From contig OX597826.1 in NCBI GenBank assembly GCA_951406725.2, positions 73,842,001-73,906,000 of the forward strand: a stretch of DNA of 64,000 nucleotides. Direction: 5' to 3'. Below are positions 1 through 64,000 of this stretch, one piece after another. The DNA comes from Octopus vulgaris. Its lineage: Eukaryota. A model generated the notes under the pieces. That model searched no databases. It was not told the DNA's origin and saw only the letters and a program-made list of their open reading frames with translations. Each line of letters opens with the position of its first letter. Positions within the stretch are counted from its first letter, which is position 1. Position numbers and translations under genes: made by a program.

Positions 1-1499
1 TGTGGTCTTTTAATGCAGGGTGTGATGACATTAATGTTGAAATCAGATACCAATGGATAATTTGAGAGATATTAGTTTACAAAATGATTGATGAAGCATT
101 AAGTATTGTAGTTGTTTCATAATGTGGACAATTGAGAAATACTGTTTTATTTATTAAGGATGAAAATAAAAATGCAATTATAAATGAAAGCAAAATTTAT
201 CATAAAGTACCTTTAATATTCGTAAACTCCTTTCACTTTAAAAGAAGCACTTGACAATGCATTCCTAACTGGAATTAGTTTCTCATTAAAAAAAAAATAA
301 AAGAACAATAATGTTTTTGCAGATTCTGAATCTGATATTGAAAATTAAAGAATAAACCCCACCGGTTTTATTATATATATATAAAAGCAAAATTAGGTTG
401 TGTTTAAAAATCCCATGCTTAGAGGAATAATTGCCTCTACTCCTTGCTATAATATCAATCTCACTTCCTTCTTTCATCACCTTTATCACTTTATTTCCAT
501 TTCACTTGTCTCCTGAGGTATTTTTTGTACGTCTTCTTTCTGGTTTAAACCCAGTCGTTATTTTCTTCCCACGTATATATATGTATATATATGTATATTT
601 ACCGTACTTGTTACTCTTCAATCTTCCCCTTCTATTTGTTGACACCAACCAGTGTTATTATCTAGAATGTTCTAAATCTCTTCTCATTGATCATTTCAAC
701 CTGTGATTTGTTTTTTTACGTTTTGGAGATCTTAGGTGTGTTTATCTATATACTTACACCCCCCTCTCTGTCTCTCTCTCTCTATATATATATCACATAC
801 ACACACACACACACACATGAACATAGAAAGTTGTAAGCGTACATTCATATGCTGACAAGCACACAAACAAAAGAATCGCCTCTACAAACGAACACGCATT
901 CGAACACACAGACACAGGACATGGATAGTCAGTGTACAAACACACACACACACGTGTGTGTGTGTGTACAGTTGAAGTCCATCTGATGATATAACAGTGA
1001 AACGTTTCCCTTACCATATCGTCTCTATCATCATCATCATGTTTCTAAGCTACTGACCCCCTCATTTATTAAAGTTCATCGATCTTTCACTCCTGGACCC
1101 CCCCTCCTTTTTTCCCCTTTTTGTTGTCACTTGTATTGTACCCTTGTCTCTTTACACCAATCCTTGTATCAAAGATTGCCTCTTTTGTCTCTCTCTCTCT
1201 CTCTCTCCATCGGATCTCGTCCTAGATAGACATTTCAGCTGACGCTCATTACTTAGCAGAGGCATGAGCACCACCCATTGTCTTCCCCTCATATAACATG
1301 GCTTCATGCATTTATTAAATAAAAGCACTTGACCACCACCACCACCACCACTACTATTACTACTGTGATCATTGCTTATCTGAACATGTTTCTAAACATG
1401 CTTTTCCGGTGTTGGTCACCTACTGCTGTTAAAAACACGCACACAACATAAAACTATTTACACACGCATACCAAAGACACATCTCATATATTCACTATG

Positions 1500-1711
1500 C
1501 CAGTACCGCCTGACTGGGCCCCCCGTGCTGGTGGCACGTAAAAGCACCCAATACAATCTCGGAGTGGTTGGCGTTAGGAAGTGCATCCAGCTGTAGAAAC
1601 TCTTGCCAGATCAAGATTGGAGCCTGGTGCAGCCATCTGGTTCGCCAGCCCTCAGTCAAATCGTCCGACCCATGCTAGCATGGAAAGCGGACGTTAAACG
1701 ATGACGATGAT
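1500..1711 (+). mobile_element. SINE-like family C, 3' part with (GAT)n tail
   Basis: GTTGGCGTTAGGAAG.GCATCCAGCTGTAGAAAC...CCATGCTAGCATGGAAAGCGGACGTTAAACGATGATG; about 20 copies or fragments in the window. Confidence 0.85.
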
Positions 1712-4261
1712 AAAACCACACACACACACACACACACAAAAATCACCATGTCTCTGTTTAGTGATCGTTTGAATTCTCCAAAGAATCTTAAAGAAGACGC
1801 ATACATACATTTTGTTTTCGTCAAACTACTTTGTGAGAGAGTTATTTTTGGGGTACCTTATTAACTGAACTGTGGTACATAAACAACATAAGTGAAATAT
1901 ACCAGTTTTCTTTCCAGTTGTGCAAACTATATAAAAAGTCCCCTGTTCAAACTACATCCATTTTACATGTCCTGCCCATTGTAGCTGCATGTTTTAGATC
2001 TTGCGACTACATGTTAATGAATCCATCATTCTGGAGCCACATTATGTTTGTGCATCCTATTACTGCCACGTGTTGTGCATGTGCAGACTTGTATTAGATG
2101 TTATGCATCCATCGATGCTGAGGGTGGTGGCCGACAACCACCTGTGTAGCAACACACACACACACAAGGGACGTAATTCGGTGTTTGTTACCTGGAAGAT
2201 GTTCTTTGTTGTGTTCTGGGAGATCTTTCTGTTTAATTCCTGTTACACATTTTTTTGAGAAGTGATTTCTTCCATTTTCCTAATCTGTCCAGTAAAAAGT
2301 AGATGTCTTACTTATGATAGCTGTCATATATAAATGTGTGTATGACTCAGTTTCAAGTACATCCTTCTCATTTAGAAATGTGTACCTGTATTTGAATGCG
2401 TTGCTGATAAATGTGGTTTACCTCAGTGTGAGCGAAAAATGCAACAAAATGACAGGATGGGGAAATGATATAACAGATAAAAGATGACTTGTTGCTGGTT
2501 TAAGTGTTGAATTCTACAGGCAAATAGGAAGGTAGGCGAATGGTTGGATCAGATCTATAGAATCGTACCAATGTGCAATATATATATATATAAACATACA
2601 CATATACGTAGTAAGCATTATTTATAGAAACTTAACCACAATGGACAAATGATTCCATCAGCCAAACTTGTATTCTGGTGCGAGTTGTAAACATGTAAAC
2701 ATTCTTGTGTATCATTAAGTAATTAGTGTTTATTTTTTGTTGTCGTTAATGACATAATTAAATTTCTGCTCATTATAAATATTTACTTGGGCGAAGATAC
2801 TCTACAGTGTATGGAAGAAGAATATATTTTCAGCTGTTAGAACTGTAGCCAGATTTGTTGGAATTTATCCAGATAGCTTTTTATCTAAATAGAAAACAGC
2901 CACACTCACACACGTACACATAGATTTACAGCGAATGTTTATAAACTTGAAATTTCATTAATTTTCTTATTTTTAGCTTGAACTTAGCCCTTTAATGCAC
3001 AGTGTTCCAGAAATCAGGCCTGTGAGAAAATTATACAATGCAAGCTAATATTGTGGAATGAAAATTCAATGTTACACATTAATTACTGGATGAATGGTCG
3101 GAACATCAGGTGTGATTGAATTTATAACATAACGCAGGTGTAGCTGTGAAGTAACTAGAGTAATATACCTCAGGTGTGACTGAGCTAACATCAGGTGTTA
3201 ATATATAATTGCTAGATAACACCATACTCAGATTAATTAATGTGAATTATTCAATGTTTCAGGCAGCTTTTGACCGAGTGGTGGTGATGATGATGGTGAT
3301 AGTAGATACAAACTCTTTAGAATAGTGGTGCTTAACCGTTTTAATATCCAGACCAGATCCAAAACAGATTTATTTTTTTAGGGGGACACACCAAAAAAAT
3401 GTAAAACAAGTCAATTAAAGAAATATTTATGGAGGGTAGACTTGAGGGTTGCAAGAGGCCCTGGGAGTCACAGTTAGTGTAGTTTTTATTTATTTATTTA
3501 TTTTTTTGTTTATGTCGGGAATCATTTTCATGTTGTTCCTTAATAGTATCATTATCATTGTACAATAACAGAGCAAAACTTCTCCAGGTATTATGTCTAG
3601 CAAGGCAGATTTCCATGTTGTTAACTCATCGTTTCTAAAAGATTTCATCATTTCAAGATAACAACAATGTATTAAATTATTCAAATGATAATGTCCAACC
3701 ACTGGACATTAATAAGGGGGAAATATTACCTTAATTGGTAACAGGTGAAGGTTGATGACAGGGAGGGAATCTGGCTGTGGAAACTATGCTTCAATAAACT
3801 CTGAATGATACAAGCATGAAAAAGTGGACATTAAAATGATGAGGATTATGCCAGGTACCCCCATCAACAGGTATTGATAATTCTAAATTCAAACAAATGA
3901 GATTTTCTAGGATTTTATCATGCATGGCCAGAACTGCTACAACAAGCATATCAAAGACTTTATTCGGCAAAACTCGTAAACATCACATTAATTATTGTTT
4001 CCGTCTTCATTAAATCAGATCACCGTCATCATTTAACTACTTCAAAATTCTTTTTTTTTTTTATTTAAATTTTTAGATAACTTTCATTTCTTCCTTCCTG
4101 TTCTTTCACTTTATATCTGTTTTCCATGCTAGCATGGGTTAGATTAATACTTATTGAGACTTAATTTCGCAGGCAGATGCCCTCCCCATTGCTAATCCTT
4201 AATTTTTTGTAAGAGTTAGCAAACAATTTGTTGATATTTCTACATAATCATTTAAAAAAAA

Positions 4262-4650
4262 CCCTTTTACTTGTTTCAGTCATACTGCGACCATGCTGGG
4301 GCAATGCCGTCAAGAAATTTAGTCAAATTGACCCCATTATTTATATCTTTTTTAAAACTTGGTACTTATTCTGTCAATCTCCTTTGCTGAACTGTTAAGT
4401 TATGGGAATGTAAACATACCAATACCAGTTGTCAGGTGGTGGTGGTGGTGGTGGAGACAAACAGATACAAAGACACATGCATATATATGTGTATATACAA
4501 TGGGCTTCCTTTAAGTTTACGTCTACCAAATCCACTCCCAAGGCTATGGTCAGACTGAGCCTATAACATGAAGACATTTGCCCAAGGTGCCATGCAGTAG
4601 GACTGAACCTGGAACCATTTGGTTGGGAGACAAACTTCTTTACCACACAA
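4262..4650 (-). mobile_element. SINE family B, older copy
   Basis: Diverged reverse complement of 33214-33613. Confidence 0.8.
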
Positions 4651-5064
4651 CACTTTTATCTGAAGAATGGAAAAATAACCATTCAAATTACATAAATGCA
4701 TATCTATACAACAGGCTTCCACACAGTTTCTGCCTACCAATTCCAGTAGAAGACACTTGCTCAAAGCACCATGCCATGTGATAGGACTTGAGATGACATT
4801 GTAAGAAAGCTACTTCCTTTCCCACACAGCTGTGTCTGTCCCTATCCTGTAAATAATTTATCATCTTTAGAATGGGAGGAAGGAATTTGCCCAAGGTGCC
4901 ACACAGTGGGACTGAACCTGGAACCATGTGGTTGGGAACCATTTAACTGTTTCTTCGTCTTGTACACGATTCATCTGCTATATGAGTGATGCCTAATGTT
5001 TTTAAAGTCTATCATCTTACCAATAAGAAATGGTTATAGCTATAATATTGTTGAATTTCATTAA

Positions 5065-5278
5065 CCTTTTAGCATTTAATCAAGCCAGATCTGACCAAAA
5101 TAGTCTCTCTGTTCCAATTTTTAAACTGGCTGGATCTGGCCTCTCATACTTACCCTACAATATTATTCCAAAAATAGAAAATCACATATTGAAATTGCAA
5201 AGCTACAAAGTAACACATGACTAATTATTATCAATGTGAATAAATTACATTTGACAGAAAAATCTGAATGCTAATGGG
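5065..5278. mobile_element. piggyBac-type MITE family 1
   Basis: TTAA-flanked, diverged CCCTTTAGC-type TIRs. Confidence 0.8.
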
Positions 5279-5291
5279 TTAATAATAATAA

Positions 5292-5512
5292 AGTGGCGAG
5301 CTGGCAGAAACATTAGCACGCCGGGCGAAATGCTAGGTGGTATTTCGTCTGCCGTTACGTTCTGAGTTCAAATTCCACCGAGGTCGACTTTGCCTTTTAT
5401 CCTTTCGGGGTCGATTAAATAAGTACCAGTTACTCACTGGGGTCGATAGAATCAACTTAATCCGTTTGTTTGTCCTCTCTGTGTTTAGCTCCTTGTGGGT
5501 AGTAAAGAAATA
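5292..5512 (+). mobile_element. tRNA-derived SINE family M (central GCCTTTCATCCTTTCGGGGTCGAT..AAGTACCAG, Meta/MESC-like domain)
   Basis: GGCGAGCTGGCAGAA head, GAGTTCAAATTCC B box; other copies at about 8150-8362(-), 16008-16222(+), 17150-17330(+). Domain name from memory. Confidence 0.85.
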
Positions 5513-5915
5513 AGGTTAATAATTTCCAGTTGTAACCAATTTCTGTCTGTCTGGCTCAACCTAATCCATTGTTCCTGATTTCCACTAGCTTATTATATGA
5601 GGTGCAATGTGGCCTTTTGGGCATCTTACTCTTTTTTTTTTCATTGTTCACTCTCCTCCTCGAATGCCTGCTGGTTCTATATTTATCGTAGGTGATGTGT
5701 ATCCTAACCCAGAATTTGACGCTATTAAGATTTGTACGTGTTTTATAAGAGGTAGCACCAGTAACATAAAGGTGTGATTGTGGCAGAATTGTTGTTGGTT
5801 GTATAAAGAAATATGTTTGAAGAAACTTGGGAATTAAAACTGAAACCCACTTTTAAGGTAGTTGGAACATTAATGCAAATGTTAGGACAAACTAGTCTGC
5901 TTGCCGGCAGTTTAA

Positions 5916-6132
5916 CCCTTTTGTTACCAACCTGGCTGAAACTGGCTCTGAGTACAAATGTCTTTTTGTTTTCATAAGTTTTGAATTAAAATCTTCCACC
6001 AAACCTTAGTCACAGTTTATGTTCCTAACACTAGCTGAATGATAACTGAGTTATTTTACTAAATTCTTTGTTATATTTAAAGTAATTGAAAGAAACACTG
6101 AACAGCTAAAAATAAATACGGTAACAAAAGGG
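5916..6132. mobile_element. piggyBac-type MITE family 2
   Basis: TTAA TSDs, 13-bp TIR CCCTTTTGTTACC/GGTAACAAAAGGG. Confidence 0.9.
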
Positions 6133-8925
6133 TTAAGCAAATTATAAGCTGTTTTATGCAAAGTTTATTTGAAATGCTTTGTTGTTGAGCTCTAATAGGA
6201 CAACATTGCTTTTGCTCAAAGTTCTTCTTTACTCAACACTGGTCTTATAGACCACTGTTGAGTAATGAAGGAGAATGGGTTGTGAGTAGTATCTGATTTT
6301 TAGGAATATGGAATTGTGTATATTGTGGTATTAATCATCGTTTAACATCCGTTCTCCATGCTAGCATGGGTTAGATGGTTCGACCGGGGATCTGGGAAGC
6401 CAGAAGGCTGCACCAGGCTCCAGTCTTATCTGGCAGTGTTTCTACAGCTGGATGCCCTTCCTAACGCCAACCACATAATTACAGAAGTGATTGGAAGACA
6501 GTGAAATGAAAAACAAATTAGTCTTTGTGTGAGATGTAATTAGGGTGTGCTATACATCAGTTGCTGTTTGTATATGAGATGTGTGCATATCTTAGAATGC
6601 AATGGAGATGTTGCATGGTATGAGACCAGAGTGATGTTAATCAAACCTGTCGTCTAATCAATAACTAGCACTATCTCCACAAACGGCCTTTATATGAGCC
6701 AGCGGTGGAGCCACTGCATTGTCATCTGACGTGCTAGGAATAGCCAAATCTTCTTCAAATCACATTCCATTATTTTAGAAAAAGGAAGGATTCATTAGAT
6801 AATATCAGAATAAAAAGTTTTAGATATGCTTGTTGTAGCAGTTCTGGCCATGATAAACCATATAAAATCTCATTTGTTTGGATTTAGTATTTCCAGTACC
6901 TGTTAATAGAATATCTCGCATACTCATCAGTTTAACGTCCACTTTTTCATGCTTGCATGGATCAGACAAAATTTATTGAATCATGTTTTCCACAGCCAGA
7001 TTCCCTTCCTGTCGTCAACCCTCACCTGTTCCCAATTAAGGTAAATATTTCCCCATAGCCAGACATGTTTTTGCAGAATATTGAATATTGGGGACGAACC
7101 CTACTGCTTGTATGCCAGTGACTCTCATTTACAACTATATAACACGATGTCAAGAATGGGAGATACAAACATACACTCACACACACGTGATGGGCTTCTT
7201 TCAGTTTCCATCTACCTGGTCCTCCCAAGGCTTTGCTCAACCCAGAGCTATAGTAGAAGACACTTGTGCAAGGTACATGCAGTGCATCTGAACCTGAAAC
7301 CATGTGGTTGAAACACAAACTGTTTAATCACCCAGCCACATCTGTGTTTACCATAATCTGAGAATTGGTCTTTAAGAGAGAATTGCAGCTGATTGCATTG
7401 ACTTCTCTTGGGTTTCCTTTTCTTTATTAATCTGCCATTTTACTGACATTGTCTCCCACCTTAGAACATGGGCCTATAGTTGCAAACATTCAAAGTGTTG
7501 CACACACACACACATGCACTTTCTCTCTCTCTCTGTAAATTTCAGAGACTGTAAGACCACTTACAATCATCATCATCATCATCATCATTCAATGTCCCCA
7601 TTCCCACATGGAAAAAATGGAGGTTGAAACAGTGGTGGTGATGCTCCATGTTTGCATGGGTCAGATTGAATTTGTTGAGGAAGATTTTCTACAGCTTTGT
7701 CCCCTTCCTGTTGCTAACTCTTACCTGTTTACAAGCAAAGTAATATTTCTTTATGACCAGACATGTTTTTCATGAAACAAATATTGTTTGTATGATGATA
7801 CTGATGATGCTCATTTACAACCATTGCATGATGTTAAGACAAGGACACATACATGCACACGATAGGCTTCTTTCAGTTTCTGTCTACCAAATCCACTCTA
7901 ACTTGTCTTCAATTGTCCTGAGGCTATATTATCAACGTTTGGTGTTTGTTTTCCATGCTGTCATGGGTTGGATGGTTTGACAGGAGCTGGCAAGGTCAGG
8001 GGCTGCACCAAGTTTCATAGTCTTGTTTTGGCATGGTTTCTATGGCTGCCAAGGTGTTGCCCTGTGGGATTGAACCCAAGGCTACATGACTTGGAAGCAA
8101 GTTTCTTATCTGCATGGCTGTGTCTGTCCCTACAATCTGCTTTAATAATGATCCTTTCTACTATAGACAAAGGCCTGGAATTTGGCGAAATGGGACCAGT
8201 CGATTACATCGACCCCCAGTGACTGGCTGGTGCTTCATTTATCAACCCCGAAAGGATGAGAGGCAAAGTTGACCTAAGTGGAATTTGAACTCAGAACATA
8301 AAGGACAAAATCCTGCCAAGCATTTTGCCCTGTATGATAATGATTCTGCCAGCTCGCCACCTTTCTACTTTAATGCTAATAATAATAATAATAACAATGG
8401 TTTCTTATTGTGGCACATGGCTTTAAATTTTTGGGGAAGGGTTGGTCACTCATATCAACTTGAGTTCTTAACTAGTCTTTCGTTTTATCAACCTTGGAAA
8501 AATGAACAACAAACAGCTGAACTTGGTGGGATTTGAACTCAGAATGCAAAGAGCCAAAACAAATAATAATGCTCTAACAATTCTGCCAGCACGACTTCTT
8601 TATTGACACACTCTTCTAGTTAAAAAATCTCCCTTCAGCAAATAAATCAAGTATGATTCTAAACTTTCTGAATGGTTTTGGTGAGAAGATAATTTTGCAT
8701 CTGTGTATGCATATGTGGAAGTTTCAAGATGTACATCTGTTATTTGAGTGGCTCATTCAATTAATGACCTCATTATTCCACTTGATTTTCTTGACAGTAA
8801 AGTGATTTATAGAGATGCAGTTTTCATCTGATTCTGCCGTTTTTATGATGGTGCAATACTATCAGTAATCCAATATGTAACATATAAACGTGGCAAAAAT
8901 AAACGAATGGTTCTTTTTTTTTTTT

Positions 8926-9317
8926 CTTTTACTTGTTTCAGTCATTTGACTGCGGCCATGCTGGAGCACCACCTTTAGTCGAGCAAATCGACCCCGGGAC
9001 TTATTCTTTGTAAGCCCAGTACTTATTCTATTGGTCTCTTTTTGCCGAGCCGCTAAGTGACGGGGACGTAAACACACCAGCATCGGTTGTCAAGCAATGC
9101 TAGGGGGACAAATACAGACACACAAACACACACACACACACATATATATATATACATATATACGACAGGCTTCTTTCAGTTTCCGTCTACCAAATCCACT
9201 CACAAGGCATTGGTCGGTCCGGGGCTATAGCAGAAGACACTTGCCCAAGATGCCACGCAGTGGGACTGAACCTGGAACCATGTGGTTTGTAAGCAAGCTA
9301 CTTACCACACAGCCACT
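8926..9317 (-). mobile_element. SINE family B
   Basis: Near-identical reverse complement of 33214-33613. Confidence 0.9.
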
Positions 9318-9732
9318 GCATATTATTGTTCCAAATATACTGAATGACGTTCTTCTGTTGTAAAATTAGTAATTCATCTTCAGATTACTGCTACTTAGTG
9401 TTTATCTTTCCTGGAAATGTTGCTCTTCCTGTTTATCTTCCCATTAAAACATCAAAGTTTCCTAAAGTAGGATTTTTAAAAGCAGTTTCTATTTTATGTT
9501 AATAATCTCCCAGCTGCCCTAGTTACTGTTGTTGAGCTTCAGTTCACACCCTGGATCAGATAGTTTTATGATCAAATACATTCTCAGAGGCTTGACCATC
9601 TTGTTACATGGTAGGCATATGTCAAAAACAGCATCTAGCATGTCTTTTTCTCAATTAAAATGGTAGGGAGGATTAGGCTGTTATTTCAAGCAGGTTGATG
9701 CTTCCTTAGGTGTATATAACACATTTAAAAAT

Positions 9733-9932
9733 GCAGCACGGAGTTTTGTCAGTGAACAGGTTGCGGTCTCAAAGCGACGAAAATATTTTGACAAATTAAA
9801 TTTGAATGTTGAAGTGAATCTAACGGTTTTTGTGTGTTTCTTAAATGGCTTATAAACACCTTCCACGCTGCAATTGTTTTCGTTCCAGCACACGCTCCCA
9901 GATCAGGTCACTTGCTATGCAAGTACATCTCC
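9733..9932 (+). mobile_element. Probable Penelope-derived short element carrying the G3:C8 hammerhead
   Basis: CpG-richer 200-bp island starting at the hammerhead and ending in the ACTTGC-TAT-GCAAGT hairpin; boundaries approximate, no clear TSD. Confidence 0.45.
9745..9795 (+). ncRNA. Minimal type I hammerhead ribozyme, G3:C8 core variant
   Basis: Stem I TTTGTCA/TGACAAA; core GTGAACA+G; stem II GTTGC/GCGAC; GAA; palindromic stem III AATATT; U17. Confidence 0.75.
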
Positions 9933-10019
9933 AAATTATTTTTTGTTTAATCTAAAAAGTTGTCTCCTTGGCCTGTGCAGCTTCTCCCCAACAGACTTGT
10001 GAGTAATGTAGTTACAATT

Positions 10020-10330
10020 CCTCTTGAATATTTACCATTTCATGGCCGCAGGAAATACGAGTATGAGAGGAATTCCAGGAAGCTGGGGCTCTTGAGGAAG
10101 CACTGAATACAGTGGTTAATGCTGGGTGTGAAGTAATAAACATTAGTTGAAGAGGAGTGATGACACAAGTTGCTCTTAGTGGAAGTGTAGTGGTAGGGAA
10201 AGAAGAGAGAGGAGACAGAATGTTTGTGGATCAGACATTAGAGTATGTTGTTGGTAAATGACTTTGTTACAATCAAGTGGGGCTTTTTTTGATATACAGT
10301 CAAGGATATTTGTATGCAGAGCTGCAAAAC
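10020..10330 (-). mobile_element. Possible CR1/L2-type LINE 3' remnant
   Basis: Degenerate minus-strand sequence resembling the SF.PR...WNSL...FP end of ORF2. Confidence 0.35.
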
Positions 10331-10363
10331 CATTTTTCATGAGGGAACAATATTCCATTGGGA

Positions 10364-10744
10364 TACTCTTTTACTCTCTCTTGTACTTGTTTCAGTCATT
10401 TGACTGCGGCCATGCGGAAGCACCACCTTTAGTCGAGCAAATCGACCCCGGGACTTATTCTTTGTAAGCCCAGTACTTATTCTATCGGTCTCTATTGCTA
10501 AGTGATGGGGACGTAAACACACCAGCATCGGTTGTCAAGCAATGCTAGGGGGACAAACACACACACACATATACATATATACGACAGGCTTCTTTCAGTT
10601 TCCGTCTACCAAATCCACTCACAAGGCATTGGTCGGCCCGGGGCTATAGCAGAAGACACTTGCCCAAGATGCCACGCAGTGGGACTGAACCCGCAACCAT
10701 GTGGTTGGTTAGCAAGCTACTTACCACACAGCCACTCCTGCGCC
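10364..10744 (-). mobile_element. SINE family B
   Basis: Near-identical reverse complement of 33214-33613. Confidence 0.9.
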
Positions 10745-11548
10745 TAGAGGATAAGAGGGTTTAAAAAATTTTTTTTTCTGAAATATTTTCTGACTCTGAA
10801 GAGGGAGGCCAAGCTTTACTATGCAGGTGTGTAATGACAGAGAGAAAGAGAGAGAGAGATGTTCAGTGATGATGGGGTTTGACATTTGTAGTGGTTTCGA
10901 GGGTTCCAGCTGCTTGTTTCTTATAAGTGGGTGACAAAATTGTTTTCATGATATATGTTGTAACTTGGAAGTCTTCTGGATTGAAATACTGTTTGTCTGA
11001 TATTGTTATGTACACTTGAGAGAATATCCAAAGTATATCTTTTATGGTTTTTAAAAATTTTTTTATACTTGTTTCAGTCATTAGACTGTGGTCATGCTGG
11101 GGCAATTTCTTGAAAAAATTTTTTCGTTGAACAAATCAACCCCATTACTTAATTTTTCAAAGCCTGGTACTTATTCCATCAGTGTCTTTTGCCAAATCGC
11201 TAAGTCGTGGGGACATAAACACCAATACTGGTTGTCAAGTGGTGGTAGGGGGACAATGACATACACACATGGGCTTCCTTTCAGTTTCCATCTACCAAGT
11301 CCACTCACAAAGCTTTGGTTGTTTCAAGGCTATAGTAGACGACATTTGCCCAAGGTGCCACAGAGTGGGACTGAACCTGGAACCATGTGGTTGGGAACCA
11401 GGTTTGTAAAGGAATTGAAAAGATCTGCTTGTGAACAAATGGTGAATATTACTAGAAATGTCAGAAAAGATTGGATGGGAAGGATTCTGAAAAGTCTTTA
11501 ATCAGTGATGTTGTTGAAGCCCCAGGTCATCTTTCATTGTCTCTAGAT

Positions 11549-12030
11549 CAGTGGTTCCCAACCTTTTCACTTCCAAGGACCCCTTTTATTTAAATGAGTT
11601 TTCCCATGGACTTCTTTCAATATGTTTATCCTTATGTGTGTGTATTCTTTTTTTACTTATATTTGTTTGTCATTTTACAACGGCCATGCTGGAGCACTGC
11701 CTTTAGTCGAACAAAATGACCCCAGGATTTATTCTTTGTAAGCCTAGCACTTATACTATCGGTCTCTTTTGCCGAATGTCTAAGTCATGGGGACATAAAC
11801 ACACCAGCATCGGTTGTCAAATGATGGTGCGGGGACAAACACAGACACAAGCATACACACACACATACATGACAAGCTTCTTTCAGTTTCCGTCTACTAA
11901 ATCAACTCACAAGGCTTTGGTTGGCCTGAGGAGATAGTAGAAGACACTTATCCAAGGTGACACGCAGTGTGACTGAACCTGCAACCATGTGGTTGGTAAT
12001 CAAGCTACTTACCACATGGCCACTCCTGCG

Positions 12031-12085
<55 letters not shown>

Positions 12086-12235
12086 TCATCATCATCATCA
12101 TCATCGTTTAACATCTGCTTTCCATGCTAGCATGGGTTGGACGATTTTGACTGAGGGCTGGCGAACCAGATGGCTGCACCAGGCTCCAATCTTGATCTGG
12201 CAGAGTTTCTACAGCCGGATGCCCTTCCTAACGAG

Positions 12236-12267
<32 letters not shown>

Positions 12268-12333
12268 GAAATTTTGAATTTAGTTCATGGACCCCCAGTA
12301 CTACCTTTGCAGACCCCAGGTAGGGAACCACTG
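11549..12333. mobile_element. hAT (Charlie/Buster-like) MITE with nested SINEs
   Basis: TSD CTCTAGAT/GTCTAGAT, TIR CAGTGGTTCCC/GGGAACCACTG. Confidence 0.85.
12033..12105. repeat. (TA)n followed by (TCA)n microsatellite
   Basis: Direct reading. Confidence 0.95.
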
Positions 12334-12961
12334 GTCTAGATCTATGATCATAAATATTCCATCTGTTACAGTTTGTCTTTTTTTCTTCTTGAAACACAAA
12401 TGGATCACAATATCCAATATGCCTTCCTTTTAAGACATTTTAAACTTTTTACATATTCCATCAAAGCCTTTAATTTTTTTACATATAAAATACAGAAGCA
12501 AATTCTTCATAGGCTTATGGAATATTTATGTTATTGAATTTTTATTTCCCTCTTATACTATATAATTGTCAACAATAGTTGGGACTACACCATAGATCTT
12601 ATATTAAGGTTAGCTGATATTTTTAGCATCTCATGTGTCCACATAGTCTCTTTCATTGGTTTCGGTATATTAAAAGAATTATAGGCTATGGTGCTACAAT
12701 TGTCTGAATCATATCTTTCTCTTATACTGATGGTCAGTTATAATTTAATGGTGGACAAATTCTTTGTGCTCGTTAATTAAGCAATCCTCTTTCATTCTAA
12801 GAATTACAGTTTGCAGTGTATTTTTAATTGTCCTACCTAATGTTTAATTACTTATTAGTTTTATAGGTTTGCTTCTCTACATTCTGTCAGTATTTCGTCT
12901 TCATATTTAACTTCTTCTAAATCACTGTGTTCCCTCTTCTACAAAGTAACCAGTGCCTTAA

Positions 12962-13179
12962 CCCTTTCATTACCAACCCGGGCGAAACCAACTCTGGCTG
13001 AGTACAAATGTCTTATTTTCATAAGTTTTGAATTAAAATCTTCCACCAAACCTTAGACACAATTTGTTCTCCTAACACTAGCTTAACGATAACTCAGTTA
13101 TTTTACTAAATTCTTTGTTATATTTAAAGTATTTGATAGAAACAGAGAGGATCTCAAAATAAATACGGTAACGAATGGG
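12962..13179. mobile_element. piggyBac-type MITE family 2
   Basis: TTAA TSDs; colinear with 5916-6132. Confidence 0.88.
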
Positions 13180-14446
13180 TTAAGTCATCTGTTGTTACAA
13201 ACATTTCAAAATGCCCTTTGTTTCTTTTTGAAGCTCAAGTGATTTTTCCTTCACCTAGGGACATAATCAAGAGTGTTCTGGTTGATTTCATTAGTGTTGG
13301 CAGTGAGCATCCAACTGGCTTCCGTGCCAGTGGCACGTAAAAGGGCACCATTTGAGCGTGATCATTACCAACGTTGCCTTACTGGCACCTGTGCTGGTGG
13401 CATGTGTAAAAGGATTCGAGCGAGGTCATTGCCAGTACCGCCTGACTGGCCCCCGTGTTGGTGGCATGTAAAAAGCACCCACTACACTCTCGGAGTGGTT
13501 GGTGTTAGGAAGGGCATCCAGCTTTAGAAACTCTGCCAGATCAAGATTGGAGCCTGGTGCAGCCATCTGGTAAACATCTAGTGTTGCGAAGAAAATGATG
13601 ACGGCAATATTAAACCAAGAAGAAAGTTGGTGGAATGTTGGATGCATTCAGTTGATGCGAGGGGTAGAAAGCCTGATGTTTCAGACTTGTGCCGTGAGCA
13701 GAGAGTGGAAGATTACAAAAGTATCGTTTAGTTGGCCAGCACTGATAAGAAATGATCTTCTGCTGTCTGATAATGGGTTGGAACCTGAGACATTCAACTT
13801 TCTATTCCTCAAGGCAATTGAATTTACTAAAAGAGGTAGGGCATCCAGCCGTAGAAACATTGCCAGATTAGACTGGGCCTGGTGCAGCCTTCTGGCTTCC
13901 CAGACCCCAGTTGAACCGTCCAACCCATGCCAGCATGGAAAGCGGATGCTAAACGATGATGATGATGTGAATGAGTACTTTCGTTATTAGCAGTTAATTG
14001 TGAAAGTGAGGCTAAGTTGTGTGATTGTTTATTTTTAGAATGACAATTTTTAGGGTAAGCCTGAGAGGCTGGATCTGGCCGTTTGAACATAAAACAGGTA
14101 GAATATTTGGACCAAATATAGTAAGTTTAAATGCTAAAGGGTTAAAGAACTATCTCTCAGTCATCATCATCATCAAACATTTGTTTTCCATGCTGGCATG
14201 AGTTGGAGAGCTTGAATGGAGCTGGCCAGCCAGAGAGCTGCATCGGTTTCCATCTTTCTGTTTTGGCATGGTTTCTATTTCTTAATGCCAATCACTCTAC
14301 AGAGTGCACTCAGTGCTTTTCATGTGGCACCAGCATGGGTGCTTTATATGTGACCACTAGTATGGATGCTTTCTACATGGAACCAGCACCCACAAGCTCC
14401 ATGGCATTTAAACAATAATAATACATTAGAAAACTAAACCTTACAT

Positions 14447-14647
14447 CAGTGCTTTTCAAACTTTTTGCTGGAGCGGAACCCCAAGGAAACATTCCACTGG
14501 CTCACGGAACCCCTGTGCAATAATTTAATAGTCTTATGCACACCTATCTGCACAGGAGAATTAAAAATTACTGCCGATTTTAGCAGTTTTGTAAGTTCTT
14601 GCGGAACCTCTGGACTGTGCTGGCAGAACCCTGGTTGAAAACCACTG
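14447..14647. mobile_element. hAT MITE
   Basis: Perfect 8-bp TSD CCTTACAT; TIR CAGTGCTTTTCAA/TTGAAAACCACTG. Confidence 0.92.
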
Positions 14648-16640
14648 CCTTACATATAGGAGAACATGGAATTGGAAACAATGAAAAGTTCATATAATGC
14701 ACTCCTCAAGATGATGTGAGTTTTGAACTGATGCTGGTGATAATAATATAACTTACTTTATACAATTTACTGATCTCAGCAGTTAACTAATTTTATCTTC
14801 TTCAAATTCTAATGTTCTGGCTTTTGTTTTATAAAAGATAAAAATATAAATATCATTCATTGTCAAACATAAAATATCCAATCTGTTTCAAGATGCAAAA
14901 CCTCATAAAGTAGATGACAAGGAAAGGAAAAACAACAAAAGATCTGGATTCAGCCTCTGCAAACATAGGCAGAATGAATGTGAAATGATGATGTAATTAT
15001 ATTTGTTGATGAAATCATCAATTATGTATAAAGTGTGCACATGCACATAAATGATTAATTTGTATAACAGCTAAATCAAGGGTGTCAGATTTCTTTGTCT
15101 TTGCAGGCTGGATTGAAGCATAAATAAGACTGTATGGGTTGGGTAGAGACAATTATTCCTCAAAGATCCTATTCGTAATCTAGGCCAAAATAAATAGGCA
15201 TAGGGGCCGATGTGAAATAATAAATTTATTAGCAGTAAATGAATGAAAGAAAGAAAGAGGTGTTAGCAAAGTTTATATGCAGAGATGTACAGGGACAAAT
15301 TTATCGACTGGTGTAATATATATTGGCCTGTTTAGTCTTTAGGGCAGTGGTTCTTCTCTCAAGGATACATGTGGCCCTCAAGCATCCTTCCAACAGCCCT
15401 TGATGGTCTTCCCTCTTATTATCATCATTTAATGTCCATTTTCCATGCTGACATAGGTTGGATAGTTTGGCAAGTGCTGACCAACTGAAGGGCTGTTCAG
15501 GCACCATGTCTGTTTTGGCATGGTTTCTACAGCTGGATGCCCTTCTTAACACCAACCACTTTTCAGAGTGTACTGGCTGCTTTACACAGCACTGGCATGG
15601 GCTTTTTTTGCCCGGCACCAGCACTCACGAGTCTGCAAGATTAAAGATGCTCAGCTGGAGAGGGTTGCAGGAGCAACCTCACTTTTACTTAGCTTGACAT
15701 GTCTTTTCAAGCACAGCAAACCACCAGGAGGAGTCTTGGTCCCCTGTCATCCTCCCCACTCTAAGTCCCAATATAATAAATTTTAACCTTGATTGACTTG
15801 TGTTTTACTTTTTTGGGGGTGTAGTCTCTAAAAACATCCAGGTTTTGGATCTGGCCTGGATATAGAAAAGTTTAAGGAACACTGCTTTAGAGTGTGAATG
15901 GAAATAGAGATTTTGGAAATGAATTCATACAGATCTTGAGAAAACCATTGATTGATAGAAAACTTGCACTGTTTCAGCTGCAAATCTTTTCAGTATCATT
16001 CCTATTAAGGCAGTGAACTGGCAGAAATGTTAGCATGCCAGGCAAAATGCTTAGCAGTATTTCGTCTATCTTTACGTTCCGAGTTCAAATTCTGCCGAGG
16101 TCAACTTTGCCTTTCATCCTTTCAAGGTCGATAAATTAAGTACCAGTTGCATACAGGGGTCGATCTAATCGACTGGTCCCCTCCTCAACAATTTCAAGCC
16201 TTGTGCCTAGGATAGAAAAGAATATCATTCATATTACTAAAACCCATTTGGACAAATGTATGTGTAAATTAGGAAACAATGATATTTTTGGGGGCTTGGT
16301 GTGTACATAGACAAAATGAAGGGAAATAGGACACATCTTTTAGTAAATGGATTTATAAGTTTTTTTTTTATTGGATGAGATAAATGATTCACTGAGGTGT
16401 ATTGTTCTGACTAATTGGGACTGGTTGTTACTGTACTTGATAGAATATTTAAGAAATTAAAATAAATTTTTTTACAAGATTGTTGTTGCTGAGCTAGATC
16501 ATCTTTAAGAGATTGGGACAAAGCAGTTTGATCTGCTCCCAGCGGTTTGAAACTACTAAACATTCACTTCTGAACTGTATGGTTTTAGAAAATTACTTTG
16601 TAAATCTCACAACGAAAGATATTCAGCAACAGTACTTTGG

Positions 16641-16873
16641 AGTAAAGATTGTTTGCCAACATAACATGGTAGTCCTGGTTCAGGACGAATGTTGCTATAA
16701 TTTAGCCCCGGGAGACATCGTCTCCAGCTGGCTGTACGATTCCCTTGTTCGAAAATATAAGGATACAGATCGTGTTATATAGCCATCTGGAGACAATGTC
16801 TCCTGGGGCTAAATTACAGCAACATTCATCCTAAACCAGGACTGCCATGTTATGTTGGCAAACAATCTGTACT
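16641..16873. mobile_element. Foldback MITE with ~95-bp inverted arms
   Basis: 16641-16736 is the reverse complement of 16778-16873; right end ...ACTG TA is pogo/Tigger-like. Confidence 0.8.
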
Positions 16874-19221
16874 GTATAGTTTTAGTTTGACATATAGAAA
16901 TACAAAGTGAAGATTATTGAGGAAATTTTCTGCCTTGTTTTTAAAATGCCAGACATTGCCAATGGATAGATTTATTCTGCTTTTTTCTTCAGTTTTAAAT
17001 ATTCTTTTGTTTATCTGAGTATTTGACTAACCCTTTTCTTATATTTCTGTTGAAATACATTATCTTTCAATGAATTTGAAAATAATGATAAAGTTAGTAT
17101 GTAAAATAGCCTTGTCATTATTAAACCTGAGTTTAGAATTAAAATCAATGCTGGGCAAAATGTTTAATGGCGTTTCATCTGTCTTTATGTTCTGAGTTCA
17201 AATTCTGCTGAGGTCAACTCTGCCTTTCATGCTTTCAGGGTTGATAAAATAAGTACCAGTTGAGTACTAGGTTGGGGTAATTGACTGACACCCACCTTCT
17301 AACTTGCTGGCTTTGTTCCACAGTTTGAAACCAATAATGGAAGGTAGATTAGTTTAAGAAAAAAGTGTGATACAAACTTTTTAAAAGTTTAAAAGGTTTT
17401 TGTATCACAGAACTAAGAGCATTTTCAGGTGGGTTGGTATCGAAAAGGTTAATAAAGGAAAAAATGTTAATTTGAAGATACAGAAATATTCTATAAGCAT
17501 GCAGTAATTATGTATCATTTAAAAGTTTATCAAGTATCCACATACTGAAATAATACTGTTACATTAACTAAATTTTACCTAATTATTGCAGTTAATTTTA
17601 AAAAATCAAATATTTGTAGAGGGTTAGTAAAAAAAGAAACTGCTGGTGTTTGGAAAATAAATCCAAAATGAACAGTTTTGTATCATAGTCCAGGTACAGT
17701 TTCAGTAGGATGATGTCAAAAGGGTTTCATAGTTACTTGGATGTCTGGACATACAGTGATATGCTTTCTTTAGGGATCGATTTCTTTTAGTGTCATCATC
17801 TGATATAAACCTAATTTGTTTTACTTAGTATCTTAGTAAAAATTCATCCCAAGGCTTCTGATACTATAAATCCTCTTTGTTTGGCATGTATTTGATATAA
17901 ACGAACTGTTTGCAGCCGCCATAATGTCCATATTTCTATGCTTGCGTGGCTCAGACAGAATTCAGATTTTTCTGTTGCCAGATAACCATCTTCTTGCAGA
18001 AGATTGAAAACAAAGGACACTGCTTGTATTGCAATGATGCTCAAACTGTTGTGTGACGTCAAGACATGTACACACAAATGCAAATATAACCACATGCATA
18101 CACATGTGGTCTTCTTTCAGTTTTTGCCTACCAAATCCATTCAAAAGGATTTAGTTGGCTTCGGCCACACATAATAGAAAGTACTTACTTACCCAAAGTG
18201 CTGTACAGGATCACTGATCTTGAGACTACATATTAGGATGTGAACTCCTTCAACACACAGCTATTCCTGTGCCTCGTATCATCATCGTTTAACGTCCGTT
18301 TTCCGTGCTAGCAAGGGTTGGACAGTTCAACCGGGGTCTGGGAAGCCAGGAGGCTGCACCAGGCTCCAGTCTGATCTGGCAGTGTTTCTACAGCTGGATG
18401 CCCTTCCTAACGCCAACCACTCCATGAGTGTAGTGGGTGCTTTTTACCTGCCACCGGCACAGGTGCCAGGGGAGTCTGGCAGTGGCCACGATCAGTTGGT
18501 GCTTTTTATGAATTAAAAAATTAATCTCTGGTGGATAAATTCACTGCATTTCAAGCTGCATTATAACAACCATTTTATCATTTCTTCCATTTCATCTGAT
18601 CATTTGAAGTGTGTATTGAGATAGCCCCACTTCTGTATAATTTCTTTACACACTAATCCTTCCTCACAGCTATTAAATCGTCAGTCACCAAGGTTTTTTT
18701 CTTAAGATTATCATTGTTGAAACAACACTCAATATTTAGTTACTGAACATTGAATTTTACATGATTTAATCAAACTGTTCTGAGAAGTAGTTCCATAATT
18801 TACCCCACAAAATAGTATATGACATATATATATTTGTTTAAATAATCTAGCCATCTCCGAACAGCTTGCTCACTGAATCCAACTTAATACTTAAAAAAAA
18901 AAAAGCCCATTAATGTAATGAAAGTATTGTTAAAACTGTTAAATTTTTTATATTTAACAGCTTCGTTGACAGGTAATGCAATAAACCATTAAGTTTTTCA
19001 TTTAAAAAAAAAATCATGTTTTCATCTCTCAAAGCAAGCACACATGCACATGAAGAGACATGCATGCATGTATGCACACACATGCAAGTGAGTACACATG
19101 CACATAGTTATTCAATTCTTTTCCTTTCTCTCTCCAGGTGTTATCCGTCTCCATGGTTGGACTGTGGATAACATAGATTCTTACATTAACAACTTCAAGT
19201 ACTTCTAACTAGTACTTAAAG

Positions 19222-19233
19222 ATGTCAACTGCT
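19222..19233 (+). CDS. ATRX: ATRX coding exon 1 (MSTA); exon spans 19138-19233 including 5' UTR
   Basis: Strong acceptor ttcctttctctctccag|19138, aagATG with in-frame upstream stops, donor gct|gtaagt; phase 0 fits the next exon. Confidence 0.6.
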
Positions 19234-22200
19234 GTAAGTATCTTTTAGAATTGTTTCTCACACTCTTGCATTGTCTCCAGTGCTTCCAAAGATTTTCTTA
19301 CTAACATCTATTAATGGCTAACTTTCAGTTCAGTGAGTTGTTAATTCCATTCTGGCTTTATAAAATATGTCTTCAGTTATTCCAAATCACTTGGAACGAT
19401 TTTCTTAATGGTACTGAAAATTTGTGCAGAGAGAGAGAGAGAGAACTTTATAGGCTTTAAGTATTGGTGTTTTGCATGGTTGTCAGGAAAACAACTTCAG
19501 CATTAATCAGTAAAAAAAAGTCTGTTTGTGATACAATATGGTGAAAGTTTGTTCGTTAGTCTGTTAATATGATTTTTTTTCCTATATAAATACTTTTGAT
19601 AAGAACTAAACCACATCTTTAAAGCACAACGATATTTTAGTTTTAGGATAGCATGTTGACTGAACATTAAAGTATTTTTTAGTTAAATTTTAGTCACATG
19701 TCTACTCAATAATAACTACAATAAAACTAACAAAGGCTTTTAAAATTAGGAAAGCATAGCAAAATCACCCTGTGGTGACTAGTGATGGTAAATAGAGGAT
19801 GGTAGTGAGATTTTAATAGAAATATTTTGAAGGTTCTTTTTACTTTTCCTTACATTTTACAATATTGGATGGTTTCTAAAATGGTCCCTCTATTATACAC
19901 TTCGGTACAAATAAATTTAACATTAAGAAATTTCATTATGAATTTTTATGCACATCTAATGTGGCAATATTGTTTTGGTACAACACTAAACCCTGCCATT
20001 TTGTCTAGAGTCCACTGTTGACCAAACTCATCACTTCTCATTGCATTATATTTATGTTTTAACACTTCTGTTAGCTGTTGAGTTCCTCATCCCAAACTTG
20101 AAGTGAAACAATGGGTTGTTATTAGTGTGAAATGCCTTCCACAATTTAGTTTGTAATTGTTTTAATAAATGTTATTTAAGATGTAGCATAAGATTCATGA
20201 TCTGAGAACTTGTTGTTTTCTATAATGTTTTATAGTCTAACCCATGCTAGCATGGAAAGCGGATGCTAAACGATGATGATGATGATAGTGAGGGAAATAA
20301 ACTTTATCCTTGCTGGTTTCATTGAGCAAATGTTTTTACATTTTAATTTACCTATACCTTTAATATCCATGTGGTTGTTTCTATTTTAATAGAAAATATA
20401 GTTTTTCTTAGTTTTATTTAATGATCAGTAAGTCTTATCCAAGTGATTTCTTAAGAAAATGTTTTGCTCATACCAATATACCTTATTTTATGAAAAACTT
20501 TTGGCTAATAGTATTGCCTGCAATTAACTGAGACTTGTGCTGGCGTTCTGATTATCAGTAGACTTCACTGTTGATAGTTTGGTAGTTATAAACTATGTCT
20601 TATCTCTAAGTATATTGAAATTTTTTCACGGTTCCCCTTATCTCTTTCAGAAATATTTTGAAATGTTGAATTTTATTCTTCTTTCACCAATTCTCCTGAA
20701 CACTTTTCCAAGAAACAATACTTTGATTCTATTTCTTCAGCAGGTTTTTTTCCTGCTCCTTTTTCCTGATATTCCTGTGGTTTAGAATCTATTTCTTTCT
20801 TTATTCCTAGAATATCTGTGGTTCTACTTGGACTAATTGGTTCATGGTTTTACAAAAATAAATTAATATTTAAAAAAAAAATAGTTTGAGACCCCTTATT
20901 AGTGATGAGTAATATGCATATTTTCTCTTCTGGAATAATTTTTTGGTTAAACAATCCATTTGCTTCTATTGTTACGTATAATTTCTTTAGTATTAACGTT
21001 TTCTTCTTCATATTTCTTCCCTTTCTCACCTACTAACTATTTTAGTTCTTCTATTTCTTCACTTCTTTTGGTCTTTTTCACTGTTTGGAACTTCTAATCC
21101 TAATATATTGTTTCCTTTTTACTTTTTTAGAGTACGAGTAAAGATCGGAAAGGCACCTCTAGGAGGTAATTTGATTTCCTCATTCTTGCTCCCTTCTCTA
21201 AATGTCTAATTCCCAGTTCTCACAATCCCATCCTTTGCTTTGTCATTCACGACCTAAGTGTACCTTATCTCGTGAAGCATTTCTTCCAGTTTACCTCTGA
21301 AACCCCTAATCTCTCATTGTTATTATTGTTCAGGCAAAAAACTTATCCAAATTCTATTAATGATTGTTATCAACAATTAACAAGAATAGTATATTTTTAT
21401 AATAAATTATCTAGTCTATGAGTTATATCTACATATTTGACATCACATATCCTAAGTTGCTTGTATAGCTACATCAAAATAATATGCCGAGAGTATCTTT
21501 TTATATTCTCTCTCTACCACAATGTTATTATAGGGTTGAAAATTAAGACAATTAGATTTTTAAAAAAAAGAAAAAAGCTATTACTCGCTCATATCAGTTA
21601 ATAACATAAAAACTATTTTTTTTATCTGCTATCTCATTTTTTAAAATTATGTTTTCTTGAATAATGGCAGTAGAAGAAGTTTCTTGAACAATGGTAGTAG
21701 AAGATGAATATCATACTGTTTGCTCTTTAACCCTTTAGTGTTCACATCATTCTGCCAAAACTAATTCTTTTTTATCCACATTGTTTTGAACTAATCATGC
21801 ATTATCTTGTAGCTATGAAATTTTGATGAGGTAGCTGTTAATTTTTAAAACGATATAGTAGGGTTGGTCTGAGAGACCAGATCTGGCCAGTTTGAACATA
21901 AAACAAGCAGAATACTTTTGGCTGGATATGGCCAGTTTAAATGCTAAAGGGTTAAACAAGAGCTTCCCTTTGATTGTTGGTTTTTGAAATCTTAATGTTA
22001 AATTCCAAGTTCTTCTCTTTTGAAACTCATACATGAAATCTGATTGCCATTGTAAAATCAAGAACTTGCTCTATGTATGTTTGAGAACATAAATTGAATA
22101 AACTGAAAGTGAACATCAATTATTCCTTTTTGTAGCTTAAATATCACAGATTAAATACATGTAGTTATGGTAAAGTATCTGTATGAACTTGTATATAAAT

Positions 22201-25200
22201 ATTGTTAGACTAAATGTATCTGTATTTTATGCACAAGTACTGGTCTGCAGTAAGCTTATTTTATTAGAAGTTGTGTATATAATTTCTTTTATGCTTAGCA
22301 TGTAAATATGCTATTTAGATTGATGACTTGCTGAGACACAAATAATACAGCATGTACACTATAAATGTAAATTTATCATCATCATCATCGTTTAACGTCC
22401 GTTTTCCATGCTAGCATGGGTTGGACGGTTCGACCAGGGTCTGGGAAGCCAGGAGGCTGCACCAGGCTCCAGTCTGGTCTGGCAGTGTTTCTACAGCTGG
22501 ATGCCCTTCCTAACGCCAACCACTTCGTGAGTGTAGTGGGTGCTTTTTACGTGTCACCGACACAGACGCCAGTCAGGCGGCACTGGCAACTGCCACGTTC
22601 GGATGGTGCTTTTAACGTGTCACCGGCACGAGTATCTTAACAACAATTTCCATTTGATTTTCATTTTGATGTTGGTGTTAACGTACTTGACTCAATAGGT
22701 CTCCGTAAATTTATTTACCAACATCAAACTGTTAAATTTTGTGTGATGAAAATGAATGTTGAGAACTAAGTTACAATTAAGAGAGACTTTTAAACAAAGT
22801 AGTCGGAAGAAATTATAAGAACTTCCTAAAGATGGAGAAGGTTGGAGAGAAGCCATGTTACATCCAATTTCTGTCAGCTTGATGGATACGTGTTGGTGAT
22901 CACTTGAGACAATATGTCCATTTTCTATTTTACAATTTGTAATTAATATCAATGTAATTAAGACCAAAGCAGCTGTTTAACCCTTTAGTGTTCGGATTAC
23001 TCTGTTAAATGTAATGCTTTTTTATTTAAATTGTTTTGAATTAATCATGCATTACCTTATAGCTTTGAGGTTTCAATGATGTGATTGTTTATTTTTAGAA
23101 TGTCAATGTAGGTTAGGTGTGAGAGGCTAGATATGGCCAGTTTGAATATAAAACATGTAGAATATATTGGGCCGGATTTGGCCAGTTTAAACACAAAAGG
23201 GTTAATACACTCTTAGCTAGAATTCACATGTATAGAGTTGCATGTTGTATTTATTTCTTCTTCATGAACAACTTTGTATATAAAGGCACAATATTGTTTA
23301 TTTCCAGTAATTGTTCTTCTCTGGATAAGAAACCACTGGCTAATCGAAAGTCACAGGCATCATCGTCTGCAGAAGAATCTGGAGGAGATTCCAGTGCAGA
23401 ATTAGATGCTGCAGGGAGTACAAAAGATTCAGAAGCTTCCAGGGAGCCAGAGTTGAATCCGGAAGATAGTGATGACGAACGTTGTCGTTCACATTCACCT
23501 GAAGGTAAACTTACTTACTAATGCCACTAAATTGCACCTTACACTTTGTTCTTCCAATGCTGATTACCTGTATATCTTATACAGGTAATCTTATACAAAT
23601 GTTAATATATTTCACTTGTTTCACTCACTTCTGTCTGAGTTCTAGAAGATGCATTACTTTTCTTCTTCATAATATTTTTTTGGCTTTGTTGCAGGTTCGC
23701 TCGGAAAATCCAATCCACTTGATGCAATCAAAAACTCAGAAATACCTTCTAAACGCCGAAGTAGTCTGAAATCATCTTGTAAGTACTGTTATTCTTAGAC
23801 AAAAGTTTGTTACAGTAAAAACGAGGATTTAGTCTCAAGTCCCTTTTCTCTCTCTCTGCATATAATGTGTCTCACAATATCGACCAGACTGTTGGATGTT
23901 CTAGTTTTAGCTTTTGAACGATGACATCCTGCTGGCTAGGGGAGCTGGCCAGTAGTCTCCCTGACCGGAGGGGTAACCTTTTTACAGCTGAGTGGACTGA
24001 AGCAACAGGAAATGAAGTGTTTTACACAAGTACACACCATGTTGCTTGTCTGGGAATCGAACCCACGATGTAGTGATTGTGAGTGCAATGCCCTAACCAC
24101 TAGGCCATGCACTTTACACACACAGAATAAAATTCCTGTTTGCAAATTCTTTGTCTGAGGGTTTATTCAACCAGACTGATTGAAATAAACTGTCGGGTGA
24201 AACAGATCCCCCCCCCCACCATTTAACCTGGATTTTACAACAGATTTTCTATTCTCAGTATTGAGCTCTCCAATCTGTAAATATTTGGTTGTTATTCTTA
24301 AATTTGGTGTAAAATAAGAACTTCAATCTAATGCACACACACACACACAAACAAAAGTAGATATTGTTAGAGGACAGGTCATTCTGACTCATCAAAGTAT
24401 GATAAATAAATGAAATAATAGGTAGATCCTGTTTTATCTAATATAGCGGAAAAAAAAAAAAAACTGGGAAGTACAAGGTAATTATCTTGGCAGACATTAT
24501 TACATGATTAACTTTAAATGGGGTCTTCTCAGTGGGCCTTGTTTTTTTTCTCTTGTAATTGAGCCAATATTATTTCACTTAAATGATCCACCATATGCAG
24601 GATTCTTTACCTCTTCAGGGTGGGAAGCAAACCTAATTATTAAAACCCACTTGCATATGTATTTTCATGTTTAATGAAAGATTCTTCACACAGTATTACA
24701 GTATTTAGGACAAGGAAACAACACAAACAAACATGATGCTAAATGTTTCAGCTTATTAAGCTGCTCCCTAATTGACGCTTTATTCGTCATCATCATATAT
24801 CTGTTTTCCATACAATGTGTACTGGTTGCTTTTTAGAATGCACCATCACCATCATGGTCACCAAATATACTACCAATATATTTCTAATTTAAACTGAAAC
24901 GAGCTCTACATTCTGTAATCTTTGAATAAAAGTGATTTCTGTAAAAAAAAAACATTATATTACATATCCCCATTTGTGTTTTAACATAATTTCTCCATGC
25001 TAGAATGGGTTGGGTGGGTCTACTTAATTCATTATATTTTAACTGAATTCAGTATCCTGTGTTTTCTGGCATACAAGTTGACAGTATACAGTGTAAAAAT
25101 ATCCTATAAACATTCAAACATCGTCATTATCTTTCCAAATCCTGCCGCATTTCACATGGAATGTTTGATCCTCAAAAATCGTCTTGGGGTATCAGCTGAC

Positions 25201-28200
25201 CTTTTTTTGGGTGGGGGGCTGTAAATTTTTGTCAGTAAAATTTGACTTGTATGCCGGAAAGTATGGTATACAGTTGCATCTGTTGTATGGTATGCAGGGT
25301 TGCATCTGTTGTATGGTATGCAGGGTTGCATCTGTTGTATGGTATGCAGGGTTGCATCTGTTGTATGGTATGCAGGGTTGCATCTGTTGCATGGTATGCA
25401 GAGTTGCATCTGTTGTATTTACTCTTTAATTGATTAATTTGATATTTTAGTTGTAGGAAAATCAATTGGCACGATTGTAACATGTACAGCTTGTGGCAAA
25501 CAGTTAAACCCTTCCAAAAAGGGAGCTGTGAAAAGACATCCCAAATTAAAAGTGCTGATTTGTAAGGTATGTCATTTATCTTCTCTGGATAATCTTCATT
25601 CTTTTTATGTTCAGATTTGTCCGTATTGGTAATAAGTTAGCTCTCTGACAGCATCTCGTCAGAAAAACCAGCTGTGTTATAGTGTGTGTGTGTGTGTGGT
25701 TTCTTTTGTTTTCCTGCATGGTTTTGCAACTGAATGTCCTTCCAATCATCATTCACTTCACTGCATTGGCAGGCTGTATTTTATTGTGCTATTTAAAAAG
25801 ATTTTTGCATTTTGTAAATCACAATATCTTTATTAAAAAAAGCTGAAACATTTTACTGCAATCATCTTTCTTATCCCCATTCTGTTTATTTTATAATAAA
25901 ACCATAAATTTTAATTGCAGCAGTTTTAAATATGTGGTGATGAAATGAGAGCTTAGAAATTCCTTATTTTAATTTCAGTATTGAAATATATTACGATATC
26001 ACAAAGCTTATATATTCTCTTATATATTGTTGCAGTTTTTTTTTTTTTTTTGTTATCACTGTATCACTCACTGCACCAGCCAGACTTTCAGGTGTTGTTA
26101 TACATTGTTGGTCATGATGCCACCCTGCTGCCTTGGCAACAGGGTGTCATCATGACATTCCCACTAAGCAGGATGCTGCCAGTCTGTTGCAGGGTTACTC
26201 AGATGCAACGGAGTGGACTGGAGCAATGTGAAAATGAAGTGTTTTGCTCAAGAATACACTTCCTGGTTTGGGCGTTGAAATCACAGCTGTGCAATCATTC
26301 ATGCAACACCCTGGCCATGAACCATCACATTTTTTTCTTATACATCTTGAAAACTATTTAGGAAATCAGCTGGTAGGCAGTTCAACCATTTTTTTAGTTC
26401 AGTTTTTGCAATTGAAGCTAGAACTTTTGGTTCATTTAATAGATCTAACAAAGATTAGTATGGTGCAAGTCTGGTTATTCAAAGAATTCTTGAATCTCTT
26501 ACACTGTTCAATAAGAAAGACGATTGAAGATGATGGAAACTCAACTCTGTAGTAATTATCGTCCTCATCCCTTGAGAGTCAATTGCTCTCAGCAGGTTGA
26601 ATACCATCGATCTCCAGCTGGACCTTTTCTCTGCCATTCTTATACATTCACCACATGATAGTTTAGTCCAGTCCTTAATCATCATCATCATCATCATTTA
26701 GCATCCGCTTTCCATGCTAGCATGGGTTGGACGGTTCAACTGGGGCCTGTGAAGCCAGAAGGCTGCATCAGGCCCAGTCTGATCTGGCAGTGTTTCTACG
26801 GCTGGATGCCCTTCCTAATGCCAACTAATCCGTGAGTGTAGTGGGTGCTTTTTACGTGCCACCTGCACAGGTGCCAGATGGAGCTGGCAAACAGCAATGG
26901 ACGGATGCACAGGGGCCAAGCAAGGCTGGCAACGGCCACGATCGGATGGTGCTCTTTACGTTTTAGGTTTTCCTCTTGAGAGTTTGCCATTATTCTTTCC
27001 TTCCAGCAATAGTCTACGTATACCTTGTGCTGCAACTATGTGACCTAAGTACTTTAACTTCTCGTTTTTGATAATTGAAAATAACGATCTTTTTGGTATT
27101 TGCTAGTTGTAGCACTTCTTCATTAGTTTTATGTTTTATCTAGATATTCCCAACATTCTTCTTATATGCCCACATTTCAAAAAGCTTCTGGTTTGCCATA
27201 TAGACATATTAGTTCTTTGTACATTGCCACTGTTAATTATTAAATTGTAATGATGTTACCTTGTGTTTTCTCTCCAACAGAAGTGTTATAAATATTATTC
27301 AAGTGGTGAAATTTCTCGGGACGCTGATGGTCTAGATGAACAGTGCCGATGGTGTGGTGAAGGTGGTCGCTTACTAGGCTGTGATTTCTGTCACAATGCA
27401 TTTTGCAAAGGCTGCATCCTAAGGAATTTAGGGCGGTCAGAGTTATTCATTATAACAGATGGGGGTAAGATTTTTGATCTTTTTGCTTATTATACTCAAA
27501 TGCCTTTTACTCTTTGTAGTTGCATTGAGGGGGGAAACATTTTATATCAAAGGTTGAACTTAATTCTTGCGGCAATACAATTAGCATGGATCTGATTTCT
27601 ATCTTTTATTTGTTTCAGTTGTAGGCCTTTGAAGGGCTTTGTTGAAACAAAATTGAACCCTTATTTTTGAAATCTGGTACTTATTTTGTTGGTCTAATTT
27701 GCCAAATCAATAAGATATTGGGACATAAACAAACTGACATCAGTTATCAAGTGGTGGTGGGGTACAAACACACACAGATATATATATATATATATACATA
27801 TAATATATTAATAAATAAAACATGTGCATATATATATAAGGTGGGCTTCTATCTGTTTTCTGCCTACCAGATATACTTACAAGGCATTGGTTGGCTTGGC
27901 CCAGAGCTATAGTAAAAGACATGCCCCAAGGTGCCATAGAATTATCATCATCATCATTTAACGTCCGTTCTCCATGCTAGCATGGGTTGGACGGTTCGAC
28001 CGGGGATCTGGGAAGCCAGAAGGCTGCACCAGGCTCCTGGCAATGTGGTTGCAAAGTAAGCTTCTTAACCACACAGCCGTCCCTCTGCCTATCTTTGTTT
28101 AACCTTTCAGCATTCAGATTACTCGATCAACTCTAATATTTATTTGTGCACCTTGTTTTGATTTAAGTGTGCATTATCTTGTAACTTTGACATTTCGCTG

Positions 28201-31200
28201 ATATGAATCTTTATTTTGTAAATGACACGGTAGGGGGTTGGTTTGAGGGGCCATATTTGGTTGGTTTGAATATAAAGCAAATTGATTATTTGGGTCACAT
28301 GCGGTCAGCTTAAATGCTAAATGGGTAATATCTTTGCAGTAGACCATTAATTTGCATTTTCTTTCTTTTTTCGTTGCAGGTTCTGAAAAGTGGAAATGTT
28401 ATGTTTGTGATCCTCCCAAAATAAAAGCACTAGTTGTACAGTGTAATGAGGTTTATGAATTATTGGAGGAAGAACGCAAGCGAGATAACCTAATGCAGAT
28501 CAAACAAGTCAAAGCTGAAGAGAAGCAGGCATCTTCCAGTAAAAAAATTGCTGCTACGTCTGTTATTCCAATTTGTGATGAAAGGATGAACATCACTGCA
28601 AAAACCCTTGACACTGTTATTGAAAAGCTACTGGTGGCCACAACTTCTATGACTTTGATGCTAAACACATTAAAATGTGATCTGAAAGAAGCTGAAAATG
28701 TCTCAGACCCTACTGCTGCTGCTGCTGCCGCCGCCACCGGTGATAAGCAAACTGAAAGAGACCAGGGTGTGGTGAAATTAAAGAAAGGTCTTGTGAAATA
28801 TTTCCTGGCTCTAAAAGAGACTCTGTTTGCCTCTGAGGTGAAGGAGGAGAAAGTGGAGAAGAAATCCAATACTTCACTGGGGTCAGATAAGAAATCAGGG
28901 ACGAAGAATCTGAGTGGCAAAGAAAGAGGAAAGGTCGAGAAGAAACAGTCTAAAAGTAAAACTTATTCCAGCGATGAAGATTTCAAGACTTCGAAAAAAG
29001 AAAATGAAACTGAGAAACACAAAGATTTTTCATCTCAAAGTAAAGGGAAAAATGCTTCTAAAGTAAATAATATTTCCAACTCAGTTATCTCTGTCTCAAA
29101 TGATGAAGATGACGACGACGATGATGATGATGATATCGAGTATCTTGGTGAGAGTAAGTTGAGCAATGTGTCTGATAATGACAAAGACAGCAGGGAAAAA
29201 TCCGTTAAAAGAGAAAAATCCGAAGACCAGAATTCAGAAAAAGATTGGAATCTTTTGAAACAAGAAAATAAGGTCTCGCCTCAAAAGAATTCCAATAATC
29301 TTGCCGAGAAGTCCTTGGAAGATCAAGATTTATCTGATGATGGAATGAAAGCAATGGATGAGGATGAAGAGGAGAAGGTGAAGAAGAAGGACAGTAGAGA
29401 AGAGGAAAGAACTCCCAAGAAAAGAGAGAAGAATGAGGAGCGGGGTGGAAGAAAGAAGGAAAAAGAATCAGAAAGATTGTCAAAGAAAAAATCTAACGAT
29501 AAATCAGAAAGATGTGTTAGAAAGAGAGATGAGGAGAAAGTTTCATTGAAGGACAAGGCTAATGAAAAATCACCAAAGAAATCTGAGAAAAATGAAGTGA
29601 AATTTTCCAAATCAAACAATAAAGTGGATGGGGTGAAAAAAGAGGAAGATGATGATAGTGATTTGTCTGTTGATGATATTCCATTGATTAAGCGCTCCCA
29701 GAAAACAGAGAAGAAAAGTACAGATGTGAAAGTGGAACGCAAGAAGAAATCAGGTAAAGATGTTAAAAGTGAATCAGAGAAGAAATCAAGTGTCAGTATT
29801 AAAAGTGAGAGAACTGCAGGTAAAATGGACATTGACAGTGACGACATTGCCGAACCTGTCAGTAACCATTCTGACAGTTTCCTCAGCACCAAACAGATAC
29901 CTGATCCCGAGAATGCTGCTGCACAACTGTCTCTTTTGATGGAAATGGCAAATGAGATATCAAAGAATCAGGGCAACGACTCTGATGACAATAACAACAA
30001 CAACAACAATAACAACAACGACGGTTACGATCATGATGAAGAGGATAATGGATTTACTTATAGCAATGAAGAAGATGATAACGATGAGGATAGTTCTACT
30101 GCTGCTCAAAAAGTAGATTCTGAAAACATAAAATCTGCTGCAGATGGCAACCTCTCTAATTCCTTTGGAAACCGATTCCATGAGAGTGATAATGCCAGTT
30201 TTGCAAATGGTAATAGCATTGATGTTTCCAAGAAAACTGCATCAAGTAAAAATACCCCCAAAAAACAGAGTAATACCGGTGCTACAGAGTCTGATCATGA
30301 ACCTTGTGAATCTGCAGGTGAGAAGAAACGCAGGCGGTCAGACAGGAGGAAATCTTCAGGTGGGAAAGACAAGAATAACGAGAAAGAGCGTAATAACGAG
30401 TCGGATGAAAACAATCCTGTGGATGACAGAAACGAGTCTGACAGTAACAGGAATCAGCCAAACGACCAGAAGAAGGACGACAGCTCTGAATCTGAGAAGG
30501 AAAAGGAGAAGACCGACAATGATGACGACAGTGACAGCAAGTTGACCGTCAAAGCCAAGAAGCAGAAAGAAGCGAAGAAACAAAAAGAAACGAAAAAAAC
30601 GAAAGATAAAAAGACTATCAAACAAGAAAAAGATATCAAAACTGAGACGAATGATTCTAACGATGAAGACGAGAGTAAGATGGGTAAAGAGAAATGTAAG
30701 GAGACTACTGACGATGACAAGCAGCTAGCTGCTGCGAATAGTGCTTCTGACAGTGATTCATCAGATTCCAGCGATGACAGTGATCTTTACACTCGCAAGA
30801 AACGCCGAAGTAGGAAAACCAAGATCAAAAAAGGTTAGTCATTGCTGCTACATGGTCATCTTGCAGTTTTTTTTATTACTAACACTATTGCAGACAAACT
30901 TTCTATTTTTACTGTTAGGTTTGGCCTTTTTTTTTTTTATATCAGTTTTACAACACTGTGATTTAGAATATTAGCAGACTTAAAAGTTTGAAGAACACAG
31001 AAAAACATTTTTGTACTGTTAATTTAAACACTGATTTTAGTGGGACTGGTACCTGTGTCCATGCATGGCACATAAAAAAAACAAAAAAAAAAAACACCAT
31101 CCGAGCGTGGCCATTCGCCAGCCTCGTCTGGCACCTGTGTCAGTGGCACATAAAAAACACCATCCGAGTGTGGCCGTTCGCCAGCTTCTTCTGGCACCTG

Positions 31201-34200
31201 TGTCGGTGGCACGTAAAAAGCACCCACTACACTCATGGAGTGGTTGGCTTTAGGAAGGGCATCCAGCTGTAGAAACACTGCCAGATCTGACTGGCCTGGT
31301 ACAGCCTTCGGGCTTCCCAGACCCCAGTTGAACCGTCCAACCCATGCTAGCATGGAAAACGGACGTTAAACGATGATGATGATGTACTGATATAAGTGTG
31401 TTGATGTATTTGGTGAGAAAAGATGTCAGGTCACCAATTTTATTGTTGATGTAGTCGTTAAACTGAAAATGTTGTGATACAGATGATGGTAATGAATACA
31501 AACAAGTTGATGAAACAAAAGATATCTCCAACATCAAAATTCTTTTATAAAGCTGATAATTAACTGTATTTGAATGTACCCAGAGAAATGTATAATGAAA
31601 TTGAGAATTTAAAGATAGCGTAGTCAAACAGCTATAGGAATAAATTTAAGTTTGTCATCACATAATGTTGTGACTGGGTATGTGTCTGTGTGAGCAACTG
31701 AATTATGTGTACTCTATGTATTTATATGAATTGTATATCCTTTAACTGCTTATGTATGACAGTGTTACATAGATTAATGTATGTAAGAGTAAAAGAAATT
31801 TGAGAGAATCTTACATATGGACCAGGCTGAATGGTCTGAAACCACAATCGAACCAAAAGCTTATATTACCTCACAGTGAAACCTATAGAATGTTCCTTGA
31901 GTAATTTCGTGCGAAAGCTAAAACAGTTCCTTTGAGGTTTGCCAATTTCTATCAAGAACTTTTATTAAATGCGATTGGCTGTAATATATATGTTTCTTTA
32001 TTACCCACAAGGGGCTAAACATAGAGGGGACAGACAAGGACAAACGGATTAAGTTGATTACATCAAGCCCAGTGCGTACTTAATTTATTGACCCCCCCCC
32101 CCAAGGATGAAAGGCAGAGTTGACCTTGGCAGAATTTGAACTTAGAACGTAATGGCAGGCGAAATACGGCTATGCATTTCACCTGGCGTGCTAACGCTTC
32201 TGCCAGCTCGCCGCCTTATTGGCTGTAATATATATGTTTCTTTGTTACCCACAAGGGGCTAAACATAGAGGGGACAAACAAGGACAGACAAACGGATTAA
32301 GTTGATTACATCAACCCCAGTGCGTACTTAATTTATCGGGACCCCCCCCACACACCAAAGGATGAAATGCAGAGTTGACCTCGGCAGAATTTGAACTTAG
32401 AACGTAACGGCAGGCGAAATACGGCTATGCATTTCACCTGGTGTGCTAACGTTTCTGCCAGCTCGCCGCCTTATTGGCTGTAATATATATCGGTGTGTTG
32501 GTTAACTGTGTGGGTGTTTATTGCTAACTTTTATAAAATTTACCAAATATTGTTATATCAATGAAATGCAGATTAAAATTCAGAATTGCAGTAAGATCAA
32601 GTCTGGCGAGCAATCAATGTAATTATGTAGTAATTTGATCCAAGTGGGAAACAATATATTCGTTATACTTGCTATATTTTCTCCTGGGTGTGGGTATGAT
32701 AAAGCTGGTATCATGTATTATTTATGTCTTACCTCTGACTTATTTTATCTAATGCCTCAAAACCTTATTGGACTCTGTAGCAACAACTTTCTGTTTGGTG
32801 TTTATGTAATATAAACTAGTCCCTTTTTTCTCTTTAGAGGAGAAAGGAACTCCAGTGAAAGGACAAAGAAAAACCAGGGAATCGTCTGCCAATGAGAAAA
32901 ACAAGAAAGGAGATGAAGACAATGTAAAGAAACGAGTCACCCGGAGTCGATCCGGGGCATCCGCAAATAAAGATACCAAAGCGAAAGAGAAAGGACAGCA
33001 TTCAGATTCCTCCAACTACGATTCTGAGCTGGAGAAAGAAATCAATAAATTGTCTCAGAAAGTTACTGTAAAGAAGTCGGGAGAAAGAAGAAAGAGAGGA
33101 CCAAACAAAACGAAGAGAAAGAGAAATGTCAAGAAAGGTTTGTATCAATGTCGTTCAACCTTTTGTTTGTGTGGTGTGCATTGATTGTAGGTGTTGTGTT
33201 AGCATGTGCTGTAGGCGCAGGAGTGGCTGTGTGGTAAGTAGCTTGCGAACCAACCACATGGTTCCAGGTTCAGTCCCACTGCCTGGCATCTTGGGCAAGT
33301 GTCTTCTGCTATAGCCCCGGGCCGACCAATGCCTTGTGAGTGGATTTGGTAGACAGAAACTGAAAGAAGCCCTGTCGTATATATGTATATATATATATAT
33401 AAGTATGTGTGTCTGTGTTTGTCCCCCTAGCATTGCTTGACAACCGATGCTGGTGTGTTTACGTCCCCGTCACTTAGCGGTTCGGCAAAAGGGACCGATA
33501 GAATAAGTACTGGGCTTACAAAGAATAAGTCCCGGGGTCGATTTGCTTGACTAAAGGTGGTGCTCCAGCATGGCCGCAGTCAAATGACTGAAACGAGTAA
33601 AAGAGTAAGAGTATACCTTTATTGACTTCATTGTTCTTTTTTGTTGTTTTTTTTACAGCTAATGCCGGAGAAAACAATGCAGATGTATCATTTTCTGATT
33701 CCTCTCAAGAGTCTGAGCAGTCTTCAGATGAAGAAAAGTGTGTCAAAGAAGTTAGTAATTAACCTTATTTAAATTTCTTTTTAGAATAGTTAGAAAGTTA
33801 TATTATTTTGAAAGAAATTCTTGTCAGATTTCAAAATAGAAAGAAACAAATGTCTCTTTGATATATTTACCCTTTTGATACTTAACCACCCATGGTCACC
33901 CTTAATTTAGAGACTATATTTACTATATTCCTCATTATTTTAAAACTTAATTGAAAGAAAATTTCTGTATTTTAACAGAAATGTGGTATTTCACCTCATA
34001 ATTGGTAATCTTCTCTATTTAGCAAATTTTTGACCCTTTCAGTATTAAATTCTTCAGGTTTTGAAGCAAAAAAACACCCAGTATCATTTTTAACAATTAA
34101 TAAACTGTTTTCCCTCAAAATAATGTTGCAGCAATCTGAAAAGATGGGATTCAGGGGGAACAACATCAGGAAAGTAAGGTGGAGAAGAGAAAACATTTAC

Positions 34201-37200
34201 TGCTATTATCATTTCCTGAGTGAATTGGGCAATATCACCATTACTCATCATTTAACGTCTGCTTTCCATTCTGGGATGGTTTGACAGGGGTCAACCAAGC
34301 TGAAACTTGCACCAGACTTCTGGTGACTATTTTGCCAGGATTTTTACAGCTGGATGCCCTTCCTAACACCAACCACTCACCAGAGTGATTTTGTATTAAC
34401 ATGTATGAGCAGCACCCCTTTATGATTGACCAACGAGGGGTGATTTCCTGCAGATTTTTATGCAATGCTTCCAATTTGATCACTACTTCTCCACATTTAA
34501 TTTTTGTTTTAACATATATGTTTTGCTAATTCTCATGCAGTTTGCTTTGGAATTTCCTCAACTGAGGTTTTCAGGAAATTGAGAGTACCTGGTTGTCCAG
34601 ATTGAGGGGAATCTACAAGAAAACAAATTTCCTGAGTGAAACTGGCCAAACTCATTGGCATGTCTGGAGACTTAAAACTTAATTTTCCATAGACAGAATG
34701 AATATTTCTTGCCATTTCCATTGTTGAAGAATCCTTTTGTATTCATACAGCATGCAGTGTCTGATATGGGGTTTGATCTAAACACATTTTAAAAGGGTAA
34801 AATTGGTACAAATTTAATCATTAATTGTATAAAATAATCTGAAAAAAAAATCAAGATTATTTAACTGTAAATATTGAAAAAGTGCTCTCAAAGAGTGATC
34901 TCGTCAAAATTGCAACTGGACTTTCTTTGTAAACAAATAGTATATTGGTAACTTATTTATTTGCTCGGTAGAAAGAATGCTTAATTTTAGTTCTTTAATA
35001 ATTTTAATGATTGAATCAGTTCAAATTAGCAAATACTGAGTTGTTTGAATTTTTGTTTTCATTTTAACTACAACGTAGCAGAGGAAGACTGTGGTAGTTT
35101 AAATTTGTGATTTCTGTATCATAAGGGGTAGGCAACACAAGATGATGTGGTAAATGCTACTATAGTCACTTAGTCATCAAAGTTTTGTAACATTCAGTAC
35201 AATAAAACATAGTAATAGAATTAATGAACCAATAAGACAGCCTCTATTTGAGCATTCGATATACTAGAAATAACAGCCAAATTTCCCTTGTATGATACCC
35301 AGTTGCTTTAGAAAAGGAACACAATAATAGTTGTGGCTGTAAAAAGTTGTGATGGTCAAGGCTGGATCAATTTTTATCTTAAGTCTGCTGGGTCATGATT
35401 TAGACTAATCTACAGTAGACTGTATTGTCTATACTGTGATGCAAACTTAAAAAAACTCATTTAGATACGATGGTGCATAGTTTTGCAATATTTTGGTAAT
35501 TTATTTTGCATTATTCGTTAAGTTACTACAAAAGCAGCCTAGTATTCAAAGTAGAGGGCATTGTGTTGCAGTGCCAGTTCTTTGATCTCACACTGATACT
35601 AGTTCTGGGCTCTCGAGACGAAGAACTCCTTGACTGAAACTTCCACTTCTTCTCGGATGATAAAGTGTTGTAAGTGATGGATCAGAGCAAGTAATAATTT
35701 GAGGGAGTTAGGTCTGAACTATATGCTGGGTGTAGCATCAGTTTGATTCCCTTAAATTCCTGGAGTTTATTCTGGGTTGTTCAAGCAGTTTGAGTTCTTG
35801 CATTGTCTTGCTGCAGAAGAGATCACTTTCTGTTTAACCAATGCTGGGTACTTTGGCTGCGCAATGACATGCATCTACTCCAGTTGTTTGGAGTACAGGT
35901 TGGTATCAAGGATTTGAGCATCTGAAACAAACTCCTAGTGAATAATCCTCTCGTAATTCCACTGGACACAGAGCATCACCTCGTGTTCAAAGCACCTATG
36001 TTTGGCAACAGGTTTTGGAAGCCTAACCCTTGCTTAACCACTGCTTGTGCATGTTAGGATTGCAGAAAAATATCTCCCTTGGATTATTGTTTGGGTGCCA
36101 CTTTGGCATGTGATCTATAACTTCAAGGGCGATTACATTAGGTTAGTTTGTTACTAAGAAATTTCCAAAATAAAACAATTTACAATGTTAAAGTATGTAC
36201 AAAAGAATTTATTGTAAAAAGTTTTTAGCCAACATCTTAAGGGATTTTAGAAATTGAAAAGTAAACTAAAAGGTAACTTAAAGTAATTGCTCTTTAGGTT
36301 GTAGATCACACACCAAAGTAGCACCATCATTTGTTCCTTTCATCCTATTGGGATTGTTAAAATAATAAGTACCAGCCTTGTACTGGATGAATTTTGAGCC
36401 TTCTTTACATGTTTCTTTCACATTAAATATTTTATGACAAAGAAGTTTATTTGTCGTAAAATATAGTTTCATTTTGTAAAAAATTAATTCTTAGATGCAA
36501 AAAATATTTTACCAAAACAAAAACAAAAAGAAAATTTATTGAAGTATGTTTTTTTTTTATTTTGTGTGTGTACTAATTTGCTATTTATAACTACATTATT
36601 TGTATGACTTCAATTACTGCAGGAAGTTGATCAGAAGATAAAGGAGGAGGAAGAGAAAGCCATGACTTTAAGTATGATGGATAAAGAAGGAGAGGATGAA
36701 GATGATGATGATAGCTCCGATACTGATAGCAGTGATTCAGGTATCTCATTATTTTTCTTTGTTTCGCTTTATTTCTTCTTCTACTTTATTTGCTTTTTGT
36801 CTTGATACACAATGAAGTTGGTCGTTCTAACTGTTGAAATCTGTTTTATTCCCCACCAGAAATCATTACTAACAAGAAGCGGAAGCGATCAGATAAGACC
36901 AAAAAAGGCGGAGACGAATCAGATTCCCATCCAAAGAAGAAACAGAAAAGCAATCGTCTTTTACGAGCAAAACTGTCAGAATCTGGATCTGATAAATCTG
37001 GAGACGAATCCGAAAAGTAAGTTGGATTTACTTATTTTCATCCCATTTGGTGATGGCATTTATTAAAATGCCTTTGTGGTCTTTTAGTAATTAAGATGTG
37101 AAGATAATTGGCCTTGTGGTTAGAATGTTAGCCTCATGATGAGAAAGCCATAAACTTGATTCATTGATCGGTCAGCAGATTGTGTCTTTGAGCAAGGCAT

Positions 37201-38841
37201 GTCATTTTGTGTTATTCCAGTCTATTTAGCTAAAACGTGACAGCTGGAAGGCAAGATGGGTGCACCAGCACTTAAAATAATAAAAAACAAACGTTCTGAT
37301 TTTCATGATGATATTTTAGCTGTCAAATAATCTTTCAAATGGTGCTCCTAATATTTGGAGAAAGGTGAGCAGAGTTTTAATTTTATTGTTTAATTACTGG
37401 ACAGGAAATGAATCAGATTGGCTACACAAAATAATAATGTTAATTGCTTTTCTACACCTAAAATGGACATGTCATTTAATTAGCATGGCACTCTTTTTTT
37501 TTTCCTTCCTTCTCTATTTTCACCATTGTTATTTGTGTGTTGGTGTTAGAAAGGGCATCCTTTTGTAGAATTCATGCCAAAGCTGACACTGGACCATTAT
37601 GTAGGTTCTTGGCTCCATCAGATCCTATCAAACTGTCCAACCTATACCAGCATAAAACTGGGATGTTTAATAATGATGATGATATGTGTGTGTGTGAAAT
37701 ATTAACATTGTTTCACCATCATTTCTCTTATATGTAAACATTATTATAACTGAGCCATACATATTTATATAGTTAATTAATGTGTGCCTAGGCCTCCTAG
37801 CATTGGGTCCTAGCATTGCAACACACTTAGCATGTACCTTGGGCATTTAAACCTTCCAAAGCCTGTCTCTCTCCAGGCCTAATCTAAGCTGATTTCTCCC
37901 AGGCAGCGTTGAGGGGAAGGGAGGTATAGGGAAGAAATAAGTGGTACTTTATTTATCCTAAAGGTAGAATTGAGTACATGGCTACTGTAAGGCTTTCGAT
38001 CTGATACTCGGATAACCTATTCGATTCACCTATAGATACATAGAAAGAGAGAGAGAGAGAGAGAGAGAAAAATAGTGATAATTTCTGGAATCAACTGTGT
38101 GTGACAGTCAAATAGATATTTTTTGAAAATTAAATGACATTCTGAGAGAGAAAATAACCATTTATCTGCTCTCTTCAGTTGGATTATTGATTTTTTGTAA
38201 TGAATTAAGTTGATCTGCTAATCAGTTTATTTCTGTATTAATTAGGAAGAAAAATAAAAACAGCGATGACGACGACGACGACGAAGATGCAGAGATAGAC
38301 GAAGACGAGGAAGAGGAAGAGGATAGTGGCAGCGGTAGTGCAGTTTCTAGTTCTGAATCTTCGGAAGAGGAGGAGGATGAGGACTCTGATGAGGGGTCGA
38401 AGAAGAAGAAGAAGAAAAAGAAGAAAGGCTCTGAGAGCAAAGGTCGGTCATATAAAAAGAAAGGGAAGAAGGGAAAACGTCGGAAACGTATTAAAGCACC
38501 AAAGAATTCATCAGATTCTGATGTAAGTGGAGGCATTTCGGCTTGTTCTTATGTCCAATGTATTTCTGTTGTTAGCTGCTGGTCAATCTGATCCTGTAGT
38601 GACCATCCCTATGTTATTTTTTCTCTTCTATGATTTACATTGTATTCCATATCTTCCTTTTTTTAAAAGAAGATAGGGTTTAATTTGAAGGCATTTTGGC
38701 TGCTATTTCTAGTAGGCTTGTGAACTTGTAGAGAGGTTTACTAAATAAATATACGCACATATATATATACATACATACATACATTTGTGTGTGTGTATGT
38801 ATGTATTTATATATATATATACTTACATACATACATACATT

Positions 38842-38885
<44 letters not shown>

Positions 38886-39092
38886 TATATATATATACAC
38901 ACACATATATTACGAGTGGAGCTGGAATTATTTAAGGGATGAAACAAAGTTACCCCTTTCCCTATATATATATATATATAAATTAGAAAAAAAACACCTT
39001 TTATATAATATGTATATTGTATTTTGTGACATTTGATTTAGTATTTCTAAATTGAATTTTCCCCTGTAAGTTTGGAATAATATTCTCTCATA

Positions 39093-39165
<73 letters not shown>

Positions 39166-42100
39166 TACAGTGTGGCCCAAAAGTAAGTTTACAGTTATTC
39201 AACTATCTGTTTCACATTCATATATTAACAGTTTAAATCTTAATTATAAAAAAATATGAAACCATTAATCTGTGCTAATTTAGTTAATTGTAAGATAGAA
39301 ATTTAAATGTAATAAAACGTTTGAAAAGAAATTTGAAGTGCCTATGTGATAATTGCAAACCTACTTTCGGGCCACTCTGTATATATATGTAAAATAATTT
39401 ATTTGGTAAAGCATTATGTTGAGTGAGTGACCTCTTGCTATGGATCATAGAAAAGTAAATAAAAATAGTGTTACCCTGATTCAGGGACTTTTTATCACAA
39501 GGAAAGCAAAAAAAAAAAGTAGTCTTTTATAAATGACTTGTTACTAGTGTAGAGGTGGCTGTGTGGTAAGAAGCTTGCTTATGAACCACATAGTTCCGGG
39601 TTCAGTCCCACTGCATGGCACCTTGGGCAAGTGTCTTCTACTACAGCCTCAGGCCGACCAAAGCCTTGTGAGTGGATTTGGTAGACGGAAACTGTAAAAA
39701 GCCTGTCGTATATATGTGTGTGTGTATGTGTTTGTGTGCCTGTGTCTGTCCCCCCAACATCGCTTGACAACCGATGCTAGTGTGTTTATGTCACTGTAAC
39801 TTAGCGGTTCGGCAAAAGAGACCGATAGAATAAGTACTAGGCTTACAAAGAATAAGTCCTGGGGTCGATTTGCTCAACTAAAGGCTGTGCTCCAGCATGG
39901 CCACAGTCAAATGACTGAAACAAGTAAAAGAAAAAGAGAGAGTGTATTTCAGAAAGTAGAGTAACTCATAGTGTGGCTTCAGTGAATGATTGGGTTGCTA
40001 CTGTCTTTGTAGAGTGTGAGTGAAAAGATATTCCTCTTCAGGCTACTGACTATGGCTGGAAATTACAAGTTTGAATATAGCTGGATTGTGGAATTGAACT
40101 GTGATTGGAGATTTGACTTTTCCAAATTACCTCTACTGTGCAACACACACTTTGTAATACTAAAATTATCTATCATTAACTAACTCGCTGAGTTGAAAAA
40201 AATACAGATTCATAAGAAGAGCATTGATTACAGAAGTAAATTTGATGAATGGATAACATACAGGAGTAGTATGATGTGGGCTGTCAGTTCAAGTTTAAGT
40301 TCATCTAGCTACCAGCTTCTTCAGGAACATCTTTTGGTTGCGTGATTTGATGATGAGAAAGTGATGGGAAACTGTTCTGTTGTCCTCTTTCTTAGACATT
40401 TTGTAGGCATGTTTTCATGTATACCCTCTCTCTCTTTCGGAGAGGCACTGAGCAGCTATACGCACACATACACACACGGCAGTAACTTCCACCTACCGAA
40501 TTCAATCACAAAGCTCCGGTCGGCTCAGGGCTATAGTGGAAGACACCTACCCAAAGTGCCACGCAGTGGGACCGAACCCGAAACCATGTAGCTAGGAAGC
40601 AAGCTCCCTAACCACACAGCCATGCCCGTAACTGATAACCATCTTCTACGCAATAACACACACACACTGAACTGAAATTAATTCCTGTTATTAATGCATT
40701 TGTTTTGTTTTTTGTTGAGCTATTCAGTTGTTTTCCTAACAATACTGTTGTATTTGCAGGGAGAGAGTGGCGATGATAAAAATTCACGCGGACCAAGTAA
40801 AAGAAAGAAGATTCGTAAACTTATTTCCGATAAGAAGTTGACTGACAGCACAAAAGCTGCAGCTAAAGCAGAAGAGGAAAGACGTAAACGTGTCAATGAA
40901 CGACAAAAGAAAGTAAGCTTTTCATCTTCTAACTTGACCTTCCCCATTAGTTCTGTTACTCTCCCGCCGCCTGTTCTTATATCTGCGGCATTACATTTCT
41001 GTAGTTACATTTGCTGATATCTCTATTGTTACATGTTGTACTCTGTATTGCCACATGAGCTATAGTCTCAACACCGTCGTTCTTCTTTGCCCTCAGTTCA
41101 ACCGAGTGATAGCTGACACTAATGTTCCAGCTAAATGCCCAGTGACCAAAAGGTTGGTTCTTGCCTTTGACAAAGAAGAGAAACCCATTTTAGAAGTTGC
41201 CAGTAATCTAATTACAAAACTGAAACCCCACCAAGTTGAAGGTAAAAAAATATTTGTATTTCACTAATTACAGTGTAAAGTAGAAATGTTTCTTATTTGC
41301 ATAATTTCAATAATTCATCCTTAATTTTTTTTTACCTGAGATCATATTTCTTATCATCTTTTATAGGTGTCCAGTTTATGTTTGATTGTTGTGTTGAAAC
41401 CCTGTCTCAGCTGAAGAAAGAGGAAGGTGGCGGTTGTATATTGGCTCATTGTATGGGTCTTGGGAAAACTTTATCTGTGAGTACTTTTAATTTACTGACA
41501 GATTAATTTTCTGTGTTTGATTACTATTCAATCAATATTTATTGCTTTATTCCTCTTTTTTTTCTCTTTTTTTCAAGCTAATTACATTTGTGCACACCCT
41601 CATGGTGAACGGGAACAAAACCAAAATGACTACCTGTCTTGTCGTCTGTCCATTGAATACAGTTCTTAATTGGAAAGATGAGTGGGAGAAGTGGGATGAA
41701 AATGAGGATTTAATGGTAAATTGAAATATTCTCTTAAACTTATTTCAACATCACCTTACTGAAAAATACCTCTGTTACCCTTTTAGCATCCAAACTGTTT
41801 GAATAAATTATATGTTGTGTCACAGCATCTAAATTTTGATGAGATGTAATTGTGTTTATTTTTACAATGACATTGTAAGGTTGGTGTGAGAGGCTGGATC
41901 TAACCAGTTTGAACATAAAACTCGTAGAATATTTGGGCTTGATATGACAGGCTTAACCCTTTAGCATTCAGATTACTCTGTCAAATGTAAAGCCTGTTTA
42001 ATCACATTGTTTTAAATTAATTGTACAGCATCTTGTAACTCTGAGATTTTGATAATGTCCCTATTTATTTTTAGAATGACTTTGTAGGGTAGGTGTGAGA

Positions 42101-45100
42101 GGTTAGAGCATAAAACAGGAAGAAAATTTTGGCCTGATACGGCCGGTTTAAACACTAAAGGGTTAAATGTTAAATTATGAATTCATATCTTTGACTAATG
42201 ACTAAAATGTCAATATTACATGAAAGTTTGAGCTCAGTACATAGATGCTTGCTTTGCATTATTAAATTGAATATACTTCATCAGATCTCATAATTTTTTA
42301 CTATTTAAAAAATTAAAATATGACATTTGAAATACTTTTAAACCATAATTCCACTCAGCTGACATCAGTATATTTGTAGGTGTGTACAACTATCATTAGC
42401 ATGTTGTGACTGTATGCAGTTGTAATTATGTCATCAGGTGTAAACAGGTATCATTAGTGCTCTAGGTATACACTGATATCATTAAGGTGTTGACAAGTTC
42501 TTTATGGCTATCATCTATTATCAATGTTTCATAACACATTTTTATATTGGTTTTGAATTTTGGCACAAAGCCAGAAAGTTCGGGGATTGGAGTAAGTTGA
42601 TGCTGTTAAGCATTTTGCTCAGCATGCTAGCGATTCTGTTAGCCACTGCCTTCTTCATCGTCCTCGTCACCACCACCATTGTCATCATCATCATCCTCCT
42701 CCATCATCATCATTTAACATTTGCTTTCCATGCTAGCATGGGTTGGACGATTTTGACTGAGGGCTGGTGAACCAGATGACTGCACCAGGCTCCAAAACAT
42801 TTTTATATTGTCATGACAACACACATGCTGTTCTACCATCACATCTTAAATTAACTTAATTGGTTTGACAAAAATGATGACTAAAAATGAATTATAAAAT
42901 GAAAACAAATAACTTTATAAAACAATTTTATCTCTAATTTCTGACCAAAGAAGCTGAAAAGTTGAGATTAATTTATATTATTGTGGCTGAAGCGGGGCAA
43001 GCAGACAGAATCATTATCCTGCCAGAAAAAATGCTGAATGGTGACATTTCTTCTAGTTGTTAATGTCCAAATATTATGGGTGTTGACTTTACCGTTCCTT
43101 CTTTCTGGGTTGGTAAAATAAGCACCAGTTAAGGATTGGGATGGGTGTAATGAATTAGCCCCCTCCTCCAAAATCTGAGAATTAGTGACAGAAGTAAACA
43201 TTAATTTTAATATTTAGTGAATATAAATATAAATGAAAATCTAAGAAATAAATAGGAAAACTGAAGTGGAAAATTGAGAGCTTTAAATGAAATATTGTTT
43301 CTTGGCAGTAGGGTAAAATTTGTTGGGTGTAATAATATTAAAGTGAGATTTTTACACAGTATAACTGAAAGTGTGAATTAAATGGAAGTTGATTCTCTTT
43401 GACGTATCTCTTGGTTTATATAAACCATTTGTTTTATTTCATAAAATTGATCTGTGATGTGTATTTTCTTTGGCATCTTTTAGGTATACGAAATGACAAA
43501 TGTCAAAAACAATTCTCATCGTACCGATGTTTTGAAGAATTGGCATGAGAATGGCGGTATTATGATCATAGGTTATGAAATGTACAGAAATCTTAGTCAA
43601 GGTCATCATGTGAAAAATAAGAAACATAGAAAGATTTTTGAAGACTGTCTTGTTAATCCTGGTAAGTCAGCTTACTAATTCTTGTATACAATAGCTTTTT
43701 TTGTGTGTTAACTTTTGTTAACCATTTTAACCTTTTTAGATGTTTGTTGCATTAAAAAAACTAACCAGGTGTAACTCACATATGTGAAATAGCACTTTGA
43801 CTCTGCTCCATTTATCCAAGTGTCTTCTACTTCAGCACCAGGCTGACCCAATCCTTGTAAGTGGATTTGTTTGACAGAGACTGAAAGGAACCCATTGTGT
43901 GTGTGTGTGTGCCATTTCATGGTTGCTTGTTTCCAGTTTTTCATATAGGCCTGTCCAGTCTATTTGTTGCTCAATAGACTGGGAGATTATTATCCTCACT
44001 TGGACATGGGTTGGGGAGCGGATAGGCATTTGGCTGTAGCATACGCTCATTTGACCATTGCAAACATGAAAAAATAGTCATTAATGCAATGATGTTGATC
44101 TCTATCCTACACTTTGTACTAATTAAAAGGTCAATGTGTAAGATCAATACTTTGTCTTGGGTTATAACTTTATAAAATCTTTTCTTAAAATATTTACTTT
44201 TTAAATTATCATAAATTATTAGAAATCTGTCAGATAGAATGTAGTAAAGTAATTGACCATAGATATATTTGTTGGTTGTTTTGTTAAAAGTGAGGTACTA
44301 AGGTTTTGCTATTCAGCTTTAGTGTAGAAACTCACTGTCTTCTTGTCTCACATGATTGGATTTTCCATTTGCTGAATCTTTCTCTTGTCTTTATTTTCAG
44401 GTCCAGATTTAGTGGTGTGTGACGAAGGTCATGTTCTTAAAAATGATTCTTCAGGAGTGTCGAAAGCAATGAATAGAATTCACACAAAACGTCGTATAGT
44501 TCTCACTGGAACTCCATTACAGAATAACTTAGTAGAATGTAAGTGTTTCTATTTCTATTGTGTCTCTATCTCTTTATTGTAGACTGTTGTAAAATATGCG
44601 TTTCTTCCTATTGAAATCGGTCTGTACTACTTTTGTCTGTCGTCTACATCAAGACCAATACAACTGCTGTCGTTACCAACTTGCCAATTCCTTAATGACC
44701 TACAACAACAGCATGAATACTGTAAGCGACTCCATCTAAAATATTAAGATAATGACCTGAGGTAATGCAGGACCTCATTGTATTTTGGAAGTTGCTTAAA
44801 ATGTCTTTGATCTTAGGTCAGTGAGGATTTGTTTTGAGACTAAACAGTAAGGATAATACAGTTAACAAGAACAATATGACCTCCACCAAAACCAACACAA
44901 CCCGCGCCGAAACCAATACATCCAACACCACTACAACCAAATCAGTAACTTTTGACTAACCAACTAGCATAATTGTATGATTTGCAGTAAATGGAAGACG
45001 GTGGAACTTTCTAATAGAAAGCTTTTTCTGGCTAGTAGCGAATTTCACTTTGTCCCATGGGACGAAGTGACATTCTTGATTTTGAATGGTGCTCGGAAAA

Positions 45101-46428
45101 TACACGGCCAGACTGTATCCAGGGCTTCACAAGTTTTCTACAAGTATAAAGTTTACCTCAAATTCAGGAAAATATTGTGACACAAATTGTGTCGAGTAGA
45201 AGATGACATGGTTGAGATGCCCGTGTCCCACAAAGTTTATCTAATGAGGGGCTGATGCTGTCAAAATGAGGAAGGTGAGAATACAAAAATTCCACCAACT
45301 CCACTTCAATTGACTTTAATGAATATTGTTAATGTGTTCACATAGGGGTTGTATGGTCTGCTAATTTGTACTGATAACAACCATTAGCATGACCGTCTCC
45401 ATAAAAATGACTGGAAGAGTTTACATTCTGCTCATTCATATGAAGAGATGATGTGCTAGAAGCAAAACAATTTTGGAGAATTGCTTTGCTCTTCAAGTAG
45501 ACGTTGATTAAAGATGAAAAACTATAAGATAGAAGATAATGTCCCTCGTCTTCCCAGTAATTCTCAGTCCACTACCACCACTCTCACAGTAGTTGGCATC
45601 TTCTGTAGTAAGAATATATCCTACTAAGATATGATTCTTATTTATTCTCAAAGGTATTTCTCTTCAAATGATTATATGTATACATATTGTACTGTGTGTT
45701 TAGAAATTGATATTTTCATGCATGGAAATAATGTTTGCTTGCTTCTTATAATGTTCTGCTTTGTCTCTGCCCTCCACCCCCAAGTCCTTCCAAGGACAAA
45801 ATTAATTTTGCGTTAGGAACACATTACTTCCTTACCTCCATAACAAGGGTGGGCGTAGTAGGGTTGTTCCTGTGTTAAGAAAATAAAAGTGTGATTGCAT
45901 GGCTTATGGAAAACGAGAGGAGAGAATTGGCAGCATTCGGGTATACATGTGTATTCATTGCATAAGTGTGTGTGTGTATAAATATATTTGTATCTTATGT
46001 TTTGCTTCATTTCAGCATGTTTTTGCATGTTAGCATAGTTTAGATGAGAGGAAATTCGAAATGGAGGTTTTTATAGCCAAATGCACTCCCTTTTGCCAAC
46101 CCTTACCAGTTTTTCATGCATTTATACCCAGCGGAATCTCTAACTGCAAAAGATAGTGGACAATTTATTAGCAAGTGATGTCAACATGCTTCATTGGTAG
46201 CAGACCAAACAATGACATCACCTTCTGTAGTAGAGCTGGAACAGGGGGATGTCCACCTCAGCATAGTTTTGTAAACATTCACACTTAAGCACATGCATGC
46301 ATGCACGCACATGCACACACACATACACACATGCGAACACACACACACACACAGAGCTACACTGTGGAAGCAGTTTGTTACAGTTGGGTAATGCTACCAA
46401 CTTATTATGAAAATTATTGGGTCCAAAG

Positions 46429-46460
<32 letters not shown>

Positions 46461-49400
46461 TGTGTGTATATGTTATTTCTTCTGTCAGTGAGTTATTGAA
46501 ATGTGAGTAAAATTCTGAGAAGTACAAACCATATGTTACAACACAAACTTTGTGTTTGAAATAAGGCATTTGCGCAGATTTACCATGATTCTCCTACAAA
46601 TTAACTGCAAATGCAGTTCTTCATTTCCCTGGCAGTGTCGGGTATCTTTTTACTAAATTTTAAAAGTGTGTTTTGTTTTTACTTTCAGATCATTGTATGG
46701 TTAGTTTTGTGAAGCCTAATTTACTTGGAACACGTAAAGAATTTTGTAACAGATTTGTAAATCCCATCACAAATGGGCAGTGTTCCGATTCCACTTCATA
46801 TGATGTAAAAATTATGAAAAGACGTGCCCACATATTGCATGATCTCTTGGATGGCTGTGTACAGGTAAGAATGCAATTCGTTTACCCATGATCATCTCAA
46901 AAGAGTTAACTGTTTTCAGATATTTCTAAACGGAATGCATTTCCAAGAAATTTCTAAAAGTAATTGTGTATTTAGACTTCTTTAATGTCAACTGTCATTT
47001 TCTTGTTCATTGGTATATTTAACATGGTATTTGAAATAAAAAAATTAACAAAGGCTCTTACATTAGGCTCTTATATATGTATAACATTTTCATTTCAAAA
47101 CTATTCTAAATTTAGGTAAACTCAGGTGGAATCTTATTTTGTATTAGGTTGTACCTTTTCAGAACAAGTGGCATGGTTGGATGGGAGTAAGTGTGTGTGT
47201 GTGTGTGTGTTTAAAAACGGAAGTAAAGTGGCACTAGAACACAACATTTATGCTGCAACAGTGGTGGGTGGTGTAAGGTAAATGTTTATATTATCGCTGA
47301 TATAGTAATGAGATTTATTGAATATCAGTTGGGTTGGTCATGAAAGGGTTAAATATAACTTGTTTTGTATCAGTGGTAGAAATTATTAACTCTGATGTTT
47401 TATTGAAAATAAATTACATAAAAATGTTTTTCTAATCTCTTTGCCATCGTCATTTTTTTATTATTATTTGTTTTGTATTTCAGAGGAGAGATTACAGTGT
47501 CTTAACAGACTTTCTGCCGCCTAAACTGGAATATGTTATTTTAGTAAGATTGTCTGATGTACAAATAGAATTATACCAGAAATATCTAGACAATTATTCA
47601 CATGTTTCTGGTCCCGGGGTTGTAGACAAACGGCCAGTTGGATTATTTGCTGATTACCAGAACCTAATGAAGATCTGGAGTCATCCGTGGGTGCTAAAAC
47701 TTAACGAAATTAGACAAGAAAATAAAGTAAGTTCATATTTTATTGCAGAAGCACTGATTATAAACTTTACCTTTGTTAGGAATATGGTTGTTATGATAAC
47801 GAGGAGTCAGTGGAGGAAGATATTTATTGATGTTGTTGTTAGTAGTGGGGTCCTTTGAAACAAGTACGAAAGATATAGTTGAGCTAGTTATACTGAGTTA
47901 CTACCAAAGACAGCATCAAACTTGTGTATAAATTGGGATTTGTCATGGCTAAAATATATCGTACTGATCAGTAAGCAAATCTCGTGTCCCTAATTTCTTT
48001 AACCCTTTAGTGTTCAGATTATTCTGTCAAATGTGATGTTTGTTTATTTATATTGTTTTGAATTAATCCTGCATTATCTTGTAGTTTAGAGATTGCAGTG
48101 ATGTGATTTTTTTAGTTTTAGAACGACATGGTAGGGCTGAGGTGAGAGGTGAGATCTGGTCAGTTTCAATGTAAAACAGGTTAAATATTTGGCCGGATAT
48201 GGCCGGTTTAAATGCTAAAGGGTTAAAAAAGAAGCCCCCAAAAAAACCACTCAGGTTATTCAGTTACATAGCTTATCTTATAATTTTACCAATACAACTG
48301 TTTTTAAGGAATATTTTGACGTTTGATGTTGTGGGTTTGGGGAATGAATATTGTAGTACCTTGCTTACTGCTTATGATACCAACATGGCTTAACACATTA
48401 ATATGAATCTTTTCTAGCTAATGTCACTAACTTCTCTTACTATTATAATGACTACTACTCCTCAGAGTTGGCTGGTCACTTGCCATCTCCACTCAAACAC
48501 TCCCGACCCACTTAACACTCTTCCTCTCATCTTCCCTGTTGCGTGCATCCTTTCACAATCTGCACCCACCATTATGATCAATCTTTCCTCCTCCTCCGAA
48601 ACTCCCCACCCCACCGTCCTCCTCCCATGTCTTTCCTGCGGATGTCAATTTCTACCAGTTGAAGTGGTATCAATCTAGTCTCAGAACCATCTACATCATT
48701 TTTTTTTTTTAGCCTATGGACCCTTTTGATTCTTATTTTACTCTACTGGACCCTTATACCCATTCAGTGTTTAACCCTTAAGCATTTAAACTAGCCATAT
48801 CTGACCCAAATATTCCACTTTTGTTTATGCTCAGACTGGCCAAATTTGACCTCTCACATCTATTTTACAATATCATAATAAAAATAAAACAACCACATCA
48901 AAATTTCAAAGCTATGAGATAATTAATTAATGATTAATTGAAAATAATGTAAGTAAATAAGCATTACATTTGGCAGATTACTTTGAATGCTAAATGACTG
49001 AAAAAAAAAATCCTATTATATTTTTACAATTAAACATTATTAAAGAATTGTACTGAAAAAAATTGTTAAAATATTTTTTTGCACATAAAATTCTAGCAAC
49101 AAAATCTTCTACGGTTCCCTAAGGGCCATACGGACCCTGGTTGAGAAGTACAGCTCTGCACTGTTCTTTCTTTCCTTCTGACCTATCAAATAAAAAAAAT
49201 AAAATGGAGCAAATATTGTTGATATTTTAGAGGAAAACAATATAAAAATGAAAAATATTATTTGAAGTACGTTTTAATTAATATTTGATTTATTTTCAGA
49301 AACGTTATGATTCTGATGATGAAATGGACTCTTTTATTGATGATGATACTGAAGAATCCGTCAGTGATGGAACGTCAAGTAATGAAAGCTTTGAGAACTC

Positions 49401-52400
49401 TGACAAGGAAGATGCTACGCCTCCCCCTGGTGGTAACCGGCCTTCCACCAGTACCAGGGCAACGAGAGCTTCAAGACGACGCGGGTGAGGCTTTGTTTGT
49501 TTGTTTGTTTTAATTTATCTCCATGTTTTATTTGTCACAATTTAATTACAAGGAAACAAAGAAACAGAAAAAGAAAAAAGGAAGGCATTAAGGGAAAGGA
49601 GTGACCCCTAAATAAATGGCATGTTCAGGCGGTTATGACCATGGAGAATGGCAGTGGCACTTGGTGCAGCAGCCATTCCACCTTATGGGGCTCATTTCTC
49701 AGACAGACTACTGTTGTCCTGATTTTGCAGTGGAAATTGGTAGTGCAGGGTCAGAGAACACTTGGGGTCTTAACAGCAACTGACAGGCACTGCTGATAGC
49801 GGCCGGTCAGGCCCCTGTATTTATTTTCCCCTCTTCTGTCTTATGGGTTTTGCAGCTGTTGCAGTATTTCTGAATTGTTTCTAGCTACCTACCACATAGT
49901 CTCCATAGACGGACAGAACAGTAGGAGTGCTTGACTTCAAACACCACAAAGAAACATCATCATCATCATTGTTCAACGTCCGCTTTCCATGCTAGCATGG
50001 GTTGGACGATTTTGACTGAGGGCTGGTGAACCAAAGGGCTGCACCAGGCTCCAATCTTGATCTGGCAGAGTTTCTACAGTTGGATGCCCTTCCTAACGCC
50101 AACCACTCTGAGAGTGTAGTGGGTGCTTTTTACGTGTCACCGGCACGGGGCCCAGTCAGGCGGTACTGTCAATGACCTCGCTCGAATCTTTTTACACATG
50201 CCACCGGCAGAGGTACCAGTAAGGCGATGCTGGTAGCGATCACGCTTGAATGGTGCCCTTTTACGTGCCACGACACGGGGGCCAGTCAGGTGGTACTGAC
50301 TGACTGGCCCCCGTGCTATGTTTGACAAATAGCTAAAAGCAAATGTCTGTCTGCTGTTTGTTTGTTTTTTCTGCCAACACAACACATCACAAACCTGATT
50401 CATCCAAAATCTTCTAATTTTGCCAGCTTCACTACCATTTACACATTCATGCTAAAAGATCCTCTCTATGGATACTCAGCGTGCTAGAAATACGAACCAA
50501 ATATCTCTCAATTCCTGCCTTACTACCATCTAAATTAAAAGAAGGATACTTTGGATAGTGTAATTTTAAGTAAACTGTCTAATAAAACGAGATGGTCACA
50601 ACTGGAGCATCTTTCATCATTGGGATTCATTGGTCTACATGATAAGTCATTCCTCCACAGATCAGCAGCATCATCATCGTCGTCATTTAAATGTCTGTTT
50701 TCCATGCTGGCACCTGGCTCCATTGTCTGTATTTGCATGGACTGGATGCACTTCCTAATGCCAAACCCTTTACAGGAGGGTACTGGGTGCTTTTTATGTG
50801 GCACCAGAACTTCTTCCTGTCCACTTTTTTTTCTGGCAAACATTGAAACTGAACACAAACAACATCAATCTCAAGCATATTGGAGAATCTACATAGGTCA
50901 TTGATAACTGCTTCTTCCCTTTAACCCTTTAGCATTTAAACCGGCCATATCCGGCCAAAATTAGTCTTCTTTGTTTTAGTTCAAACTGGCCAGATCTGAT
51001 ATCTCACACCAACCCTACAATGTCATTCTAAAAATTAACAGCTATCTCATTGAAATCTCATAGCTACAAGATAATGCATGATTAGTTCAAAACAATGTGG
51101 ATAAAAACGGATTAATTTTGGCAGAATAATGTGAACACTAAAGGATTAATTATTAATCACGAGAAAAACAAAAACAAAAAAAATCAGAAAAGAACCCCTA
51201 TTTTCATCACATTTCTGACGTTGCAGTGATTGTTAAGTTACAACCCCGCCTACATATGTTTCTCATTGTTTTTGCTGTTAATGTTTCAGATCTGATGATG
51301 ATAAAGCAGAAGTTGTCAAAGAATGGAAAACTAGATCTCGTGGTGGTGCTGAAGAAGGTGAGTGTTTTCTTAATTATCTGATCCCATCTCATACCAAGTC
51401 TTCTTACTTGACTTTCAATCTCAATTGTCTTGAGCTACACCTCCATCTCTAGGCCTAATTAATTTAATTAGGCTTGGAGCACGACAATAAATGATGTTTA
51501 CAAATCTTAAACTCATTAGCTTAATAAAATCTTTGGTTTATGCCAAATTTTAACCATTTTTTTTTAAAGCTGTTATACTATAAAGGTACTGACACTGACC
51601 CCAACAGAATAGATGAATACAGACCAGAACCTACCCCTTTGTACATAGTGACACCCAGAAGCTACCCCTGTATGTAATCTATTACAGTGACACAGACATG
51701 AGGTTATCCACATGTATTATATATTACAGTAATGCTAGTAAATGGCTCTTCCAATGTGTTCTGTAATATAGTAACAGAGTGGCATTGGTTGAATGCTACT
51801 CCTATATGTTTATTAATTGCAGGCTAGCCCCCAACCTAATGTCTTTAAGTATAGTAACACTGGTCAGAGAGCCACTATGTTGTAGTGAGAGAAACACTGT
51901 GAAGTGTTATGCGTTTCACTTGTGTTCTGATGATTTACTATCAAGTCGGTCATAGCTATCACTTGTCTTCCACACATGCATGCTACATGTTCACTCTACT
52001 ATACATACTCTCTATCCCACAAACGTACACAGATTCCTGTATAATCTGTATATATATAAGCTACATGGTTTTTTTCATGTTGATACAGTATATCTTTCTC
52101 TTACGCACATACACTAAAGTGTTTGTGTGTTATTGTACTGTTAGAACCATTGCGTATATTATTGCAGTCCTCATGTATCTCTGTGTTGGGATCTTATGAA
52201 CTCAGATACACTGCAGCATTCAGGGTAACAAGGACTCTACAATCCAGTTAGCCAGAATAAATAAATATTGACTAGAATCCACCCCTGTGGTGACAGTACC
52301 CAGAAGTTACTCCTGTATGTTATCTATTTACAAATCCTGATGATATCTATTTACAATCCTGATGTTATCCTTTGCAAATCCTGGTTTTTCTTTGAACTTT

Positions 52401-55400
52401 CTGCTTTTTATTGGTCTTTTATTTCTGAACGTGTTAATTCATTGAAAATGTGTCTGTATATTTATTTGTGTTAGTGAACAATTCCCATATGTATAAACTT
52501 TCTTCTAATTACAGCAGAACCTATAGTTGAAGTGAAAGAAGAGAAAGATTGTCCTATCAGTTCAGAATGGTGGTCAGAATATTTAAATGATTCAGATTGT
52601 CACAATTTAGATCTTTCTGGAAAACTGAAATTAACATTTGAAATCTTGAAAATGTGTGAAGAAATTGGTGATAAAGTGTAAGTATATGATGTTTTATTGA
52701 AATATTACAAAACCTGGACCTTGTTTTGTTTATAAATAGATTTTAAATTGTTATTCTTTCAACATAGGTTTTGCTTTAAAAACAAGGAGGACAAGAAAAG
52801 CCTGTTGGAAATTTGTTACTGTCTCTGCAGTTGGTCCCAACTTAGTAGGGACTATTTTTTGTTACACTTTAATGTTTACTATTTTATTTAAAGATGTTTG
52901 TAACTTTCTAACTGCATTGATTTGTTATGAAACTGAAATGGAAGATAATCTTTAAAAATAAATGTAAAGGCAATGTAGTTGCCATGAGAAACGGTAAAAA
53001 TACATCAGTGCTTTTGAGCAAATGTCCATTACGAAGAAATAAGAGACAGGAAAAATGGGTGGGGTGGGGGTGGAGAAACACCCAACTTTGTCATTCTCGA
53101 TAATCAAGACAATAATTGGTGAAGGATGTAGGTTAATGGATATGAGGTTTGTGAGGAGAATAGAAGTGGATTGTGAGCAGATGGATGAAGTGGGTAAGTA
53201 GATAGGTGGCTTCAAAGTAGTGGTGGTAAGATGGTGGAAGGAAGTGGGTAGCTTGTACTGGAGGATGCAGTTTATGTGGTGGGCAGATGGAGGATGGTTA
53301 GAAGTGTTGGACATTAGCTGAGTGTAAGACAGCTGCAGTCAGTGAAGTGTGCGCTTCAGTATGAGTGTGCTTGTTGGTAGGTACAGCAGTGTATATATAC
53401 ATAAACATGTTGGTGTGAGTGGAAGGGTCTTAGCTGGAATACATCCCTATCCATCACAGGAGGGAGCAAAAGAAGGAAGGAAAGGAATTAGACAAGATAA
53501 TGAAGTTATTGATATCAAATGGAAAACATTTTCCCATTTGGAAAGTTGTTTGCAAATTAGCTTAGTAACTGTGAGAGAGGTGTTGTTGGGTTAAACCGAA
53601 GATAGGAAAATGGCATTGGGGTAATTCACAGAGTTAAAATGGCATGTTACAGGTCTATTGAGCCCATGATTGTGAGGTGTATCACGCAGGTGCTCTTTAT
53701 ATTGGTCAACCAAGCAACATGTTGTCTTATCTATGTACAAACCATTGCAGAGTTGACATTTTTATACATTGACTTTACATTTGTTTTTATTCCCTTCTTC
53801 CATTGGATTATTCATTGCCTGACATGACCTACACAGCAGATTCCTTCCTTGGATCATATATTTTAATGAAAATCAAGTTGAGTCTTTTTCCCCTCAACTT
53901 CAACACGGTACCACATTTCAAAAAATGTTGGATGTGGTTTAAATTAAAATTAACTGTAGATCGTCAACTTTGATTATAGAAACTGTTTTGTTTCTATTTT
54001 AGGTTAGTTTTCAGCCAAAGTTTGTTATCATTAGATTTATTAGAAGATTTCCTGGAATACATTGATACTAATGCTCAGAAAGAACAAGAAGAAAAAGACA
54101 AAGAAAAGGAAAAAGAGAAAGAAAAAGAAACGTCTAGTAACAAGGTAAATGTATATATATGTATATATGTGTAGTAATTTTATTGACAGTTTCCTCAATA
54201 GACTGAATGCTAATTATTTGGGGTATCTGGCTACCAAATCTCTTTCTTGAAAAAATGCAGGGCTCAAGAGTGTGAGCATAGGATATATAGTAGAAGCAGT
54301 GGAGTAAACTGAGAAGAGACCCAGTTTTTGTGGTGATGGGATAATGTTTGTAGAGAATTGATGAATGTGGCTGGGTTTGTCAATCAGATTCAGTGTCTCT
54401 TCTTGAACAAAGTCTGTAGAATTGTGCATGCACACATGTGTATGCTTGTCTGTAGTGAGTGCATAGTTGCAGACAGGTGTAAGGCATATTTTGCTTGTAG
54501 AGGGTTAGCAGCCGTTTGGAACTAAGAATTTTTTATGCCCTTTGAAGTAGAAATTGCCACTTTGGTGATGCAATGTTGAAAGCTAGGTTTTCCAAGAGAA
54601 GTTAGAGGTGGTCAGACCTGACAATTGTTTAGAGTGTAATAGATTCAGTCGTGTTTTGTTGTTGTTATTGTTGTTGTTGTTGTTGCCTGCAATGTTGTTA
54701 AACTGTCTTTGGTCTGATGATGTTTTGTCTTTTATGTAAGTAACAACATTCAACAGAAAAAACATAAACATTTTTCATTTTAGAAAAAGAAAGATAAAGA
54801 GGAAAAAGAGACCTTTGGCAAGTCTTGGATCAAAGGTGCTGATTACTTTCGACTCGATGGTTCTACACCTGCTCACTATCGTAAGAGATGGGCTGAAGTT
54901 TTCAATGATACAGAAAATTATAGGTAAAGTTTTGACAGTTTTTCACCTTTAATTGCCTACTCCCTGCTCACCTTTTCTTTCTTTTATACTTTGACCTGTC
55001 TCCCTCTCTCATAACCCCCCCCCTGTCTTGTAGTCTTGCAATGCTGCATGGTGACCATGCCACTGCAAATGACACGAAAAACGCACGCAGTACCTACTGT
55101 GAATTGGTTGGTATTAGGAAGGGCATCTAGTTGTAGAAACCATGCCTAAGCAGACACTGGAGCACAGTGTAGTCCTTGGACCTTTTGGATATTGCCAAAC
55201 TGTCCAGCGTAAAACTTGGTTAAATGATGATGATGATGATATATACATGCAAACACCAATGGTGTATGGTTGTTATGAAAATTCTTATAACCAGAATTTC
55301 GTGTACTTCAGCTCCATTATTTTAACTGTTTTGTTATATTTCTAACTAAAATACACTCCTTATATCTTTCTGAAATAATCAAGAACTAAGACTAGTTTTG

Positions 55401-58400
55401 TGAAATAAACTATAGCTTTAAAAAATAGTCTTGTATGAGTTTATGGCTGAGTTTTTGTCTCGAAACTAATTGCAAGAAAATATTAAAAATGAGAAATTCT
55501 AAAAATTTTGTTGAAATATTCCCATATAAAATCAGTTGTAAGACGATATTTAGCTGAGCTTTGTGTGTTTGTGTAGATTGTACACATTGTTGAATGTAAA
55601 ATTGCATAAAATTATCGTGTTTGAAGAAAACTGCAAACTGAAGTTCACAAGTATATAAATACAGACTCATACACACACACAACACATACGTACGTGTATG
55701 ATGGGTTTCTTTCGGTTTCCATCTACCAAATCCACTCGAGGCTTTAGTCAGTCTGGGGTTATAGAAGACGCTTACCCCTGGTGCCAAGAAGAGGGACTGA
55801 ACCCAGTATGGTTAAGAAACAAACTTCTTAACCACACAGCTAGGCCAACACTGAATACAATTAAGCAGATGTCACTCACCTTAAACATAAATTAAAATCT
55901 TATGTAAAGAAGAAAAAATTATTTTCAGTAAGATTAATTCATAAAATACCTTATTTTTTAATTAAATTATATATATATATATATATATATATTGGCACCT
56001 GTGCCGGTGGCACGTGTAAAAAGATTCGAGCGAGGTCGTTGCCAGTGCCGCCTGAATGGCCCCCGTGCTGGTGGCACATAAAAAGCACCCACTACACTCT
56101 CGGAGTGGTTGGCGTTAGGAAGGGCATCAAGCTGTAGAAACTCTGCCAGATCAAGACTGGACCCTGGTGCAGCCATCTGGTTCGCCAGCCCTCAGTCAAA
56201 ATCGTCCAACCCATGCTAGCATGGAAAGCGGACGTTAAACAATGATGACATATATATATATATGCAAATTAAGTGATATTTCTGTTATAAAAAGTTGTAA
56301 ATCATCCCATTCTGTATAATGTCATGTACATTGTAAAATATTTCCAATTGATTGTCCATTGAGATCTTTCCTTTTCTGATGGCATACTTTACACGATATT
56401 TTGTGGCAACTTGTTGAATGAAGACTAGCTGAATTGAGAAAGACATCCCACCACTGGCAGCCTTTTGGTTTTCTTCCAACAGTTGTCATTTGGATGGCCA
56501 ATAACCGATGCATTGCAGTATCTACTTGGAACTGTAGCTTTTCACATGTTTTTGATCATTACATGATTCATAGCTTAACCCAGTCTAAACTAAACCTTTT
56601 TAGCTGATTTGGTCAGGATTAAGAGAGAGAGAGAGAGAGAGGGGGGGAGAATGCATAAAATTGATTTGCCTCTTCATGAGTGGTCACAAGCAAATTCAAG
56701 TGGTATTAGTTAAACTGGTAATCTTGGACCATTAAAAATTTCGGGTGGTATGGTAGCAGTGGTGATAACAAAAGCATTGATTGTTATTATATAATCAATA
56801 AATCATCATCTAATGTCCATTTTCCCAAGGTTGCATGGGTTGGGCGGTTTGCCAGGAGCTGAAGAGCTGTTCAGGCCCCCTGTCTGTTTTGTGCTGTTAT
56901 TGTATGATATATTGGGTCTTCATCATCATTTTATGTCCTGTTCTTTCCATGTTTGTATAAATTGGACTGGTTTTCTTCCACCATTGCATCTTTGTCACTT
57001 AAGGCCTTTGTCAGTTCCTTCATGAAGTGCAGTATCATAAGATCAGCTGTCTCTATTTCTTCCACTTGGTGTTTCTTTACCCATGTCCTGTTCCACACAA
57101 GTCTCATGTCCATACCAACACAGTCTTGTACACTCTTGTTACAGTACTTCTGATTTGTCTTAAAACCCAGTCTTCTCAAGCCCATTTGCATTTTTTCATT
57201 CATGTACACTAATATTGCATATCTGCCGGAGCTCTCATCACACTTTTCCAGCCTTCCATTTTCTATCATGCAATATTGCACTTATTACTTAACCCTTTCG
57301 TTACCGTATTTATTTTGAGATGCTCTGTATTTCTTTCAGTTACTTTAAATATAACAAAGAATTTAGTAAAATAACTTAGTCATCATTCAGCTAGTGTTAG
57401 GAACATAAATTGTGACTAAGGTTTGGTGGAAGATTTTTATTCAAAACTTATGAAAACAGGACATTTATACTCAGAGCCTGAGCCGGTTTCAGCCGGGTTG
57501 GTAACAAAAGGGTTAAACATCATAACAACCTGCTCTCTAATTGGAAAAAAGAATCTTTTTTTTTTCTTTTTTCGACAGAGCAGTAATAATTCCTAAAATT
57601 TTTCAATCCCATTTTCATTCTGGCTGCTATACTTTCAAAACATTTGTGTGTTTAAAAAAATATTTATTGCAATGTTTTCTTTCTTTAATATCAATGAAAA
57701 TTAATTCTTTGCAGAGCTCGGCTGTTTTTAATTTCCACTAAAGCTGGATCCCTTGGTATTAATCTTGTAGCTGCCAATAGAGTAATTATTTTTGATGCTT
57801 CCTGGAATCCCTCACATGACATCCAGTCAATTTTCCGAGTATATCGTTTTGGTCAAACAAAACCAGTATATATTTATCGTCTTGTGGCACAGGTCAGTTA
57901 ATAAGTATTAAGTACTTTTTATTGCTATTAGTAAATGCTGAATGAAATGTATTACCGTGACCATTTTACCTTATTAGTCACTAAAATACCCGTATTTGTA
58001 CTATTACAGGGAACAATGGAAGAGAAAATCTATGACAGGCAGGTGATCAAACAAGCCTTGTCTCAACGAGTCGTTGATGAACATCAAATTGAACGACATT
58101 TCACACAGGCAGATTTACAAGAACTTTATGTATTTAAACCCGAGAAAGTGGATGATCCTAATGCACCGGAAAGACCGACTCCTATTTTACCGAAGGTAGG
58201 AACTATCCTCTGACATACAGTTCTATATTTAAGAGATGAGGAATTATGTACATTATTTACGTTTGACGGGCATATGGCGTAGTGGTTAAGAGCGTGGGCT
58301 ACTAACCCCAAGATTCCGAGTTCGATTCCAGGCAGTGACCTGAATAATAATAACATGGAAAATACTTTAGGAATGAGAACCCATGTTTGAAATTTCCCCA

Positions 58401-61400
58401 AGACACCTGATGAAGGCTGGAGGGTTTATCAGCCGAAACATTGTGTTAACAACAAACAAGATGAGGACAAATATCTGTCAAATGTAAATAATGTAAATAA
58501 CGTATTCTCTGACATTGTGAATTATGTTCTGTTTATCATTTATTCTTTCACTTGTTTCAGTCATTTGACTGCATCCATGCTGCAGCACTTGAAGGATTTT
58601 AGTTGAACAAATCAACCCCAGGACTTATGCTTTTGAAGTCTAGTACTTATTCCATCAGCCTCTTTTGCCAAACTGCTAAGTTACAAGGATGTAAACACAT
58701 CAATACTGGTTGTCAAGCAGTGTTGGGAGGACAAACACAAACTCAGATATGTGTATATATTAATATATATATATATATATGACGGGCTTCTGTCAGTTTC
58801 TGTCAACCAAATCCACTCACAAGGCTTTTGTCTGCCCTCCCTGAGGCTATAATAGAAGACACTTGTCCAAGGTGTCATGCAGTGGGACTGAACTCGGAAC
58901 CATGTGGCTGGGAAGCAAGCTTCTTACCACATGATCATGCCTAAATAAGTGGTTCTCTACCAGGGTCCACATGACCCTTGGGGGTTCATATAAGATTTTG
59001 TTAAAATTATGTGCTATAAATTGCTTATACATCTATAATACATAAAATATTTTAATAGTTTTTGTTTATACAATTCCTAATAATTAATTCATAAATAAGT
59101 ATATAGGATTTCTGTTGTGTCTGGTGGGAGTCATTCTCTTTCACTGCCTTATAATTTAACACACTCACTGGTAAAATTTCCACTCATTTACTTATTTATT
59201 TTTCTAAAATTTTCATTGCGTCTTGCAACCTTTTTGACTATTGGAAAGGTTGCAAGATCCAATGAACATTTTTGAAAAATATATAAATGAGTGGAAATTT
59301 TTTCTGGTGAGTATGTTAAATTATAAGACACTGAAAGAGAATGATTCTACCCAGACACAGCAGGATATGTTTCAACACACGAACTCATATAAAGAATCTT
59401 GTAAACCAAATCCAAAAACCGAAATATATACGATTTTTTAAACGTTAAATGGCTAGTGGGGTCCAGTAGAGTAAAATAAATACGAAAGGGATCCTTAGAC
59501 AAAAAATGGTTGGAACCAATGTTCTAAATGAATGACAGTTGAAGTAGAGATCAAACTATATTGTATGAAGTTGGTGTGGATTATTGAAGCTGTTGGATTA
59601 GCTGAGTATTATGGTGATTTATTAATTAGCCTGGATTAAAGCATTTGACTTGTTTTCTCTGCAGGATCGTATGTTAGCTGAACTGTTACAAGAACAGAAG
59701 AAATGGATTGTGGCGTACCATGAACATGATTCTCTTTTGGAGGATCAGGAGGAGGAGAAGTTGACGGAAGAAGAACGAAAGACAGCCTGGGAAGAATTTG
59801 AAAATGAAAAGAAAGGCATTGTCCGAAGAAGTGAGTAACATTGTTAATAATCCCAATAGAAGCATCATCACAAGGCCTTGACATTTAGGGAGTGTTCGTT
59901 GCCAGCCTCGGCTGGCCCCGTGCCGGTGACACGTAAAAGCACCATCCGTTCGTGGCCGTTGTGCCAGCTCTGTCTGGCACCTGTGCAGGTGGCACGTAAA
60001 AAACACCCACTACACTCGCGGAGTGGTTGGCGTTAGGAAGCGCATCCAGCCGTAGAAACACTGCCAAATCTGACTGGGCCTGATGAAGCCTTCCGGCTTC
60101 ACAGACCCCAGTTAAACCGTCCAACCCATGCTAGCATGGAAAACGGACGCTAAATGATGATGATGATGATGATTGTTGATTATGTCTGTCTTACAATTTG
60201 ACTGGTGACTGATTTTATTAACCCTGAAGGGATGAAAGGCAAGGTTGACCGTGGCAGGGTTTGAACTCAGAACATAAAGAGCCGAAAGGAATGCTGCTAA
60301 GCATTTTAAATTGTTATTTTCCCCTGTCCAACAACTGGTGTGATGTTGTATAAAGAGTGCATTCATTTACGCATGATCAACTCAAAAAAAGTTAACTGTT
60401 TTCAGATATTTCTAAGCGGAATGCATTTCCAAGAAATTTCTAAAATAATTGTGTTTAGACTTATTTAATGTCAACTGTAATAGTATGAATAACATATTAG
60501 ACAATATATATAATAATATATTAAGACAATGACATGAGATAATGCAGGACCTCATTGTATTTTGGAAGTTGCATAAAATGTCTTTGATCTTAGGTCAGTG
60601 AGGATTTGTTTTGAGACTAAACAGTAAGGATAATACAGTTAACAAGAACAACATGACCTCCACCAAAACCATCAACTCGCAATTCACCTATTGTAGTTTA
60701 TTACTTAAACTTACATCGATTCCTCTGTGATGTTGCTTTGCATTTATAATAAAATAACAATAAAAAAAATGTATGTACATACAGTACTGTTTCTACTTTG
60801 AGGGTTTTCGCCTATCGCAGGGGTCTTTGGAATGTAACAGTTGTGATAATCGAGGGATTACTGTATATTTATAGTGTGACTTTTATGTCTGCTATAACCC
60901 ATAACTCGCAATAGTGGGATAAATATTCTTTGCTACTCGAGGCACAAGACCTGAAATTTTGGGGAAGGAGTCAGTTAATTACATCGACACCAGTATGCAA
61001 CTGGTACTTATTGACCCTGAAAGGATGAAAGGCAAAGCTGACCTTGGTGGAATTTGAACTTAGAATGTAGAGACAGAGGAAATACCTAATTTTTTACTAC
61101 CCACAAGGGGCTAAACAAGGACAGACTAACGGATTAAGTCAGTTATATCGACCCCAGTGCGTAACTGGTCCTTAATTTATCGACCCCAGTGCGTAACTAG
61201 TCCTTAATTTATTGACCCCGAAAGGATGAAAGGCAAAGTCGACCTCGGCGGAATTTGAACTCAGAACGTAGCGGCAGACGAAATACTGCTAAGCATTTCG
61301 CCTGGTGTGCTAACGCTTCTGCCAGCTTGCCACCTTAGTAATGGGATAAATACTGTATCAGCCTTCCACCACAAATTGCCAAATACTTCTGATTGGTTCC

Positions 61401-63941
61401 CCTTCTGACATTTGAATATTCCTCTGACAATCATTACAGAATTCTCTCCCTTTATTTTGATCAACTGATCGTTTCAGAAAAACTTTCTCTTAATCTTTTA
61501 TCTCTTTTTAAAAATTTTTCCTTTCTAATTCGTGATTCAGATCCAATGCAAATGCAGTATGTGCAAGGTATGAACTACGCAGTAAACCAGCCTTATATGA
61601 ACCAACAGTTTAACATGATGCAGAATATGCAAAATATGTACATGATGCAACAACAGATGCAGAACCAGCCTGTTATCAGTCTACGTTCACCAGATATACA
61701 CAATATTGCACAAAGAGTTAAAGCATTAGTAAGCCCCTCTTTTTTTTTTTTTTTAACACTTGTTTATTCATTTTAACTTCATTTTTGACCTGGCCCTGTG
61801 TACCAGATGCTGTTCAGGCTATATATGGCACAGGAGTATCACGTACTATATGGTGTTCAAAAAGTCTCTCTGCAGTAGTTATTTCATTACAAAGATGGTA
61901 TAAGATTACAAAAGAATATATTAGATTTTACAAGACTTTACAAACTTTATAAGAGGTGCTGAAAGTCTTGTCCTTCATCTTCAACTTTTTTACTGCCGTG
62001 TGAGCACTTCCTAGGCTGATATTTGCAGGATGAAAAAATTCACTGCGGAGAGACTTTTTGAACACCTTGTATTATATGGCATTGTGCCAGGTGCTGTACA
62101 ACACTTACATTTACCACAGTGAGGTTTTGTATCATGATTATACGGGTATTTTAAAAATTTTCATTCAATAAATAATGAATTACGTATACATTAATATAAT
62201 ACACTGTCGGTTTTCCAAATAGCGAATGAAAACTTAAAAGAGAAAGTGAGAGACTTCGCAAATGAGAATGGAATACTCCGCAGTGAATGCAATAAATGTT
62301 TAAATTTGTGAATTGGATGCAGTGAATACGATGAATATTTAAATTTGAGAGAAATTGGAGTTTGAAAAATTTCAAGAAACTTGAGAAATCGATATTATAG
62401 GAAATTTCTTAGAATTTGAATTAATAAAAATATTTCCAGCCAGTGCTGCCTGACTGGCTCTCGCGCTGATAGCACGTAAAAAGCACCGTTAGAGCATGGT
62501 CGATGCCAGCGCCAGCTGACTGGCCCTCGTGCTGGTGGCACGTAAAAAGCACCCAATAACTCTCGGAGTGGTTGGCATTAGGAAGGGCATCCAGCTGTAG
62601 AAACACTGCCAGATCAGATTGGAGTCTGGTGCAGCCTTCTGGCTTGCTGGCTCTCAGTCAAACCATCCAACCCATGCCAGCATGGAAAGCAGATGTTAAA
62701 CAATGTTGACGATGGTGATGACTTCTCATTTGGAAGTTATAGATATAGAGTGGAGGCACGTGGCCGAGTAGCCTGAGTGTTGCATTTACAATAAAAAATC
62801 ATGGTTTCAATTCCTAAGCAGTTGATGCCTTATGTTCTTGTGCTAAACTCCAATCCACTTAGCTGCAAATAAGTAACCCAGTGGCAGACTGCTGGCATTC
62901 TGTTCAAGGGCATTGTGACCAGTGGTGTATAACAACATTTGATAGTCTGATTGCTTCTCTGATGTATATATGTTCATTTGACCAGTTAGTCAGTTGATAA
63001 AAATTGGTTCATAAATGCAGCCAAATGTATATTTGAAACAGCTGTAAGCTATAATAAATAATGTATATAACCTATTATTTCTGTCTATTCTATATATATA
63101 TATATGTGTGTGTGTGTGTAGGAGTAGCTGTGTGGTAAGTAGCTTGCTTACCAACCCCATTTCCAGGTTCAGTTCCACTGCCTGGCACTTTTGGCGAGTG
63201 TCTTGTACTATAACTTCGGGCCAACCAAAACCTTGTGAGTGGATTTGGTAGACGGAGACCAAAAGGAGCCTGTCATATATATATATATATATATACATGC
63301 ACACACACACACTCATGTGTGTGTGTTTGTTTCTCTGAATAAAAACTTGTGGTTGTGTTTGAAATGATCCTCTACAGTTTGATTGTAAATGTCACAATGT
63401 TAAACTGTTTTTTGAAGAATGCAGTGAAGTGGAAGTTATTACATTACTTCAATGTTTCTCTTTTCCTCAGTATCCAAATCTCACCCATGATCAGTTCCAA
63501 ATGAAAGTTCATGAAGTCATGCGAGCCCAAATAAATCAACAAATAGACATGCAGCAAAGACAGGTAAGGCAAAGCACGATTCCCTCCAAGATAATCAATG
63601 CATTTGTATCGATGAATACCTGCTGTAATTACTGTCAGTGTTGTATGTTATCGGTTGTTGTAACTAATGTCTTGTTGTTTTCTGGTGAATTGCAGGTCCA
63701 GGAACAGTTGAAGAGAGAAATGGCCAGAAACAGACAGATGAAGGCTCAAATAGCCCGTCAGTTTGATCAATATCAATCTCCACAAAGAATGATTTCACCT
63801 ATGGTTCATGGTGCCAATATGATGCCAACACAGGGAGGGTCAATGGCTGGAGAAGCTGGAGTCCAGAATTCTGCTTCGGCAACTGCCAACCATCAACTGA
63901 TGAATATGCTTCAGCAGGGTAGCGTCCCTGGGTCTCAATAA
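19222..63941 (+). CDS. ATRX: Transcriptional regulator ATRX (ADD domain + SNF2-family helicase), 31 coding exons, ~2353 aa
   Basis: Exons join in frame through GT-AG introns with matching phases. The product has an ADD domain (CTAC...[12 protein letters not shown]...[35 protein letters not shown]), a long acidic/basic disordered region, SNF2 motifs [47 protein letters not shown], and an ATRX-type HEHDSLL..LTEEERK.AW tail. The first two exons are less certain. Confidence 0.97.
21131..21165 (+). CDS. ATRX: ATRX exon 2, 35-nt microexon ([11 protein letters not shown])
   Basis: Long pyrimidine tract, tttag| ... ag|gtaatt; phase 0-2 bridges exons 1 and 3. Confidence 0.62.
21731..21951. mobile_element. 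piggyBac-type MITE family 1
   Basis: TTAA TSDs, CCCTTTAG/CTAAAGGG TIRs. Confidence 0.9.
22376..22630 (-). mobile_element. SINE-like family C
   Basis: Reverse-complement copy; others (-) at about 6335-6474, 12083-12233, 18278-18510, 26678-26961, 27944-28037. Confidence 0.85.
22981..23201. mobile_element. piggyBac-type MITE family 1
   Basis: TTAA TSDs; colinear with 21731-21951. Confidence 0.88.
23308..23504 (+). CDS. ATRX: ATRX exon 3 (NCSSLDKKP...RSHSPE)
   Basis: ttccag| and g|gtaaac; Ser/Glu-rich ORF 23228-23521; phase 2-1. Confidence 0.82.
23695..23778 (+). CDS. ATRX: ATRX exon 4 ([27 protein letters not shown])
   Basis: ttgcag| and t|gtaagt; 84 nt, phase 1-1, open frame. Confidence 0.75.
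23937..24112 (-). mobile_element. tRNA-derived SINE family D (older)
   Basis: Minus strand TGGCCTAGTGGTTAGGG..GGTTCGATTCCC, then TTGCTTCAGTCCACTCAGCTG; relics at about 26130-26300, 37110-37235, 62750-62920. Confidence 0.7.
25261..25418. repeat. 26-bp minisatellite, ~6 units
   Basis: Unit GTTGCATCTGTTGTATGGTATGCAGG at 25273, 25299, 25325, 25351, 25377, partial 25403. Confidence 0.97.
25451..25566 (+). CDS. ATRX: ATRX exon 5, ADD GATA-like finger ([10 protein letters not shown]...[11 protein letters not shown])
   Basis: Matches the ADD CTAC/HPxLxVLIC pattern; tttag| and aag|gtatgt. Confidence 0.93.
26570..27200 (-). mobile_element. RTE-clade LINE 3' remnant, split by a family C SINE
   Basis: Minus-strand peptides [55 protein letters not shown]. 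Confidence 0.8.
27281..27464 (+). CDS. ATRX: ATRX exon 6, ADD PHD finger
   Basis: KCYKYY...[37 protein letters not shown]; caacag| and g|gtaaga. Confidence 0.97.
28103..28325. mobile_element. piggyBac-type MITE family 1, diverged
   Basis: Colinear with 21731-21951. Confidence 0.75.
28380..30833 (+). CDS. ATRX: ATRX exon 7, 2454-nt exon: end of ADD plus charged low-complexity region
   Basis: 828-aa ORF beginning [11 protein letters not shown]; ttgcag| and g|gttagt; phase 1-1. Confidence 0.96.
31040..31383 (+). mobile_element. SINE-like family C with internal tandem subrepeats
   Basis: Colinear with 1500-1711; others (+) at about 13315-13570, 55993-56248, 59897-60172, 62440-62720. Confidence 0.85.
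31992..32472 (-). mobile_element. Tandem pair of SINE family M
   Basis: Two copies separated and flanked by three identical ATTGGCTGTAATATATAT repeats. Confidence 0.9.
32838..33137 (+). CDS. ATRX: ATRX exon 8 (contains [12 protein letters not shown])
   Basis: ctttag| and g|gtttgt; 300 nt, phase 1-1. Confidence 0.9.
33214..33613 (+). mobile_element. Full-length tRNA-derived SINE (family B, resembling octopus OR-type SINEs)
   Basis: Head GGCGCAGGAGTGGCTGTGTGGTAAG..GGTTCAGTCCC, internal (TA)/(TG) microsatellite, (AAGAGT) tail; many copies in the window. Confidence 0.9.
33659..33750 (+). CDS. ATRX: ATRX exon 9
   Basis: tttacag| and gaa|gttagt; phase 1-0; acidic Ser-rich. Confidence 0.85.
35466..36060 (-). 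pseudogene. Fossil mariner transposase (C-terminal DDD region)
   Basis: Minus-strand frames give [41 protein letters not shown] (mariner HPxYSPDLAPSDY) and HNALYFE, with stops and frameshifts. Confidence 0.85.
36623..36740 (+). CDS. ATRX: ATRX exon 10
   Basis: ctgcag| and cag|gtatct; phase 0-1; [19 protein letters not shown]... Confidence 0.87.
36860..37016 (+). CDS. ATRX: ATRX exon 11 ([11 protein letters not shown])
   Basis: caccag| and aa|gtaagt; phase 1-2; resembles vertebrate RLLRHKL. Confidence 0.9.
38246..38522 (+). CDS. ATRX: ATRX exon 12, acidic and poly-Lys tracts, KRRKRIK
   Basis: attag| and gat|gtaagt; phase 2-0. Confidence 0.9.
38750..39167. repeat. Compound (TA)n/(CA)n/(CATA)n microsatellite field
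   Basis: Direct reading. Confidence 0.9.
39168..39379. mobile_element. Tc1/mariner MITE
   Basis: TA TSDs, ~29-bp imperfect TIR CAGTGTGGCCCAAAAGTA... Confidence 0.85.
39551..39935 (+). mobile_element. SINE family B
   Basis: Colinear with 33214-33613. Confidence 0.9.
40760..40912 (+). CDS. ATRX: ATRX exon 13 ([13 protein letters not shown]...EEERRKR)
   Basis: Conserved pre-helicase motif; ttgcag| and aaa|gtaagc. Confidence 0.95.
41097..41241 (+). CDS. ATRX: ATRX exon 14 (KLKPHQVE, Q motif)
   Basis: cctcag| and g|gtaaaa; phase 0-1. Confidence 0.95.
41367..41476 (+). CDS. ATRX: ATRX exon 15, helicase motif I (AHCMGLGKT)
   Basis: Walker A; tatag| and tct|gtgagt. Confidence 0.97.
41578..41715 (+). 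CDS. ATRX: ATRX exon 16, motif Ia ([12 protein letters not shown])
   Basis: AAG acceptor after a long T tract; atg|gtaaat. Confidence 0.94.
41957..42162. mobile_element. piggyBac-type MITE family 1, nested in an older copy (from ~41778)
   Basis: TTAA TSDs and TIRs. Confidence 0.88.
43484..43661 (+). CDS. ATRX: ATRX exon 17 ([14 protein letters not shown])
   Basis: ttttag| and g|gtaagt. Confidence 0.96.
44401..44538 (+). CDS. ATRX: ATRX exon 18, motifs II (DEGH) and III (TGTP)
   Basis: [14 protein letters not shown]...[12 protein letters not shown]; tttcag| and t|gtaagt. Confidence 0.97.
46689..46864 (+). CDS. ATRX: ATRX exon 19 ([14 protein letters not shown]...GCVQ)
   Basis: tttcag| and cag|gtaaga. 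Confidence 0.97.
47484..47726 (+). CDS. ATRX: ATRX exon 20 ([15 protein letters not shown]...IWSHPW)
   Basis: tttcag| and aaa|gtaagt. Confidence 0.96.
48003..48222. mobile_element. piggyBac-type MITE family 1
   Basis: TTAA TSDs and TIRs. Confidence 0.9.
48775..48995. mobile_element. piggyBac-type MITE family 1 (opposite orientation), inside a hAT-like MITE
   Basis: Reverse complement of 48003-48222; right end eroded. Confidence 0.8.
49300..49484 (+). CDS. ATRX: ATRX exon 21 ([10 protein letters not shown], helicase insert)
   Basis: tttcag| and gg|gtgagg; phase 0-2. Confidence 0.92.
49955..50320 (-). mobile_element. SINE-like family C
   Basis: High-identity reverse complement of 55993-56248 and 13315-13570. 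Confidence 0.85.
50925..51145. mobile_element. piggyBac-type MITE family 1 (opposite orientation)
   Basis: TTAA TSDs; very similar to the reverse complement of 21731-21951. Confidence 0.88.
51290..51357 (+). CDS. ATRX: ATRX exon 22 ([13 protein letters not shown])
   Basis: tttcag| and g|gtgagt; phase 2-1; resembles vertebrate EVIKVWNSRSRGG. Confidence 0.92.
52515..52677 (+). CDS. ATRX: ATRX exon 23 (EWWSEYL...[21 protein letters not shown])
   Basis: CAGCAG tandem acceptor; gt|gtaagt; phase 1-2. Confidence 0.95.
54003..54144 (+). CDS. ATRX: ATRX exon 24, motif IV ([17 protein letters not shown])
   Basis: ttttag| and aag|gtaaat. Confidence 0.96.
54784..54923 (+). CDS. ATRX: ATRX exon 25 (DYFRLDGST...FND)
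   Basis: ttttag| and ag|gtaaag. Confidence 0.96.
56990..57270 (-). mobile_element. RTE-clade LINE 3' remnant
   Basis: Minus-strand [11 protein letters not shown] and WVKK resemble RTE RRLRWYGHV..WVKK. Confidence 0.6.
57293..57512. mobile_element. piggyBac-type MITE family 2 (opposite orientation)
   Basis: TTAA TSDs, CCCTTTCGTTACC TIR. Confidence 0.9.
57715..57892 (+). CDS. ATRX: ATRX exon 26, motifs V and VI
   Basis: [45 protein letters not shown]; ttgcag| and cag|gtcagt. Confidence 0.98.
58010..58195 (+). CDS. ATRX: ATRX exon 27 ([12 protein letters not shown]...PILPK)
   Basis: ttacag| and aag|gtagga. Confidence 0.97.
58268..58340 (+). pseudogene. tRNA-like SINE head (not a functional tRNA)
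   Basis: TGGCGTAGTGG A box, GTTCGATTCC B box, GGG-CTACTAA-CCC anticodon-like arm; acceptor stem does not pair. Confidence 0.75.
58402..58447 (+). ncRNA. Minimal type I hammerhead ribozyme (canonical CUGAUGA), stem III palindrome mutated
   Basis: GACAC-CTGATGA-A-GGCTG[10 nt]CAGCC-GAA-ACAT-T-GTGTT. Confidence 0.8.
58543..58940 (-). mobile_element. SINE family B, diverged
   Basis: Reverse-complement match; further fragments at about 11066-11400, 11650-12032, 27600-28085, 40478-40628, 63120-63290. Confidence 0.8.
59112..59424. mobile_element. Penelope-like inverted pseudo-LTR insertion
   Basis: ~120-bp inverted arms 59112-59234/59245-59363 plus a 3' extension; 12-bp TSD TATATAGGATTT/TATATACGATTT; inserted in a hAT MITE. 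Confidence 0.65.
59238..59274 (+). ncRNA. Degenerate minimal hammerhead, U3:A8 variant (mirror copy on - strand 59204-59235)
   Basis: Consensus of the two arms: CTA-TTGAAAA-G-GTTGC AAGAC GCAA(T)-GAA-AATT-T-TAG; neither arm is intact alone. Confidence 0.5.
59665..59830 (+). CDS. ATRX: ATRX exon 28 ([24 protein letters not shown])
   Basis: ctgcag| and a|gtgagt. Confidence 0.96.
60353..60671 (+). repeat. Intragenic duplication of two ATRX intron segments
   Basis: 60353-60478 matches 46867-46995; 60518-60671 matches 44741-44894. Confidence 0.9.
60672..60863. mobile_element. pogo/Tigger-like transposon right end
   Basis: Ends GATAATCGAGGGATTACTG-TA; no matching left TIR found. Confidence 0.55.
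60925..61336 (-). mobile_element. Two adjacent/nested SINE family M copies
   Basis: Reverse complement of 5292-5512; younger copy at 61089-61336. Confidence 0.85.
61541..61728 (+). CDS. ATRX: ATRX exon 29, Gln/Met/Asn-rich
   Basis: attcag| and tta|gtaagc; phase 1-0. Confidence 0.88.
61849..62069. mobile_element. Tc1/mariner MITE
   Basis: TA TSDs, TIR GGTGTTCAAAAAGTCTCTC.GCAGT. Confidence 0.88.
63471..63563 (+). CDS. ATRX: ATRX exon 30
   Basis: cctcag| and cag|gtaagg; phase 0-0. Confidence 0.86.
63696..63941 (+). CDS. ATRX: ATRX last coding exon 31, ending in TAA
   Basis: ttgcag|GTC...GSQ TAA (63939-63941). Confidence 0.82.
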   Translation, partial: VQEQLKREMARNRQMKAQIARQFDQYQSPQRMISPMVHGANMMPTQGGSMAGEAGVQNSASATANHQLMNMLQQGSVPGSQ

Positions 63942-64000
63942 ACAAGATTTAGGTGGGGATTAGAGAATCAGCTCTTGCTTTCTTCCCCCCGCAAGTTGAA

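Follow-up and report, generated by a model that had tools for sequence, protein, structure and literature searches.

The closest described systems are hammerhead ribozymes carried by Penelope-like elements (PLEs). An extra core nucleotide, a palindromic stem III, cleavage as a dimer and the U3-A8 variant were all described by Cervera and de la Peña in 2014 (PMC4209133, in the passages drawn on here). For a PLE of Anolis, the sections used of a second paper report internal RT initiation, protein-assisted cleavage and unprocessed RNA as the main substrate (PMC11167929). Here we analyse a window of 64,000 nucleotides of Octopus vulgaris DNA (contig OX597826.1, positions 73,842,001 to 73,906,000) that contains copies of three hammerhead families, A, B and C. 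We consider it very probable that these motifs are minimal hammerheads belonging to pseudo-LTRs, one for each of three coding PLE families, and that the copies in the window arose as short insertions, likely from uncleaved RNA that was started inside a pseudo-LTR.

Hammerhead motifs in the window

Hammerhead B (9745-9795, forward strand) is intact, with core GUGAACA at 9752-9758 (G3:C8), a 7-bp stem I (UUUGUCA/UGACAAA), an extra G, a 5-bp stem II, GAA, the stem III palindrome AAUAUU and U17, after which cleavage is predicted (9788). This is exactly the architecture described in the initial annotation of this DNA. Hammerhead A (58402-58447, forward strand) has core CUGAUGA at 58407-58413 (C3:G8), a 5-bp stem I, an extra A, GAA, ACAU and a predicted cut after U17 at 58442. 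Its stem II has 6 bp rather than the 5 bp first given. The palindrome is broken (ACAU) in this copy; the form ACGU that had been deduced for it is right for the family, where it occurs in 38/74 copies beside the CpG-decay forms ACAU (15) and AUGU (10). Hammerhead C (59238-59274, forward strand) is decayed. The forward arm reads UUGGAAA (59241-59247) and GAA CAUU U UUG, which with A6G and A15.1C is no valid hammerhead, and in the inverted arm the inversion junction cuts the core. The earlier reconstruction UUGAAAA holds for the family (U3:A8; 76/110 copies, with a stem I of just 3 bp) and not for the window copy itself.

A strict minimal-hammerhead descriptor matches the window at A and B only and gives no match in 30 dinucleotide shuffles, while a loose descriptor gives four matches (shuffle mean, 0.57). 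Across the 816 kb of DNA fetched, 69 of 70 descriptor matches are Watson-Crick at 3:8; five shuffles gave no match. No Rfam hammerhead family matched the window at E<=10. All three families have the extra nucleotide between 9 and 10.1 together with G10.1-C11.1, and the very short stem III is palindromic as AAUAUU in 70/73 copies of B and AAUU in 92/110 of C, as it is with ACGU in A. The hammerhead architecture is real, and its class is already known; the initial assignment to short-stem-III hammerheads of PLE pseudo-LTRs is upheld, as is the expectation that B and C escape a CUGANGA search.

Coding partners and window insertions

By sequence comparison, the A, B and C motifs are the pseudo-LTR ends of three protein-coding Penelope-like (RT + GIY-YIG) families, each with thousands of copies; in long copies of each family, the hammerhead lies downstream of the RT + GIY-YIG reading frame. 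Coding partners of the kind that the initial annotation proposed to look for were thus located for all three, and its label of non-autonomous Penelope/retrozyme-like families is not supported, since a coding element terminates at its 3' end in each of the motifs. In family A, the ORF ends 29 nt before a tRNA-like head in 21/28 loci (of 30 fetched), and an RT YVDD motif lies upstream in two (L154 and L174); its coding sequence has broken frames only, in copies that are about 75-89% alike. The family C hammerhead lies 513-718 nt beyond the GIY-YIG match in 17/30 loci, and its RT-Zn-GIY-YIG frame spans at least 665 aa. For family B, 10/12 long-copy loci have RT/EN similarity, the hammerhead is 974-1117 nt past the stop codon in the two loci measured, the GIY-YIG domain scores above the Pfam cut-off, and Atlas neighbours bear RVT_1, GIY-YIG and HTH_animal. 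All three families have 5' truncation and inverted 5' copies, which is a trait of EN+ PLEs. A genome Pfam GIY-YIG search and 20 further loci yielded none of the partners of A, B or C, and B fragments near GIY-YIG ORFs at L149, L193 and L199 were judged to be chance neighbours. None of the three families yielded a complete, intact tandem element with two pseudo-LTRs among the fetched loci.

In the window, family B is represented by a solo pseudo-LTR copy of ~200 nt (9731-9932, forward strand), of Neptune/Nematis type by its linker motif. The A and C copies lie in a 1469-nt intron of an ATRX-like gene (58196-59664, forward strand), which has a spliced junction in 3/3 RNA runs and a flanking exon that matches ATRX (E 3e-20). 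The A short copy (58268-58503, forward strand), which corresponds to the 3' UTR/pseudo-LTR of a Penelope/Poseidon-type PLE, consists of head, AAT repeat, hammerhead and tail. At its 5' junction, it is joined to an inverted piece of the family A 3' tail (58217-58267, reverse strand), a PLE-type inversion, and it is bounded by a likely 12-bp target-site duplication (58205-58216, forward strand, and 58504-58515, with one mismatch between them). Family C contributes an inverted arm (59109-59233, reverse strand) and a forward pseudo-LTR copy (59234-59425, forward strand) whose coding partner was identified elsewhere in the genome. Both intronic copies are predicted to be inactive.

Covariation of the 3:8 pair in sister families

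The 3:8 pair is C:G in 73/84 copies of A, G:C in 69/73 of B and U:A in 27/29 of C, in line with the covariation first proposed; the C copies counted were anchored outside the core, and many of the copies behind these figures were retrieved through their resemblance to the window copies or with a pattern that fixes core letters, so that conservation in them is inflated. Within families, variation is found at N7 in A (U59/A25) and in loop 2 in B; the catalytic core letters are conserved across six families.

The three elements had been called unrelated in sequence, and three unrelated origins are wrong because B and C are sisters. They align over 62/96 nt (E 8e-4), and one pattern common to both has 10,133 exact matches in the genome (G000), with none for the reversed control. 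The B protein is 36-53% identical to the C protein (50.6% over 516 aa in locus L299), so by these alignments B and C are sister families with proteins about 50% identical. Their hammerheads are four compensatory double changes apart: G:C vs U:A at 3:8, CG vs UA at I.2 and UA vs CG at I.3 in stem I, and CG vs UA at II.3 in stem II. Such changes between sisters indicate that the fold and the 3:8 tertiary pair were held by selection during divergence. The dominant intact PLE in the genome also has U3:A8. G3:C8 is, judged from the copies, an unusual core pair that is natural in family B and fixed in thousands of copies. In the literature searched, which covers Lünse, Weinberg & Breaker 2017 by its title and citing reviews, G3:C8 came up solely as a mutant made by engineering and never as a natural core; that 2017 paper could already list it.

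Short copies and their 5' edges

Short copies have fixed 3' ends, frequent inverted 5' duplicates and sharp 5' edges, which lie just 5' of the hammerhead in B and C or at the tRNA-like unit in A. Short, ORF-less copies account for 30/40 in A and 54/100 in B (by eye), and this majority is what would be expected if they were independent non-autonomous retrozyme or SINE families borrowing PLE machinery. Such independence is very improbable, because the identical sequence runs unbroken into coding PLEs in 8/40 A copies, 46/100 B copies (by eye) and also in C. Moreover, the loci read showed no evident head-to-tail arrays of short units, and Tandem Repeats Finder found none at the three window sites; the non-coding tandem hammerhead units that mark non-LTR retrozymes were not seen there, and copies are dispersed, solo or inverted, and joined to coding PLEs.

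Insertions from pseudo-LTR-started RNA, the reading preferred here, are consistent with further details of the B copies. An extra G precedes 19/35 short copies, at a position that is C or T in the element, against a background G frequency of 0.18; 12 of these 19 cases are located at inversions, and splicing or junction microhomology could also supply the G. The signal was not confirmed for C, for which two short copies were available. Splicing would have a wider role if the 5' edge of B and C were a splice acceptor, with branch-point-like CTAAC, pyrimidine tract and YAG, and the short copies derived from spliced transcripts whose first exon is tiny. The sequence upstream of B, CTAACTGTTACTTTCT(C/T)AG, fits this proposal, and a PLE intron that ends at the hammerhead has been published (in D. 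virilis, the intron ends at helix I). However, shared exon sequence before the short copies never exceeds one G and the region upstream of C has no pyrimidine tract, so we regard a splice acceptor as quite unlikely.

Among tail-anchored B copies, about 7/100 start <=4 nt from U17, and these are scattered; most retain the whole motif (by eye), and there is no sharp pile-up of copies that begin at the cleavage site. Retention of the whole hammerhead in most copies implies that the RNA is copied mostly uncleaved. In the mechanism that we envisage, the element RT would start copying internally, at the tail ~200-300 nt into a transcript started in the pseudo-LTR, and would proceed to the RNA 5' end, where in B it likely copies the cap as the extra G. 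Fold-back of the copy would often yield the inverted arm, and the inserted copies would then decay neutrally.

The tRNA-like head of family A

The head of the window A copy is a tRNA-like segment (58268-58342, forward strand), recognised from its sequence, column counts and relaxed ARAGORN. It has an A-box-like TGGCGTAGTGG at 58275-58285 and a B-box-like GAGTTCGATTCC at 58318-58329, both called against the general box consensus. The A- and B-box columns are well conserved in the family, and in long copies the unit follows the ORF stop by 29 nt. Of 40 family A 5' ends, 30 fall within 7 nt of the unit, 7-14 nt upstream of the A-box-like motif, and none at 8-19 nt. This clustering suggests Pol III-started, SINE-like offspring of A, with the head as the likely start site for short copies. 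With default settings, ARAGORN called no tRNA gene either in the window or in 17 A loci, and the relaxed search gave 28 calls on 58 A heads that are inconsistent, so no parent tRNA is named. A Pol III T4 terminator is lacking in 52/57 A copies, which is not beyond chance (57% of shuffles likewise). Family A as a stand-alone tRNA-SINE was rejected because the sequence upstream is the end of the PLE ORF: the short copies have the tRNA-like A/B-box head of a SINE at their 5' end, and they are not independent non-coding elements.

The pile-up could instead reflect RT stalling or self-priming at a GCCC-AC-GGGC hairpin, with the tRNA-like piece a passenger in the 3' UTR. We rate this only a little below an even chance, given that the hairpin spans the edge of A exactly, that 18/30 short A copies have a 5' inversion and that the absence of T4 is not significant. 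It sits less well with the clustering of 30/40 ends within 8 nt (7-14 nt before the A-box-like motif) and with the conserved box columns, and a hairpin of 4-5 bp offers little obstacle to an RT able to traverse the stronger stem II. Searches of paper titles and abstract openings listed no PLE with a tRNA or Pol III head. A Pol III start in A leads to a broader proposal, which we advance tentatively and hold to be rather less than evenly probable: a Penelope/Poseidon element captured a tRNA-derived Pol III promoter in its pseudo-LTR and spawned PLE-mobilised, SINE-like hammerhead elements, that is, a SINE born from a PLE and not from a LINE, beside a sister pair with a natural G3:C8 core fixed in thousands of copies.

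Predicted dimer cleavage and the role of the ribozyme

Hammerheads A, B and C are predicted to cut RNA only in pairs, and energy calculation predicts the family-specific dimerisation first proposed. Stem I, which is also intermolecular in the dimer, is predicted to contribute at least as much as the palindromes to family-specific dimerisation; nearest-neighbour energies are unfavourable for the homodimers of C (+7.5 kcal/mol) and D (+5.2 kcal/mol). The ribozyme would be slow and would need a partner of the same family, with stems I and III paired between molecules, and probably also the element protein; being slow and partner-dependent, it may process only part of the tandem transcripts. Three raw RNA runs from a related organism have no read-end pile-up listed at 58442, but such unstranded libraries, dominated by other repeat copies, would hardly reveal one and are uninformative on cleavage and start sites.

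It is unlikely, though worth weighing, that the motif persists as a fold for RT binding or initiation, with negligible self-cleavage in vivo. The motif is uncut in most inserted copies, the modelled C dimer is energetically marginal, and in the consulted sections on the Anolis PLE, mutating the hammerhead left in vitro insertion unaffected and RNA-seq showed no reads ending at the cut site (PMC11167929). Against a purely structural role, the 3:8 tertiary pair, which is important to the active site, was changed by compensatory double substitution, and conservation of the catalytic core letters extends across the six families.

Significance and comparison with known systems

With the class already known, this locus is chiefly valuable as a natural experiment. 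For eukaryotic minimal hammerheads, the sisters B and C prove the 3:8 tertiary pair phylogenetically, G3:C8 included, and PLE ribozymes are undercounted by CUGANGA-based surveys. Judging by the 5' edges, the many solo pseudo-LTRs may have a simple origin, and inserted RNA would seldom have been cut by the ribozyme, a point relevant to the purpose of PLE hammerheads. Should the family A head work as a Pol III promoter, it would show how a Penelope element can give rise to a SINE.

Compared with the minimal hammerheads of metazoan PLEs, as presented in the passages drawn on (PMC4209133), the motifs here are likewise type I with a short stem I, an extra nucleotide between 9 and 10.1, G10.1-C11.1, a palindromic 15.2-16.2 and a U3-A8 variant; several families occur per genome, in pseudo-LTRs, mostly as solo copies and inverted pairs. 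Those passages, unlike the present locus, include no G3:C8 and no tRNA-like unit, and 'octopus' is absent from two of the supplement files. The short-stem-III hammerheads of Lünse, Weinberg & Breaker 2017, as represented by its title and citing reviews, share PLE association, a palindromic loop III and dimer cleavage (here predicted). Poseidon PAc of Anolis, in the sections consulted (PMC11167929), likewise has a pseudo-LTR hammerhead, internal RT initiation and an uncleaved RNA substrate, the latter two being probable here. There, an engineered C3G/G8C double mutant partly rescues cleavage, whereas G3:C8 is natural here, in thousands of copies; an ORF that starts inside the hammerhead is a PAc feature. 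With the EN+ clades Neptune/Nematis and Penelope/Poseidon, as outlined in the portions used of PMC8557442, the octopus families share a C-terminal GIY-YIG, 5' truncation and inverted 5' copies. B and C have the CX2-5CxxC linker and often lie beside (TA)n, and A has no linker; the clade names given to A, B and C rest on such motifs rather than on a tree. The schistosome SM-alpha/Sj-alpha SINE-like repeats and non-LTR retrozymes, so far as the accounts drawn on describe them, combine a promoter-like head with a hammerhead, as do the A short copies, and are tandem or stand-alone non-coding units. Unlike SM-alpha/Sj-alpha in those accounts, family A has its tRNA-like head within the 3' UTR of a coding PLE, and its copies are dispersed with PLE-type inversions.

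Hammerheads and their setting

Three repeat families with minimal hammerhead ribozymes, termed A, B and C, have copies in the window. Hammerhead B (9745-9795, forward strand) is intact with a G3:C8 tertiary core pair. In hammerhead A (58402-58447, forward strand) the pair is C3:G8, stem II has 6 bp and the palindrome is broken, reading ACAU. These two are the only window matches to a strict descriptor, which had no match in 30 shuffles. The C copy at 59241 is decayed (core UUGGAAA, C at 15.1) and lies inside a long inverted repeat with a predicted fold of one hairpin (-141.8 kcal/mol); the core UUGAAAA reconstructed for it in the initial annotation is correct at family level (76/110 copies). 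In the genome searched (2.8 Gb, 227 contigs), exact pattern matches number at least 1,912 for the A head, 5,574 for the B tail, 4,121 for the C core and 10,133 for a pattern common to B and C, all being lower bounds and the first three limited to copies with A or T at one upstream offset; each reversed control gave 0.

ADD-type motifs between 25.5 and 27.4 kb and SNF2 motifs between 41 and 58 kb mark an ATRX-like gene (25537-63941, forward strand), in which one exon matches ATRX (E 3e-20) and RNA reads confirm one intron. It includes an 831-aa low-complexity exon (28343-30838, forward strand). A single 1469-nt intron (58196-59664), with splicing supported in 3/3 RNA runs from a related organism, contains both the A and C copies; the first ADD motif follows the B copy at a distance of ~16 kb. 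At many places in the window there are SINE-like repeats, in both orientations, that belong to several abundant families (D4-D20). A 255-nt tandem duplication lies at 31974-32490.

Coding Penelope-like partners

Sequence upstream of the A, B and C motifs leads in every case to a coding Penelope-like element (PLE). For A, a tRNA-like segment starts 29 nt past the reading-frame end in 21 of 28 displayed loci, with RT sequence containing YVDD farther upstream. The A coding copies are old and broken and have no CX2-5CxxC linker, by which A would be of Penelope/Poseidon type. A chimeric A insertion at L103:900-1500 has its ORF end joined straight to internal RT sequence in an inverted arm, which suggests template switching as its origin. 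Locus L254 presents C in the order inverted pseudo-LTR (end repeat) piece, truncated RT-Zn-GIY-YIG frame, microsatellite-rich UTR, hammerhead and tail; the hammerhead lies 513-718 nt downstream of the endonuclease in 17/30 loci of that endonuclease family. An upstream UTR is common to 46 of the first 100 B copies listed (by eye), and 10/12 UTR-bearing loci have RT/EN sequence 36-53% identical to the C protein; the longest B frame reaches 50.6% across 516 aa. The CX2-5CxxC linker is present in B as well as C; it is a feature of Neptune and Nematis (PMC8557442), to which the two families would belong by motif.

Other PLEs are also present. The dominant one in the GIY-YIG search (L127-L150, L193) has many 781-aa open frames and a U3:A8 hammerhead of its own, with core UUGAUAA and palindrome ACAUGU and without the extra nucleotide (e.g., L149:2870-2910). 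The descriptor found no hammerhead within ~3 kb downstream of two more GIY-YIG families (L181, L183, L185, L186, L188, L190, L192; and L182, L184, L191, L195, L198, L200), which may have a different core variant. Fragments of another GIY-YIG type, presumably Nematis-like by motif, occur at L199:990-1345 and L203:4968-5630. Two further minimal hammerheads were each seen in one copy: L074:169 (forward strand; U3:A8, ACCGGU) and L190:661 (forward strand; C3:G8, ACUCGAGU).

Covariation and dimerisation

The B and C pseudo-LTRs are homologous (62/96 nt identical), and four pairs have changed on both sides yet still pair: 3:8, I.2, I.3 and II.3. Pair 3:8 is G:C in 69/73 B copies versus U:A in 27/29 C copies, samples that overstate conservation because copies were mostly picked by similarity or core-fixing patterns. 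In a core-free, tail-anchored B list, decay is scattered and N7 is U in ~5 copies (by eye). C is without pair I.4, which leaves a stem I of only 3 bp. Non-CpG changes that separate subfamilies of one family occur at N7 in A (59 of 84 copies have U, 25 have A), in loop 2 of B, which is 8 or 9 nt long, and at one U-A pair turned into a U-G wobble. In the 816 kb of DNA retrieved, 70 sites in six families match the descriptor, 69 of them Watson-Crick at 3:8; 5 shuffles gave 0. That figure, too, is raised by choosing most copies through similarity or core-fixing patterns.

Stems I and III are both intermolecular in the double-hammerhead fold of the energy model. Against a baseline of stem II by itself, the homodimer scores are -5.2 (A), -7.8 (B), +7.5 (C) and +5.2 kcal/mol (D, a fourth family); those of the six heterodimers run from +7.7 to +19.3 kcal/mol, with just 0-2 stem I pairs. 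Dimerisation is thus predicted to be family-specific, as initially proposed, and a C dimer is predicted to need help folding. The window A copy scores +3.9 kcal/mol.

Ends and probable origin of short copies

Short copies have sharp 5' ends: B starts at AGATGC, ~16 nt upstream of stem I, and C near AGAGTC. An extra G precedes the B start in 19/35 short copies (one pair duplicate; background G frequency 0.18), in 7/14 of those without inversion and in 33/54 by eye; long copies have C or T there. The extra G would fit a cap copied from a transcript starting inside the pseudo-LTR, where a start has been mapped for D. virilis Penelope (PMC2377424); the rival to cap copying is a splice acceptor at the B 5' edge. 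Of 100 B copies anchored on the tail, ~7 have their start no more than 4 nt from U17, the predicted cut site, and these form no peak; the hammerhead is complete in most copies (both by eye, with truncated copies under-sampled by about 1/3 through the A/T filter). This argues that inserted cDNAs derive mostly from uncleaved RNA. In B as in C, copies end preferentially at either of two 3' positions separated by ~55-60 nt, which suggests two sites of RT initiation; many copies adjoin (TA)n.

The A head has A-box-like and B-box-like motifs, and 25/30 loci anchored on it have the hammerhead tail. A tRNA gene was ruled out, with none found by default ARAGORN in the window and 17 A loci. Among the first 40 copies listed, the start is 0-7 nt upstream of the head in 30, 8-19 nt upstream in none and 20-40 nt upstream in 2; the other 8 continue into the ORF. 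Long copies are 22/100 by eye. A Pol III start 13-14 nt upstream of the A box would account for this cluster and, if true, would make A short copies SINE-like; RT stalling at a GCCC-AC-GGGC hairpin would also explain it. T4 runs are absent in 52/57 A copies, which is not beyond chance. A second B-box/T-arm-like stretch (58378-58400; family form CCCAGGTTCGAAATTTCCCC) lies immediately upstream of the hammerhead, and several hammerhead-anchored A copies begin near it.

Comparison with known systems

The hammerheads spotted in the initial annotation are a real feature, but their class is already known. The extra nucleotide, palindromes, and solo and inverted copies are described in Cervera and de la Peña 2014 (PMC4209133), together with weak dimer cleavage and, in Schistosoma, ~1,300 motifs with U3-A8. 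Perreault 2011 reported U3-A8 in natural hammerheads, as well as palindromes in stem III. For G3-C8, an engineered variant but no natural one was found in the literature portions surveyed, which were without Lünse 2017 and repeat databases; titles and abstract starts contained no description of a PLE with a tRNA-derived head. A bench test would be worthwhile for the G3:C8 covariation between sister families and for the possible Pol III head. Uncleaved RNA as the main source of inserted copies agrees with an Anolis PLE, in which the RT start is internal, the hammerhead depends on the protein, and most of the substrate is unprocessed RNA (PMC11167929).

Follow-up and report, generated by a model that had tools for sequence, protein, structure and literature searches.

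The locus considered here raises the question of what a hammerhead-like motif with an exchanged core base pair is doing near the exons of a protein-coding gene in Octopus vulgaris. The sequence analysed, referred to as the window, is a stretch of 64,000 nucleotides. An original prediction placed an intact-looking hammerhead at 9745-9795, in which the C3:G8 pair of the core is replaced by G3:C8; it was said to lie on the sense strand of the ATRX gene and to cleave itself probably only as a dimer. The evidence assembled below gives good grounds for regarding the motif as the hammerhead of the pseudo-LTR (pLTR) of an octopus Penelope-like element (PLE), and the copy at ATRX as a likely product of reverse transcription of the first ~200 bases of a capped, uncut RNA. 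The parts of this copy are the following.

9731..9932, + strand: short pseudo-LTR copy of a Penelope-like element, with shared limits, beginning at the likely transcription start and ending at the second 3' end site
9731..9744, + strand: 14-nt leader, which differs between subfamilies; 45 of 100 sampled 5' ends cluster at 9729-9732
9745..9751, + strand: hammerhead stem I, 5' strand, from a base-for-base check
9752..9758, + strand: core strand, with G3 (9752) and C8 (9757) replacing C3 and G8; 29 of 29 motifs behind parent ORF ends are G3:C8
9759..9759, + strand: additional base separating A9 from stem II, as is typical of minimal PLE hammerheads (PMC4209133)
9760..9778, + strand: stem II (5 bp, G10.1-C11.1) and 9-nt loop II; most subfamily differences are in the loop
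9779..9788, + strand: G12-A13-A14, the palindrome AAUAUU (A15.1 to U16.1) and U17, with the predicted cut 3' of 9788
9789..9795, + strand: 3' strand of hammerhead stem I; 14 of 66 copies have A9791G, which preserves a U-G pair
9845..9932, + strand: opening 29 codons of the reading frame of the element, with a likely start ATG at 9845, continuing into the reverse transcriptase (RT)/endonuclease ORF in the tandem element L299
9872..9881, + strand: first 3' end site of the family, likely an internal reverse-transcription start, used in 46 of 100 copies
9927..9932, + strand: second 3' end site of the family, the one used in the ATRX copy; 52 of 100 copies end at 9927-9935

The layout claimed for the motif is borne out base for base. 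Stem I (9745-9751/9789-9795) consists of seven Watson-Crick pairs and is followed by GUGAACA (9752-9758) and the extra G (9759); stem II pairs 9760-9764 with 9774-9778 and includes one G-U, and GAA (9779-9781), the palindrome AAUAUU (9782-9787) and U17 (9788) complete the strand. Apart from the 3:8 swap the invariant core is all there, and each of its bases (U4, G5, A6, A9, G12, A13, A14, A15.1, U16.1 and H17) is found in at least 64 of the 66 copies that span the motif. The literal C3 and G8 of the textbook core are missing, the motif having G3 and C8, which form a Watson-Crick G:C pair. A three-way junction is formed by stems I and II together with helix III, which is palindromic and dimer-forming and has a weak duplex, and 9745-9795 is supported as a minimal type I hammerhead motif of the PLE type.

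A descriptor that accepts any Watson-Crick 3:8 pair, and requires at least three pairs in stem II, a perfect palindrome and at least five pairs in stem I, matches 9745-9795 only, on both strands of the 64-kb window, and 0 of 200 dinucleotide shuffles contain a site. The minimum-energy fold includes stems I and II, and no extra stability was found for it relative to shuffles (z -0.29). Rfam returned no match for the motif at gathering scores and, at E up to 10, a single snoRNA match near the motif that is at chance level. Two details concern the individual pairs: 9780-9789 form a longer palindrome of 10 nt, with A14-U17 pairing possible too, and the G-U of stem II is a CpG-type change present in nine of the 66 copies, most of which have C-G.

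The motif is part of a repeat with thousands of relatives. The 202-bp copy in the window is 89.6% identical over its whole length to both pLTRs of the tandem element L299; it is without the upstream promoter region and retains only 29 codons of the ORF. At five of its 202 positions it carries a base found in less than 20% of sampled copies, and these private changes have the appearance of neutral decay. When the octopus's own 2.8-Gb genome was searched at the DNA level, 1,677 candidates resulted, of which 40 were scored, the top ones at 92-98% identity. By exact pattern, the 5' half of the motif has 5,726 genome matches and a word 50 nt downstream of the motif has 9,937, the reversed-pattern control giving 0 in each case. 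The bare G3:C8 core descriptor has 8,895 matches against 692 in its reversed control, which leaves about 8,200 core-complete copies above background genome-wide. The family has a density of about one copy per 300 kb, with the strands equally represented.

As a sample free of selection on the hammerhead, the first 100 matches of the downstream word were taken; all of them lie within the first 31 Mb of one contig. The 3' ends of 98 of the 100 fall at two sites, 9872-9881 (46 copies) and 9927-9935 (52 copies), and between these, inside the start of the ORF, lies an optional PLE 'tail' of about 55 nt. An inverted copy is found directly upstream of 63 of the 100, and the copies usually run into TA-rich flanks. 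The two 3' end sites, the inverted copies and the TA-rich flanks are Penelope-like signatures (PMC8557442, PMC11167929). Only 40 of the 66 spanning copies have the core, stems and palindrome all intact.

Several other repeats were encountered along the way. SINE-like repeats with very high contig depth lie either side of the motif, at 8970-9320 and 10400-10600 of the window. The apparent tandems L267 and L268 were rejected, as these are segmental duplications (3.5 kb and 2.6 kb), each carrying a copy of the family. An older hairpin-shaped repeat with 281 candidates (L080, L068 and L071 near 1500, and L161-L180) has in its variable centre a CUGAUGA-like word beside a stem that resembles stem I of the family, and may be a decayed hammerhead element or a chance likeness.

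The parent element is visible in the copies that extend upstream, which comprise three of the 100 sampled and 465 exact matches genome-wide. These long copies continue into an ORF with an RT (YVDD) and, at its C-terminal end, a GIY-YIG endonuclease; by tying the motif to this ORF, they put its identity as a PLE pLTR hammerhead to the test, and it holds. The locus L297 contains a 1,025-residue open frame with YVDD and with GIY-YIG above the Pfam cut-off. Pfam RVT_1 gave no score on this frame, and the RT is assigned from motifs and relatives. The parent thus has an RT followed by GIY-YIG with CCHH in one ORF, the arrangement of PLEs with a C-terminal endonuclease (EN+), and a linker of the CX2-5CxxC type, CX3CxxC in the parent, precedes the endonuclease. 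L299 has the tandem order pLTR-ORF-pLTR, its pLTR being in frame with the ORF, although a stop interrupts this copy further along; tandem pLTRs are thus present as well as the inverted ones (63/100). Given the first in-frame ATG at 9845, the two 3' end sites are near positions +30 and +88 of the ORF.

At the other end of the ORF, the motif occurs 938-1,232 nt 3' of the stop at 29 of 33 ORF ends, a count in which positions 3 and 8 were left free and two places were entered twice. All 29 are G3:C8, and the remaining four, without a readable motif, are shortened, mutated or extend beyond the locus. Many ORF copies have identical scores, so that the family was recently active with the swapped core. 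The nearest named protein in the database carries the label Octopus vulgaris, and over its C-terminal part it matches the genome at 100%. Identity to the other linker-bearing family of the same genome is only 21%; going by motifs rather than by placement among named references, the parent looks like Nematis and the other family like Neptune.

Two other sources for the repeat were considered and rejected. The first parent candidate was the most abundant GIY-YIG family, with frames of 781 residues, which has no sequence in common with the repeat and carries a U3:A8 motif of its own, found in 20 of 30 loci. This family (L111-L120 and L085-L110, e.g., G000:C16:20835300-20840300) is abundant and has a long repeat-rich 3' region; 3' of its U3:A8 hammerhead there is an optional tail of ~37 nt, followed by (TA)n targets. 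The ORF upstream in L052/L271 belongs to another family, which has been invaded by a long copy.

The exchange at positions 3 and 8 had been taken for a compensatory one, and the family supports this, as well as its being inherited. G3 is present in 64 and C8 in 62 of the 66 copies, and a Watson-Crick 3:8 pair is found in all six readable motifs of the clade, in three forms (G:C, C:G and U:A). The prediction had also looked for covariation among genomic copies; inside the family this expectation fails, the covariation at 3:8 being between families. Double changes at 3 and 8 number 32 (3 in a control) and comprise nine A:U, 10 U:G, two C:G, one U:A and 10 unpaired combinations. There is no C3:G8 subfamily, since both C:G matches are unrelated sequence. 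The remaining double changes are read as decay, from which the U:G excess stands apart; U3 and G8 occur together in L062, L067, L070, L073 and L074, above the expectation from two transversions.

Between families the pair has taken other forms. The same genome contains a sister family with 55% amino-acid identity to the parent, the two grouping at support 100 in a quick, unfinished tree. In this family 29 of 30 matches show a homologous motif, in which C3:G8 is accompanied by a compensatory pair in stem II. Its hammerhead has C9 and an imperfect palindrome; as the family is young and abundant in spite of this, the textbook core is not needed for spread. The loci L405-L412 (e.g., G000:C17:6329500-6338500) contain many near-identical tandem pLTR-ORF-pLTR copies of the sister family, whose open frames of ~1,312 residues include an asparagine-rich insert. 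Among the 10 closest metagenome loci, L338 and L343 have C3:G8 and L339 and L340, these two read by eye, have U3:A8; five have no readable motif, and L337 is too irregular to count. The U3:A8 cores of these PLE relatives are at L339:2496-2550 and at L340:21-75 and 3431-3485, and L339 has C9 as well, the second case of A9C in the clade. A strict scan of 68 metagenome loci found a sense-strand motif in 33, many of them redundant, and all with C3:G8. Since the sister has C3:G8 and the relatives have C3:G8 or U3:A8, G3:C8 is likely to be the derived state.

Within the family, common variants are unevenly distributed. They occur at 12 of 69 positions in the leader, loop and downstream sequence, versus 0 of 39 structure-breaking in the stems, core and palindrome (Fisher p 0.004, or 0.03 if the stem I change that keeps a U-G pair is counted), in a test that counts linked loop changes as independent and draws on 100 copies from the first 31 Mb of one contig. 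The 11 core positions have no common variant among the 66 spanning copies.

Many of these properties have counterparts in known systems. The minimal type I hammerheads of metazoan PLEs (PMC4209133) are alike in their type I layout, the extra base after position 9, G10.1-C11.1, the palindromic helix III, the location in the pLTR, the mostly solo genomic copies and the predicted dimer. Their consensus is CUGANGAH with a stem I of 4-5 bp, whereas the octopus family has G3:C8 and a stem I of 7 bp. A natural 3:8 covariant, U3-A8, is described in the same paper (PMC4209133), and a search of its supplement file 2 showed no G3-C8 and no Octopus entry.

The Poseidon element PAc of Anolis (PMC11167929) is similar in that its RT starts at two internal sites near the beginning of the ORF, which define a tail, and in its AT-rich targets, the hammerhead upstream, uncut RNA as the main template and the absence of reads ending at the cut. 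It differs in its natural C3:G8, with G3:C8 made only as an engineered partial rescue, in an ORF that starts inside the hammerhead rather than 56 nt past the cut, and in a tail of 30-40 nt rather than ~55 nt; the octopus ORF has the CX3CxxC linker, whereas PAc's clade is without it according to PMC8557442. The Neptune and Nematis elements (PMC8557442) share the RT, the CX2-5CxxC linker, GIY-YIG with CCHH, tandem and inverted insertions, TA-rich targets and a hammerhead near the 3' end. Studies of 3:8 variants (Perreault et al. 2011, PMC3088659; PMC3884650; PMC8495972) agree that the exchange is tolerated, G8C being partly rescued by C3G, but in the available parts of these papers the natural covariant is U3-A8 and G3-C8 appears only as a laboratory mutant.

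The relation to ATRX has to be considered separately. The first exons of the gene are placed by splice joints in contigs.

19135-19233, 21131-21163 and 23306-23506, + strand: first listed spliced ATRX exons, from contig splice joints

Two exon frames match ATRX structures (E 4e-29 and 3e-21); Pfam did not recognise single ATRX exons. The exon at 21131-21163 is only 33 nt long. Three contigs carry 149-172 further 5' bases, and no joint falls in 3600-19135 among the joints listed. CpG depletion and a T-over-A skew begin just upstream of the window, and the first exon of ATRX is likely to lie upstream of the window's start region. The CpG depletion there and the lack of a listed joint in 3600-19135 would put the motif in the first intron of ATRX, which is its likely position. 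The claim of sense orientation therefore stands insofar as ATRX is on the + strand, while the inclusion of 9745 in the ATRX transcript is deduced. Beyond position, no link with the gene is supported, as the motif is part of a retroelement fragment that is present thousands of times in the genome. No second copy of the family was found in the window or in the 20 kb upstream, the nearest piece being without the 5' core strand, and the ATRX copy is without the element's promoter region. The lone copy is likely inert and its place in ATRX incidental.

How such short copies arise can be read from their 5' ends. Sixty-nine distinct copies have an intact 9731 start; four are long, and 65 stop at 9731. 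At least two upstream parent bases are shared by 35 of the 65, and the next base is G in 23 of the 35, at a place where the parent reads C or T (p 4.5e-7 against an expectation of 0.25; the G content of the flanks is 16%). An untemplated G is the expected trace of a reverse transcriptase copying the cap, as is established for other retroelements, and the extra G at the 5' ends of the family is likely a copied cap. The short copies would then span the distance from cap to priming site, which appears likely from their ends. A TATA-like run lies 30 nt upstream of the main start in the long copies, but says little by itself because it adjoins TA-rich repeats; TATA and an initiator in a pLTR have a precedent in PMC3846280. 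At the predicted cut (9787-9791) none of the 100 sampled copies has its 5' end, which argues that the templates were uncut and the whole hammerhead retained. Eight of the 100 5' ends are at 9794-9798, just 3' of stem I, and may reflect stalling of RT at the folded hammerhead or an artefact of the AT-rich palindrome; they are given no weight here.

As monomers, minimal PLE hammerheads show no activity, and as dimers they are weak (PMC4209133). The engineered double mutant C3G/G8C brings about a partial rescue of hammerheads, among them one from a PLE that depends on its protein (PMC11167929). The expectation that the octopus motif would cleave only as a dimer is sound as regards the monomer, which cannot form helix III, the closing of A15.1-U16.1 costing 5.4 kcal/mol. 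As regards the dimer, the self-duplex of AAUAUU is worth -0.2 kcal/mol, versus -4.6 for the palindrome of another PLE family of the same genome. U17 may help by avoiding a G3-C17 mispair, such as is hinted at in PMC3884650. The longer palindrome at 9780-9789, with its alternative A14-U17 pair, and the lack of a cut footprint among the copies also speak against cutting. Measurable cleavage by the family is slightly favoured, and the hammerhead-shaped RNA likely cuts only slowly, if at all.

A possible life cycle can be outlined from these observations. Transcription would start at 9729-9731, with the TATA-like run 30 nt upstream in long copies, and the RT protein would nick AT-rich DNA and begin copying at ORF +30 or +88. 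Copying on the 5' pLTR would reach the cap after 150-205 nt and so give the abundant short copies, single or in head-to-head pairs, while copying begun on the 3' pLTR of a tandem transcript would give ORF-bearing copies. In a tandem transcript, the two hammerheads are predicted to pair via AAUAUU and to cut slowly, probably only with the protein of the element. Such a cut would take away either the cap or the priming site downstream, and its role would thus be that of a brake or a late step in processing, not that of forming the ends of insertions.

Parts of this scheme can be read differently. The boundary at 9731 might be a 3' splice site instead of a transcription start, the short copies then deriving from spliced RNA with a first exon ending AG/GAG, in the manner of the Drosophila virilis Penelope intron that ends at helix I. 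In the long copies 9731 is indeed directly preceded by a branch-like CUAAC, a pyrimidine tract and CAG, and such an arrangement has precedents (PMC4209133, PMC8557442). However, no plausible upstream exon is carried by any of the 65 short copies: a spliced footprint was sought, and none has upstream parent sequence ending at GT beyond eight bases, save for a pair of TA-repeat matches 10 bases long. The extra G is also found after three, five and six matched bases, as would be expected of several capped starts but not of a single exon end. Splicing is an improbable source of the boundary, and a capped start is preferred. Less probable still is a role in the host gene, with the ATRX copy as an active ribozyme acting on the gene through cuts in its pre-mRNA. 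Its sense orientation, intact core and stems and probable intronic position would all permit this, but it is one of thousands of copies spread evenly over both strands, has no partner in the window or in the 20 kb upstream, cannot fold helix III as a monomer, and has private changes of the kind left by neutral decay.

The family as a whole might, alternatively, descend from a hammerhead that has ceased to be catalytic, its fold or sequence being kept for protein binding, translation control or as a core promoter. This would agree with the absence of starts at the cut (0/100), with a helix III almost without stability, with the C9 and broken palindrome of the sister family, and with hammerhead mutants of the anole element, which were without effect on insertion in vitro (PMC11167929). 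Against it, positions 3 and 8 have changed together and are still paired, in three forms across the clade; C3-G8 is part of the active hammerhead core (PMC3088659), and keeping the pair suggests that an active fold is selected; the 11 core positions have no common variants. Loss of catalysis is thus unlikely on balance, though it deserves to be taken seriously. Hardly any credence can be given to the 202-bp unit being an independent non-coding retrozyme or SINE that replicates via a hammerhead-cut circle. The unit is short, abundant and hammerhead-bearing, and animal retrozymes have been proposed to derive from PLE pLTRs (10.64898/2026.07.22.740005), yet head-to-tail arrays of the short unit are absent among the sampled loci, its ends are the start site and sites inside the ORF and not the cut site, and it is continuous with the parent ORF. 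The retrozyme reading is thereby largely refuted, and a pLTR fragment copied from PLE RNA is the preferred origin of the unit.

Small PLE-associated hammerhead variants that cleave as dimers were reportedly described by Lunse, Weinberg and Breaker in 2017, and by its title that work concerns the same reduced-stem-III class. In a search of the literature for a natural G3:C8 hammerhead, all cases that came up were engineered; the search covered neither Lunse et al. 2017 nor one of the supplement files of PMC4209133, either of which could hold a natural one. Minimal PLE hammerheads and the natural U3-A8 covariant have already been published (PMC4209133, PMC3088659). It is tentatively proposed that the octopus family may be the first natural active G3:C8 family. 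The 3:8 pair would have moved freely between C:G, U:A and G:C in a slow, protein-gated brake on the element's own RNA, and the cap-to-priming-site copies would record uncut templates and the transcription start to the base.

The role of the hammerhead in Penelope-like elements is an open question (PMC8557442, PMC11167929). The octopus family offers a natural version of the classic laboratory double mutant, with near-intact tandem parents, and a young sister family with the usual C3:G8 pair is available for comparison. Its extra 5' G and the lack of starts at the cut support in vivo what the anole element showed in vitro (PMC11167929). Standard descriptors, which require CUGANGA, miss all G3:C8 copies, and genomic hammerhead counts are therefore underestimates.
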